In this document: one piece after another, positions 1 to 32,276 of the stretch
How positions within the stretch are numbered: position 1 is the stretch's first letter
Layout of the letters: the number at the start of each line of letters is the position of its first letter
From: Candidatus Altimarinota bacterium
Lineage (GTDB): Bacteria > Patescibacteriota > Gracilibacteria > BD1-5 > UBA2023
Direction of reading: 5' to 3'
Assembly (NCBI GenBank): GCA_947373235.1
Contig: CANBWW010000001.1
Coordinates: forward strand, 1 to 32,276
DNA: 32,276 bases
The notes under the pieces: model-generated
Told to the model about the DNA's origin: nothing
Database searches by the model: none
The model's input: only the letters and a program-made list of their open reading frames with translations
Translations under genes and position numbers: made by a program

Positions 1-45
1 AATCACCTCTTCAGAGCTCTCATCTCGATATATTTTCAAGCTTTC

Positions 46-3000
46 ATGCAGTTTCGTTTTTATCAAAAATATACATCTGCAATTCTTATTTTCCTCCTTT
101 TTCTTACTCAGACTGTTCAGGTCTCTTTTTTTGACCATACAGAAGCTGCTACAGAGGATTATCATGATGTGGTTTCTATCGTTGTCGATACTGACACGTA
201 CAGCGAATTGAAGTGAGATATTAAGCAATATAGTCAAGATATACAGACCTACCTCGGATCTACTCGAGTGTCTCTTTTTGTCGTTCCAAAAAATACTCCA
301 CCGGAAGCGATCGCTGCACAAAATGAAAAACTCTATTACCAGGGGGACTGAAAGGATGGGGTTTCATCTCTTGTAGGGACTATTTTGATCGGAAATGTTC
401 CGATTCCAGTTGTCGAAAAAGATGGAGAATCGTTCCCAAGTTTGTATCCATATGTGGATTTTGATGATAAACGTTTTGTGTATGATCCTCAGATAGAAAA
501 ATATACTTTTTCCAAAAATACTAATGAAACCAGTGATGTAGAGATATGGCATGGAGTTATCGATCCTGCACTCGGAAGAGCTTGGAATGGCGAAAGTGAT
601 ATCCAGAAAATAAAATGATTTCTTGCAAAAACTCATGAATTTTATCAAGGAAAATGAAAATTCACACCTTCAAATATACCTCCACGGGTATTTTATTATG
701 ATGGTTATAATGAAAGTGCAGCAATCGGTTCGAGAGAGTTATATCAGTATGCACTCTTTATAAAAAATGCAGAAAATATCGCATATGGTCGTTTTACAAA
801 ATACTTGCTTTCTGATATCAATGATGCCCTGAAACTCTATGATGCAACGAGCCCTGATAGTATAAAAACGACCGATATCCCGAATTTTTCAGAACTTCAA
901 AAAGAAAATCCTGATCTTGCGAATATATCTGGTGATACTCTCACACCAGATATGCTCAAGAACCTTTCAGATATACAGAGTCAAAATATTATCAATAGTT
1001 TTATAAAGAGATTTTATGAGATTATTAATTCCAAAACTCTTGGAGATGAACGACTCTTTGTCCATAATGCTGGTCGATACAATAATGGATCTGATGTACG
1101 GGTTGATCAAGGTTCTGTGGATGTTTCTTTGCTCGATGAGACTGCCCTCAATACTATAAAAGGTGCAAATGATGCTCTCGAAACAGCCATCAATAAAGTT
1201 ATCACTGATGCGAATTATGCTCGTAAAATCCCTATTTTTGATTCCTATCAGAACTATAAAAATACTAATGATTATGATAATACCAGAGATGCGAATAAAG
1301 TGTATCAAAATTATTTTCTCGGAACAAAAAGTACCCAGATCACCGATCCAAAACAGTGTACGATTGCAAGATGATCGACTATAAATGAGCAAAGTCAGAT
1401 GTGAAAGGGAATACTCGTAGAAGCAAATACAACTTTTGATATTAATTCTATTTCATGACAGATTGGTTACCTTTCTGGTGATACTGATGAACTCGTAAAA
1501 CTTCATAAGTCTTCGGATTATTCTTGTTTTGATCCGAACACGAGTGAACCAAAACTGAATTCTTACTGGCGGAATAATAGTTTTCTCAATTTTTCAACTT
1601 CTCCTTCGACGAATCCAACAGATATTCTTTTTGGTCCTCTGTGAACTGCGAGTTTTACTGGTATGAGTCTCCCGATTTCTTCCCTCGGAGGGATGAAAGA
1701 ATCAGACCGTGTAACTGCACCGTCTATCAATAATTGTCTAGATAATTCTTATCAATTCGCACTGCTTCAGCCATATACTTTTTCTTATGATATTGGTTAT
1801 CGGTCTCATGGATCTGATGAATCTTATAGTTGTAATTCTTCTTGGCCAGATGAATGGAATACAAGTGGGGCTTATGGTTGTCAACAAAGAAGTACAGAAA
1901 CTCCACGATTTACGTGTCTCACAGAACAGGTTCCTCTTTCACAAAGTATTTCTACAAAATTTTCTGATCGACTTCCCGATTATTCATGACAATCATGTTT
2001 TGCATGAAATCTTACACTTGATGGAAAAGTTATAAAAACAGCAAATAGTCCTTGTATATACTATGATAGAGGAGATGATAACTCTCATCAACGTGATGAT
2101 ACAGTGTATCAAAATCTTTCTTATCATACGATTCCCTCACTCCTTACGCATATTTCTCCAACGTCAGAAGAAATAGGTGCTGCAACTGCAAATTCTATCA
2201 CCCCAAACATCCCTGTGGATATGGTACGAAGTGTAGATTTTCTGACTCCAAAAGGAAATATAGCGACTTTTACGTATCCAGATTTTTTCAAAGCTCCGGG
2301 GAATACCGTTGCAGAAATGCGAACATACCTGAAGAATCTTTCAGAGAGTGAATGGAATAAAGTGATCACTACTGAAAATGGAACGAATTTGACCTCAAGT
2401 GAATCTGGTGCGAATCTTGCCTTGGGTGCAGGTATTTTGCCTTCGACTCCAATTGATTGGAATTCTCTGATTTCGGACAGTGTACTTATTCAAGTTTTGC
2501 AAGCTAAAAACTGGATGCATCCAGATGTTTCGAAAAAATATACAGATGCCCTGACGAGTGATCTTTCTTACAGTCATACTCTCTGAGGTGATGTGTCACT
2601 CGATCCTCCAAAAACTCCAGGAACTCGAGATGGATATGAGATAGCGTATCTTGGGCTCACATCTTTTCAGCCGACAGGGGAGAGTGGCTCAACTGATCAA
2701 AATACGAGTATACAGGCCTACAATCAAAAAATGGCAACGCTCCAAGGACTCAATGTTTCCGATACGGATATTTCAGATAATCCATCATCTGGGAGTGATC
2801 CATATCCAGATAGTACCGCGTGTGGTGATCCTGGATGAGTCGATATTTTTCAGTGGCCAGCAGCGGTTGCTTGTTGGATCAAGACCGTAAAACCAAAAAT
2901 TTCTTCTGGAATGTGTGGTGGAAATACTATTGGTATGGGCTTACTAAGTGTTCCAAAGGCGACTATTCCTGATGGTGTTTCGAGTGATTCTCAGGCATTG

Positions 3001-6000
3001 AAATCTTACTTTGATGCTTCTCAGCTTACTTATTCTCTTCCGAGAACGGTGATGCAAAAATCTGACTCCGTTTCTGTGAGTTTTGACTTTCAAAAAAATG
3101 GCGCTCATATCGACCTTCCAGAAAATACGAATGTAAAACTCGATATCATTTCTCTTACCGATACAGACGGAAAAAATATTTCTCTCGATAAATCGGATAA
3201 TCTTCTCCAAATTGCACCAGCAAGTCAGCCATATGGATCTGAAAAAACGACATTTCTCCTTACTTCTGGATGACAACTCTGAAGTGTAAAAATAAGATGA
3301 ACGCTGACGACTGCACTTCCAGATGGAACGACATACACAAGTTTTTCAGATGATATCGTCATAAGAATCAGCGATGAGTATCTCGATGTATCTCCGACCG
3401 TACAAGGCATAGAAGCAAGCTCCATCGATACAACCCTCCTTGATCCAGTGAAACTTTCGTTGACTGCAAAAAGCAATCAAAATAATGCCTCTATATCATC
3501 AGTACTTCCATATACACTCGATATCTATGATGATATTTCTGATGAATTACTTGCTTCAGATATTCAGATACATTCTTCCACTGACTATAGCATTCCAATT
3601 GATTATACCAAAAAAATCTGACTCTATAGATTTGAGATTCATGACCAAGCTTGAAGATTTGGGGAGGCGACTCTGGCAGTTCGTTCATGACCATTGGCAA
3701 AATCCAACTTCTTACCACTTTCAGACACGATTGTAAAAAATATTGATTCATACGGTGCGATCGATCTTCTCGATGCAAAAGATAATCTTCTTACACCAGA
3801 GCTTCATACCATCGAATTCGAAGCGCAAGGATGATATCTTGTCGATAGTGATGGAAAACATGTTCAAAAAATGTCGATACAAAGTATAGATAGTGAAATT
3901 CCCCTTGCTTTCGGTGCTGATGCTGCCTGAAAAATAAATATTTCTTATTCGATCGATGGAGTTGTGACGGCTTCTCGCCAGATCGACGTCGTTAATATAG
4001 CAAAAATAAAAATCAATCGTCGTTGAACTCCTGTGGTTGGTGGTCCGGCGGTTTCTATTTTTGCTGAAGTAGTTGATGAAAATGATCAGCTTCTTTCAGG
4101 ATTCCATTCTTCGATTTCATTTTCTCTTCCGACACTCGCGGGTTCTTTTGCTACTGGAACGGTTGCTATAGAAAATGGTAAAACAGATGATTTTTCATTT
4201 CTTCCTGGTCGTGTTGCTGGCCAACAGATGCTTTCTATATATGTTCCTGGAATCGGAACTATCCCAGATGTTCCGTTTTCTATTTCTCCCTGAGCGCCAT
4301 TTTTTATACAGTCAGCTCTCGGCGATGACTTTACGACTTTTAGTGTCGAAGACCGATATGGCAATCTTGTGCCAAAGGATTTTGTAGGAACTTTGCAGAA
4401 AGATGTTGATCCATCTCTACCGATAAACTTTACTGCGGGTATTTATAGTACACCAAGAACTCCTGGATATTTTACTGCGACCGTTCCAGAAATAGCCAAT
4501 TCGAGTATTTCATATACTGATACTGATGGAGTTCATACGATTTCTGGTATTCCAAGTACACCGATTTTTGTTCCTACACCGAAACAGAAATTTGTATTCC
4601 GTCCTGATTACAATGCACGATATACGGTTTTTGCTGGAGATAGTTTTTTAAGAGAATCAGAAAATATCCTCTATGACACAACTCCTGGAGCTTCTCAAAG
4701 TCTCGCCGCAAGTACACTTCTCACTTCACCATACCAGACAGAAAATTATTTTTCTATCTTTCCTGGAGGTGGATATAGCCTCTGAAATGCTTCGGATATA
4801 CTCATGAAGGCAAGTGCTCATCTGGAAAAAAATACATTGATTTTGGAAGCTTCTGACAGTGTGAGCCATACGCGTATTGCTCGTGTTTCCTATCCAACGA
4901 GTGGACTTCTTTCGAGTGTGTGTGAAGAAAGTTCGACAGACTCTCAAGATTGTCTGACCGTTCCTTCATGAGGAGGTATCAGATTTATTACGTATAAAGA
5001 TGGGCAATATCAGACTCAAAATGATGGAAATATCATGACGATCGCTCAGTCTGGAAATATCAAACTTCGTTATGATAGATCTGCATGACTCGTCCTCGCT
5101 GCTGGTATCACACTTTCTCCTGTTTCTGCAGATTCCAGTGCGGGACTTCTTCTTGATGTGATAGATGGAGACAAGTCGATCGGTCGTATATTTCTTGCAA
5201 CTGATCCAAAACTCTGAGTACAAAAATCAGCTGATATATTTCTTCCAGCTTCGACTCCTGTTCTTGAGTCTACTCATCCATATTTGGAAAAACCAGTCTA
5301 TTCACAGATTTTTGATTCCCAAAATGCTGGCTATAGTATCTATACCAAACCAAAAACATCGGATCTAGATGAGACGATGATCGGACCAAATTTTATAGAT
5401 TCTCTCGGTTCTATAACGGATACTGCTGGTGTCGGATGGCATGATAAAAATCGTATGATGCTTTCTTATAGCGCTGGCGATACCGTGGGTGAAGCAACCA
5501 AATGGTTTCAGACGTATACGATGGTCAATCTCTGAGATCCAGTCGCCCATGTAGACGTATGAGCGGTTGGTACAAATCAAGAAGGGATCGATCGATCGAT
5601 CGGTACGGAACTTGCTTCTGGTGCACGTGGAAATATTGTTTCTGTTGCCCATCATGATATGAACAATGATGGCTATGAAGATGTGATCATAACCTATGAT
5701 GATGGTTTTGTGGAACTCTATCTCAATCTGAATGGTCGTTTTAAAAAAAGTCAGATGATCGGATATGTACCAAATATTTCTCCTGATCAACTTTCTTTTT
5801 GAGATTTCACAGGAGATGGTTTTTCCGATATTATCGGACTCAATGATTCGGGATGACTCCTCTTCATCGATAATAGTGATAGAAAATTTGTCCAAAAACC
5901 AATTTCTCTCGATGATTCCTCCGCTTCCATTCCAGATCATATCACTCAGTATAAGATCTACGATATGGACGGAGATAAAAAGGAAGATATTGTTTATCTG

Positions 6001-9000
6001 ACTGAAGCTTGAGAACTCTGAGTTCTTTATGGAACACAGACGGCATGAGTTTTTTCGAAACATATAGCGGACTCGAGTTTATGAGTTTCACTTTCACCTG
6101 ATGCAGAAACTGGATGAGGAGTTTTTCATGCAAATACAGTACCAAACACTGTTCCACAGAGTACCGATCCAGAAAATGATACGAGCCTCATTCAGGCAGA
6201 TGTCTACTATCATCGAACACTTCCGAGTCCTTCGAGTGATTCGACAGTGACCTATTCACAAAATGATTCAATCGATACTATTACCAATCTTTCTCCATCA
6301 AGTCCACAAAATGCGACTACTTCCAATTTTGTGTATTCAGAATATGCACCTGCTTTTGGTCTCGATATACAAAAAACATATAACAATATTTCTGCTGCAA
6401 AACTCCATGCAGGGGATCTTATACAAGTGGATATCGCACTGAAAAATACAACCACGAGTACACTGTCACAGATAGAATATCTAGATACGATTCCCAAGAT
6501 TTTTGATCCGAAAGATACAAAAAAATATCAACTCATTATCGATAATGAAGCAACAGAGAAAAACTTTGTTCCACTCACGAGTGGTGATTTTGATGCTGAC
6601 TTTATAGGAATGGATATTCCTGCAGGAAAAACCCTCCATATCCGATATACTCTGAAGGCACTTCCTACGACTTATGGAGAGATGCAGGTGGGAAATCTCC
6701 AAAAATGACAAGTATGAGAAGATGGATATTGAGATATTTGATTCAATGCTTCTACGACCTGCGGAACGAGTATGATGCTTTGGAAATCTACGTCTGGACG
6801 TACTTTTTCGAAGGGAAGTGCTGATTTTTCTCAGCCGATAGTTCCTACGAGTATCCAAAATCAGATCGATCAAACCAATGGTGAAATCGCGGGTGCCCAG
6901 CATCTTTCGAGTACGAGTTCTACACTCTGAGCATTGACGAGTGACTACAATAATATGTCTGAATCAAATGGTTCTGTATCGGCCCCGTTTCAGGCAAATG
7001 TACAACAAAGTGGTCAAAATTATGTAGCATCACTCGATCCAAGTCCTGCATTTACTCAAAAAGTAACGACCATGGCTCAAAATATTGCAGATTGACTTTC
7101 TTGTGGATTTGGTGGGGGGTCATGCATGTCTTTTCCTATGAACTGGGCACCACTCGCACCAGGAAGTGATCCGGTTCTTTTTGGGAAACCTGTCGGAGAT
7201 GGTCTCAAAGTAGGCGAGGGTATTCCTCTTTTTAGTGGATTAACCGGATATCCTTTGCAAGTTGGTCCTGTCTGTGTCCCGATTCCAGTCGTGTGGCCTG
7301 CATCACCTTTGGCATGGCCAGCCCAAACATGCCCAACTTCAAACTATGAAGCTGGATGGGCAGAAGTCGGGTCGATCTTGGCATCAGGATGACATCAGCC
7401 AGCTTCACCACTTTTAGGTGCCGGTTGAATGTTCGGTATATCGAGTCCAACTAATTTTCTCAGAATTTTTGTAAGCCCAACACTGACCCTTGGAGTTTGA
7501 ACTGCTATCTGTATGGGTCCAGCAAATATATGATGACAATTTCCACCGAAATGACTTTCACCATTTATTCCATGAGGAAACTGTATCGTTCTGGCAAAGC
7601 CGATGAATGTCTGTAAGGGTGATGGTTCAAGTGCTGATGGAGATGTTCAAGGGGTTTCATGACTGTGAAGCGTGACAGATGCATGGAATGCAGGAAGTTG
7701 TAGTATAAAAGCAGATACTTCTACGGATATCGCAACCACCAATAAACAAACAACACAAGATATTATCTCCTATTTACAAAACCCAGATACCAAGAAAGTA
7801 AATGATATCTATGCTTCTCTGGCAAAGAGAGGTCCTCGAAATCTCTCTTCAGGATGACCACTTCTGAGTATGGGTGATAATAGTTCCTGAACGAAGATCG
7901 ATGTAGATATCGATACGACGAAACCCTTCGATATGCATAATATCGTGAAGGTCAATAATACTCGTATTCCAGGTTTTCCTGATTTTATTATGGATTGGGT
8001 CGCACGTCAGACGGATGAGATTACGAATAAGCTCATGACTCCACCGAATATTGTCGTTATTCCGCCAAGAAATTTTAGTCAATATGGAACTTCGGATAAG
8101 AGTTTTTCAAATTTTTCTGATGCATTTAGTCAAAAAGCATATGTCGATGCGTATGCGAATTTCCAACAAAAACTCTGACAAGCGGGAAATACTGATGTTG
8201 CTTCCAAGCTCACAAATATGACCACTTCTCATAGTGATCTTTCTGCTGGGTATGAGAAGGCACTGGATGGATTTATCCAAAATCATGCTTCTGCCTTAAA
8301 TAGTGCAAAAGGTGGAGTAAATCAAGCAAATGCGGTCTTCCAATTTCTTGGTCAACTTCCATTTCTGAAGGTACAAAAAACGCAAGTCGCGATCAATGTT
8401 CCGTGGATTCTTCCCCAAGAACTCGATCGATATGCTCGTACTTTATCTCAATATTCAGCTGAACTTGATAGAACTGAAAAGCAGTGGTGTGCAGGAAAAA
8501 CTGCTGCCCAATGTACCGATATTCATGCGAATGCCAATGTTTCTGCACTGCGTACAAGTATCCAGAAAAATTTGGCGATGATCGAGACGTATAAACATTT
8601 CCCTGATAAACTCCAAAAATATCTCACTTGGAAACAACGATACATTGCTGAAATCATGTGTAACGTGAACGCTTTCGAACAGATGATCGGAGGATGGTAC
8701 AACGATAACGGTATCCGATTTCGTAAATGGGCCGAGTTCTATGTGCTCGTCAAGACAGTGATGGAAAGTTGGCAACCAGTGATTGATATATTCAAAAAAT
8801 GAGATGCTCAGTGTTCTGTCTGTCGAAATGAACGATGAGATCTAAAATACTATAAGATCAAACTTATCAGTATACTTATACCGACCCTTCCGATTATCCA
8901 ATTTCCGAGATGGCCAGATATTGTCCTCGATCTTTCTGATATTCGTATGTGACTCACGATCGCCGTACCAGAATTTAACTTTCGTATCAATCCGATCCGT

Positions 9001-12000
9001 CTTCCAAATCTTCCGCTCTTAAATCTTCCTGCACTTCCATCGATTGGTCTTTCATTGCCACCACTCCCGATCCTTCCAGCGATTCCAAATCTCCCAGATT
9101 TACCAGATCTTCCATCATTTCCTCGTGTACAACTTCCATCGCTTCCACCACCACCAAAACTTCCAAAAATATTTGGTTCTCTTTCAGCATCTCTCTGACT
9201 CCTACAACTTTTCCAGAAAATCCGTTGCTATATGGAGAAAACGATTCTCGTCCCAGAGTGGCAAGCTGGATCAGTGATCGCTGATAGAACAGAACGACAG
9301 GGGACATTGAATCTCGATTTTCTCAAAGTACAACTTCCACAGTATGCTGTACCAACTATCCGAGAAATCCGAGTTTCTACACATATTGACTTCGAAAAGA
9401 GGACAGATTTTATTACTGAATTCGCACAAAAAGCGGTGAAACCAATAAACTCATTTAGTGCGGATATACAGGGAAGTGTCCAAAGTTCTCTTGATAAAGC
9501 TGGGCAAGATGTCCAAAATGTTGGAGCTGGAATACAAAATGGAATCGATAATGCAACGAAGGATCTCAAAAATATAAATCTCAAAGTCGATGCCAATGGA
9601 AAAGTCATCCAATCTTCACTCGATGAATCGAATGAGGATTTTGATCAAAAGACTTTTTCAGGGTTGATCGCTTCACTCACATCTGAGAAAGATACACTTC
9701 TGGATACAGATGATTTTACAGATGATTTATTGAAAGAAATGCAACATGCTTGAGAAGATACCACCGTTTTGAAAAATTCTCTTCAAAAATCTAAAATAGA
9801 AAGTGACGAGATAACGAAGTGAATGGAGAAAAATTTCCATGAAAATATGCAGCTTTTCTATAAATATCTCAATGCGGAAACAGCTGATACGAAGGAACAA
9901 GAAAAAATGATCGAACGACTCAAGTGAGATATCCCAACACCACTCGTAGATGCCGATTTACCACGTGCGCATTTTGTTTCTGATGAAAGTAGTCTTTCTG
10001 ACGGAGCTCTTGATGATTATAATTCAGCTATTTTAAAAAATCAGAATACAGCTCAGATTTCTGTCTCATCAGGTAATTCGAATATTCAGGCTACAGAACA
10101 TCTTCAGTGAAAATTGGGTCGCCTTCTCGCTGCCAATACTCTCTCTACGCCCACAACAACCCCATCTGATACGAGCTATGCCCCTTTGTATACAGGTATT
10201 TATGTACTTACACCGAGCGGAGTTCAGACAAAATTATTTGATTATACAGATATTCTTGATCCAGCTGAGAAGCCACAAGTTTTTGATTTTGATAAAGATG
10301 GTGACGCTGATTACCTCTATATTCTTGGATGAGTTGTCTATGTAAAATATTCTTCCTTACATACACCAAAGAAAACTATTGATACCGATATAAGTTTTAG
10401 TGATCTCGATATTTCTGCTCGTCCACAGGCTCCAAATTTCTTTGATGAAACAATCTCAAGTCCAGGGAATATACAACTCTCTTTCACTCCTGCTGACGAG
10501 AGAGATCGTGATTTTCGCCTCGAATTTTTCGATCGATATACTCAATGGGATCTTGCTACTCTCAATGAATGAAAGCCAGATCTGAATGCACCAAAATCAA
10601 CGGTTGATTTTTTTGTAGAAGATCCCGGTGATACACAAAAATCCGATGGATTAGAAGTGACAGCGATTCCTGAAGTTCTCCAATCAGTCGATCATCCAAG
10701 TGGATTTATCCTCCAAGGTATGAGTGGTGTTCCGCTGAAATCTGGTACCAACTTCACACTCACCGCTGGAAGACCAATCTATACTGGAAATACTGCAGTC
10801 CGTTTGACTTATACTCTCAGTTCAGGTGTTTCTCAGTCTCTCGATATGAAAAAATATCAAAAATATGTCTTTACAGGAGATATTTCTGCTTCGATCGTTT
10901 CAGGAAAAGCATATATTTTAACACAAAGTAGCTCTGATCGTTTGGTGTATTCTGATGATTTTATCGGTATGCCGATCCTTCCAGGTACACATATCATCAA
11001 CACGGACTGATGATTTACTCTCTATAATCCAAGTCTTGATCGTTCAACGGATATTTCTACAAACGAAGAATACAGAAGTGTGTGACTCTGAGTACCTGAT
11101 GAAAGTTACCAAGTAAACTTTCCATACATGAATGGTTTGTATAGTGGAAAACTCACCGCACTTTCTCCAAGAAATCATGATCCTGTCTCTGCAGGAGTGA
11201 CACTCTTAGCACCGCTCGCTGCTCTTGATAACAGTGCTCCAGTTGTCGATATCGCTTCAAAAATCCAGATTCCGGTATATGGAAAAATGGATTTTGATTT
11301 GAAAGATATTATTTCTGATATGAGTCCGACTCATGTTTCTATTGATCCTGATACGACCGTCGATGAAGATAAGAACTGAGTGTATGATGATGATTTTGTA
11401 AGTGCATGAACTGGTGTTAAAATCAATTCAGGTAGTATTGTCTTTGGTCCTTTCGATAATCTTGGAATACATATGATGAATCTGAATGCAGTCGATGCCT
11501 ATGGAAACCAAAATCTCGTTCCTTTAGAGGTTGATGTATTTGCTCCGATTCCACAGATTAAAAATATCGATACGAATGGTATCATTCATTGATTGATTGA
11601 TCCGATTACTACACTGGAACCGATTCATTTTTTCAGAATTCGTACCGGAAGTCCATTGAAACAATTATTTCCTTCGAGTACTCTTACAAAAAATGATGGA
11701 ACTTTCGAGACAGGAAGCGTGTTTATTGGAAGCGGTGTAGATCTCACTTTTGGTGGAACTTCTCATATATTGGACCAAAATTCCTGACTTCCATCGACTG
11801 GAGATAATCTCAAATTCACTGTTGCATCCGCGACAAAAGATCATCCAATGATTTTTACTATTCATGATTCATCTGGAACTTCTATCCTTGATCAGACGAT
11901 TTCTCTTCCCGAAAATACTCGATTCATGCTCAATCCAACAACGACTGATATACCAAAAGTTCCAAGTGTCGTGATCAATTCTTCTCAAGGATATCTTTCA

Positions 12001-12237
12001 CAATCAGCAAATCTTCTCGATAAGAATATTCCATGAGGTGTCTATATCACCGATAATTCCTACAATCCTATTGCCACGATTGCACAAGATGGACAGATAT
12101 ATGCAATTGTTTCTTGAGTAACTCTTTCCGCAAAAAAATATGGTGAATTTCTTTCGACCAGTATTCTTTTGAACTGAAAAGAAATCACAAATGTGAAATA
12201 TCTGGTGAATTTCTTTTATACTGTCAATAATCACTAA
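46..12237 (+). CDS. Giant secreted/surface multidomain protein (4063 aa when TGA=Gly); likely adhesin or host-interaction protein, overall function unknown
   Basis: Frame +1 has no TAA/TAG from position 1 to the TAA at 12235-12237 but carries about 74 in-frame TGA (manual codon scan). All 20 track ORFs from 385..618 to 11848..12036 lie in this one frame. The ATG at 46 is followed by a signal-peptide-like MQFRFYQKYTSAILIFLLFLTQTVQVSFF. Recognisable pieces: FG-GAP/VCBS-like Ca-binding repeats (DMNNDGYEDVII, GDFTGDGFSDII, YDMDGDKKEDIVY at ~5560-6060; FDFDKDGDADYLY at ~10280-10320), Ig-like (Big-type) segments at ~4030-4400, a DUF11/CARDB-like segment at ~6390-6700, and a Leu-Pro repeat at 8992-9165. 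The frame is open to the left edge, so an upstream start cannot be excluded. Confidence 0.85.
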
Positions 12238-12269
12238 GACATTCCTTTTGCTTTTTTTGATTTTTTCCG

Positions 12270-12305
12270 TATTCTCTCAAAAAATCGAGAGAGAATATTC
12301 TTTTT
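12270..12305 (+). terminator. Rho-independent terminator candidate after the giant gene
   Basis: Inverted repeat tattctctc / gagagaata (12270-12278 and 12289-12297) followed by ttcttttt, 33 nt after the TAA stop. Confidence 0.55.
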
Positions 12306-12353
12306 CAGCAGACGTATTCGAGTTTTTGTTCTTTACTTGCCATCCTTTTCACT

Positions 12354-13886
12354 ATGTTTCCACGTGTTACTATCGTCGGTCGTCCAAATGTCGGAAAATC
12401 TAGTATTTTCAATGCTATGTCTGGTCATCGTATCGCCATTGTTTCTGATATCGAGAATACTACTCGTGATCTTATAGAGTACAAAATTACTGATACAGAA
12501 CGGGATATTTCGTATATTTTGGTTGATTCTGGAGGTATTGTTGAGGCGGATAATGAAACACTTCTTGCTGATGTTCGTGGTCGTGTAGATGACGCGATCG
12601 AGTCTTCGGATATTATCCTTTTTGTTCTGGATTATGATCGAGTGACGGAGTTCGATGATCATATCGCTCGCAAACTCAGAAAATCTGGAAAAAAAGTAAT
12701 CGTCGTTGCAAACAAAGCTGACAATCCAAAAAGAGCCATGGAAGCCTACGAGCTTATGAGTCTTGGTCTTGGTATCGTTGTACCAGTGAGTGCTATGCAA
12801 TCTCGTGGCTTTATCGAACTTCAAGATGCGATCGTCGCAGAGCTTCGTACTCTCGATCTTGCTGTTCCAGCCGATATTGCTGGAGAGAATCCTGATATGT
12901 TGAAATTGGCGATCATTGGTCGTCCAAATGTCGGAAAATCTTCTCTGGTAAATGCGATCTCTGGAGAGATACGTACGATCGTGAAGGATATGCCCGGAAC
13001 GACTCGTGATGCAATCGATACGATTATTTCTCATAATAATGAGGATATCTGTCTGATCGATACAGCAGGTATACGCCGTGCCGGGAAGATCGGATCTGCA
13101 AATATAGAACAGTGGAGCGTGATGCGAGCAGAAAGATCCATCGAACGAGCTGATGTGGTGGCAGTCGTGATGGATGCATTCGAAGGAGTTGCCCATCAGG
13201 ATGAGCATATCGTCGGTGAAGCTAAAAAAGAAAAGAAGGGAATTATCCTCGTGTTAAATAAATGGGATAAAGTCCTAGCAAAGCCAGACGTTGATAAAGA
13301 TACTATTCTTGAACGATATATGCACTATCTTTCGAAGAAGTTTGATTTTCTTTCATATGCTCCCGTCGTCTTTACTTCTGCGATCGAAGGTCGTCGTATT
13401 GATCTCATCCTCGATCATGCACAAAGTATCCAAAAAGAACGCAATAAACGTGTAAAAACATGAGTATTTAACAAGTTTCTTGATCAGATTACCTATGATC
13501 ATGCACCAAGTGGAAACCGAAAATCTCATAAGCCAAAAGTGTATTACGGTTCTCAGGTTGATGTGAATCCTCCTCGCTTTGTGATTTCTGTGAACAACTC
13601 CGATCATTTCCACTTCTCCTATGTCCGCTATATAGAGAATAAGATTCGCGAAGTTTTCGGATTCGAAGGAACTCCGATCGATATAGAAATGCGTTCACGC
13701 AAGAGTATCTATAAGAATAAAGATAAAGATATCATGAAGGTCGAGTCTGGAAAAGAAGAAGGAGATGAGAAATATGAACACAATATGGAAATGGTCGAAA
13801 AACGGAAGGAAGATACCAAGAAAAATATGAACAAAAAGAAGTTTAATAATTATGCGAAACGAGATGACAAAAGAAAACGTAATTAA
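12354..13886 (+). CDS. der: GTPase Der/EngA (double GTP-binding domain plus KH-like domain) with a Lys/Glu-rich C-terminal tail
   Basis: Two GRPNVGKS P-loops (MFPRVTIVGRPNVGKSS and KLAIIGRPNVGKSS), DSGG/DTAG and NKAD/NKWD motifs. Track ORFs 12354..13463 and 13539..13886 are in one frame, joined through TGA at 13461-13463 (KRVKT-G-VFNKFLDQI...PKVYYGSQVDVNPPRFVISVN..FEGTPIDIEMRSRK). Stop is TAA. Confidence 0.95.
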
Positions 13887-14880
13887 AATCCAATCTTCAG
13901 GGTCATCATTTCTTTCAAGAAGATTTTTGATCATTTCTGCAATTTTGACAGGAGTATGATTTTTCCTACAGTACTTCACTTCAGGATTTTTGAGCCTTCT
14001 GGTAGCATTTTTCCAGATCACTCTTTTATCCATTTTTGTTGTGAGTTTTCGATTTCTTTTTTCTCGAAAAATACCGTTTCGATTCCTGTTTTTTCGTTCT
14101 GCACTGTTGTTTGGAAGTATTGCTTGATTTTTTTCTGCACTGATCCTCCTCTTTTCTTTCTATCAAAATAGTTTTCCAGGAGCAGTTTCAAAAATCACAC
14201 TTTCTGATGGTGATCGTACGATTGTTTTTATACAGATGTCGCATATTGCCATACCTGATTTCTATGAAAAAATCCATACGGATCTTCTGAGTTTGAGTCA
14301 TTCTTGATATCTCATATATGCCGAATGAGTCCGTCCAGGAAATGAAGAAAATACTCAGAAATTCCAAAATCTTCTCGGAATTAAGCTTACAGAAAATACC
14401 TATACCAAAATAGCCGATACCATCGGTATGCAATCACAAGGGAAAGAAATTTTTTCATGAATTTCAACGGGAAGTATTAAGAATGTAGATATTTCTATAG
14501 ACGATATCATGAAAATGGTATGAACTGGGTCTATTCGTCCACAAAATCCTCCACTCGATATTGAAACCGAACTTGAGGCTCTTCCTGATGGAAAAATTCC
14601 TCCACTTTCTCAGTACATTATCCGTGCAGTTTTGAATATGATGATCAAAACTAATGCTGATACGGATACATTTCTTGGAAATATGATCGACCCAAATCTT
14701 TTTGAAACGATTCTTGGAAAAAGAAATCAATATATCACAGATACGTTTCTCCACTCAGATGATAAAAACGTTGTATTTTTGTATGGATCGCTCCATTTCT
14801 CTGGTATTTATAGCATCTTACAGGCAGAGAATCCAAATTGGAAGATCATCTCTATAGCACCATATTATCCATATAAATAA
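13864..14880 (+). CDS. Membrane-anchored protein, possibly Tiki/TraB/GumN superfamily (338 aa)
   Basis: Frame +1 is open from 13687 to the TAA at 14878-14880, with 6 in-frame TGA. About three N-terminal hydrophobic helices (FLIISAILTGVGFFLQYF, GFLSLLVAFFQITLLSIFVV, ALLFGSIAGFFSALILLFSF). The soluble domain has TraB/GumN-like landmarks: IVFIQMSHIA, YAEGV, FLYGSLHFSG. Start is ATG 13864 (alternative ATG 13852) and overlaps the der 3' end. The family assignment is weak. Confidence 0.6.
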
Positions 14881-14917
14881 AACAAGATATTGTACACCTT
14901 TTTCCGAAGAAACTGTT

Positions 14918-14945
14918 TTGATTTTCCCATTCCTTTTCATATAAT
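14918..14945 (+). promoter_or_regulatory. Sigma70-like promoter candidate for ftsH
   Basis: TTGATT (14918-14923), 16-nt spacer, TATAAT (14940-14945), about 50 nt upstream of the ftsH ATG. Confidence 0.4.
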
Positions 14946-14997
14946 TCACCGGTTACTTTTAAAAAAGTAATGATTCATTATTTAAAAATCCCTTCTC

Positions 14998-16977
<1,980 letters not shown>

Positions 16978-16984
16978 TCAATAT

Positions 16985-17014
16985 AAAAAACACACTTTCG
17001 AAAGTGTGTTTTTT
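16985..17014. terminator. Bidirectional rho-independent terminator after ftsH
   Basis: Perfect 18-nt palindrome cacactttcgaaagtgtg (16991-17008) flanked by A6 upstream and T6 downstream. Confidence 0.75.
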
Positions 17015-17031
17015 ATAAGTTCTATAAAAAC

Positions 17032-17059
17032 TTGCAAGCCGAACTTCATTCCATACAAT
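17032..17059 (+). promoter_or_regulatory. Sigma70-like promoter candidate for the pilin gene
   Basis: TTGCAA (17032-17037), 16-nt spacer, TACAAT (17054-17059), 24 nt upstream of ATG 17084. Confidence 0.4.
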
Positions 17060-17083
17060 AATTCTCAATTCCTCATTTTTTCT

Positions 17084-17668
17084 ATGCACTCCTTTCGTTT
17101 TTGAAATTCGGGTTTTACTCTTTTTGAGATGATGATAGTTATAGCTATCATTGGTATTATGTATACTTTTACGCTTGGTTTTACTGAAAATCCATCCATT
17201 TATAGGGAAAAATCTATCCGCCTTCAGAGTTATATAGAGGATGAACTCAAGTGAGCGCGCACAAGTACTATGATCGGAAAGTGACCAAAAGACGCGAGTA
17301 ACAATATATTATTAGTTCAAAGACGTGATGTTCTCATATCCACTGGGAATGTACAGACGATATATTCCTGAGCGACGAATACTGGAACTGAACGACAAAT
17401 AAAATCCCCTTTTTTTGATGGAGATGCCAAGTATAAGCTTAATAAGTTTTATGGCACATGTGTTCTAGGTAATACTACTTTTTCCTGAGTGACACAAGCA
17501 AAAATCACGTACGAACAAACAAAAGATATCCAGATTATCACTGTTCCAACAGTGTGTATAGCATCGGCTGATTCGATTCGAAAGATTACTTTCGAATCCC
17601 AGTATCAAAATTATACAGGTTCGGTTACTCTCGATCGTATTTCTGGGATTATTTCTACAGATAATTAG
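17084..17668 (+). CDS. Type IV pilin / pseudopilin-like protein with prepilin N-terminal cleavage-methylation motif (194 aa)
   Basis: MHSFRFGNSG|FTLFEMMIVIAIIGIM: class III signal with Gly at -1 (17111-17113), Phe +1, Glu +5 (17126-17128) and a hydrophobic helix. Two C-terminal Cys (GTCVLG..., TVPTVCIAS) are compatible with a pilin disulfide loop. Six in-frame TGA; stop is TAG at 17666-17668. Confidence 0.85.
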
Positions 17669-18696
17669 TTTCCTGATTCTATCATCTCATGTTTCGAATA
17701 TCTATAGAATGTATGTTCTCAAACTTGAATTTGCGCGTTTACTTCTATGTATGGTTTTCCTTCATCAGAAATCCATTTTTTATGGACTGGTCTCACCGAT
17801 AACTCGAGTCCATAGTGTTTCCTGAAAAAATCTTGAACATATGCTCTTGTATCTCTGGTAAGTGACGGATTGAGGATGAAAGGTGTATAGTTTTCTTTGT
17901 TCTCTGAGTAGTACTCTTTATGATCTTGGTGGAGTATTACTTTTATCTGTGCATCTGGAGTCGGGAAAGATATGCTTTTTTTCTCTTTTACGGGTTCGTG
18001 AATACCTTTTTGGATATAAAAAAGACTCTCTTGAAATATATATTCATCCCAAATTATTTTTCCAAGTTCATTTTTATCTACAAGAGAAGAAAAATCCATA
18101 AGAGCATTGTTTACTTCGCGAGTAAGTTTTTTCCTACTTCTTAATTCTCACTTCGATTCTGATTCTATATAGTTTATTAAGTTTTTTCTTACTTCTCATT
18201 TTTCTTCTTTTGAAAGCTTGCGAATCCTACTCCCAAAATAATAGCGAGAAAATACTTTCTCCAGATTTGTGTCCCATGAAAGCGTGGGGATACCGTATCA
18301 AAATGCTTTTATCGCTTCGGCTGTATATGGTCAGACTCATGGAAGGTTTATGAGCTCATTTTCATTAGTAGGAAATATCATACTATACTCTTCTGTAATT
18401 ATTTTGGCAGTTTTGAGTATATTTCTTGCTCGACTATAATATCCAAGTCATTGGTAATATGGAAAAAACTCTTCATAATTTGCTTGAGCGAGTTTCTCAA
18501 TCGTTGGATATCGTGTCATCACCCTTTCGAAATATCACTTCACCCTTTCGACCTGTGTTTGTTGAAGAAATATCTCAGAAATCCAAACTTGATAAGCTAT
18601 TTTTATATCACTTCACTCATATTTTCTCCATGGAAGATCGTGCCGTCCATGTTTTTTATACCATTCGAGAAGTGTCTCCCAGGGAAATGATTTCAT
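17665..18696 (-). CDS. mutY: A/G-specific adenine DNA glycosylase MutY homologue, cysteine-free (343 aa)
   Basis: Minus-strand frame joined through TGA: MKSFPWETLLEWYKKHGRHDLPWRK, YQVWISEIFLQQTQVERV (catalytic Glu context), YQ-G-LGYYSRARN, helix-hairpin-helix (HhH) LINLP-G-V-G-PYTAEAIKAF, WDTNLEKVFSRY (catalytic Asp context), then a C-terminal domain corresponding to track ORF 17719..18099. Stop is TAA at 17665-17667. The standard-code track shows only the last 126 aa. Confidence 0.85.
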
Positions 18697-18742
18697 AGGA
18701 TTATTTTAGAGAAATCTTCTCTTTTGTAAATTCTATTTTTCC

Positions 18743-18769
18743 TTGTTTTTTCCACGGAAAGAGTATAAT
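18743..18769 (+). promoter_or_regulatory. Weak promoter candidate for the alpha-2-macroglobulin gene
   Basis: TTGTTT (18743-18748), 15-nt spacer, TATAAT (18764-18769), 26 nt upstream of ATG 18796. Confidence 0.3.
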
Positions 18770-18795
18770 TTTTCTATCTTTTCTTTTCCTTTTTT

Positions 18796-21700
18796 ATGCG
18801 AAATATCAATCGTATTTTCCTTTCTTTTTTCGCTTTCTTTTTTGTTGCGACTCTCTGATATTATGCGTATCTTTTGTCTTTTTGAACCCTTTCATTTGCA
18901 TTCTTTTGAACCGAACATCAAGAGTGAAATCTCCTTCAAATTATTCCTGAAAAATCTGATTTTTTTATAAAGTCCAATTCTAAAATTATTGATCCTGACG
19001 CAATAAAATCTTCTCTTTTTTTCTGAACTCAAGCTCTCCTTACTAATCCTACACTTTCTGGAGAATATAAAGTATCTGTTTCTGGAGAGCTCGTATCTGT
19101 TTCTATGGATCTCAAAAAATGAGAGGTACTTACACTCTCAGCGAAAGCATATAATAAAAATAAAAAAACCTCTGTACAACTTTCCCAGGATATCACACTT
19201 TCTGAACCTATTTCTCGTTATCCAAAAAATCTTCAGTTTCAGCGTATTTGAGAACCAAGAGATCAAACATACAGAGTTGATATGTATGGTTATGATAATA
19301 TTACTCCTGAAGATATCAGGTATTATGCACACTATAAAGTTGGTCAAAGTTGTACTATTCAGGATTCTTGGCAATACATGCTTCCCATAAAGATGCACCC
19401 AATTTCACCAATTCGGAAAATTGGTCAAATTTCTGAAATGGATTTTACTCTGGATTATGATATTTCGGAAGCACATATGTGCCTCATAGGTGGATTTGCT
19501 GGAAATATTTCTCCACTTGAAGATCGTACGATCGTTCCCTTTGTGATCACGGGATCGACTCTGCAGGTTCTTTCTCCAGAAATCGATATGAAAACCCAGT
19601 TGGAGTTTCGTTTTTCATCTCCCATATATTCTGATACTGGCGTACTTTATAGTTCAGAATATATATCCAATCGAGAACAAGCGAAGATAGATTTTTTAAA
19701 ACATCTTGATGTTAATTCTGATATCAAGATCCTTCCTGAAGATATTGTTCTTGCTCCTGATCGTGCCACGATCACACTTCCACTCGAAGAAGGGAAGGAT
19801 TATCATTTTACTCTTCGCGATCTTGAGGATATTTATGGAAGAAAAGCAAGTCAAGAATATTATATTACTCCTCAGAAAGAACCATTTCTTTCGCTGCGTT
19901 TTTCGAGTGATCGCAGTATATATGCAAAGGGTGAAAAAATTCCAGTCAAGCTTTACGCACTTTCCACTCCGAAAAATAGCTATAGCCTCAAATTGTGTCA
20001 GGTTTCACTCGATCCGTATAGCCGTCTTGAGCGTATTGTCGATGAATCTGATCTCAAATATAGAGATTCAGTTTATAATATTTTAAATTCCAAAACGGAT
20101 GCGTTTGGATGTGTAAAAAAAGACATTGTCTTATCAGGAAGTGGATATATTTCACCTTTTGATGTTACTGATCTCATGAACAACCAATCTCTCAAAACCG
20201 GTTTATACGTGCTCTATTTTCGAGATCAAAATGATACCGCTTCTTTTCCTCGATTTATCAAACCTCTTGTTTTTTCTGTTGTTGATACACACCTCACTAT
20301 GAAGGTCGATGCGAGTGGAAATATGCTTATACTGGCGACAGATTTACTCACAGGAAAACCTCTTGTTGGACAGGAAATAACGGCGATGAGAAATATTTCT
20401 CGTACGTATATCGATAAATATGATCAAAATACACAAACCTCCACAAAAGAATATTTACCTCTTTCTGCTCAACGTTTCGCAACGGGAATTGTTTTATGAA
20501 AAACAGATTCTGGTGGATTTCTCGAAATGCATCTTGATTCCTTAAAGAATATAGAAGGGTATGATGATACTCCTTATGGATTATCTTTTGAGAATTGGTG
20601 GGAATATGAGGGGCGTTATGATAGTTTTCTCGTAAAATCTCAGTCATCTGATCGCATGGGTCTGGTCGTCAGCACATGGAATGATGGAATTACAGGATTT
20701 AATTTTTGACTGAAAGAGTCAGATTATTCTTATCAAAATCGTCCCAATTATACATCTTTTCTCAATACTGATCGAAAACTCTATCTTCCATGAGAAACCG
20801 TTCATCTTCATGCGATTGTCAGAAAACAAGGAAAATCTGGAATGATGGTTCCTAGTGATACGCCATTTATACTTTCTGTGACTGATTCTCTCTGAAAAGA
20901 AGTGAAGCATGTTCTTTTAAAAACGAATACGTATGGATCCCTTGGAGCCGATTTTATACTTCCTTCCGATACGAGTCTTGGTTCTTATAATGTCTCTCTT
21001 TCACTTGCTGATAGCACCGAATATATAGAAAATTCGAATACCTATTTTCAGGTAGAAATTTTTAAAAATCCGACGTTTACTCCCAAAGTAAGTCTGAAAT
21101 CGAATGATATAGAAAATGATACAATAAAAGTACTCAAAAAAACTGAAAATACAGATCCAAATTTTCCATGGTACAGTGATTTATATACTGGGGATTTTGG
21201 AGTCGATGGTATCGTCCAGTCTTTTTATTACAATGGATCGCAAATGAAAAATATTCCATTTACGTATCGCATATATCGAAGTGAACATTATAGTGATGAC
21301 TATTTTTCTGATTGTTTCTGGGGTTGTTATTATGAAGCTCCACTCGAATTTTACACAGAATGAACCTGACAGATCGATGCTGATGGGTATGGTATTTTTC
21401 ATGTGCCGATTCACTATACTTCTTACTATAGTGATTATAACTATACTGCAGAAATCACGATCCGAGATCCAGCTACTGGTGAAGAAGTGACGACACCGTC
21501 GAGCCTTCTTGTGAAACTTCCTCTTGCATATAAGACATTTACCCCAGAAAATCCACTTATTTTTACTCCGAATAAAAAAATCCTCAATCCAAATGAAGAT
21601 TTTTCTGGAACATTTTCTCCTACTTATGGAAAATGGGATGCAAGTATAGCTTGAAAATATCACTATCAAATCCTCCATAGATCCTATGAAGAAACCATGG

Positions 21701-24609
21701 TCGATGATATACGTGCCGGGTCTGTCCGAGTAACCAATCCAGTTGATATGATTGTGGAAAGTGGTTCCGTCGAGCGTACAGATTTTTCGACTCGATTCAA
21801 TAACTATCCCCCTTGAGAATATCATTTTATAGTGACACCTGTTATGGATGGTAAGGTGCCTGAAGAAATGATTTCTGATACACTTTTTTATATTTCTGGC
21901 GATACTTCTTCTTTGAAAGATTCGAAACTTCGAGTTATTCCCGATAAAACTATATATCAACCAGGAGAAACCGCTCATGTCATGATTCAACTTCCATTTA
22001 CAGGATCATATTTATTGATTACGGAAGAAAAATGAGGCATTCTCAAAAAAGAATACACCTATGTTACAGGAAATACACTTATGCGAGATATTGTCGTCGA
22101 TGATAGTCTTCTTCCAAATGCATATATAGGTGTGGTAGCATTACATCCGTCTCTCTGAAGTATACTTGATACCAATCGAAGTTATGCTGTTTGATATGGG
22201 GAAATTATTTCTGATATATCTTCTAAGAAATCTATCGTTACCATAAAAACTGATAAAGAAACCTATAAAAATAGGGAACACGTACAAATGGATCTTTCAC
22301 TGACTGATAAAGGAGGAAAACCTCTTCAATGAGAGATCACTGTGATGGTTGTAGATGAAAGTCTGATACGTCTTTTAGGAAATATTGATCTCGACATCAT
22401 ACCAAAATTTTTCCAGAAATTTCCATTTACGATGAAAACATCACTTTCAGATATTGGTATCGAAAGAAATAGATACCTCTCACGAAAATGATCCAATGGC
22501 GGAAGTGGTGATAAATGAGGATGAGGAATACAGATAGCATCACGAACGATTTTTAAAAATACTGCTTACTACAATCCAAGTGTTATTACCGATCCTTCTG
22601 GAAATGCAAAGATTGGATTCGATCTTCCTGATAATGTTACTGATTATCGTATCATTGCGATTTCGAATACACTCGATTCTCATTTTTGAGCTGGAGAAAA
22701 AACTATACAAGTTCGAAAAGATTATGTCGTCGAAGCACATGCTCCCACGATCGTTCGACAGGGTGATACTTTCACCATTTCTACAAATGCCTTTAACAGC
22801 ACTAAGAAAATAACGGGAGCGAATTTGATTATCAAAATCGGTACCGGATCCAGCATGATACAAAAACAGTCATCTATTATACTTAATCCACTTCAGTGAA
22901 CTGGTTCAGATTTTCTTTTTTCTGTTCTTCCTTCTTGGACAGGTTCTCTTTCCTATACTGCCGAATTAAGAGATGGAAATATGGTTTTGGATAGTGTGAC
23001 TCAAAACTTGAAAATCGCACCGATCCCGCTCATAGAAAACACTTTTCGGTCTGTTCATGTTTTTACTGGAACTTCTTTGACGATATGACTTCCGCCGCCT
23101 GAAAAAAGTACTGATCTCGATTTCTCGAAAGTTGGATTAGAGTTTTCTCTCTTTCGTGCGAGTGAATTAAGCAATTCTTTTAACTCGCTTCTTTCATACC
23201 CCTACGGTTGTATCGAACAGACGATAGCGGCAACTCTTCCAAATCTTTTTGCACTCAATTTTGCCGATACCTTACATCTTCCGATTGATCGAAATGAGGC
23301 GATCAAGAATCGTGATGCGTGATTGCAAAAAATCCTTCGCATGCAAGATCCAAGTGGTGGATGGTTGTATTGGGAGGGAAATACAGAACCAGATATTCAT
23401 ATCACTCCATATGTATTGCGCTCACTCCTTGTATTGAGAGATCTTGGAATATCCGTTCCTCAGTCAGTGATCGATCAATGAATAAGCTATATTATCACGA
23501 ACCAATCTTCATATGAAGCTGATCAAAATCTCTTTGCTGAATCTGTATGGACACTTGCATCTTTTGCTCAACCATGAACGAAAGATTGGTGGAATCGCAT
23601 AGATCCAACAAAGCTCGATCGGCATGGATATCTCGCATATGTATATACTGCACATATCCTCAAACTTGATACATCTTTGCTCGATAAAAAACTTGCTGAA
23701 AGTATGAAAAATACTCCAAAGAGTGAAGATTACTGGTATTGGGATCGTGATGCTGATTTTGCTATCTATGCTCGTCTCCTTATGGATCAATGAGAGGATT
23801 CCAGGGCTCAAGAAATCATTACCGATATTCTTTCTCGAGTGGATATGAGTTCATATTATGTATCTACACAGACAAAAATTCAGATTTTTCTGTCACTTGC
23901 TCGAGATATTAGAAATCAAAAAATGAATTTTTCACCGTTTTCCGTCGCTCTGCGATGAGACGGTATTATCACAGATGCTCATTTTTCCCTCCAAAATCCT
24001 CTTGCAAATATAGAAACTCTGAGATCAAAACTCTGACTTTCTTTTCAACTGACTCGTGATCCAAATGATCACCCACTATTCATCACAATGAATATAAAAG
24101 ATCGTCCAAAAGATATTTTTCAGATGCAAGGAGTCAGTGCTGGATGAATGAATCTCAAGAGAAGTTTCGAACTGATTGATGAATCTCGATGAATTGATTC
24201 TGATGGACATTTTATCGTTTCAAAGCCAGTAGATGATATGATTTTTCATCGATGACAACTCTATCGAGTCACTTTAGAATTAGATTTTGATACAGACATT
24301 CCATATTATGAAATGACTATGGAAGACTTTTTTCCTGGTTGATGGAGACCGATTGATAGTATTCTTCGTACTGAGAGTAGCTTTCATAGTGAAAGTGCAC
24401 CATGAACTTATTGGGATCATGTCGAGTCACAGGATGATCGTCTTCTTGCAAATATGTCATATGGATATGGTAAAAAACAAATTTATAGTTATTATATACG
24501 TCCGGAAAGTGTTTGAGAATATTTACTTCCACCAGCAACTGCCTATCTTATGTATCGACCCAGTGTTCATAGTTATACACAGTACGAAAAAGTAAAGGTT
24601 GTAGAATAA
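18796..24609 (+). CDS. Bacterial alpha-2-macroglobulin family thioester-containing protein, N-terminally membrane anchored (1937 aa)
   Basis: Frame +1 is free of TAA/TAG from ATG 18796 to the TAA at 24607-24609, with about 37 in-frame TGA; track ORFs 19282, 20527, 20902, 21403 and 21832 are all in this frame. Thioester motif LLSYPYGCIEQTIAATLPN (CIEQ at 23209-23220). A2M C-terminal receptor-domain-like end MEDFFPGGWRPIDS...WDHVESQDDRLLAN...YSYYIRPESVGEYLLPPATAYLMYRP. The N-terminus MRNINRIFLSFFAFFFVATLGYYAYLLSF is hydrophobic and has no lipobox Cys. Confidence 0.9.
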
Positions 24610-24641
24610 GTCTTGTGGTCTCATTGAGAGACATAAGGTAA

Positions 24642-24670
24642 TCTATTTCCTCACTCCATTTGAATTATGA
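24642..24670 (+). repeat. Direct repeat copy 1 (29 nt) of the nrdR 5' leader/start region
   Basis: tctatttcctcactccatttgaattatga. Identical to 24783-24811 except one C/T mismatch. Its ATG (24667) opens a 16-codon mini-ORF, MRPIQKLLIFLRNFVF, ending at TAG 24715-24717. Confidence 0.7.
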
Positions 24671-24782
24671 GACCTATTCAAAAATTACTTATTTTCTTAA
24701 GAAACTTCGTCTTTTAGATCTGCGTTCCATTCGAAGCTTCCAGCTTCTTAATTCTACGTTCCGCTCGAAAATTCGAGCAAGC

Positions 24783-24811
24783 TCTATTTCCTCACTTCAT
24801 TTGAATTATGA
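24783..24811 (+). repeat. Direct repeat copy 2 (29 nt), containing the nrdR start codon
   Basis: tctatttcctcacttcatttgaattatga. Its ATG (24808) is the nrdR start. Confidence 0.7.
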
Positions 24812-25254
24812 AATGCCCAAAATGTAAAAATCTTGATACGAAAGTAATCGATTCTCGAAGCACCGAAGACGGAAAGGCTATCCGAAGAAGGCGAGAGTGT
24901 GAAAAATGTGGCGCACGTTTTACGAGTTTTGAACGTCTCGAATTCGTATCATTTCTCGTCGTGAAATCTTCATGAGAAAGTGAGCCTTATGACCGAACGA
25001 AGGTACAAAGTTCTATGCTCAAAGCACTTACGAAACGTGCTTTTATTCCAGAAAAACTCGAAGATGCGATCAATGGACTCGAAAATGAATGGGCACAAAA
25101 TAAGCAGGGAATTACATCGAAACGTATCGGAAGAGATATACTGAGAAAACTGCGTGATCTTGATGAAGTAGCATTTCTCCGATATGCATCTATCTACCAT
25201 AATCATGACAGTGTAAAGTGATTTGTGAAATTCATCGAAGATGAGCTCGGATAA
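24808..25254 (+). CDS. nrdR: Transcriptional repressor NrdR (zinc ribbon plus ATP-cone, 148 aa)
   Basis: [45 protein letters not shown] (CxxC...CxxC ribbon), then ATP-cone VVKSS-G(TGA 24973-24975)[10 protein letters not shown]...[29 protein letters not shown]. Reads through a second TGA at 25219-25221; stop is TAA at 25252-25254. Confidence 0.93.
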
Positions 25255-26248
25255 TATGCAAAAAACTCAAGAACACACTTTTCCTACTATAGAAATAGTA
25301 CCACTTGGTACTGCTTTTCTTCGAGCTCCACTTCTTTCAGATCAACTGATAACTCATATACAGGAACGTATTTCGAAACAAGAAAAAGTTCTTATTTTTT
25401 ATAATCGTCGTGGCTCTGGACGAGCTTTTATATGCCAAGATTGCGGTTATTTTCCGAGGTGTCCTCATTGTGATATTGCCCTTTCTCACCATACCAGTCC
25501 GAAAAATATTCTTCTGTGTCACCATTGCAACTATATAGAAAATCATAGTCTTCTGTGTCCGAATTGCCAAGGAAGTCGATTTCAGAGTATTGGTATCGGT
25601 ATACAAAAAATCGAACAGGATTTGTCCTGATTTTTCCCAAATGTATTGATGACTCGCATTGATTCTGATATCGAGATGAAGAAAAAAGAACTCCTTCAAA
25701 AAGTACAGAGTTCTGATATTGTTCTTTCTACCTATTCGAATATTGCCTTTATTCATCAAGATATCGCTGAAGTCATTTTTCTGCTCTTTGAGTCAGATCT
25801 GACCCTTCCAGATTATCGTATCGAAGAAGAAAGCTACCATACGATCGACTATATAAAAAAATCAGAAAAATCTATACTGATACAAACCTATACTCCTGAT
25901 CATCCACTTTTGCATATCATTTCCGAGGGAAATTATAAGGATTTTCTCGGTTATATAACTCCTGAAAGAAAGAAATTTTTATATCCACCGTATGCACAGT
26001 TTGCACTTTTGCGTATCCATGATATAAGTAAAGATCGTCTTACGAATATCATCGAAAAAATAGTAAACAAGATCGAAATTCTCAAAAAAGATTCCACTTT
26101 TCTCGCATATGATCGTGATATATGGGAACGATATCGTGGTGAATGGGTTCAGAAAATAATTCTCAAAGATATCGATCTTTCTTATATACTCATAGAACTG
26201 GAAGTTGAGATCGTAAAAAATAGAGCCGTAACACTCGAATATCGATAA
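25241..26248 (+). CDS. priA: PriA-like protein: C-terminal part only (helicase lobe 2 remnant, Cys-rich zinc region, C-terminal domain; 335 aa)
   Basis: KVLIFYNRRGSGRAFICQDCGYFPRCPHCDIALSHHTSPKNILLCHHCNYIENHSLLCPNCQGSRFQSIGIGIQKIEQDLS-G-FFP...RIDSD...ILIQTYTPDHPLL...YPPY aligns with the PriA C-terminal half. All four CxxC pairs are present. An in-frame TAA at 25214-25216 blocks any upstream extension, so Walker A/B (lobe 1), the winged helix and the 3'-DNA-binding domain are absent. Overlaps nrdR by 14 nt. Confidence 0.8.
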
Positions 26249-26251
26249 ATA

Positions 26252-27853
26252 TTAGATCTGTATTTCATTTTTCTTTACTATCGTCCAGGCAAATACTCAG
26301 AGAATAGATAAGCCAAATATAAAGAAGAATGCTGGAAAACCAAGCCCAACCAGCAATCATCCAAATACCAGACCGATCACGTTTGCGAGATTTTGTACGA
26401 CTTTTATTGGTCCAGAAGATGCATTTGCATCGACTTCTTTCAGTTTTAGATGATTTGCATAGACACGATTATAGATTTCAAGAAATTGATTTTGTCCCGT
26501 GGACATGCCACATGCATACCCGAGACTATTAATGAGTGCAATTCCTATTATGATTGCAGGGCTGGGAGTACTTCAGAGTGCCAATACTCCCATGATGATC
26601 AAAGATACTCCTGAAAGAATAAGTCCGATCATTCCTATCGTTTTCATTCCTATTTTTTGACCGAGTTTGCTCGCTTGTTCTTGAAGCACGATTCCAGGAA
26701 CCCCTATGATTGCCAAGAGAATATAACTCCAACCTGGCTTAATATTATCCAGAAAATCGAGAAGAAAACTCGATGCAAACGTATCCCAGAATCAGAATAT
26801 AAGGACTAGGCTAATCGTCCACATGAGTCAAAGATAGATCGGATGACTTGTAAAAATTTCCCAGATAATTTTAAATTCTTTGAGACTGGATTTCATAACT
26901 TCTTTCCAAGGTATTTTTTCTCATACTACTTTCTGTTTTGGTTTCATCATGAGATACTTTGTATTTTCTAGGACTTTTTTGATGTCTGCTTTCTGCACAG
27001 TTTCCACGATGTACTCTTTTACATTTTCTTTATTCCATTTTTGTATAGAGATTCGAAATGTATCGATGTCACTGAGTGTAACTGAGTCGAGAGAATTATC
27101 GAAAAATCGAATCGTGAAGATAAGAAATGCTGTAATCACCACTCAGAGAAATATTACAGCAAAAGCAGGATTAATAGAAAGTACGACTCCAGCTAAGAGC
27201 AGTCAGATAAGTGATCCGATACCGAAAGTGATATTATTTCGAGAGAGTATAGTTCCATATTCACTTGGATCTGCATGAGAAAGGACATATCCATATGTAC
27301 AGACATCATTGATTTCTTTTGTGATTCCATAACAGATCGATGCTACGATGACTCATACCCAACTGAGCGCACTGTTAAAAAACCAATCATTTCCTGCTTT
27401 GAGTGATTCTGGAGTGATCACACCACTCACGAAGTGTAGGATGCTGAAAAACTTAAAAATAAAGCCAAAAAATATTCCTGTTGCTATGAGTTGGGAGATC
27501 GCACCGATGATGAACATTTTTTTGGTGGATATATGTCTCTGCAGGATTCAAAGTGGAATATCAATACAAAAAGAAACAAAGTTTGCAAAACCCAGAAAGA
27601 CTCCTACGAGAGCCACACTTTGGAGAAGAAATGTAAAAAAGAATACGACCGAAAAATGAAAAATCATCCAAGCAAATCCTTGAAATGAATTTGTGAGATA
27701 AAAATTTCTCAATCGATATCCATCGAGTTTGGTTTGTACCGAGATAATAACAGGATTCTCCTCTGATGATATATGATCTGTTTGGTTTTCAGAAGCAATT
27801 TCCAGTGTAGAGATATCGAGATTTTCAGATTTTGATACAGTATTTTCTTCCAT
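26252..27853 (-). CDS. Multi-pass membrane transporter, probably major facilitator superfamily (533 aa)
   Basis: The minus frame joins track ORFs 27548..27925 and 26921..27142 and continues through TGA to the TAA at 26252-26254. About 12 hydrophobic segments split by a long central loop. MFS motif-A-like IPLGILQRHISTKKMFIIG lies after TM2. Start placed at ATG 27853 (MEENTVSK...); the TTG at 27925 is an alternative. Confidence 0.7.
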
Positions 27854-28007
27854 AATAAGTGAAACGCAAAACGAACCGTATATATGCGGTGTTTGCGGGA
27901 CTGAGGTTAAAGCTTCCTTGACCAAGGAATAGGTTTATTCTATCAGCATATTTCTATTTATACAAGAATTTACCTTCTTTTTTCCTTGAATTTTCCGATT
28001 TCTATTT

Positions 28008-28042
28008 CAAAATAAAAATCCGCCTATTTTTCAGCGGATTTT
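28008..28042 (-). terminator. Rho-independent terminator candidate for the 129-aa gene
   Basis: Inverted repeat aaaatccgc / gcggatttt (28015-23 and 28034-42) spanning the TAG stop, followed on the minus strand by a T-rich run (tattttg). Confidence 0.55.
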
Positions 28043-28413
28043 GACTCGGGGATCTGTGCTATACTTCTGATAAGATGAAACTTACTGGCATTGTGATATT
28101 TTTGGACTGCATCGAGTTCCATACGTACTTGTTTCTGATTTCGAAACTCGGCTATTTTTCTTTCCGCTTCCTGAGCATTTTGTGCATCTTTCAGTGTATC
28201 AAGGATATCAACTGCTTCTTCCAGAAGTGCACGATTTGCCTGATCGATTTCTTTTCGTACCATGACCATCTCGATGATATAGTGTTCCCAATTATCGAGA
28301 ATTCTGTACTGTCTTTCCGGTGTGAGAGCTTCAAAAATCACCGCTATATTATGGCGATCTTCGACTGAAAGAGGAGATCTTTCGAGGAGGGTAATGAGAC
28401 GGACATTTCCCAT
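28024..28413 (-). CDS. Hypothetical protein (129 aa), predicted mostly helical/charged
   Basis: Uninterrupted ORF with ATG start and TAG stop, and no upstream in-frame ATG before the preceding gene's stop. No family recognised. Confidence 0.6.
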   Translation of the reverse strand: MGNVRLITLLERSPLSVEDRHNIAVIFEALTPERQYRILDNWEHYIIEMVMVRKEIDQANRALLEEAVDILDTLKDAQNAQEAERKIAEFRNQKQVRMELDAVQKYHNASKFHLIRSIAQIPESKSAEK

Positions 28414-28497
28414 GGCTCAGATACAGTAAAAAAGTAAGCAGAGTCAAAAAAACCAACACTCCTTTATTGTATTGGTTTTTTGGTTTTTACAAATTTA

Positions 28498-28764
28498 TTA
28501 GGCAGATTTTTCCGCGTCTGTAAGATAAATAGGATCGTTGGCTGCTACTTGTCGAAATACTTGATTATTAGCATCAGTTGCCTTTCGATATGCTATGATT
28601 GTGTCTATAGCAACTTTTTGTACTTCTGGTCGGAGAGATTGTAATTGTGTGATAATATTATTCGCTTCCTCCGCATACATTTCTTGAATTGAGACAATAA
28701 CAGCTGGATTCAGTTTGATTCATTCTGATCGCTCAGGATTTGATGTCGGTGATCGTGTAACCAT
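28498..28764 (-). CDS. Hypothetical protein (88 aa with one TGA read as Gly)
   Basis: Track ORF 28498..28680 extends upstream through one TGA to ATG 28764 (MVTRSPTSNPERSE-G-IKLNPAVIVSIQEMYAEE...), bounded by an in-frame TAG further upstream. Double TAA TAA stop. A TATAAT box lies 10 nt upstream of the ATG. Confidence 0.5.
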
Positions 28765-28915
28765 AAAAAGAAATATTATACTGTCAGTCTAGCAGATATC
28801 TGTCAAAAATACAAATTCTGTGCTCTGTTTTTTTAAAGTTGCTGGATTATCTTCTTTTTCTTTCGAAAAGCAAATAAAAAATACTTTTCGATAATTTTTC
28901 GAAGAGTAAAGGGGA

Positions 28916-29620
28916 TTATACTTCATAACGGATGGCTTCGATCATCCTTTCTATTTTCGGATCGAGTGGAGTTTTTGGCATTTTTGCATCCACGATCACA
29001 TACATATCTCCTGTTTTCCCATCACTCGACCGACCTTTTCCAGATATTTTAAATCTCGTACCTGGCTTGGTTCCTGACTTTATCTTGAGCGAGAGCACTT
29101 TTCCATAGATGGTTTTTACCGAGAGGGAAGTATCAGAAAGAAAGTCAAAAAATGGGATTTCCATCGTTTCTGTAACATCGAGATTGGGGATTTCTTTTTT
29201 CTCTTTTGGTTCTTCTGTTCTTTCTGTTTTTCGACTTCTTCTTCCGCCAAAAAGATCTCCAATATCGAATTCAAAGTTTTGATTTCCTCCACTTCACATC
29301 CCTCAAAACTGTGAAAAAATATCTTCAAATCCTCATGAATTTGAAGAAGATTGTCTATATCCACCGCCTTGGAATGGGTTTCCACCTCCAGAAAATGGAT
29401 TTGCTTCTGCAGAACCAAATTGATCGTAGTTCTGCTTTTTTGTTTTATCACCGATCGTTTGATAAGCTTCGTTCACTTCTTTGAATTTTTTTTCTGCGTT
29501 TTTATCGTCTTTATTCCTATCAGGATGAAACTCTAACGCTTTCTTTTTATACGCTTTTTTTATCTCAGCTTCACTCGCAGTTTTGCTTACACCAAGGACG
29601 TCATAGTAGTTTTTGCTCAT
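28916..29620 (-). CDS. Minimal J-domain co-chaperone (DnaJ/CbpA-like; J domain, G/F region, single C-terminal beta-domain; no zinc finger; 234 aa)
   Basis: [39 protein letters not shown] (HPD motif), then a G/F-rich region read through three TGA ([32 protein letters not shown]). The C-terminal domain is ...[40 protein letters not shown]. Track ORFs 29333..29620 and 28916..29164 are in the same frame (705 nt in total). Confidence 0.85.
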
Positions 29621-29661
29621 ATTTTTTTGATAAAGTACTTTGATTATTTTATCAAAAAAAT
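29621..29661. promoter_or_regulatory. Perfect 14-bp inverted repeat abutting the J-protein start codon
   Basis: atttttttgataaa (29621-29634) and tttatcaaaaaaat (29648-29661) are exact reverse complements separated by 13 nt. The left arm directly adjoins the start codon (plus-strand CAT 29618-29620). Confidence 0.5.
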
Positions 29662-29677
29662 CATCAGAGTCAAAATG

Positions 29678-29705
29678 TTGATAATTCCTCCACTTTCGGT
29701 ATTAT
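29678..29705 (+). promoter_or_regulatory. Sigma70-like promoter candidate for uvrC, positioned for a leaderless or near-leaderless mRNA
   Basis: TTGATA (29678-29683), 16-nt spacer, TATTAT (29700-29705), then only 6 nt before ATG 29712. Confidence 0.45.
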
Positions 29706-29711
29706 CAGTTT

Positions 29712-31610
29712 ATGAAACAGACTCCTGAAAACATCCAAAATATCCTTACCAATCTCCCTCTTACACCCGGAGTATATCAGATGAAAGATGCTTCCGGAAA
29801 GGTCATCTACGTCGGAAAAGCAAAGAACCTCAGAAGTCGAGTGAAGTCGTATTTTGATCGAACGGTGGATCTGAGTGCTGCGAAAAAACAAATGGTTGAG
29901 AAAATCAGAGATATCGAAACGATCCTCTGTCAAACCGAAGTCGAAGCACTCGTTCTCGAAACCAATCTTATCAAACACCTCACACCGAAATACAATATCC
30001 TCATGAAGGATGATAAAAATCTCGCGTATATAAAAATCACTCCATGACCTATTGCGATGGTACAAAAAACCAGACAGAGAATTCCTGACGGAGGAGAATA
30101 TTATGGTCCGTATGTGAGTGCTGTCGAACAATGTGTACGATATCTCAGAAAGGTTTTTCGTGTGCGAAATTGTCGGGTACGTTTTGGAAGAGCTGATGGA
30201 AATTTTTTTGTATCCGATAAAGCAGGGAAAACGATTCCATGTATGGATTATTATATAGGACTCTGTCCTGCTCCGTGTCTTCTGACCCCAGATGCTCTTT
30301 CGAAACATGAGCAAAATATTTTGTCGCTCAAAAATTTCCTCGACGGAAATACGACTCAAGTTTTCTCTGATCTCGATAGAAAAATGCGGGAACATGCGAA
30401 AAGCCTCGAGTTTGAAGATGCGGCAAATATAAAAACACTTATCGAATCTCTGAAAGTCCTTTCTGAAAGACAATCGGTACGAGATATTGCGACGGAAAGC
30501 ACAGATATTATCGTTTATTATGCGAAATATGATCGTCAGTTTATTGGTCTCACGATGATCCGACGTGGACAGATTGTCGGTGTATTTCGTCATGAAGCCC
30601 AGGCGAAGATCGATTTCACTGAGAGTGAAGTGATCGAACACTTCATCGCAGAACAATATCGTGATGAGAGTGATATTCCGAGTGTATTATTATTACAAAA
30701 GGAAAATGATGATTCTGTACTCTCTGCATTTCTCGAAGAAAAACGAGTTTCTCTGGAAGTTCCAAAAATAGGAAAGAAAAAAGAGTTGGTGGATTTTACA
30801 TTGAATCAAGTTCGTGAATATGCTTATAAGCTCGAACTTTCGAAGTTGGAAAACCGTATTTTGACTCGTGAACATATGGTGCACGTTCTGGAAAAAATCG
30901 GGTATTCAGTACCAAAAAAATGAGAAATCATCTTTGAGTGTTACGATATCTCTCATACGGATGGAAACTTTACGTATGCTTCTCGAGTGGTGATCGTAAA
31001 TGGAAAAGCAGATCCAAGTCGATATAAAAAATATAAGATCCAATCACTTCCAGAATGAAAAATAGATGACTTTGCATCTCATAGGGAAGTTATGATCAGG
31101 CGTACCCTTGAGGGTATAGAGATGAACAATTTTCCACATCTCATTATCATTGATGGATGAAAATGACAACTTTCTTCCGCACTCTCAGGAATAAAAGAAT
31201 GAATTTGGAAGTATCAAAATGATGTATCAAGATTATCATCCTGAGAGAGTCTGCCTATTTTATCTTCAGATATTCCACTCTGTTCCATTGCAAAAAGAGA
31301 AGAAGAGATATTTCTCCCATGAAAATCGGTTCCAGTCCTTTTCGAACATGGAACTCCTGAGCTTATGGTTCTTCAGAAAGCTCGTGATGAATCACATCGT
31401 TTCTCGATCACGGCCAATAGATCCGCTCGAACAAAAGCAATGAAAAAAAATATCCTCGAAGAACTTCCTGGTATCGGTCCAGTGACTCGCAAAAAACTTC
31501 TCAAACTCGCCGGATCTGTCGATGATATTCGAAATATTTCTCTCGCTGATCTAGAAAAGATATGTTCTGCGAGACAAATAGAAGCTCTCAAAGATCATGG
31601 AATTTATTAG
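29712..31610 (+). CDS. uvrC: Excinuclease ABC subunit C, UvrC (632 aa)
   Basis: GIY-YIG N-terminus (PGVYQMKDASGKVIYVGKAKNLRSRVKSYF), UvrBC-like region, endonuclease domain ECYDISHTDGNFTYASRVV, IIIDG-G-K-G-QLSSAL (TGA at 31158-60 and 31164-66 at the conserved DGGKGQ glycines), LQKARDESHRFSI, and C-terminal (HhH)2 LEELPGIGPVTRKKLL. Track ORFs 29712, 30057 and 31365 share one frame. Stop is TAG at 31608-31610. Confidence 0.95.
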
Positions 31611-32194
31611 GATTTTCTGTGTGCTAATCCTGATAAAAGGATTATCGTGAGAAATATGAGAAGTGCCATTCCTGGAATTGTCAGAAATCAAAATACAAAA
31701 ACTCAGTTATTATCGGTACATGCAGGAAGGAGTCCTCAAACCGTACAAGGAAGCTCGACGATCCTTCAGAGAACCCATCATTGGAAGTGATAATAGTAAT
31801 GATATCCAGCAAAAAATGACCCAAAAAGTGCAAGTATGAGTATGATAATATGATTTTTCCGAATTCCATAAAAAAGTGATATCAAAACGATCACGTCTAT
31901 CGGAAACATGAAAATCCTCTGCCACCAACAGAGTATACAAACTTCGAGCTCATAATAGAACTGATAAGTAAGGACTCATACGGTTGAACCTATTGCCAAA
32001 AAACCAATTATTCGCATACAATTTTCGTATGATAGAAATCTATCAATATGTTTTCTTGTTTTTCCTCCGAAAAGGATACCTATAGTGAGGATAAATGTGA
32101 GTAGAAAAACAGTAATACTTCCGATTCCTAAAATGATAGAGTATGTGTGGAGATTCATATTATGAGTTATAAATATTATGATGTTGTGCATCAT
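31607..32194 (-). CDS. dsbB: DsbB/BdbC-family disulfide bond formation protein (start uncertain: 195 aa from 32194, 136 aa from ATG 32017)
   Basis: Track ORF 31976..32194 continues through TGA: ...YYELEVCILCWWQRIFMFP (the CxxC-x2-QR signature of DsbB, CxxC at 31928-31939), further TM segments, and a second Cys pair PCTVGGLLPAC. Stop is TAA at 31607-31609. An extra hydrophobic N-terminal segment is present only if the start is at 32194 or 32158. Confidence 0.75.
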
Positions 32195-32276
32195 AATTCT
32201 TTCTTTGTAAAAAACAATTTTTTCACGAAATAATATTTTTCTATATAATCCTGATATGTATATTTTGGCCTTCGAA

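Follow-up and report, generated by a model that had tools for sequence, protein, structure and literature searches.

The 32,276-nucleotide stretch of DNA analysed here (hereafter, the window) almost certainly comes from the chromosome of an uncultivated Gracilibacteria (BD1-5) bacterium whose genetic code is translation table 25, with UGA serving as an ordinary codon for glycine, UAA and UAG as the sole stops and UGG as the tryptophan codon, and with no change of meaning in any other codon. Table 25 was described in Gracilibacteria (BD1-5/GN02) by Rinke et al. 2013, as cited in PMC8629427, the reading of UGA as glycine was confirmed by proteomics in another BD1-5 bacterium (Hanke et al. 2014, PMC4032931), and Codetta inferred it in 13 of 15 Gracilibacteria species (PMC8629427). 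The use of this code in the clade has therefore already been predicted, confirmed by proteomics and catalogued, and the finding reported here is correct without being new. The window shares with these genomes the assignment of UGA to glycine, UAA and UAG as stops, UGG as tryptophan, a low GC content and a common gene order; it shows no difference in kind, and represents one more species-level lineage.

If translation is allowed to stop at TAA and TAG only, 15 genes emerge that together cover approximately 95% of the window. Their 10,468 codons include 170 in-frame TGA triplets (169 if the uncertain start of the gene at 13765 lies further downstream) and no in-frame TAA or TAG. TGA occurs in 14 of the 15 genes, which are unrelated to one another, at a density of 16 per 1,000 codons, and terminates none of the 15; 12 genes end at TAA and three at TAG, bearing out the claim of the first-pass annotation that every gene stops with one of these two triplets. 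The same annotation held that recognisable genes are broken only by TGA. This stands insofar as no in-frame TAA or TAG is found, but one gene (28024-28413, 129 aa) contains no TGA. All seven positions for which the annotation gave coordinates are indeed TGA in the frame of their gene, in the contexts LLQxPPGTGKT (FtsH), IIIDGxKxQL (UvrC), LPxVxP and QxLGYY (MutY) and VVKSSxESEPY (NrdR), with x marking each TGA. In the two off-frames of the 15 genes TGA makes up just 58% of stop triplets, so that finding TGA at every one of the 170 in-frame stop triplets has a probability of approximately 1e-40. The longest ORF spans 415 codons under table 11 and 4,078 codons with TGA as sense. Treating TAA or TAG as sense codons was also considered and rejected: the longest ORF stays at 415 codons and none is lengthened. 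TGA is a sense codon in the window, and its reading frames are made whole only by reading through it.

The first of the 15 genes encodes a giant secreted protein with FG-GAP repeats (46..12237, forward strand; 4,063 aa from the first Met, in an ORF open to base 1; 74 TGA; stop TAA; Pfam FG-GAP_3), a counterpart of which, with approximately 40% identity, precedes der in 25-28 Gracilibacteria loci. It is followed on the same strand by the GTPase gene der/engA (12354..13886; 510 aa; stop TAA; Pfam MMR_HSR1 twice and KH_dom-like), the single TGA of which (RVKTxVFNK) aligns with 22 Gly codons, four TGA and three Ala codons in orthologues and with Asn in B. subtilis Der. A membrane protein of unassigned function is encoded next (13765..14880, forward; stop TAA), with 371 aa if translation starts at 13765, an uncertain start for which 13852 or 13864 are possible alternatives; orthologue codons at its six to seven TGA columns are mostly Gly, as in 20 of 20 cases at codon 181. 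The forward strand then carries ftsH (14998..16977; 659 aa; six TGA, one of which is the Walker A glycine codon at 15733-15735; stop TAA; Pfam AAA and Peptidase_M41) and a gene for a type IV pilin-like protein with an N-terminal methylation motif (16919..17668, with a likely true start at 17084; five TGA; stop TAG; Pfam N_methyl). A MutY-like adenine glycosylase is encoded on the reverse strand (17665..18696; 343 aa; stop TAA; Pfam HhH-GPD) with nine TGA, including those at 18448-50 (GLGYY) and at 18337-39 and 18331-33 (LPGVG).

The second giant protein is a bacterial alpha-2-macroglobulin (18796..24609, forward; 1,937 aa; 37 TGA; stop TAA), identified through Pfam matches to MG2, A2M_BRD, A2M, TED and bMG10 on its syntenic orthologues in loci L030 and L031. 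Downstream of it lie nrdR (24808..25254, forward; 148 aa; two TGA, one of them at 24973-75 in the ATP-cone; stop TAA; Pfam Zn_ribbon_NrdR and ATP-cone) and a gene for a PriA-like protein (25241..26248, forward; 335 aa; one TGA; stop TAA; Pfam Zn_ribbon_PriA) that corresponds only to the C-terminal half of PriA, aligning with residues 418-675 of the 747-aa K. pneumoniae protein. Four consecutive genes occupy the reverse strand: an MFS transporter (26252..27853; 533 aa; stop TAA; Pfam MFS_1), for which Gly codons are the commonest or tied commonest in orthologues at seven of 10 TGA columns; the TGA-free gene mentioned above (28024..28413; stop TAG), a conserved hypothetical with tblastx conservation in five loci and an exact protein counterpart in NCBI and Logan contigs; a hypothetical protein (28498..28764; 88 aa; one TGA; stop TAA), at the position of which a 96-aa gene is called in L030 and L031; and a DnaJ-like J-domain protein without a zinc-finger domain (28916..29620; 234 aa; three TGA in a G/F-rich linker; stop TAA; Pfam DnaJ and DnaJ_C). 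The window closes with uvrC (29712..31610, forward; 632 aa; eight TGA, including 31158-60 and 31164-66 in DGGKGQ; stop TAG; Pfam GIY-YIG, UVR and UvrC_RNaseH) and a DsbB-like membrane protein on the reverse strand (31607..32194; 195 aa from the first Met, in an ORF open to the window end; six TGA; stop TAA; Pfam DsbB). Rfam returned no matches at gathering thresholds.

The lineage is placed in Gracilibacteria by best hits and synteny. The Der sequence identifies 29 genome loci with 70-96% identity, nearly all titled Candidatus Gracilibacteria, and the gene order of the window is shared with Gracilibacteria metagenome-assembled genome (MAG) contigs ranging from 50 kb to 1.29 Mb. GC content is low (37.8%). 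The first-pass annotation had left the choice open between Gracilibacteria and Absconditabacteria (SR1), and only the first of these stands, the nearest genomes not being SR1. Near-identical contigs are present in public assemblies GCA_947373525.1 and GCA_947374085.1 and in the Logan assemblies of ERR10482440, ERR10482442 and ERR10482444; a literature search on these assembly and run accessions found nothing. Recoding of stop codons is known in phages, and few domains can be recognised in the two giant secreted proteins, so that the segment might be attributed to a recoded phage or to another mobile element rather than to a Gracilibacteria chromosome. We consider this origin vanishingly unlikely, given the housekeeping content of the window (der, ftsH, mutY, nrdR, uvrC, dnaJ and dsbB), the conservation of its gene order across those MAG contigs and the fact that no phage-type genes were seen in it.

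The amino acid assigned to UGA can be approached through comparison of the window with its relatives. In a codon alignment of raw DNA against 29 related loci, comprising 76 TGA columns, the 871 comparisons of a window TGA with a non-TGA orthologue codon yield GGN in 633 cases (73%) and TGG in five (0.6%). Tabulating the residue found at each column, a check that the first-pass annotation had proposed, puts Gly first among orthologue residues at 56 of the 76 columns, whereas Trp leads at no column. The reverse comparison is concordant, with TGA present in orthologues at 10.4% of window Gly codons versus 0.16% of window Trp codons. The exchange extends to catalytic positions: at the FtsH Walker A column, 13 of 24 orthologues have TGA and 11 have GGN.

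These alignments also bear on the notion that UGA is still a stop codon, the in-frame TGAs arising from pseudogenes, programmed readthrough, selenocysteine or sequencing error. Beyond the default labelling by ARAGORN of tRNA(UCA) as tRNA-SeC, nothing was found to support this account, and we regard it as having practically no chance of being right. The 170 TGAs are spread over nearly all genes, including the essential ftsH and der; homology and open frame continue on both sides of them; and TGA and GGN interchange at the same columns in 29 other genomes. Against selenocysteine, no orthologue has a Cys codon opposite a window TGA. There are also independent assemblies with 99.3-99.97% identity to the window, and their gene calls are interrupted by the same TGAs.

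Solved structures and Pfam profiles served as outgroups that follow the standard code. Among approximately 25 TGA columns alignable to solved homologues, Gly is found at approximately 10, the remainder being A, P, N, D, R, E or F, and Trp at none. The E. coli and Thermotoga FtsH structures have G at the TGA positions of both Walker A and FFGxxY, three solved UvrC structures have G at both TGA positions of DGGKGQ, and solved MutY has G at GLGYY and at both LPGVG positions, together with P at VKxYF and A at AFxYG. The three TGA columns of DnaJ align in PDB sequences with G, F and G, an alignment that carries little weight because the G/F stretch is of low complexity. The description of these TGAs in the first-pass annotation as lying on invariant glycines is thus upheld for FtsH, UvrC and MutY; for NrdR it has to be amended, since the 24973-75 column is GGN in four of four orthologues but Asp in E. 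coli NrdR. Where distant homologues have a residue other than Gly at a TGA column, as with Pro in MutY and in PriA or Asp in NrdR of E. coli, the column is a variable one.

Pfam profiles were queried by substituting all 20 amino acids in turn at 20 TGA positions and totalling the scores of six domains. Gly gives the best total (550.4 bits), followed by Ala (541.2 bits), with all others at or below 538.8 bits and Trp lowest (522.1 bits). The HHH model exceeds its threshold with Gly alone, and the NrdR ATP-cone score peaks with Gly. Counting TGA as glycine raises the Gly content of the encoded proteins from 5.4%, contributed by GGN alone, to 7.1%, TGA then making up approximately 24% of the glycine codons in the window.

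Table 4, in which UGA is read as tryptophan, is used by Mycoplasmatales, Entomoplasmatales and several insect endosymbionts. As in the window, it combines the loss of the UGA stop with a low-GC, reduced genome, and since TGA is a stop in neither code, the long ORFs recovered under table 25 are recovered equally under table 4. It would also appear to be favoured by public records of relatives that were translated with table 4: 96 of the best 120 UvrC matches have an excess of Trp, and two of them (P0002 and P0039) have Trp at every TGA. These matches are circular for the choice of amino acid because most were translated with that table, and the Trp they contain reflects the choice of gene-calling software, not biology. 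Where the two codes differ, a tryptophan reading fares poorly: orthologues have TGG at only 0.6% of window TGAs, the converse exchange, TGA opposite a window TGG, turns up just once in 623 comparisons, Trp is absent from all TGA columns in the solved homologues, the substitution score for Trp is the lowest of the 20 and lies 28 bits below that of Gly, and the Trp content of the window would rise from 0.77% to 2.4%. We therefore judge tryptophan to have next to no chance, and the sequence comparisons show that UGA is glycine here.

The remaining codons seem to keep their standard meaning. The first-pass annotation had argued that TGG is retained at conserved Trp positions, and the near-absence of TGA from TGG columns agrees with this, as does the MutY motif DLPWRK, in which TGG read as Trp matches DLPWRK in solved MutY structures. 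The code of Absconditabacteria (SR1) has UGA as glycine in common with the window, but there CGA and CGG are additionally predicted to have become Trp codons (Shulgina and Eddy 2021, PMC8629427). In the window, the nearest relatives of which are Gracilibacteria genomes, CGA is common, and both CGA and CGG appear to encode arginine. Across 68 aligned CGA columns, 71% of orthologue codons are Arg; the six aligned CGG columns, a small sample drawn from 15 CGG codons in all, give 55% Arg and no Trp. CGG is also found at Arg positions in FtsH (DIERAT, as in Thermotoga FtsH) and in MutY (GRHDLPWR, as in the solved structures). An additional reassignment of CGA, CGG, AGA or AGG was considered and rejected, as all four behave as Arg codons.

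Release factor 2 otherwise terminates at UGA, and the glycine identity elements for a tRNA(UCA) are G1:C72, C2:G71, G3:C70 and U73. By analogy with published work on the clade, this organism would decode UGA with a dedicated tRNA-Gly (anticodon UCA) and would have lost release factor 2, the absence of prfB being the expectation for Gracilibacteria with reassigned UGA (PMC8629427). A search for tRNA genes came up empty both in the window and in 31 syntenic loci, and 5.3 kb of upstream sequence, read from an NCBI contig 99.3% identical to the window, yielded a tRNA-Lys(UUU) but no tRNA(UCA). At the level of the clade, a pattern scan of metagenome contigs identified 49 loci of low GC with a tRNA(UCA), in which ORF coverage increases from 0.30 to 1.36 once TGA is taken as sense. 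The scan pattern itself imposed Gly acceptor-stem features, and these loci come from other contigs that are not tied to this organism.

A decoding of UGA that is mixed or context-dependent, mostly as glycine but with some termination or misreading as tryptophan, would impose a cost that keeps UGA out of core genes, and codon usage in the window offers some points in its favour. In der, ftsH, priA and dnaJ taken together, a grouping picked post hoc, TGA supplies approximately 9% of the Gly codons, versus approximately 26% elsewhere, and its share is uneven among genes (chi-square, 13 genes, p=0.007). Wobble at U34 could in principle blur UGA and UGG (PMC8629427), and one of the peptides reported in PMC4032931 fits Trp, versus 40 that fit Gly. 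Ordinary codon bias could explain the uneven usage equally well, however, no gene ends at TGA, and TGA lies at invariant catalytic glycines at which misreading would be harmful, being the codon in use at the Walker A glycine in over half of FtsH orthologues. We deem mixed decoding very improbable. There is a slim chance, in broader terms, that UGA decoding is costly or partly ambiguous, through occasional termination or wobble confusion of UGA and UGG, in which case core genes with high expression would be under selection to contain few UGA codons. Nothing that we found contradicts the reading of UGA as glycine.

The consequences for annotation are visible in public records. The first-pass annotation had anticipated that a standard-code annotation would fragment these genes, and the 99.3% identical NCBI contig is on record in precisely this form, with 51 standard-code calls over 30.6 kb. 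UvrC is split there into pieces of 111, 288 and 81 aa, DnaJ, PriA and both giant proteins are likewise broken, and most of the pieces have no domain hits. The public UvrC records of relatives, among the best 120 matches, all of them Gracilibacteria-like, mostly show Trp instead of Gly at all of their TGA positions, the invariant glycines of DGGKGQ among them. The biology of the window itself adds nothing new to what is known of Gracilibacteria, but the practical consequence for annotation is real: homology search, structure prediction and phylogeny with such sequences call for their re-translation using table 25.

UGA is a glycine sense codon in the window, where UAA and UAG serve as the stops. 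Under the standard bacterial code the longest ORF in this sequence (32,276 bp, GC 37.8%) has 415 codons, and setting TAA or TAG as sense yields none longer; with TGA as sense the genes form a compact map, and ORFs reach 4,078 and 1,946 codons. When only TAA and TAG terminate, 15 genes span ~95% of the window, a count with which the gene calls of a syntenic ENA contig agree. These are a secreted protein of 4,063 aa with FG-GAP repeats (46-12237, + strand), der/engA, a membrane protein with no assigned function (start taken as 13765), ftsH, a type IV pilin-like protein (start taken as 16919), a MutY-like glycosylase, a bacterial alpha-2-macroglobulin of 1,937 aa (18796-24609, + strand), nrdR, a PriA-like protein corresponding only to the C-terminal half of PriA (25241-26248, + strand), an MFS transporter, two small hypothetical proteins, a DnaJ-like protein, uvrC and a DsbB-like protein. 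No tRNA or Rfam match was found in the window.

The 10,468 codons of these genes contain 170 in-frame TGA triplets and no in-frame TAA or TAG. Since TGA makes up only 58% of the stop triplets when these genes are read in their two other frames, a set of in-frame stop triplets consisting entirely of TGA would arise by chance with a probability of ~1e-40. A single gene (28024-28413) lacks TGA altogether. The first-pass annotation had reported that genes are interrupted by TGA and end in TAA or TAG, and its observation is confirmed: each position it listed holds one TGA, in the frame of the gene and inside the motif named, and gene ends comprise 12 TAA, three TAG and no TGA.

The identity of the inserted amino acid was assessed in relatives by using the Der protein to scan GTDB at one genome per species, which returned 29 loci (70-96% identical) sharing gene order with the window. 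Nearly all are titled Candidatus Gracilibacteria, narrowing the lineage proposed initially, Gracilibacteria or SR1, to the former. Genes were aligned codon by codon on raw DNA, so that no genetic code is presupposed for the relatives, and counts were restricted to well-aligned contexts. Opposite window TGA there are 871 non-TGA orthologue codons, of which GGN accounts for 633 (73%), with Ser codons next at 6% and Ala codons at 5%. Column by column, Gly ranks first at 56 of the 76 TGA positions, and Trp ranks first at none. Conversely, the frequency of orthologue TGA is 10.4% opposite window Gly codons, 0.16% opposite Trp codons and <1% opposite the codons of any non-Gly amino acid, and in the same codon table the exchange profile of TGA matches those of GGA, GGT, GGC and GGG. 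The alternative that UGA is read as Trp (translation table 4) would place TGG opposite these codons; it appears in only 5 of the 871 (0.6%).

Standard-code homologues were examined by searching solved structures with window proteins carrying X at every TGA. Gly occupies the TGA positions of the FtsH Walker A and FFGxxY motifs in E. coli and Thermotoga FtsH, both TGA positions of UvrC DGGKGQ in the Thermotoga, Bacillus and Deinococcus proteins, and those of GLGYY and both glycines of LPGVG in MutY. The DnaJ G/F positions, also put forward as glycines, are Gly at 2 of 3 in solved structures, weak evidence given that the stretch is of low complexity. At the remaining alignable TGA positions the residue varies (Ala, Pro, Asn, Asp, Arg, Glu or Phe). 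By our own count Gly is found in roughly 10 of about 25 alignable columns; Trp is found in none. For the NrdR ATP-cone the glycine assignment stands (GGN in 4/4 orthologues, best ATP-cone score with Gly), and the claim of invariance does not, E. coli NrdR having Asp at this position.

In a Codetta-like profile test, four TGA-rich segments (FtsH, UvrC, MutY and NrdR) were joined, each amino acid was placed in turn at all 20 TGA positions, and the scores of six TGA-containing Pfam domains were summed. Gly scored highest (550.4 bits), followed by Ala (541.2) and the others (≤538.8), with Trp lowest at 522.1; the HHH model rose above threshold with Gly only. Adding TGA raises Gly content from the 5.4% of residues encoded by GGN alone to 7.1%, and under table 4 Trp content would rise from 0.77% to 2.4%. 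Orthologue codons, solved structures, Pfam scores and composition thus support reading UGA as Gly, as the first-pass annotation had interpreted it, and the scarcity of TGG in orthologues, the absence of Trp from solved homologues and the worst Pfam score lead us to reject Trp.

CGA and CGG have been predicted to encode Trp in some Absconditabacteria and possibly some Gracilibacteria (PMC8629427), and every codon was therefore checked. Each keeps its standard partner in the orthologue codon table. CGA is common in window genes and pairs with Arg codons, and CGG, although a small sample (n=15), is Arg-like, also where solved FtsH and MutY have Arg; reassignment of either codon to Trp was rejected on this behavior.

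TGA accounts for a lower share of Gly codons in der (1/29), ftsH (6/61), priA (1/11) and dnaJ (3/26) and a higher one in mutY (9/18), the pilin gene (5/16) and the macroglobulin gene (37/125); usage is uneven across 13 genes (chi-square p=0.007), the division into core and other genes having been picked post hoc. Two overlaps, of the membrane-protein gene with der (122 nt, 13765-13886) and of the pilin gene with ftsH (59 nt, 16919-16977), are probably artefacts of first-ATG choice. If translation starts at 17084, the pilin has a short leader of the normal prepilin kind, MHSFRFGNSG|FTLFE, and this leader itself contains a TGA-encoded Gly. The PriA-like protein (335 aa), whose gene start overlaps the nrdR stop, aligns to K. 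pneumoniae PriA (747 aa) at residues 418-675. This match takes in helicase lobe 2, the Cys-rich region and the C-terminal domain; the protein lacks the Walker A/B lobe as well as the DNA-binding domains found N-terminally in PriA. The same short form in six related loci indicates that it is not an assembly artefact, and the gene may represent a PriA that has been split or truncated. In the 4,063-aa protein the N-terminus resembles a signal peptide, and FG-GAP repeats near residues 1857-1930 are the sole recognisable domains. Its gene immediately precedes der in 25-28 Gracilibacteria loci, where the protein is conserved at ~40% identity, and the product may be a cell-surface protein. The macroglobulin orthologues on two syntenic relatives' contigs (L030 and L031) carry MG2, A2M_BRD, A2M, TED and bMG10 domains. 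Another large secreted protein (~970 aa, 34 TGA) is encoded upstream, on the near-identical contig L036 (1626-4547, - strand).

UGA would be read by a tRNA-Gly(UCA), and RF2 would be absent. A near-identical contig extends 5.3 kb beyond the window on its upstream side, and no tRNA(UCA) occurs there. The sole tRNA found anywhere near the window is a tRNA-Lys(UUU) just 5′ of the giant gene, ~150 nt before the first base of the window (5085-5160 in L036; 52-127 in L038, another near-identical contig). Metagenome contigs were scanned with a tRNA-shaped pattern combining a UCA anticodon and Gly acceptor-stem features, the Gly identity elements being imposed by the pattern. The scan returned 80 loci, and in 49 of them ARAGORN identified tRNA(UCA). 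These 49 loci have low GC; setting TGA as sense takes their ORF coverage from 0.30 to 1.36. A near-invariant 79-nt tRNA(UCA) recurs on contigs of 35-41% GC (L043-L114, e.g. L054, L094 and L106): GCGGGGGTAACATAAAAGAGTGAGTGTACTAAGGCTTCAACCCTTGGGTGTGCCGGTTCGAACCCGGTCCCCCGCTCCA. Its CCA end is encoded, it often adjoins tRNA-Arg(GCG) or tRNA-Gly(GCC), and ARAGORN labels tRNA(UCA) by default as tRNA-SeC. Because their identity elements were imposed and the contigs belong to other organisms, these tRNAs serve only as illustrations of the published mechanism (PMC8629427). Proteomics has proven UGA=Gly in another BD1-5 bacterium (PMC4032931).

Looking up one TGA-free window protein and one table-11 (standard bacterial code) fragment located public contigs 99.3-99.97% identical to the window in GCA_947373525.1 (CANBYE010000001.1, 37,252 bp), GCA_947374085.1 and the Logan assemblies of ERR10482440, ERR10482442 and ERR10482444, the contigs of the two GenBank assemblies (L032, L033, L036 and L037) being 99.3-99.8% identical. 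As anticipated for a standard-code annotation, the gene calls recorded on near-identical contigs are fragments, 51 over 30.6 kb, most without domain matches: UvrC appears as 111, 288 and 81 aa, DnaJ as 95 and 82 aa and the giant protein as ~20 pieces. Among the best 120 public UvrC homologues, 96 have excess Trp (>1.2%). In two compared with their DNA (L030 10001-11902 and L031 10001-11872), P0002 and P0039, every TGA (11 and 22 codons) is rendered as W, DGGKGQ glycines included; public Gracilibacteria UvrC records are mostly table-4 translations. Fragmentation thus affects part of what is public for this clade, and mistranslation another part. Two loci titled 'Candidatus Peribacteria' (L008 and L026) are syntenic with the window, with Der 76-78% identical and in-frame TGA in der and ftsH of both, and in L026 the longest ORF grows from 588 to 3,288 codons with TGA as sense. 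Peribacteria are described as users of the standard code, yet TGA lies in frame here, and both records look mislabelled. Translation table 25 is already known in Gracilibacteria, and the remaining value of the finding is practical: sequences of this kind need table 25.

Follow-up and report, generated by a model that had tools for sequence, protein, structure and literature searches.

Giant surface proteins have already been described in Absconditabacteria, Gracilibacteria and Peribacteria (PMC8080830, PMC6851277, PMC4736985). In Vampirococcus lugosii (Absconditabacteria), giant surface proteins accompany large alpha-2-macroglobulins; VAMP_16_20, a 'hypothetical' protein of 4163 aa, is one such giant membrane/surface protein, and integrin/DUF11-type domains have been reported in these giants, whose function has likewise only been inferred (PMC8080830). 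VCBS 'adhesion' proteins of Gracilibacteria have been detected by metaproteomics (PMC11452946).

Here we describe a giant gene from a 32,276-nt stretch of Candidatus Altimarinota DNA, the whole of which we call the window. Likened by description, Vampirococcus and the source of the window are both CPR bacteria with code 25, whose largest protein, of ~4.1 thousand aa, has a predicted surface location, and in both the giants co-occur with alpha-2-macroglobulins of ~1.9–2.4 thousand aa. As these bacteria were known to have giant surface proteins, the gene is valid but unsurprising; it adds to the giant surface proteins of CPR bacteria, and its family is large and unstudied.

Giant adhesins of the RTX/Bap type (LapA, SiiE, MpIBP) carry tandem, near-identical Ig-like repeats and a C-terminal RTX signal that directs them to type I secretion. 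The window protein resembles them in its very large size, its predicted extracellular location and its Ca-binding and putative beta-sandwich modules; unlike them, it has no internal repeats (none at E<=10), no RTX match in Pfam and a predicted N-terminal Sec signal. It also shares DxDxDG loops with integrin alpha-type FG-GAP and bacterial VCBS proteins (PF13517, PF01839), but the three blades found make up <4% of the protein and the remainder is unrelated.

One intact gene in which UGA encodes glycine

The coding sequence is complete and occupies positions 46–12237 on the + strand, as do all features described below, covering 12192 of the 32276 bases of the window (37.8%). From base 1 to 12234, frame 0 contains no TAA or TAG, against ~90 expected by chance (Poisson P about e^-90), while the other two frames of the gene span contain 77 and 106. 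The frame includes 74 in-frame TGA codons and ends with TAA at 12235–12237, giving a pre-protein of 4063 aa (roughly 440 kDa) from the first start codon, ATG at 46. Because frame 0 is still open at base 1, a start codon upstream of the window edge is formally possible; in the orthologues, Met stands 8–30 residues ahead of the hydrophobic segment, in agreement with ATG 46. A positive codon-usage score is confined to this frame, and base composition is uniform along the gene.

The source bacterium reads UGA as glycine (code 25). In the window, TGA sits at invariant Gly positions of UvrC (IDGGKGQ), of MutY (LPGVGP) and of the FtsH Walker A loop, where it aligns with that Gly of E. coli FtsH (7vhp). 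Within the giant gene, 57% of TGA codons align with an orthologue Gly, compared with 53% of GGN codons, and TGA never aligns with Trp. The first-pass annotation had proposed a single gene with about 74 TGA codons and no other stop over 38% of the window, and our recount reproduces this frame to the base. Translation with table 25, which is needed here, yields the uninterrupted 4063-aa product, and 10 other species encode full-length, collinear, single-frame orthologues of 3803–4514 aa, at a GC content of 38–56% and with 2–89 TGA. Positions 46–12237 are thus one intact Gracilibacteria-type gene.

An export signal, three propeller blades and a conserved core

A Sec signal peptide is predicted at aa 1–34 (46–147) from the Kyte-Doolittle peak and the orthologue cleavage column. 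It comprises an n-region (MQFRFYQKYTS), an h-region (AILIFLLFLTQTVQV) and a c-region ending in T-E-A, with A following the cut. By Kyte-Doolittle, aa 11–29 form the only strongly hydrophobic segment; at the cleavage column, position −1 is Ala in all aligned orthologues and position −3 is small or neutral (A-x-A type), which agrees, on a heuristic judgement, with the secretion signal originally proposed. The protein has no further TM-like segment along its whole length and no LPXTG in its C-terminal 60 aa, so that the first reading, no C-terminal sorting signal or TM anchor, holds.

The signal peptide is followed by a conserved alpha/beta domain at aa ~38–210 (157–675), which the AlphaFold2 model, Foldseek and conservation suggest to be a flavodoxin-like three-layer fold. 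It contains the motifs NEKLYYQGDG, LVGTILIGNVPIPVV, YPYVDFD and EIWHGVI and is conserved as far as Peregrinibacteria members. The model, built on orthologue fragment P0017, is of moderate quality (mean pLDDT 65.5; 70–89 at residues ~50–170), and its Foldseek matches are generic flavodoxin-like folds only (best E 0.012). The adjoining region of unknown fold, aa 211–1000 (676–3045), is modelled by AlphaFold2 as mixed alpha/beta, confident in part, and holds nine conserved cysteines (438, 494, 564, 624, 651, 670, 926, 943 and 957). Searches of Pfam, NCBIfam and PDB revealed no relationship for the N-terminal ~1000 aa.

A beta-rich region at aa 1001–1849 (3046–5592) is the most variable part, with the lowest identity along the protein (13–37% to the nearest complete orthologue). 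Sub-threshold Ig-like matches of orthologues (Invasin_D3/Big_1) map to aa ~1218–1316 (nt 3697–3993), and in one distant member a Glyco_hydro2_C5 beta-sandwich, above threshold, precedes the FG-GAP blades. Three Ca-binding FG-GAP/VCBS beta-propeller blades follow at aa 1850–2005 (5593–6060), and are the sole modules above Pfam thresholds: FG-GAP_3 (PF13517) matches aa 1871–1930 with E 1.9e-13 and 51 bits against a cut-off of 26.9, and an HMM derived from the family detects all three blades (i-E 1e-16 to 1e-20). Their Ca-binding loops (DMNNDGYED, DFTGDGFSD and DMDGDKKED) follow a motif conserved in the orthologues. Beyond the blades, aa ~2106–2206 (6361–6663) are a candidate DUF11-type beta-sandwich, based on sub-threshold orthologue matches to DUF11 (E 0.035) and DUF7927 (E 0.07) in L011, DUF7507 in L018 (E 0.054) and P0106 (E 0.0042) and TIGR01451 in P0010 (E 0.059); the mapped matches of L011 and L018 share one window position.

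Of the modules named in the first-pass annotation, the FG-GAP/VCBS Ca-binding repeats stand. Its Ig-like and DUF11/CARDB segments are recovered as sub-threshold matches of orthologues at the same positions, but the window protein itself has no such Pfam match at E<=1, leaving these beta-sandwiches weakly supported. The annotation rightly saw a mostly uncharacterised protein, but its figure of more than 1500 unassignable aa was too low: ~3900 aa (>90% of the sequence) are without an above-threshold family assignment.

Further along, ~800 aa form a highly conserved core rich in Cys, Gly and Pro, for which no Pfam family or solved structure was matched. Its first part, aa 2340–2560 (7063–7725), is delimited by composition, cysteine conservation (7 of 8) and columns invariant across ten distant members, and consists of 17% Gly, 11% Pro and 4% Cys, with the motifs CGFGGGSC-S-P-NWAPLAPGS and GGNCIV-AKP-CKGDGS. 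The second part, aa 2561–2960 (7726–8925), is predicted to form mainly long helices (model of P0013; alignments A1 and A3) and contains GFPDFIMDWV-RQ-EE--NKL and C-x-V-C-R-N-E-R (Cys 2923/2926); column identity is about 0.7 at aa 2851–2960. The P0013 model, which represents the core, is of low quality (mean pLDDT 45.5), only residues ~280–380 being confident. A Leu/Pro-rich segment, aa 2961–3050 (8926–9195; Pro 23%, Leu 23%), has no predicted regular structure, ranks with the best-conserved stretches of the sequence and terminates in the invariant LPxLPPPPK-P. It is followed by a conserved segment with invariant columns, aa 3051–3150 (9196–9495), containing an amphipathic helix, Cys 3061 and the motif VPEW-AG--IA--TERQG, and by a variable, charged and probably helical linker, aa 3151–3400 (9496–10245), recognised by low conservation and composition.

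The C-terminal beta-rich region, aa 3401–4063 (10246–12234), carries two conserved Ca motifs of the DxDxDG type (aa 3414 and 3773), and the position of its C-terminal end is conserved as well. SLH, LPXTG and TM segments are absent from it, and it is homologous to the stretch that precedes the SLH domains of Peregrinibacteria-type members.

A family shared by Gracilibacteria and Peregrinibacteria

Sequence comparison places the protein in a large family of 3.6–6 thousand-aa proteins from Gracilibacteria and Peregrinibacteria. An exhaustive hmmsearch returned 780 cluster representatives (374 with E<=1e-30), many of which are 3600–6066 aa long; they are deposited as 'hypothetical', 'VCBS repeat-containing', 'FG-GAP-like repeat-containing' or 'S-layer homology domain-containing'. 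Homology to members from both groups is collinear by blastp (27–32% identity to P0037 over nearly the whole length), and orthologue L003 aligns end to end, with 37% identity over 4259 columns. Among 10 full-length members, seven have FG-GAP_3 and four have SLH.

The Gracilibacteria orthologues MDD2487531.1 ('hypothetical protein', 4224 aa) and MCD5380636.1 ('VCBS repeat-containing protein, partial', 4004 aa) share family, architecture, genetic code and size class with the window protein, but come from other species at 25–62% identity, under names that are automatic annotations. The Peregrinibacteria giants MBI2464194.1 (4699 aa), MEI7510804.1 (4057 aa) and MFH1218449.1 (4173 aa) bear the names 'S-layer homology domain-containing' or 'FG-GAP-like repeat-containing'. 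Collinear homology links them to the window protein in the N-terminal domain, the FG-GAP blades, the Cys/Gly/Pro-rich core including its LPxLPPPPK stretch, and some of the C-terminal beta region; however, identity is only ~22–30%, they use the standard code, and they carry C-terminal SLH (some TSP3) modules for wall anchoring that the window protein lacks.

The complete chromosome sampled (1.27 Mb) has a single copy of the gene, as does each other MAG if the pair of adjoining contig fragments in JAGOMW01 is counted as a single gene. Throughout Gracilibacteria and into Peregrinibacteria, the protein keeps its length and the order of its domains; no hypervariable cassette was found between close relatives, nor a conserved neighbouring partner gene hinting at a pathway. 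Taken together, these features suggest an envelope component that is present in single copy, under uniform constraint and inherited vertically.

Possible roles at the cell envelope

We consider it probable that this Gracilibacteria-type, code-25 gene encodes a Sec-exported, disulfide-stabilised, non-repetitive and vertically inherited cell-envelope protein. The signal peptide would direct the protein to the Sec translocon, with cleavage probably after Ala34, and folding outside the cytoplasm would allow the conserved cysteines to be oxidised. Export, cleavage, disulfides and surface location are inferred from the sequence, the extracellular location being further supported by the 22 conserved cysteines (of 28), by a DsbB homologue encoded in the window (31607–32194) and by SLH domains in distant homologues. 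The mature protein would then stay with the envelope, forming a long surface structure of many domains without repeats; its FG-GAP blades and probable Ig-like/DUF11-like beta-sandwiches are of kinds that binding or spacer regions outside the cell typically contain. The N-terminal alpha/beta domain and the core, neither with a known counterpart in Pfam, NCBIfam, PDB or Foldseek, may most likely mediate self-assembly or attachment to the cell's own wall or S-layer; these roles are conjecture, as the core model is poor and the N-terminal model only moderate. In Peregrinibacteria-type members, the added C-terminal SLH module would anchor the protein to the cell wall. As SLH, LPXTG, TM and lipobox modules are absent from the Gracilibacteria proteins, we assume that the giant protein stays on the cell, though it could be released. 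It would act as an adhesive or a scaffold, and may plausibly take part in cell contact.

The first-pass annotation regarded giant surface proteins as plausible host-attachment or attack machinery in epibiotic or predatory CPR bacteria. A host-specific adhesin, or a part of the apparatus with which such a cell attacks, with modules that recognise prey and evolve with host range, appears unlikely here. FG-GAP, Ig-like and DUF11-like modules are found in adhesins, divergence is greatest in the Ig-like region (aa 1000–1700) and the far C-terminus, and such a role has been proposed for the Vampirococcus giants (PMC8080830) and Gracilibacteria VCBS proteins (PMC11452946). However, the gene is single-copy, its length and domain order are constant, tandem repeats are lacking, close strains differ by no hypervariable cassette, and profile searches found no domain of a toxin, lytic protein or enzyme; these traits suit a core component of the envelope better than a specificity factor under diversification. 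An envelope component and a role in host specificity are not mutually exclusive.

Less probable still is an extracellular enzyme or multi-enzyme in which the N-terminal domain or the Cys-rich core is catalytic, as in a peptidase or in wall remodelling. The N-terminal domain is strongly conserved, with an invariant W-H-G motif, and its fold loosely resembles gingipain/caspase-like or flavodoxin-like proteins, gingipain K ranking 24th in a list of weak matches by Foldseek (E 0.22, prob 0.84). Against this, no Foldseek match reaches E<=0.001, the best being generic flavodoxin-like folds, and profile searches of Pfam, NCBIfam and PDB gave no match; a C25- or caspase-type Cys-His dyad in this domain is impossible, as aa 1–437 contain no cysteine.

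That the frame is an artefact, whether open by chance, produced by chimeric assembly or made of several neighbouring genes or a pseudogene joined by TGA readthrough, is scarcely credible: its sole favouring point, that public table-11 pipelines fragment the orthologues (4 to about 20 pieces), stands against the missing chance stops, the frame-specific codon usage, the uniform composition and TGA acting as Gly, and it is ruled out by the orthologue comparison, eleven species having one collinear frame of similar length, in some genomes with only 2–7 TGA. Past the gene, 35 nt beyond the stop codon, lies a terminator-like hairpin with a T-rich tail (12272–12303), a consensus match only; one such site was found, against 0.2 expected in shuffles.

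Reading frame and genetic code

The giant gene runs on the forward strand from an ATG at position 46 to a TAA at 12235–12237 and encodes a 4063-aa protein, with 74 in-frame TGA codons, across 37.8% of the window. The first-pass annotation had described it as a single gene with no stop other than TGA, and its figures (46–12237, about 74 TGA, 4063 aa, 38% of the window) proved exact on recount. In a frame scan, frame 0 contained zero TAA or TAG codons from base 1 to 12234, against a chance expectation of about 90 and counts of 77 and 106 in the two other frames of the giant-gene span. It was also the only frame with a positive score in a simple codon-usage measure; GC content is level throughout the gene, and a terminator-like hairpin lies 35 nt beyond the stop codon. 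Since frame 0 stays open to base 1, a start 5′ of the window edge is formally possible; the initiator methionine of orthologues lies 8–30 residues ahead of the hydrophobic segment, which agrees with the ATG at 46. Each of the ten loci in other genomes that hold the whole gene carries it as one uninterrupted, collinear frame (3803–4514 aa, GC 38–56%, 2 to 89 TGA), so the orthologues speak neither for several separate genes nor for a chimeric assembly, and the single-gene reading stands. An eleventh locus, at 25% GC, encodes more than 4647 aa with 281 TGA.

When TGA was translated as X, the X fell on glycines of housekeeping motifs encoded in the window: the invariant glycine of the Walker A loop in FtsH (LLQ-X-PPGTGKT), both glycines of IDG-X-K-X-Q in UvrC and the glycine of the helix-hairpin-helix LP-X-V-X-P in MutY. 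The Walker A TGA of FtsH pairs with glycine of E. coli FtsH (7vhp) in a HMMER alignment. Within the giant gene, 42 of the 74 TGA codons (57%) lie opposite glycine of the orthologue at locus L003, compared with 53% for GGN codons, and none lies opposite tryptophan; TGG lies opposite tryptophan in 25 of 28 cases. Because TGA aligns to glycine both in housekeeping motifs and within the giant gene, and never to tryptophan, these alignments identify it as a glycine codon (code 25) in this organism. TGA accounts for 74 of the 310 glycine codons of the giant gene. A tRNA search of the window returned zero tRNA genes, and so no UGA-decoding tRNA-Gly was seen within it.

The number of TGA codons in this one orthologous gene varies enormously between the window and loci L003, L006, L008, L010, L011 and L019, with no simple link to GC content. 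Oral GN02-type genomes (39% GC) have 2–7 TGA per ~4110 codons, the window has 74 at 38% GC and L008 has 89 at 45% GC; in the orthologue at L019 (25% GC) there are 281, and TGA appears to be the main glycine codon.

A giant-protein family in Gracilibacteria and Peregrinibacteria

A query with the central 756 aa of the protein matched fragments on a 1.27-Mb chromosome and a 290-kb scaffold. With TGA read as sense, the fragments at each locus join up in one frame (4349 and 4110 aa). Each is collinear with the window protein between residue 6 and its end, and for L003 the identity is 37% across 4259 columns. The core of the window protein, aa 2340–3150, matched family fragments with E-values from 1e-26 to 1e-178. 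When one genome was scanned for each GTDB species, 18 orthologue loci came up, all from MAGs labelled Gracilibacteria, 'Peribacteria' (a mislabel), 'Patescibacteria group', 'Ca. Altimarinus' or 'uncultured bacterium'. Human oral GN02 genomes are among them, and the nearest locus is that of Gw_Eff_bin_120 (82% identity in the core). A single copy of the gene occurs in the complete chromosome sampled (1.27 Mb) and likewise in each remaining MAG.

The core profile that defines the family was run exhaustively, by hmmsearch, against 1.84 billion cluster representatives. It matched 780 proteins at E≤1e-3, of which 374 reached E≤1e-30; many of the matched proteins are full-length (3600–6066 aa), with the core in much the same relative place. 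Members from Ca. Gracilibacteria are named 'hypothetical protein' or 'VCBS repeat-containing protein' at source and those from Ca. Peregrinibacteria 'FG-GAP-like repeat-containing protein' or 'S-layer homology domain-containing protein'; distant members also bear the name 'uncharacterized repeat protein (TIGR01451 family)'. When compared by blastp with ten full-length members, the window protein was collinear in the N-terminal domain, the FG-GAP region, the core (E 1e-35 to 0) and part of the C-terminal region. The order that runs through the family, over lengths of 3.6–6 k aa, is a signal peptide, an N-terminal alpha/beta domain, FG-GAP blades, the core and a C-terminal beta region, all present in the window protein. 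Judged from sequence, by core homology and collinear order alike, the window protein is a member of a Gracilibacteria/Peregrinibacteria family of giant envelope proteins. The family extends past the code-25 lineages.

This family is almost invisible in standard resources. Public gene calls are systematically damaged, as at loci L001–L004, where table 11 shreds the gene into 4 to ~20 ORFs. Two database matches, P0061 (4164 aa) and P0053 (4642 aa), contain ~6.5% tryptophan and ~1% glycine, and are evidently code-25 genes that the source pipeline translated with code 4. Owing to table-11 shredding and the translation of TGA as tryptophan, word-indexed searches recovered no more than 12 proteins with the core as query and 19 with the N-terminus, all lacking Pfam domains, compared with the 780 found by exhaustive HMMER.

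Domain organisation

The protein begins with a signal peptide (aa 1–34, predicted by rule of thumb) comprising a positive n-region, a hydrophobic h-region and a c-region ending T-E-A/A. It is followed at aa ~38–210 by a strongly conserved alpha/beta domain, for which an AlphaFold2 model of an orthologue fragment, P0017 (mean pLDDT 65.5, pTM 0.55), suggests a flavodoxin-like three-layer sandwich. A Foldseek search of the PDB with this model gave zero matches at E≤0.001 and generic top matches (lumazine synthase, E 0.012). A gingipain/C25 (caspase-like) peptidase can be excluded for this domain because aa 1–437 contain no cysteine; it has no Pfam match, and gingipain K appears in the Foldseek list only at rank 24 (E 0.22).

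The next stretch, aa 211–1000, has no fold assignment and contains nine conserved cysteines, and aa 1001–1849 form the beta-rich, most variable part. Two orthologues give sub-threshold Invasin_D3/Big_1 matches (24.6 and 19.3 bits; cut-off 33), both mapping to aa ~1218–1316 of the window protein, which itself has no Ig-like (Big_1/Invasin_D3) Pfam match. One distant member holds a Glyco_hydro2_C5 sandwich above threshold ahead of its FG-GAP blades. The FG-GAP/VCBS calcium-binding repeats named in the first-pass annotation were borne out as three blades with DxDxDG loops at aa 1850–2005, the sole assignment above Pfam thresholds (PF13517 at aa 1871–1930, 51.2 bits against a gathering cut-off of 26.9). 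The loop motifs of successive blades lie at aa 1871, 1920 and 1973 and are kept in orthologues; an HMM built from the family's blades detected these three in the window protein and no further one; a complete beta-propeller of this kind would have seven. A candidate DUF11-type sandwich follows at aa ~2106–2206. Several family members have sub-threshold matches to DUF11, DUF7927, DUF7507 and TIGR01451, and those of L011 and L018 map to aa 2106–2206; the window protein itself has no DUF11/CARDB-type match (PF01345, TIGR01451, DUF7507/DUF7927) at E≤1.

The family-defining core (aa 2340–3150) opens with a Gly/Pro/Cys-rich module (CGFGGGSC..P.NWAPLAPGS; GGNCIV.AKP..CKGDGS), continues with a mainly helical part (GFPDFIMDWV.RQ.EE..NKL; C-x-V-C-R-N-E-R) and a Leu/Pro-rich stretch that ends in the invariant LPxLPPPPK.P, and closes with VPEW.AG..IA..TERQG. 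Column identity reaches ~0.7 at aa 2850–3150 in 19 sequences. A model of the core from the orthologue fragment P0013 (11 sequences) was poor, with a mean pLDDT of 45.5; its confident parts are a helical hairpin and a beta-hairpin only, and its Foldseek search returned noise alone (E > 4). A charged variable linker (aa 3151–3400) leads to the beta-rich C-terminal region (aa 3401–4063), which carries two more conserved calcium-type motifs at aa 3414 and 3773 and a positionally conserved C-terminal end. Searches beyond the blades were barren: the full protein had no PDB sequence match at E≤1, the N-terminal and core profiles found nothing credible in the PDB, an NCBIfam scan gave nothing above cut-off, and 25 N-terminal fragments scanned against Pfam at permissive settings gave scattered noise only. 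In all, ~90% of the giant protein is without a Pfam or PDB counterpart.

Predicted location at the cell envelope

Several features point to a role at the cell envelope. The secretion signal proposed in the first-pass annotation is of Sec type by rule of thumb, and its cleavage column is conserved in all aligned orthologues, where −1 is alanine and −3 is small or neutral. In the three full-length proteins compared, 22 of 28 cysteines are conserved, and the window encodes a DsbB homologue (31607–32194, reverse strand; Pfam DsbB E 1.2e-8), which together imply oxidative folding outside the cytoplasm. The FG-GAP blades and the beta-sandwich hints agree with this placement. Most tellingly, 4 of the 10 full-length members scanned, which are the four most distant and of Peregrinibacteria type, end in S-layer homology (SLH) domains, placed after the region homologous to the C-terminus of the window protein. 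SLH (PF00395) is a module that binds cell-wall polymer.

No SLH match was found in the window protein at E≤1 or in Gracilibacteria orthologues at E≤0.1, and no recognisable anchor, SLH or other, was found in Gracilibacteria members of the family. The giant protein has no hydrophobic segment other than aa 11–29, that is, besides the signal peptide, and no LPXTG in its C-terminal 60 aa, so that it does not qualify as a sortase substrate; the lack of a C-terminal sorting signal or membrane anchor noted at first pass is thus upheld. The Gracilibacteria protein may be retained on the cell or released.

Evolutionary profile and relation to known surface proteins

Length and domain order of the giant protein are constant across the whole clade, and divergence between close relatives is evenly spread (standard deviation 2–10% per 100-aa window), with no hypervariable cassette except an indel-prone loop at aa ~2400–2500. 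The protein evolves faster than FtsH or Der (44% identity to L008, compared with 76–78% for FtsH/Der), at a rate close to that of the neighbouring alpha-2-macroglobulin and MutY. A self-blastp found no internal repeats at E≤10. Single copy number, constant length and order, lack of tandem repeats, even divergence and a rate like that of its neighbours are, as far as comparative sequence data can tell, what would be expected of a structural part of the envelope that is passed on vertically. The pattern is unlike that of polymorphic toxins, RTX/Bap repeat adhesins or adhesins that diversify with host specificity. The first-pass reading of a secreted, mostly uncharacterised giant surface protein holds; the evolutionary pattern favours a core envelope role over the host attachment or attack that it had proposed. 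The variable, candidate Ig-like region and the calcium-binding modules may plausibly serve in adhesion, which would be compatible with a structural envelope component.

The indel-prone loop (aa ~2401–2500, nt ~7246–7545) lies within the Cys/Gly/Pro module, which is conserved elsewhere. Between the oral strains L006 and L010, which are otherwise ~94% identical, only this 100-aa window falls to 59% identity.

We consider it improbable that the core and the N-terminal alpha/beta domain go beyond a passive adhesin scaffold to form a new envelope-spanning or host-membrane-engaging machine common to Gracilibacteria and Peregrinibacteria. Its parts would be the disulfide-rich Gly/Pro module, the helical bundle with C-x-x-C-R-N-E-R, the Leu-Pro/PPPP segment and the N-terminal alpha/beta domain, and such a machine could be the structural basis of the episymbiont–host junction or feeding contact. 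An RTX/Bap-type adhesin is ruled out: such proteins have tandem Ig-like repeats and a C-terminal RTX/type I signal, whereas the giant protein has neither, carries a Sec-type signal instead and gives no HemolysinCabind or other RTX match at E≤1.

That these lineages encode giant predicted surface proteins is already recognised. Vampirococcus lugosii has ten of them, of 1392–4163 aa, the largest of which (VAMP_16_20, 4163 aa) is annotated 'hypothetical', as well as two large alpha-2-macroglobulins (PMC8080830); the giant protein and the large alpha-2-macroglobulin of the window resemble this pairing. In Peribacteria, 'large extracellular proteins, some very cysteine-rich' were described, two of them annotated integrin FG-GAP (PMC4736985), and metaproteomes contained VCBS 'adhesion' proteins from two Gracilibacteria of groundwater (PMC11452946), which may or may not be orthologues of the giant protein. 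The window gene is one more member of this recognised class of giant CPR surface proteins. The present analysis adds the definition of one orthologous family, conserved over a wide range, with two conserved modules that lack a known counterpart; we found no published definition or name of the family or its core in the literature. Genomes are tiny in Gracilibacteria, Absconditabacteria and Peregrinibacteria, all of which rely on other cells. The giant gene takes ~1% of a ~1.3-Mb genome and has stayed intact and collinear across very deep divergences, and its product is likely to be central to surface building or host contact in these cells. The family and its two modules are concrete targets for structural and cell biologists.

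Neighbouring genes

The genes 3′ of the giant gene, Der, an unannotated membrane-protein ORF, FtsH, MutY and alpha-2-macroglobulin, are common only to the window and its closest complete relative, L008. In the L013–L018 sub-clade, this place is taken by a TsaB-like gene and one for a small membrane protein. On these comparisons, the neighbourhood would reflect lineage-level synteny only and offer no functional lead. The TsaB/YeaZ-like gene and the gene for the membrane protein (~190 aa, with a bPH-like motif) lie on the same strand as the giant gene at L013 (13934–15081), L015 (13928–15212), L016 (13707–14877), L017 (14488–15066) and L018 (13963–14841); tblastn with code 25 gave no match to either in the window, and the pair probably represents lineage synteny, not a functional link.

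In the window, der (12354–13886) encodes a protein with a long basic C-terminal extension, and its Lys-rich tail is overlapped by a 371-aa ORF (13765–14880, forward strand). This ORF has several hydrophobic segments and no Pfam match, and a counterpart with 43% identity occupies the same position in L008. The PriA-like ORF (25241–26248, forward strand) begins within the end of nrdR and has only 335 aa, comprising a Zn-ribbon Cys-rich region and a C-terminal part; no N-terminal helicase half is visible upstream, and PriA may be truncated or split, or a lineage-specific short form. The alpha-2-macroglobulin gene (18796–24609, forward strand; 1937 aa, 37 TGA), the second very large gene of the window, is of bacterial type and matches MG2, A2M_BRD, A2M, TED and bMG10, all above Pfam cut-offs; its product also shows a thioester-type motif, G-C-I-E-Q, and is hydrophobic in a segment at the N-terminus. 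The DsbB homologue on the reverse strand accords with the formation of disulfides outside the cytoplasm in the giant protein, whose cysteines are conserved. A type IV pilin-like gene (16919–17668, forward strand) carries the N-terminal methylation motif G/FTLFEMMIVIAIIG (PF07963) at residues 63–81 of its longest ORF; this long ORF overlaps the end of ftsH, and the true start is probably an internal methionine ~55 codons downstream.

What the first reader, a model, noticed from the sequence alone, without database searches (positions are those of the whole stretch)
7090..7670. Compositionally distinct Gly/Pro/Trp/Cys-rich module of unknown type in the giant protein
About 190 aa stand out from the AT-rich, Asp/Ser/Thr-rich remainder: GLSCGFGGGSCMSFPMNWAPLAPGSDPVLFGKPVGDG...VCVPIPVVWPASPLAWPAQTCPTSNYEAGWAEVG...GMFGISSPTNFLRIFVSPTLTLGVGTAICMGP...GNCIVLAKPMNVCKGDG. 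Locally the DNA is visibly more GC-rich, there are 8 or more cysteines and several hydrophobic stretches, and TGA-Gly codons are dense. I cannot match it to a known domain. It could be a membrane- or wall-inserting element, or a disulfide-knotted core. It is followed by a conserved-looking alpha-helical region (7930-8800) and a CxxC element (QCSVCRNE).
Basis: seen in the sequence. Interest (0 to 1): 0.6.

Follow-up and report, generated by a model that had tools for sequence, protein, structure and literature searches.

The report
Orphan disulfide-braced domain in giant protein
The odd Gly/Pro/Trp/Cys-rich patch is a real, strongly conserved, almost charge-free protein domain with no known relatives. 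It sits at the heart of a 4,000-residue cell-surface protein carried by most sampled Gracilibacteria, Absconditabacteria and Peregrinibacteria genomes, including a known predatory species, and its function is still unproven.

Summary
Under code 25 (TGA=Gly) the window encodes one 4063-aa protein (46-12237). Residues ~2349-2555 are its compositional extreme: G+P+W+C is 63 per 168 aa against 23.9±6.1 elsewhere, and it has the gene's fewest charged residues.

- **Composition, not foreign DNA.** The GC bump comes from amino-acid content. GC3 is 0.28 in the module and 0.27 in the rest.
- **Conserved, not low complexity.** The first half is the best-conserved 50 aa of the protein. Its skeleton recurs upstream of the same ~600-aa downstream core in Gracilibacteria, Peregrinibacteria and Absconditabacteria. 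This includes the 4153-aa Vampirococcus lugosii protein.
- **Widespread.** The core is found in 139 of 201 genomes of the class.
- **No known relatives.** Pfam, NCBIfam and PDB sequences give no match. AlphaFold2 predicts a confident beta-rich fold, and Foldseek finds no neighbour for it.
- **Disulfides.** Cysteine counts in the core are even in 55 of 55 orthologues, while the flanks are mixed.

My reading is an extracytoplasmic, disulfide-braced, nearly uncharged domain that forms a hydrophobic hub of the conserved core. A membrane-contacting role is possible. A transmembrane anchor is unlikely.

The parts
46..12237 (+). Giant gene, 4063 aa, read with TGA=Gly (74 in-frame TGA). N-terminal signal or anchor at aa 11-29.
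5614..5835 (+). FG-GAP/VCBS repeats (aa 1857-1930), the only Pfam-recognisable part. They lie upstream of the module, as in all relatives.
7090..7710 (+). The module (aa 2349-2555): Gly/Pro/Trp/Cys-rich with few charged residues (8% over the whole module; about 5% in its conserved part, aa 2353-2520). It has 8 Cys, and 6 of them are invariant in Gracilibacteria-type orthologues.
7093..7245 (+). Sub-block A (aa 2350-2400): gLxCGFGgGsC-x3-P-x-N-W-A-P-L-A-P-G ... G-x-P-x-F-S-x-L-T. This is the most conserved 50 aa of the whole protein (0.68 mean identity). C2353, C2360 and P2364 are invariant or nearly so across all lineages.
7246..7413 (+). Variable linker or insert (aa 2401-2456). Alignment occupancy is 0.59, and it carries 0, 2 or 4 Cys in different orthologues. 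In this genome it includes a lineage-restricted helix (aa ~2431-2446).
7414..7611 (+). Sub-block B (aa 2457-2522): NF-x-R-x-[FY]-V-[TS]-P-T-L-T-x-G-x-G-x-A-x-C-x-G-P (a beta-hairpin) followed by GGNCIVxAKP (a strand). R2473, C2489 and C2513 are invariant in 100 of 100 sequences. Invariant small residues alternate with variable hydrophobic ones.
7612..7701 (+). Loop from C2523 to C2552 containing the acidic DGSxxDGD motif. It is specific to Gracilibacteria-type proteins and has low AF2 confidence. The ends are the 5th and 6th invariant Cys.
7963..8145 (+). R-I-x-x-FPDFxMDWxxRQxEE motif and helix (aa 2640-2700). It always follows the module.
8323..9435 (+). Downstream conserved core ('core2', aa 2760-3130). 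It holds long helices, the invariant CxxCxNER (nt 8812-8832), a FPxWPDIxLDL long beta-hairpin, a position-specifically conserved LPxLP proline array (9001-9168) and an amphipathic helix carrying invariant C3061.
31607..32275 (-). DsbB-family gene (runs off the window end), giving this genome an extracytoplasmic disulfide-forming capacity.

Best explanation
The segment encodes a genuine, autonomous protein domain. It is about 90 aa in its minimal form and about 200 aa here because of lineage-specific inserts. It lies outside the cytoplasm as part of a giant envelope protein and opens that protein's ~800-aa conserved core.

The domain is a small beta-rich fold: two hairpins plus one strand. It is held together by disulfide bonds and is almost free of charged residues.

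Its most conserved element is a hairpin in which invariant small residues (T, T, G, G, A, C, G) alternate with interchangeable hydrophobic ones. Both faces of that hairpin are therefore buried.

I infer that the domain works as a rigid hydrophobic hub or docking surface. Most likely it packs against the rest of the conserved core or against copies of itself in an assembly. It is less likely to be a variable host-recognition part.

Shown here: reality, conservation, orphan status, extracytoplasmic context, paired cysteines, predicted fold. Inferred: the specific disulfide pairs and the hub or assembly role.
For: - Conservation. 34 orthologues share 36-56% identity over the module. The module holds the protein's conservation peak.
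- Same position everywhere. The order module, then FPDF motif, then core2 is found in 487 cluster representatives and in three lineages.
- Invariant residues. C2353, C2360, R2473, C2489, C2513 and C2552 are invariant in 100 of 100 sequences.
- Cysteine parity. Core counts are even in 55 of 55 full-length orthologues and in all 29 distinct Cys patterns. The module has 6, 8 or 10 Cys and the linker 0, 2 or 4. The flanks of the same proteins are mixed, 36:19 and 39:16.
- Extracytoplasmic context. There is an N-terminal signal or anchor. Neighbouring domains are FG-GAP, DUF11, Ig-like, SLH and TSP3. The window carries DsbB, and VKOR is in 27 of 41 genomes of the order.
- Predicted fold. AF2 gives pTM 0.69 for the module, with residues 51-140 at pLDDT 87-95. 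The same strands appear in the module-only and whole-core models.
- Conserved character. Charged residues are 4-5% against 23% in whole giant proteins. G+P is about 30% against 11%. This holds in both the Gracilibacteria and Peregrinibacteria types.
- Hairpin pattern. The alternation of invariant small and variable hydrophobic residues is seen column by column.
Against: - No experiment exists, and no model coordinates were available. Cys-Cys distances and surface hydrophobicity could not be measured.
- The whole-core model has pTM 0.47, so no confident packing of the module against the core is shown.
- The CGFGGGSC motif, one of the best-conserved pieces, is predicted with low confidence (pLDDT below 50).
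- Peregrinibacteria- and Absconditabacteria-type modules have odd Cys counts (5 or 7). In those lineages the module is not a closed disulfide unit.
- Some genomes that have the protein show neither DsbB nor VKOR with the Pfam models.
- A domain this uncharged is also what a lipid-contacting element would look like.
Confidence: 0.6

Rival explanations
1. Membrane-contacting element. The disulfide-stabilised, Gly/Trp/Pro-rich loops and uncharged hairpins dip into a lipid bilayer, either the cell's own or, more interestingly, the prey's. This would be analogous to viral class II fusion loops or to the amphipathic hairpins of beta-pore-forming toxins. It would help these epibiotic or predatory bacteria attach to or breach host cells.
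For: - Only 4-5% charged residues and positive hydropathy, conserved across lineages.
- Conserved aromatic and hydrophobic loop motif N-[WFY]-A-[PF]-L-A-P-G.
- A hairpin with alternating small and hydrophobic residues and a single invariant Arg at its start.
- The family is present in Vampirococcus lugosii, which attaches to its host and consumes its cytoplasmic content (PMC8080830).
- The element is conserved across lineages with presumably different hosts, as expected for a universal target such as lipid.
Against: - Foldseek finds no similarity to any fusion protein or pore-former in the PDB or BFVD.
- The predicted strands are 7-13 residues long, and the conserved hairpin has 7-8 per strand, which is short for spanning a bilayer.
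- AF2 sees a compact domain, not an extended stem.
- No lipid-binding evidence exists.
Confidence: 0.25
2. The conserved cysteines bind a metal (for example zinc) or act as redox or catalytic thiols and do not form structural disulfides.
For: - Invariant cysteines, including a downstream CxxC.
- Odd Cys counts in the module of Peregrinibacteria- and Absconditabacteria-type proteins.
- Some genomes lack a detectable DsbB or VKOR.
Against: - Cysteines are gained and lost strictly in pairs in Gracilibacteria-type proteins: 0, 2 or 4 in the linker and 4, 6 or 8 downstream, always even. Metal sites do not predict this.
- No His, Asp or Glu co-ligands are conserved in the module. R2473 is its only invariant charged residue.
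- In Peregrinibacteria-type proteins the whole protein is even in 56 of 67. This suggests the odd module Cys pairs with an upstream Cys.
Confidence: 0.07
3. A transmembrane or wall-spanning anchor segment of the giant protein.
For: Hydrophobic stretches at aa 2406-2424 and 2471-2489 are among the most hydrophobic windows of the protein.
Against: - The best Kyte-Doolittle 19-aa score is 1.52, below the usual 1.6.
- The stretches are interrupted by conserved Pro, Thr and Gly.
- They are predicted as short beta-strands at pLDDT above 90.
- A membrane crossing would place half of a protein made of extracellular-type, disulfide-paired domains in the cytoplasm.
- Relatives anchor through SLH domains.
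Confidence: 0.03
4. A lineage-specific low-complexity insert, a compositional artefact, or horizontally acquired DNA.
For: Biased composition and a local GC peak.
Against: - It is the conservation peak of the protein, with position-specific invariant residues across three lineages.
- GC3 equals that of the rest of the gene.
- Only aa 2401-2456 behave as a variable insert.
Confidence: 0.01

Closest known systems
VAMP_16_20, the longest protein of Candidatus Vampirococcus lugosii (Absconditabacteria). The paper lists it at 4163 aa; the NCBI record is a 4153-aa 'FG-GAP repeat domain-containing protein' (P0290).
   Same: A true homologue. It has the module at aa 2568-2739 (E=1e-23 to the module profile), followed by the FPDF motif and core2. 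BLASTP of window aa 2345-3148 against its 2568-3289 gives E=1.5e-54. The authors predicted it to be a membrane or surface protein.
   Different: Only about 26% identical. Its module has 7 Cys with a rewired N-terminal pair. The paper lists it merely as 'hypothetical protein' and does not describe the module. That P0290 and VAMP_16_20 are the same gene is inferred from size and organism only.
Giant 'VCBS/FG-GAP repeat-containing' and 'S-layer homology domain-containing' proteins of Candidatus Gracilibacteria and Peregrinibacteria, as named in GenBank
   Same: The same family, 2,400-6,100 aa. Architecture is collinear: Ig-like, then FG-GAP, then DUF11, then module, then core.
   Different: The names refer only to the recognisable repeats, so the module and core are unannotated. 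Peregrinibacteria-type modules are minimal (about 90 aa, 5 Cys) and lack the inserts seen here. Many of those proteins carry SLH wall anchors, which this protein lacks.
Fungal hydrophobins (analogy only, from general knowledge)
   Same: Small beta-core domains of roughly 100 aa with eight cysteines in four disulfides, very few charges and a large hydrophobic surface.
   Different: No sequence or Foldseek similarity. The Cys spacing differs and there is no conserved pair of CC doublets. This module is embedded in a 4,000-aa bacterial protein and is not a secreted monomer.
Fusion loops of class II viral fusion proteins, such as flavivirus E (analogy only, from general knowledge)
   Same: Gly/Trp/Cys-rich, disulfide-stabilised, uncharged loops at a conserved position of a large surface protein.
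   Different: No fold match to any viral protein in BFVD or the PDB. No evidence of membrane insertion.

Membership tests
Any Pfam-A or NCBIfam family | Significant profile match over the module | tested here: not met
   The whole protein hits only FG-GAP_3 at aa 1857-1930, plus a sub-cut-off propeller hit in the same region. NCBIfam gives none. A per-member scan of 100 module sequences at E<=0.1 found no family in more than 2 members.
Any protein of solved structure | Sequence or profile match to a PDB chain, or a Foldseek match of the AF2 model | tested here: not met
   phmmer and two profile searches gave a best E of 0.14. Foldseek against the PDB gave a best E of 1.4 for the core and 2.9 for the module, with TM below 0.2. 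Against BFVD the best E was 0.2. AlphaFold DB was not available.
Unnamed giant envelope-protein family of Gracilibacteria, Absconditabacteria and Peregrinibacteria | Collinear module A, module B, FPDF motif and core2 inside a protein of 2,400-6,100 aa | tested here: met
   All four profile blocks occur in order in the window protein and in nearly all full-length relatives.
Unnamed giant envelope-protein family of Gracilibacteria, Absconditabacteria and Peregrinibacteria | Invariant module residues C2353, C2360, R2473, C2489, C2513 and C2552 | tested here: met
   All are present in the window sequence and invariant in 100 of 100 aligned sequences. Absconditabacteria-type sequences, which were not in that alignment, relocate the second Cys.
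Transmembrane helix or membrane anchor | A run of about 19 or more residues with Kyte-Doolittle mean of at least 1.6 and no helix breakers | tested here: not met
   The maximum is 1.52 at aa 2471-2489. That stretch contains invariant P2478, T2479, T2481 and G2485 and is predicted as a beta-hairpin.
Disulfide-bonded extracytoplasmic domain (a general class) | Export signal, cysteines conserved and varying in pairs, and an oxidative folding enzyme in the genome | tested here: met
   N-terminal hydrophobic signal or anchor. Even Cys counts in 55 of 55 cores. DsbB in the window. The actual disulfide bonds cannot be tested with these tools.
Hydrophobin | Eight-Cys pattern C-CC-C-C-CC-C and the hydrophobin beta-barrel fold | tested here: not met
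   The Cys spacing differs and Foldseek finds no hydrophobin hit.
Sortase LPXTG sorting signal (considered because of the TPTLTGG string) | A C-terminal LPXTG followed by a hydrophobic segment and a charged tail | tested here: not met
   The motif reads P-T-L-T-x-G, which has one residue too many. It is internal, 1,580 aa from the C-terminus, and lies in a predicted hairpin turn.

The most novel reading that the evidence does not exclude
The module and the ~600-aa core that follows it form a conserved membrane-active device. Its disulfide-stapled hydrophobic loops and hairpins would engage the prey cell's membrane. In this way Gracilibacteria and Absconditabacteria such as Vampirococcus would open or fuse with their host's envelope to extract its contents. 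It would be a bacterial counterpart of viral fusion loops, built on a new fold.
Probability: 0.15. Interest if true: 0.9.

Novelty: new variant of a known kind. Interest (0 to 1): 0.55.

Why it matters
Gracilibacteria, Absconditabacteria and Peregrinibacteria are ultrasmall, host-dependent bacteria. How they attach to and feed on other cells is unknown. Their largest gene is single-copy in the window's own genome and present in most genomes of the class. It keeps one ~800-aa stretch nearly constant while the rest drifts, and the module studied here opens that stretch.

Showing that the module is a real, disulfide-braced, uncharged domain with no detectable relatives has three uses:
- It defines a concrete target for structural and biochemical work.
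- It gives annotators a new domain family, with motifs and invariant residues, for hundreds of 'hypothetical' giant proteins.
- It links the family to Vampirococcus lugosii, a predator whose attachment to its host has been observed by microscopy, where localisation at the predator-prey contact could be tested.

The giant surface protein itself is a known kind of thing and was noted in the literature. The domain and the core are not described in any paper I could find.

Tried and rejected
Searches that found nothing:
- Pfam and NCBIfam scans of the whole protein, and of all 100 module sequences one by one.
- PDB sequence and profile searches.
- Foldseek of the whole-core model against the PDB and BFVD, and of the module-only model against the PDB. 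This also gave no support to a fusogen-like or hydrophobin-like fold.

Ideas tested and rejected:
- Horizontal transfer or compositional foreignness, rejected by equal GC3.
- Special TGA enrichment, rejected.
- A dedicated partner system. The only conserved neighbours are housekeeping genes (der, a TraB/GumN-like gene, ftsH) in about 24 of the 65 loci with downstream ORFs.
- DsbB co-occurrence, rejected. VKOR fills part of the gap.
- An intein-like 'N-C' junction at GGNC, considered and dropped because the Asn is not conserved outside Gracilibacteria-type proteins.
- A sortase motif, rejected (see the membership test).

Things that could not be done:
- A paralogue search in the own genome found a single copy.
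- One Pfam call failed on a length limit and one on a total-residue limit.
- Model coordinates are not exposed, so Cys-Cys distances and surface properties could not be computed.
Full report
**What is there.** The window is readable only with genetic code 25 (TGA=Gly). Under it, a single frame runs from 46 to 12237 and encodes 4063 aa with 74 in-frame TGA. Under code 11 the same stretch breaks into fragments.

The finding's coordinates (7090-7670) correspond to residues 2349-2542. GC peaks there at 0.47-0.48, the highest value in the gene. G+P+W+C reaches 39 of 100 residues, against 6-27 in all other 100-aa windows sampled outside the module. In 168-aa windows the module is the protein's global maximum for G+P+W+C (63, against 23.9±6.1 elsewhere). 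It is also essentially the global minimum for charged residues.

- Seven cysteines lie inside the stated coordinates. The eighth, C2552 (nt 7699-7701), is invariant and lies just beyond, so the module really ends near 7710.
- GC3 is the same inside and outside the module (0.28 vs 0.27), while GC2 jumps from 0.406 to 0.575. The GC bump is a by-product of Gly, Pro, Ala, Cys and Trp codons and is not foreign DNA.
- TGA accounts for 27% of Gly codons in the module and 24% gene-wide. The TGA 'density' simply reflects the abundance of glycine. TGA positions align with conserved Gly in other genomes. At G2485, 93 of 100 sequences have Gly, which supports the code assignment.

**It is conserved, not low complexity.**
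- A search restricted to residues 2340-2560 found 34 giant proteins (2,400-4,400 aa), those with source names labelled Gracilibacteria, at 36-56% identity over the whole module.
- In a full-length alignment, residues 2351-2400 are the single best-conserved 50-aa block of the protein (0.68 mean identity to the query). Residues 2451-2550 score about 0.5. Residues 2401-2450 are a variable insert with 0.59 occupancy.
- An exhaustive phmmer search with residues 2331-2985 found 487 cluster representatives at E<=1e-3, of which 369 were at E<=1e-10. Most of the full-length ones are 2,000-5,860 aa long.
- Block-wise profiles show the same order everywhere: module A, module B, an FPDFxMDWxxRQxEE motif, then a ~370-aa 'core2'.

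In distant members the module shrinks to about 90 aa but keeps a skeleton. In order, that skeleton is:
- C-x(3-6)-C-[LIM]-x-[LIM]-P-x-N-[WFY]-A-[PF]-L-A-P-G
- G-x-P-[IV]-F
- W-P-P-S-P
- F-R-x-[YF]-x-[ST]-P-T-L-T-x-G-x-G-x-A-x-C-x-G-P
- G-x-C-[IF]-x-A-x-P
- a final C

In a 100-sequence alignment spanning the Gracilibacteria and Peregrinibacteria types, C2353, C2360, R2473, C2489, C2513 and C2552 are invariant. P2364, N2366, A2368, P2372, G2373, G2392, P2394, P2478, T2479, T2481 and G2485 are at 90% or more.

**Who has it.**
- The distant members are Peregrinibacteria-type proteins of 4,000-6,100 aa. Many carry S-layer-homology domains, with the order Ig-like or invasin domains, then FG-GAP, then DUF11, then module and core.
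- A scan of species-representative genomes found 218 relatives. The 80 best are labelled Gracilibacteria, Peribacteria, Patescibacteria group, or in a few cases only 'bacterium'.
- The window's own genome (881 kb, 86% complete) has one copy.
- Across the class, 139 of 201 genomes and 104 of 144 genera match the core profile. This includes all 22 sampled genomes of the window's own order, counting the window's genome.
- A second TGA-recoded lineage, where only the downstream core had matched, also has the module once a broader profile is used (E down to 1e-25). That lineage is Absconditabacteria. The 4153-aa 'FG-GAP repeat domain-containing protein' of Candidatus Vampirococcus lugosii carries the module at aa 2568-2739 (E=1e-23). 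Its module and core align to window residues 2345-3148 with E=1.5e-54, by far the best-conserved stretch between the two proteins.
- The Vampirococcus paper lists its longest protein, VAMP_16_20 (4163 aa), only as 'hypothetical protein'. It proposes that such giant membrane proteins form the fibrous surface used to attach to prey (PMC8080830). That VAMP_16_20 and the NCBI record are the same gene is my inference.

**No known relatives.** Pfam and NCBIfam recognise only the FG-GAP repeats upstream. Scanning all 100 module sequences individually against Pfam at E<=0.1 gave no family in more than two members. PDB sequence and profile searches found nothing. Full-text literature searches found giant proteins of these phyla mentioned as uncharacterised, and no description of this domain.

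**Predicted structure.**
- AlphaFold2 on the 796-aa core with a 66-sequence alignment gave mean pLDDT 71.8 and pTM 0.47. The module part (model residues ~25-180) scored pLDDT 83-92.
- The module alone, with a 100-sequence alignment, gave pTM 0.69, with residues 51-140 at pLDDT 87-95.
- Both runs give the same elements. There is a hairpin at aa 2394-2406 and 2409-2417. There is a helix in the lineage-specific insert (aa 2431-2446). The invariant R-x-F-V-S-P-T-L-T / G-V-G-T-A-I-C hairpin lies at aa 2472-2478 and 2483-2490. The C-I-V-L-A-K-P strand lies at aa 2513-2519.
- The CGFGGGSC motif and the C2523-C2552 loop are low-confidence.
- Foldseek found no neighbour. Against the PDB the best E was 1.4 for the core and 2.9 for the module, with TM below 0.2. 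Against BFVD the best E was 0.2, from generic tape-measure helices. AlphaFold DB was not available.

**Disulfides.**
- In 66 Gracilibacteria-type sequences the module always has 6, 8 or 10 Cys. The variable linker has 0, 2 or 4, and the rest of the core has 4, 6 or 8.
- In 55 full-length orthologues the core count is even in 55 of 55. All 29 distinct Cys-column patterns are even. The N- and C-terminal remainders of the same proteins are mixed, 36:19 and 39:16. Cysteines gained and lost in pairs are the signature of disulfide bonding.
- The context is extracytoplasmic. There is an N-terminal hydrophobic signal or anchor. The flanking domains are of extracellular type. DsbB is in the window and VKOR is in 27 of 41 genomes of the order.
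- DsbB itself does not co-vary with the protein. It is in 39 of 201 genomes of the class, and a few genomes show neither enzyme.
- In Peregrinibacteria-type proteins the module count is odd in 67 of 67. The part upstream of the module is odd in 49 of 67, and the whole protein is even in 56 of 67. This suggests that in those lineages one module cysteine bonds to an upstream domain. The Gracilibacteria-type module has acquired its own sixth partner.

**What it probably does.**
- The module's character is itself conserved. Charged residues are 4-5% against 23% in whole giant proteins. G+P is about 30% against 11%. Hydropathy is positive, against -0.35.
- In the central hairpin, invariant small residues (T2479, T2481, G2483, G2485, A2487, C2489, G2491) alternate with freely interchanging hydrophobic ones. 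Neither face is solvent-like.
- No stretch reaches TM hydropathy. The best 19-aa window scores 1.52 and is interrupted by invariant Pro, Thr and Gly.
- The parts of host-interaction proteins that bind variable receptors usually evolve fast. This is the slowest-evolving part.

My best reading (confidence 0.6) is that the module is a rigid, disulfide-braced hydrophobic hub of the conserved core, buried against core2 or in an oligomeric assembly.

The main rival (0.25) is that the same properties serve peripheral contact with a lipid bilayer, perhaps the prey's. I could neither support nor exclude this rival. A metal or redox role for the cysteines (0.07), a TM or wall-spanning anchor (0.03) and a low-complexity or foreign insert (0.01) are unlikely, for the reasons given in their own entries.

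**Context.** No dedicated partner genes travel with the giant gene. The only recurrent neighbours are der, a TraB/GumN-like gene and ftsH, in about 24 of the 65 loci with downstream ORFs.

Earlier notes of this scan on orthologous modules in other genomes reach similar conclusions. I read them only after my own conservation, structure and parity analyses, and I treat them as agreement, not as evidence.

**Verdict.** This is a real, native, strongly conserved orphan domain. The kind of thing (a giant surface protein with a cysteine-stabilised extracellular domain) is known. The domain family, and apparently the fold, are undescribed, and the function is open.

Noticed in passing
window 9001-9168 (aa 2986-3041): The LPxLP proline array is not a variable spacer. 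It is the second most conserved stretch of the protein (0.57-0.58 identity), with many individually invariant Pro and Leu positions across lineages. This implies a specific structural or binding role.
   Followed up: partly
window 8659-8823 and 9226-9228 (C2872, C2923, C2926, C3061): Four more cysteines downstream of the module are invariant or nearly so, including CxxCxNER. An optional extra pair (C2815 and C2823) is present in 41% of orthologues. Counts there are always even as well.
   Followed up: partly
window 46-1100 (aa 1-350): The N-terminal ~350 aa of the giant protein is also well conserved family-wide, with invariant P121, P135, D138, F139, W168, H169 and K195. It matches no Pfam family.
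   Followed up: no
Peregrinibacteria-type relatives (P0185-P0275): The module has an odd number of Cys in 67 of 67 proteins. The upstream part is odd in 49 of 67 and the whole protein is even in 56 of 67. This suggests an inter-domain disulfide that the Gracilibacteria-type module has replaced with an internal one.
   Followed up: partly
G133, G175, G182 and G154 versus G000, G161 and G109 (same family): Close relatives differ greatly in TGA use within the same 2.3-kb core. Some genomes have 0-2 in-frame TGA while this genome and others have 15-17. Use of TGA as a glycine codon therefore varies sharply within one family.
   Followed up: no
window 12354-16977, and loci L001, L005 and others: The gene order giant gene, der GTPase, TraB/GumN-like gene, ftsH is conserved in about 24 of the 65 loci that have downstream ORFs.
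   Followed up: partly
window 31607-32275 and genome-wide: This genome has DsbB but no detectable VKOR. Most relatives in the order have VKOR, some have both, and a few show neither with the Pfam models.
   Followed up: partly
window 12333-13208 (minus strand): A 291-aa ORF is open under both codes and lies antisense to the der GTPase gene. It is probably a spurious shadow ORF.
   Followed up: no

Follow-up and report, generated by a model that had tools for sequence, protein, structure and literature searches.

A thioester-type alpha-2-macroglobulin with a probable N-terminal helix anchor in a code-25 Gracilibacteria genome

The forward-strand gene at 18796-24609 of the window, that is, of the whole stretch of 32,276 nucleotides analyzed here, is confirmed, by sequence comparison and models of orthologues, to encode a real and complete thioester-type bacterial alpha-2-macroglobulin (A2M). 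Its most probable function, judging from the same evidence, is that of a Type-I-like, surface-tethered, suicide-substrate protease trap of the Gracilibacteria cell. Since both A2Ms of such bacteria and the idea that they protect the cell have been published before, the present work adds detail and not discovery, and the novelty implied by the initial annotation was overstated. Namely, Moreira et al. 2021 (PMC8080830) interpret two large A2M-domain membrane proteins of the sister lineage Vampirococcus (Vamp_6_203 and Vamp_19_245 of Ca. Vampirococcus lugosii) as a defense against proteases of the host, Zhou et al. 2022 (PMC9793634) report that several orders of Gracilibacteria, as well as Paceibacteria and WWE3, have homologues, and the two papers proposed a protective role independently, for Vampirococcus and for the Gracilibacteria homologues, respectively. 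By their description, these proteins appear to be of the same kind as ours (~1900 aa, predicted membrane location, A2M domains). In the parts of the two papers considered here, the case rests on domain and BLAST matches only, and thioester conservation, anchor type, bait conservation, pbpC absence and synteny were not found described. In the text of a 2026 mBio paper citing Wong & Dessen, no statement on A2M was found.

Gene, genetic code and conservation

The gene has the following form:

18796-24609, forward strand: A2M gene, code-25 open reading frame of 1937 codons, closed by TAA and containing 37 in-frame TGA (Gly) codons

An ORF scan under tables 4 and 25 returns a single stop-to-stop frame (18769-24609), whose first ATG lies at 18796, while translation under table 11 splits the region into fragments. 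A 1937-residue A2M homologue in a code-25 genome had been proposed from the letters of the DNA, and both parts of this proposal hold. In particular, motifs of FtsH and UvrC show that the genome uses code 25, in which UGA is read as Gly and which belongs to the Gracilibacteria/Absconditabacteria lineages: the first Gly of the Walker A motif in FtsH (QgPPGTGKT) is written as TGA, as are two Gly of the UvrC motif DGgKgQ, and the relatives of the genome are Gracilibacteria MAGs. Within the A2M gene, approximately 23 of the 37 TGA positions align solely with G or W in close homologues, where W represents UGA mistranslated as Trp; the other positions fall in variable columns in which further residues are also present.

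Nine full-length homologues were found, with identities of 42-54%, together with 41 related genomic loci titled as Gracilibacteria, Peribacteria or Patescibacteria MAGs. The Gracilibacteria gene order across these loci is MutY, A2M, NrdR, PriA-like and MFS, and sequence comparison characterizes A2M as a conserved core gene of Gracilibacteria, vertically conserved within the clade. A minus-strand ORF at 24784-25278 was rejected as spurious, the real gene there being NrdR according to both synteny and Pfam. An NCBIfam search gave zero matches, tRNA and Rfam scans across the window found none, and a promoter/terminator scan around the gene gave a result below the shuffled expectation and is uninformative.

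Domain architecture, thioester and predicted fold

The features of the protein downstream of its N-terminal segment are as follows:

18877-20757, forward strand: N-terminal region without Pfam matches (aa 28-654), predicted string of MG-like beta-sandwiches
20758-21054, forward strand: MG2 domain (aa 655-753; Pfam PF01835, E 6e-21)
21313-21327, forward strand: CFWGC motif with Cys840 and Cys844 in invariant columns, a probable disulfide
21928-22371, forward strand: bait-region domain, BRD (aa 1045-1192; Pfam PF07703, E 1e-14; aligns with ECAM)
22420-22545, forward strand: bait loop (aa 1209-1250, FPFTMKTSLSDIGIERNRYLSRKGSNGGSGDKGGGGIQIASR), from ECAM alignment and orthologue model
22561-22809, forward strand: A2M (MG) domain (aa 1256-1338; Pfam PF00207, E 3e-15)
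23161-23916, forward strand: all-helical thioester domain, TED (aa ~1456-1707; Pfam TED_complement and orthologue model)
23209-23220, forward strand: thioester motif CIEQ (Cys1472 to Gln1475) within YPYGCIEQT (aa 1468-1476), from phmmer alignment and orthologues
23938-24603, forward strand: C-terminal MG domain, bMG10/CTMG (aa ~1715-1936; Pfam PF17973, E 5e-16)
24424-24441, forward strand: lock motif ESQDDR (aa 1877-1882), aligned with ECAM-like proteins
24541-24555, forward strand: lock motif AYLMY (aa 1916-1920), aligned with ECAM-like proteins

The Pfam matches to MG2, A2M_BRD, A2M, TED_complement and bMG10 all exceed the gathering scores and follow one another in the order of the Type I bacterial A2M scaffold; among them are the A2M C-terminal domain named by the initial annotation and the MG and thioester domains that it suggested looking for. 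Residues 1-647 give no Pfam match even at E<=1, and anaphylatoxin, C345C and receptor-binding domains were not found by Pfam in the protein. All seven cysteines are invariant in the orthologue alignment, including the pairs 186/229 and 401/439 inside the N-terminal region, and CFWGC lies in one of the most conserved 30-residue segments.

The thioester motif is exactly where it had been placed. In the phmmer alignment, YPYGCIEQT matches YPYGCLEQT of E. coli YfhM/ECAM column by column, and YPYGC[IV]EQT is kept at the same position in 33 of 34 orthologues, the exception being L005, which has lost the thioester Cys. Because of this exact alignment and conservation, CIEQ is no chance match. In ECAM, the thioester is shielded by the RDDR and ExMY motifs of the C-terminal MG domain (Fyfe et al. 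2015). The counterpart of the former in the clade is the conserved ES[QR][DE]DR, and that of the latter is AYxMY, in which Met-Tyr is invariant and an equally invariant Tyr stands where ECAM has Glu.

As stand-ins for the window protein, AlphaFold models were made from fragments of the orthologues P0001 and P0002 (54-56% identical), in sequences that carry UGA mistranslated as Trp. The model of the N-terminal half of P0001 (pLDDT 78) finds SaA2M/ECAM as its best Foldseek match (E~1e-26), while the C-terminal model (pLDDT 85.6, pTM 0.70), with 13 helices in the TED, has native ECAM as its top match (5a42, E 1.5e-49, TMq 0.63). What is more, this model resembles native SaA2M (4u48, 0.62) more than activated ECAM (0.39-0.44), and its TMt against native ECAM from MG7 to the C-terminus (4ziu) is 0.79. 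Could the protein instead be a non-thioester MG-domain adhesin, with CIEQ a coincidence? The one point in its favor is that the TED_complement match is partial (aa 1459-1571, profile positions 16-128 of 312, E 3e-11). However, the ECAM alignment, the retention of the motif in the orthologues and the high-confidence, all-helical TED that superposes on native ECAM in the orthologue model refute this reading, and we consider it extremely improbable. In other words, the TED fold that a thioester-type A2M should possess is there in the model.

Compared with known systems, the protein is closest to ECAM/YfhM of E. coli (5a42, 4ziq, 4rtd, 4ziu) and SaA2M of Salmonella (4u48). It shares with them the MG/BRD/TED/C-terminal MG architecture, YPYGCxEQT, a bait loop that is disordered and occupies the corresponding position, motifs of the RDDR and xMY types, the fold of the native conformation as predicted for the orthologues, and a predicted tether to the extracytoplasmic side of the cytoplasmic membrane. 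On the other hand, there are differences. Identity is just ~17-24%, the Gracilibacteria protein is ~300 residues longer, its N-terminal 650 residues match no Pfam bMG model, its bait varies very little within the clade, a hydrophobic N-terminal helix stands in for the lipobox Cys, pbpC is not adjacent, and Tyr replaces the Glu of ExMY. The host, too, is different: it is not a diderm but a code-25 CPR bacterium, for whose sister lineage a Gram-positive-type wall has been reported (PMC8080830).

The Type II A2Ms, MagD of P. aeruginosa and YfaS of E. coli, have the same MG-domain scaffold, a bait region and an association with the inner membrane, but they lack CxEQ and are located in the six-gene mag operon (PMC5764988). 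Membership in this type was ruled out, as the Gracilibacteria protein has CxEQ and no operon of the magABCDEF type, its neighbors being MutY-like, NrdR, PriA-like and MFS genes. Eukaryotic A2M, C3, TEP1 and CD109 resemble the protein in thioester chemistry and have a homologous fold (Foldseek E 1e-35 to 1e-40); they are more distant than the bacterial A2Ms, and the C-terminal domain fits the MG10 model of bacteria rather than the receptor-binding domain of eukaryotic A2M.

N-terminus and gene neighborhood

The proposed anchor is the following segment:

18814-18876, forward strand: N-terminal hydrophobic segment, putative signal anchor (aa 7-27, IFLSFFAFFFVATLGYYAYLL), following the basic n-region MRNINR

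It is the only TM-like segment of the protein (Kyte-Doolittle 19-residue maximum of 1.74, aa 9-27), and the hydrophobic pattern, ~21 residues long, is conserved in all 30 orthologue N-termini compared; a hydrophobic N-terminus had already been pointed out in the initial annotation. The absence of a lipobox is likewise borne out: the window protein has none, its first Cys being residue 186, reannotation found none, and Cys, and hence a lipobox, occurs in 0 of the 30 orthologue N-termini.

The N-terminus is probably an uncleaved anchor, as argued from the length of the h-region and the absence of a conserved -1/-3 cleavage site. Alternatively, the segment could be a cleaved Sec signal peptide, with the mature protein in the wall or the medium, or held non-covalently. 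Namely, V-[SG]-A ahead of LGYYAY in many orthologues resembles an AxA signal-peptidase site, and the residue just before LGYYAY is Ala or Gly in 18 of 30. That residue is, however, L, I, F or T in the other 12, including the window protein, which reads V-A-T; moreover, the ~21-residue hydrophobic run has the length of a TM helix, is longer than the h-region of a signal peptide, and extends through the conserved LGYYAY. For these reasons, we regard cleavage as unlikely and retain the anchor. Hydrophobic, non-lipoprotein N-termini are also seen in other bacterial A2Ms among the listed homologues.

Adjacency to pbpC (PBP1c) is a feature of many, although not all, Type I bacterial A2Ms. Here, as the initial annotation had it, pbpC is no neighbor: the window holds no gene for a penicillin-binding protein, transglycosylase or transpeptidase, and pbpC was not found adjacent to A2M in any of the 41 Gracilibacteria loci. 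A scan for GT51 motifs in these loci, covering up to 10 kb per side of A2M where the contig allowed, gave one match, ~9 kb from A2M in L033. More generally, a search of the 41 loci for a neighboring partner gene, whether of the pbpC, mag-operon or protease kind, came back empty. The giant surface protein, pilin and DsbB said to share the window with A2M do have corresponding entries:

1-12237: giant ORF
17084-17668: pilin-like ORF with an N_methyl motif
31607-32275: DsbB

Together, the seven invariant cysteines and DsbB in the window fit an extracytoplasmic protein.

The bait loop and the proposed function

The initial annotation had suggested locating a bait region, and one was found at aa ~1209-1250. 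This loop is homologous to the bait segment Arg923-Leu942 of ECAM, which is disordered after cleavage, and window residues 1216-1249 correspond to the sole long loop with pLDDT<50 in the orthologue model. If the protein is a trap, the following sequence of events can be envisaged. Upon export by Sec, it would probably stay attached to the outside of the cytoplasmic membrane through the hydrophobic helix at its N-terminus, which would replace the lipid anchor of ECAM. The MG-domain ring, the bait-region domain, a CUB-like region, the TED and the C-terminal MG domain would take up the native conformation, with the Cys1472-Gln1475 thioester buried against the C-terminal MG domain. An attacking endopeptidase would then cut the exposed bait loop, this cut would free the lock between the TED and the C-terminal MG domain, and the thioester, now exposed, would bond to one of the protease's lysines, trapping the enzyme covalently. 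In a small, host-attached cell of a kind reported to lack an outer membrane, the protein may shield surface proteins, for instance pili and giant adhesins, from proteases of the host or of the cell itself.

The trap is supported by an alignment to ECAM and SaA2M that spans 530 residues and takes in the thioester motif. That said, some observations speak against it: the loss of the thioester Cys in one orthologue, the invariant Tyr in place of the Glu of the ECAM lock, and the conservation of the bait, the most conserved part of the protein in the clade, which is unexpected if the bait has to serve against a wide range of host proteases. The bait loop scores 0.81 for conservation within the clade, where the mean is 0.58, and so lies at the 97th percentile (34 orthologues). 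Would the same trap rather be aimed at one conserved protease, either a self-secreted, host-digesting enzyme from which the cell protects itself or a dedicated activating protease? Such conservation among 34 species only ~45-50% identical overall would agree with this, as would the abundance of invariant basic residues in the loop (ERNRFLSRKGS) and the hypervariability of the equivalent region in clades B and C (0-1st percentile), with regions mapped between clades via alignment to the window protein. However, the same comparison gives the 88th percentile for clade D, the 60th for clade A and the 62nd for ECAM-like proteins, and the idea that a conserved bait is unique to the Gracilibacteria clade had to be rejected. 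Since these other short-bait clades range from average to high, structural constraint may suffice to explain the conservation, and no protease gene is linked to A2M in the 41 loci. A single-protease target is, in our estimate, rather improbable.

A different role would be covalent tagging or adhesion in the manner of complement or TEPs, in which the activated thioester bonds to the host envelope and aids the attachment of an epibiont. An intact thioester under purifying selection, a surface tether in a lineage thought to be host-attached, a giant surface protein and a pilin in the same window, and the fold common to C3 and TEP1 are all compatible with this. On the other hand, the closest relatives in structure and sequence are protease traps, ECAM and SaA2M, with C3 and TEP far behind; the bait domain specific to traps has been kept, as has the C-terminal MG lock, and synteny is with housekeeping and not adhesion genes, with nothing pointing to host binding; we deem this role very improbable. 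Just as doubtful is a covalent harpoon or sensor set off by proteolysis, in which the invariant bait would be tuned to one conserved protease, the host's or the epibiont's, and the freed thioester would bond the membrane-tethered protein, where the two cells touch, to this protease or to the envelope of the host. If true, the attachment of CPR cells to their hosts, or predation on them, would include a step resembling complement.

The protease trap therefore remains the reading we favor. If this function holds, thioester A2M traps would not be limited to the diderm periplasm, and the protein would count among the core surface components that a recoded, host-dependent CPR class inherits vertically. 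It would also represent a helix-anchored trap operating without a PBP1c partner, and the model of A2M plus PBP1c in periplasmic repair would be weakened as a general explanation. Finally, the invariance of the bait loop within the clade offers a concrete peptide for identifying the relevant protease.

Genetic code and reading frame

Translated with table 11, the window fragments into short ORFs. With TGA read as sense, the A2M gene becomes one ORF, open from stop to stop over 18769-24609, with its first ATG at 18796 and with 1937 codons, 37 in-frame TGA and a TAA stop. Two lines of evidence bear on what these TGA codons mean. Namely, TGA encodes the first glycine of the FtsH Walker-A motif (LLQgPPGTGKT; FtsH at 14998-16977) and two glycines of the UvrC motif DGgKgQ (UvrC at 29712-31610), and the glycines so encoded are universally conserved. 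In the A2M itself, approximately 23 of the 37 TGA positions hold only G or W in the nine closest database homologues, as one would expect if UGA in those homologues had become Trp under a code-4 gene caller; the other positions fall in variable columns where further residues are also present. We therefore conclude that the genome uses code 25, that this holds for the whole window and that table 11 ORF lists are meaningless there.

A scan of species-representative genomes gave 41 related loci (L001-L041) at 31-72% identity, titled nearly all as Candidatus Gracilibacteria MAGs with a few as 'Peribacteria' or 'Patescibacteria group', the closest being Gw_Eff_bin_120. One orthologue had already been annotated by JGI as 'YfaS (alpha-2-macroglobulin family)'. 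The public orthologue entries (P0001-P0009) carry Trp at UGA positions, with W at 2.4-4.2% vs 0.9% in the code-25 translation, and the gene models of P0001, P0005, P0007 and P0008 begin 3' of the N-terminal hydrophobic segment and are thus N-terminally truncated. In other words, automated annotation hides the anchor and adds spurious Trp.

Domain architecture and thioester machinery

Five Pfam matches above the gathering threshold were found in the protein, none of them N-terminal of aa 655:

aa 655-753: MG2
aa 1045-1192: A2M_BRD, the bait-region domain
aa 1256-1338: A2M domain
aa 1459-1571: TED_complement, the thioester domain (partial)
aa 1784-1922: bMG10

In a phmmer search against PDB sequences, aa 1037-1566 aligned to E. 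coli YfhM/ECAM (E 1.5e-23) and also to Salmonella A2M. As structural proxies for the window protein, we used models of two orthologues from syntenic Gracilibacteria loci, P0002 and P0001. For P0002 we modelled the C-terminal half, which shares 56% identity with window aa 1040-1937 (pLDDT 85.6, pTM 0.70). The model comprises beta-sandwich domains, a TED of 13 helices and a beta domain at the C-terminus, and one long loop in it is of low confidence. Foldseek placed native ECAM (5a42) at the top, with E 1.5e-49 and TMq 0.63, next to native SaA2M of Salmonella (4u48; 0.62); protease-activated ECAM reached 0.39-0.44, and native ECAM from MG7 to the C-terminus (4ziu) superposed with TMt 0.79 and rmsd 4.4 Å. 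The N-terminal-half model of P0001 (pLDDT 78) found its best matches in SaA2M/ECAM too (E ~1e-26, ~830 aligned columns), and we read this half, as modelled, as MG-like domains in a row rather than a novel module.

The initial annotation had called the protein a thioester-type A2M with CIEQ at 23209-23220. The position is exact: the motif occupies aa 1472-1475, inside YPYGCIEQT, over YPYGCLEQT of ECAM in the phmmer alignment. What is more, Pfam domains, ECAM alignment and orthologue models agree, leaving very little doubt about the identity as a thioester A2M. A coincidental CIEQ without a TED fold was considered and is ruled out, with the orthologue model as proxy, by its 13-helix TED and its superposition on native ECAM.

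In ECAM, as Fyfe et al. 2015 (PMC4498604) describe, the thioester is shielded by tyrosines around CLEQ together with the C-terminal MG motifs RDDR and ExMY, and once the bait has been cut it is bound by the same lock. Among 34 full-length orthologues extracted under code 25, 33 have YPYGC[IV]EQT, and the YPYG context is invariant in Gracilibacteria A2Ms. The RDDR-type motif is kept as ES[QR][DE]DR (ESQDDR, aa 1877-1882, in the window protein), and the Met-Tyr of the ExMY-type motif is invariant (AYLMY, aa 1916-1920, nt 24541-24555). That said, whereas diverse other bacterial A2Ms retain the Glu of ExMY, the Gracilibacteria clade has Tyr in its place (AYxMY), Tyr1917 being invariant in the ten sequences of alignment A1. 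A complement-like role in covalent adhesion, for which no supporting observation was made, seems to us very improbable.

The sole orthologue without the thioester Cys is L005 (JAYTYQ010000132.1, 1101-6926), which has YPYGSIEQM and a divergent bait with substitutions in an otherwise invariant stretch (IEHNLWLTRK); its sequence suggests relaxed constraint or changed function in that lineage.

The N-terminus and the bait loop

The only TM-like segment of the A2M spans aa 7-27. Thirty orthologue N-termini are built alike: M-[KR]xxx[RQ] comes first, followed by ~17 hydrophobic residues, by LGYYAY and lastly by TLxFPFxGxExQ. Cys is absent from all 30, and the first Cys of the window protein is residue 186, which bears out the earlier claim that a lipobox is missing. 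The hydrophobic N-terminus was also described as uncleaved-looking: the segment is indeed present, and it is probably uncleaved. Directly before LGYYAY, 18 of the 30 orthologues have Ala or Gly, and the other 12 have L, I, F or T (the window protein has Thr); this, together with a hydrophobic stretch of ~21 residues, favours a putative uncleaved type-II signal anchor. A cleaved signal peptide is an unlikely alternative and would affect localisation only.

All seven Cys of the protein are invariant (186, 229, 401, 439, 840, 844 and the thioester Cys1472). The six non-thioester ones are spaced like intradomain pairs, one pair forming a CFWGC motif, and, with a DsbB gene in the window, they suggest three disulfides in an extracytoplasmic protein, which would depend on an extracytoplasmic oxidation system.

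As for the bait, ECAM Arg923-Leu942 (RYGADIYDIYGQVIEGQGRL), disordered after elastase cleavage, aligned to PFTMKTSLSDIGIERNRYL of the window protein, and the low-confidence loop of the P0002 model corresponds to window aa 1216-1249. We therefore place the bait at aa ~1209-1250 (nt 22420-22545). The stretch aa 1171-1260, bait included, is the most conserved of the whole A2M (0.80-0.89 vs a mean of 0.58), and the bait core lies at the 97th percentile within the Gracilibacteria clade. As a control, five further bacterial A2M clades of the homologue set were scored over the corresponding region. The region is hypervariable (0-1st percentile) in the two clades with a long bait, C and B (the latter has Bacteroidota-named members), and of average to high conservation in three short-bait clades (60th, 62nd and 88th percentile). 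The conserved bait of Gracilibacteria is thus notable, yet not unique. It gives room for a variant of the trap directed at a single conserved protease, perhaps one of the bacterium itself, which we hold to be distinctly improbable.

Genomic setting and place among bacterial A2Ms

The window runs giant ORF, Der, TM protein, FtsH, pilin-like ORF, MutY-like gene (minus), A2M, NrdR, short PriA-like gene, MFS transporter (minus), two small ORFs, DnaJ-like gene, UvrC and DsbB. The following neighbours were delimited:

1-12237, plus: giant code-25 ORF, at least 4078 codons, open at the window's 5' end
13852-14880, plus: TM-protein ORF between Der and FtsH, 342 aa, several N-terminal TM segments
17084-17668, plus: pilin-like ORF between FtsH and the MutY-like gene, 194 aa, type IV prepilin motif GNSG/FTLFEMMIVIAIIG, Pfam N_methyl E 2e-6
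24808-25254, plus: NrdR, 148 aa, Zn-ribbon and ATP-cone, directly 3' of A2M
25223-26248, plus: PriA-like gene, ~341 aa, similar to PriA only in its Cys-rich zinc ribbon (E 1.3e-5)
31607-32275, minus: DsbB

The giant protein, pilin and DsbB reported earlier from this window are all found here, the pilin as a pilin-like ORF. Of the giant ORF, the first residues in the window are hydrophobic, and stretches rich in Cys or Gly are numerous; several loci (L007, L021, L031, L033, L034 and L038) have homologues 5' of Der-FtsH-MutY-A2M. The 13852-14880 ORF has a weak TraB/PrgY/GumN match (E 0.0025, below cutoff) and is overlapped by a probably spurious minus-strand ORF, 14026-14796. A longer minus-strand ORF over NrdR (24784-25278) was rejected as spurious, given the synteny and Pfam support for NrdR. 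The PriA-like match is slightly below the Pfam cutoff and no helicase core was detected in that gene, which could be a PriA in minimal or degenerate form.

Most of the 41 loci repeat the order MutY(-)/A2M(+)/NrdR(+)/PriA-like(+)/MFS(-), frequently preceded by giant-Der-FtsH; NrdR keeps its place 3' of A2M in nearly all Gracilibacteria loci, and a similar PriA-like ORF follows it in most related loci. As the initial annotation had it for the window, no PBP gene adjoins the A2M there or in any of the 41 loci, nor was a linked mag-like operon or protease gene found in the latter. The one match of a GT51 motif scan of these loci (L033, 24829-25964, plus strand) lies ~9 kb downstream of A2M, cut by the locus end, so at least some Gracilibacteria have a class A PBP, unlinked to the A2M gene. 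From such recurrent synteny among housekeeping genes, we take the gene to be a vertically inherited core gene that lacks a conserved functional partner.

A neighbour-joining tree built on 826 well-occupied C-terminal columns places the Gracilibacteria A2Ms in one long-stemmed clade outside the ECAM-like group (P0048, P0058, P0064) and the other clades, with a best outside identity of ~24%; the tree is rough, and the origin of the clade lies beyond its resolution.

Reviews speak of bacterial A2Ms as proteins of Gram-negative bacteria, anchored as lipoproteins and linked to pbpC. For the Absconditabacterium Vampirococcus lugosii, Moreira et al. 2021 (PMC8080830) describe a Gram-positive-type wall and two large A2M-domain membrane proteins, likely a defence against host proteases, and Zhou et al. 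2022 (PMC9793634) place A2M homologues in several Gracilibacteria orders, Paceibacteria and WWE3. A2Ms in Gracilibacteria-type lineages and their protective reading are therefore already known, and what the present analysis adds is detail. It shows that the Type-I machinery is intact and almost universally conserved in the class, that a predicted helix anchor stands in for the lipid one, that pbpC is systematically missing beside A2M, and that both synteny and bait are conserved. In our view, the best-supported reading, and a probable one, is that the protein would act as an ECAM-type protease trap, used once and tethered to the surface.

Follow-up and report, generated by a model that had tools for sequence, protein, structure and literature searches.

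A PriA encoded by two unlinked genes, with the ATPase motifs lost from both, in a lineage of Gracilibacteria

INTRODUCTION

PriA is the near-universal initiator of replication restart in bacteria, and nearly all work on it, to our knowledge, concerns a helicase made of a single chain. One gene of a Candidatus Altimarinota bacterium (Gracilibacteria; BD1-5; UBA2023) resembles the second half of this protein only. The gene lies in a 32,276-nucleotide stretch of DNA that was analyzed as a whole and is called the window here (GenBank assembly GCA_947373235.1, contig CANBWW010000001.1, positions 1 to 32,276). What is a gene for half of a PriA, and is it of any use to the cell? An original prediction, made from the sequence alone, offered three alternatives: one half of a split priA, an ATPase-dead adaptor, or a decaying gene in a reduced genome. 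These alternatives were followed up in the window's own genome, in 41 genomes of its order (25 from the window's family, f1, including its own, and eight each from families f2 and f3), and in a class-level sample of 121 genomes.

RESULTS

The C-terminal half of PriA in the window

The open reading frame at 25256–26248 is the C-terminal half of PriA, comprising helicase lobe 2, the zinc-binding Cys-rich region, and the C-terminal domain (CTD) (Table 1). Under genetic code 25, in which TGA encodes glycine, it translates to 330 amino acids within a single frame (25223–26248) bounded 5' by a TAA, and when read with table 11 it is split at an internal TGA into pieces of 129 and 200 amino acids. Translation likely starts at ATG 25256, one base past the nrdR stop codon, because the closest homologue aligns from there; this is Met6 of the 335-aa translation from the alternative start, ATG 25241. 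The protein aligns to positions 157–478 only of the 509 in the PriA equivalog model TIGR00595 (E = 8.3e-57), and its score of 192.9 bits is below the full-length cut-off of 230.35. Residues 32–278 correspond to 418–675 of the crystallized PriA in PDB entries 4NL4 and 6DGD (E = 4e-30), and coverage runs from the start of lobe 2 through the C-terminus. An AlphaFold2 (AF2) model was predicted with high confidence (pLDDT 90.7, pTM 0.84), and the top Foldseek matches to it were all PriA (6DCR, 6DGD, and 4NL4; E = 1e-21 to 3e-25), with TMq of 0.74–0.76 over ~340 columns and the full length of the C-half. The lobe 2 and CTD fold of PriA is thus present, and the 3'-DNA-binding domain (3'BD) and lobe 1 are absent from this polypeptide. 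No N-terminal PriA sequence is possible 5' of it in the window, since nrdR occupies the upstream DNA.

The Cys-rich region matches the Pfam family Zn_ribbon_PriA (E = 1.3e-5), and its CxxC pairs (C65/68, C74/77, C93/96, and C106/109) are invariant across 42 homologues. Two helicase motifs are degraded. In the HMMER alignment, motif V of Klebsiella pneumoniae PriA, GTQMLAKGHHFP, is replaced by STYSNIAFIHQD, and motif VI, QVSGRAGRAG, is replaced by DYIKKSEKS, which contains no arginine. The original prediction had described these main features: an alignment to PriA from near the NRRG motif to the C-terminus, four retained CxxC pairs, a replaced motif V (in which, as the alignment shows, threonine alone is kept), a motif VI reduced to DYIKKSEKS with loss of the arginine finger (and, as the alignment adds, of six residues), and a TAA and overlapping nrdR that leave no room for an N-terminal lobe. 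Each of these points held, as did retention of the fold containing the Cys-rich region and CTD, which it had proposed to check by structure prediction (pLDDT 90.7, TMq ~0.75 to PriA).

Table 1. Positions of the priA C-half gene, its landmarks, and the upstream gene in the window
Feature	Position	Strand	Basis
nrdR, 148 aa	24808..25254	+	TIGR00244, E 3.5e-45
In-frame TAA closing the C-half frame 5'	25214..25216	+	Table 25 ORF reading
priA C-half gene (lobe 2, Cys-rich region, C-terminal domain)	25256..26248	+	TIGR00595, PDB PriA, AF2, Foldseek
First beta-strand of lobe 2 (IEIVPL); the fission point immediately precedes it, within the linker between lobes 1 and 2	25289..25306	+	Motif table, AF2 model
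Motif IV (NRRG), conserved	25403..25414	+	Alignment of homologues
Cys-rich region, four CxxC pairs (eight Cys)	25433..25567	+	Alignment of homologues
TGA decoded as Gly130	25628..25630	+	Code 25
Eroded motif V (STYSNIAFIHQD), Thr the sole retained residue	25727..25762	+	HMMER alignment, motif table
Motif VI remnant DYIKKSEKS, 6-residue deletion, no arginine finger	25847..25873	+	HMMER alignment, motif table
C-terminal domain, YPPY motif to end	25982..26245	+	Motif table, AF2, Foldseek
Stop codon TAA	26246–26248	+	

The N-terminal half elsewhere in the genome

The genome search for an N-terminal half that the original prediction had called for identified a separate gene on another contig (C43:3206-4060, minus strand, 285 aa) encoding the 3'BD and lobe 1, from which the GSGKT and DEEH motifs have been lost. 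It was recovered with a profile built from five f2 N-halves (E = 1.2e-25), and it scores 44.6 bits against Pfam PriA_3primeBD (PF17764; cut-off 22.7). The f2 N-halves themselves are 315–326 aa long, have a 3'BD-like N-terminus followed by GVTGSGKTE, PEIxLTxQ, DEEHD, and SGTP, and end right past motif III; they match TIGR00595 model positions 1–165 strongly and lie elsewhere on the chromosome from the C-half. The AF2 model of the window genome's own N-half has a pLDDT of 91.4 and a pTM of 0.89, and its best Foldseek match is 6DCR, E. coli PriA without the winged helix (E = 2e-14, TMq 0.71). A winged-helix domain is not apparent in the N-half, the best match being a winged-helix deletion structure. 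Jointly, the two genes carry every PriA domain except the winged helix, and both products fold like PriA in the AF2 models. Flanking the N-half gene are a PBP2/FtsI-like transpeptidase gene downstream (C43:829-3216, minus strand, gap of ~26 nt) and a gene for a small uncharacterized protein of 157 aa upstream (C43:4132-4602, minus strand).

The N-half ends ~15 aa past motif III, at the final strand of lobe 1, and in the C-half only ~11 aa precede the strand that opens lobe 2, which places the cut in the inter-lobe linker. A split intein places an IntN of ~100 aa at the end of the N-half and an IntC of ~35 aa, with its nucleophile, at the start of the C-half. Protein trans-splicing was rejected, as neither fission end has room for an intein half.

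The assembly is 881 kb in 87 contigs and 86% complete. A TIGR00595 search of the whole assembly returned no other PriA-like gene, and the remaining matches were Mfd, RecG, and unrelated SF2 helicases; a full-length priA elsewhere, which would have undone the original prediction, was thus searched for and not found in this incomplete assembly. Other candidates for an N-half were examined and rejected. A match on contig C62 has a CarD/TRCF domain followed by GDVGFGKT...DEEH and is Mfd at a contig end. Lobe-1-like matches near the C-half, at a distance of ~10 kb in f3 and 1.5 kb upstream in a further genome (G007), belong to complete RecG proteins, with a wedge domain, DEQHRFG, and QLHQFRGRVGRG.

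Distribution and phylogeny of the split

A stand-alone C-half is present in all 41 genomes of the order and a stand-alone N-half in 39. The f2 N-half profile detected no N-half in one f2 genome that is 99% complete and has an intact C-half (G037), nor in a congener of the window's genome that is 80% complete (G001). The halves are at distant loci, 70–350 kb apart in single-contig genomes, and 33 relatives that are at least 90% complete fit the same pattern, with no further priA-like gene. The most likely origin is a cut of priA, at the linker between the RecA-like lobes, in an ancestor of this Gracilibacteria order.

Comparison of priA loci across Gracilibacteria, another check suggested with the original prediction, found the split in 39 of the 41 genomes of the order and in other families as well. 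In the 121-genome sample, an ordinary priA of 640–800 aa in one frame is the rule in most families, among them f27, which uses code 25. Separate-locus halves with intact motifs were found in f6, f7, f8, f12, and f18, and separate-locus halves with motifs dead in both were found in f14 (code 25) and f17. The intact-motif split genes of f6, f7, f12, and f18 are in code-11 genomes (for example, 634516-635001 and 1488201-1489154 on contig C1 of G075; also G044, G049, and G055). Since code-11 families have a split priA and a code-25 family has a full-length one, fission is not tied to recoding. It seems to be recurrent in the class and independent of the recoded lineages.

A maximum-likelihood tree of the C-half region, which is indicative only given that it covers one protein at such depth, groups f1, f2, and f3 with 100% support, adds f17 with 99%, and joins f1 and f3 with 80%, f3 being nested within f1. 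In the same tree, the split forms of f7, f12, and f18 are placed among full-length families with 69–91% support. These placements suggest that priA was split independently several times and that the motor was lost on at least two or three separate occasions.

Motor motifs across both halves

In SF2 helicases, motifs Ia, Ib, IV, and V touch nucleic acid and motifs I, II, and VI touch the NTP. A motif table for the 41 genomes shows that f2 keeps all of them, the N-half carrying I, Ia, Ib, II, and III and the C-half carrying IV, V, and VI. Families f1 and f3 have lost part of the set. Their N-halves lack the P-loop by deletion and have DEEH changed to IEDS (as in the window's own genome) or xHExL, and in their C-halves a 6-residue deletion takes motif VI with its arginines, and motif V is eroded. 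They retain Ia (PD/PE), Ib (GTRR), IV (NRRG), and the threonine of motif V, together with all eight cysteines, IQTYxP, and YPP(Y/F). Wherever both genes are present (24 f1 and 8 f3 genomes), the loss extends to both halves. It falls on the NTP site, and the DNA-binding face is kept. The window genome's own gene pair has none of the NTPase motifs I (GxGSGKT), II (DEEH), and VI (QxxGRxGR); with these missing from both halves, the canonical site can neither bind nor hydrolyze ATP. It is near certain that PriA in this lineage is split and its motor dead.

The split forms of f2, f6, f7, f8, f12, and f18 share the fission point, domain content, and separate loci with the window's family, and they keep the GxGSGKT, DEEH, GTxM..G, and QxxGRxxR motifs that this family has lost. 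They are presumably active two-subunit helicases. Both halves were recovered from 47 genomes, and in every one of these Walker A/B of the N-half and motif VI of the C-half are in the same state (34 dead/dead and 13 intact/intact). Such co-variation between unlinked genes would be expected of one composite site.

This co-variation bears on the possibility that the C-half acts alone, as an interaction module made of the zinc region and CTD, and that the N-half has an unrelated or independent role. The genes are unlinked and have different neighbors (the C-half is next to nrdR and the N-half next to a PBP2-like gene), G037 has a C-half and no detectable N-half, and in E. coli the PriA CTD can bind DNA in isolation (PMC5778457). 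We nonetheless consider a solitary C-half unlikely, as the halves co-occur in 39 of 41 genomes, their motif states match in 47 of 47, which is expected only if they form one joint site, and the families with intact motifs divide these between two proteins that can act only when paired.

A motor that is still active is considerably less likely again. The split protein would have to hydrolyze NTP at a non-canonical site or make use of the lobe 1 of some other helicase. In its favor, E. coli PriA has been proposed to have a second nucleotide site, a weaker one (PMC5778457), and the split protein retains motifs Ia, Ib, and IV and part of motif V. Against this, the P-loop is deleted rather than substituted, DEEH has become IEDS, motif VI is deleted with both of its arginines, and the other lobe-1-like sequences in the genome are all in complete Mfd, RecG, and other helicases.

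Selection on the two halves

The dN/dS ratios were calculated by the Nei-Gojobori method under code 25 and are rough values, as dS is ~1 or saturated in most pairs. Comparisons of the window's gene with family members at 55%–60% identity were saturated for dS, and pairs from f3 and the congener G001 were used. The closest ATPase-dead pair, from f3, has a dN/dS of 0.10 for the N-half and 0.05 for the C-half (dS ~1.1). For the C-half of the window against that of G001 the ratio is 0.27 (dS 1.1), which is an upper bound owing to dS saturation. The C-half frame is intact in all 41 genomes, across three families and at 30%–60% identity. Both half genes are intact and under purifying selection, and the test of dN/dS proposed with the original prediction (0.05–0.27) points the same way.

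A remnant of priA that lost its 5' half and is drifting in a reduced genome would account for the erosion of ATPase motifs V and VI and for a TIGR00595 score under the family cut-off, and the genome is indeed small and reduced (0.88 Mb). A pseudogene is ruled out for practical purposes because of the low dN/dS and the unbroken frames in 41 of 41 genomes; in addition, the eight cysteines, NRRG, IQTYxP, and YPP are invariant or nearly so, the C-half fold is confidently predicted, and the N-half survives as a separate conserved gene. Two of the three original alternatives therefore stand together, a split half (with its N-half on C43 and in 39 of 41 relatives) and an ATPase-dead protein (with the NTP motifs gone from both halves), and the third, a decaying gene, falls (ORFs intact, dN/dS 0.05–0.27, pLDDT 90.7).

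Breakage of a full-length priA by an assembly, frameshift, genetic-code, or binning error is scarcely credible, even in a fragmented metagenome-assembled genome of 87 contigs and with a wrong code (table 11) that does fragment the ORF: an upstream assembly error, the other way in which the original prediction could have failed, was looked for and not found, a complete nrdR fills the DNA upstream, the nrdR-priA(C) junction is repeated in 28 further genomes, the split is present in closed single-contig genomes with the halves 70–350 kb apart, and N-halves end and C-halves start at one structural position in all lineages.

Gene context and helicase-loading partners

The nrdR gene is directly upstream of the C-half, with its stop codon 1 nt ahead of ATG 25256. 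This adjacency occurs in 20 of 25 f1 genomes, 8 of 8 f3 genomes, and none of the eight f2 genomes, which places the origin of this operon-like link in the ATPase-dead clade. A 29-nt direct repeat, TCTATTTCCTCACTYCATTTGAATTATGA, is present at 24642–24670 and 24783–24811 of the window (28/29 identical). The start codon of nrdR forms the end of the second copy, and the first precedes a mini-ORF of 16 codons (ATG 24668). Its 25-nt core has 12 copies in the genome (at most four mismatches), every one ending in ATG, and has the look of a 5' leader or translation-start element common to several genes. Further upstream, a 1,937-aa ORF (18796–24609, plus strand) with 37 TGA = Gly codons ends ~200 nt before nrdR and, from a thioester-type motif (YPYGCIEQT), looks like a bacterial alpha-2-macroglobulin-like protein. 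Downstream, a gene for a transporter-like multi-pass membrane protein of 557 aa (26252–27925, minus strand) is convergent with the C-half, and the two frames end ~3 nt apart.

The genome encodes DnaB (C13:2764-4059), and DnaB and DnaA are present in the order (nine genomes: G000, G005, G013, G015, G020, G023, G027, G028, and G031). No helicase loader of the DciA (PF05258), DnaD-like (PF07261), or DnaC/DnaI type (PF01695) was detected in those nine genomes. A PF01695 (DnaC/IstB) match in the window's own genome was rejected as a loader, the protein being DnaA.

DISCUSSION

The reading that we favor, with a probability of roughly 0.75, is that the C-half is one subunit of a two-piece, ATPase-dead PriA scaffold for fork recognition and replisome recruitment. 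The two polypeptides would come together non-covalently in a particle with the shape of PriA. The 3'BD of full-length PriA is packed tightly against the helicase domain, and the CTD, 3'BD, and lobe 1 pack together and all contribute to the site for the SSB tail (PMC5778457); here, the parts of that site would derive from both polypeptides. Such a particle would recognize abandoned forks via its 3'BD, CTD, and lobes, and it may nucleate DnaB reloading without unwinding DNA, by analogy with two single-chain proteins. E. coli PriA K230R has no ATPase, helicase, or translocase activity and is near wild type, assembling primosomes via the PriA-PriB route (PMC5778457), and the PriA of Deinococcus radiodurans, a naturally occurring pseudohelicase, still binds both forks and DnaB (Lopper et al. 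2015, PMC4504706). Co-transcription with nrdR probably co-expresses the C-half with a regulator of dNTP supply. The split PriA may have some function other than replication restart.

Once the two genes are combined, the domain order is that of canonical PriA from E. coli and K. pneumoniae (4NL4, 6DGD, 6DCR, and 8FAK), namely 3'BD, lobe 1, lobe 2 with an insert of four CxxC pairs, and CTD. The folds agree (TMq 0.71–0.76), and motifs Ia, Ib, IV, the Cys-rich region, and YPP are shared. The canonical protein is one polypeptide of 650–800 aa, whereas here there are two unlinked genes, no apparent winged helix, no Walker A, Walker B, or motif VI, and an eroded motif V. The D. radiodurans protein has likewise lost catalytic motifs and been retained, and the gene pair fits the description of a PriA pseudohelicase, in which the architecture is under selection and Walker A/B are non-functional. 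That protein differs in being a single polypeptide with a substituted Walker motif (GKT to GRT) (PMC4504706), in contrast to a split protein with the P-loop and motif VI deleted. The loss of the motor in Gracilibacteria is independent of the loss in Deinococcus, and it apparently happened more than once in the class (f1 and f3, f14, and f17). A full-length PriA representative of 726 aa (P0038) also has a degenerate Walker A (GIPYSAKTE) and motif VI (VVGGGEGE), which suggests further single-chain pseudohelicases outside Deinococcus-Thermus.

A PriA working as two non-covalent polypeptides also has a precedent in E. coli, where PriA made as two pieces is nearly fully active, according to the account of Leroux et al. 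(2017) given in PMC5778457. As described there, that form comes from a laboratory suppressor in which the winged-helix domain is cut (residues 154/157), with the motor whole in one piece, whereas the cut described here is natural, falls between the RecA-like lobes and through the ATPase site, and separates the halves to distant loci. Our full-text search of the literature found no description of a naturally split priA, nor of PriA in Gracilibacteria or the CPR. What is new is not a system but a natural two-gene PriA, divided across the ATPase site, whose motor has been lost repeatedly.

A more far-reaching proposal, which we regard as doubtful, is that the particle formed by the two halves is the main, possibly the only, adaptor that delivers DnaB to DNA. 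It comes from the lack of any DciA, DnaC/DnaI-type, or DnaD-type loader detected in the nine genomes of the order. With the halves on unlinked genes, one of them in an operon with nrdR, their separate expression would control assembly and tie replisome reloading to dNTP supply, and repeated fission and motor loss would reflect the advantage of a regulated heterodimer, not neutral fission. If so, the fissions (f7, f12, and f18 as against the clade of f1, f2, f3, and f17) and the motor losses (f1 with f3, f14, and f17) would have been selected.

For annotation, a "truncated priA" in code-25 and other Patescibacteria genomes is a real gene whose partner is unannotated and highly diverged. The two-piece, ATPase-dead PriA of the window's lineage is one end of a natural series within the class, from full-length active forms (most families) through split forms with an intact motor to split forms with a dead one. 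In the intact-motor split forms (f2, f6, f7, f8, f12, and f18) the ATPase site must form between two proteins, and the series as a whole is a ready system for probing communication between PriA lobes and domains. Loss of the motor is recurrent in nature, beyond Deinococcus, and the series points to the 3'BD, the DNA-contact motifs, the zinc region, and the CTD as the indispensable parts of PriA.
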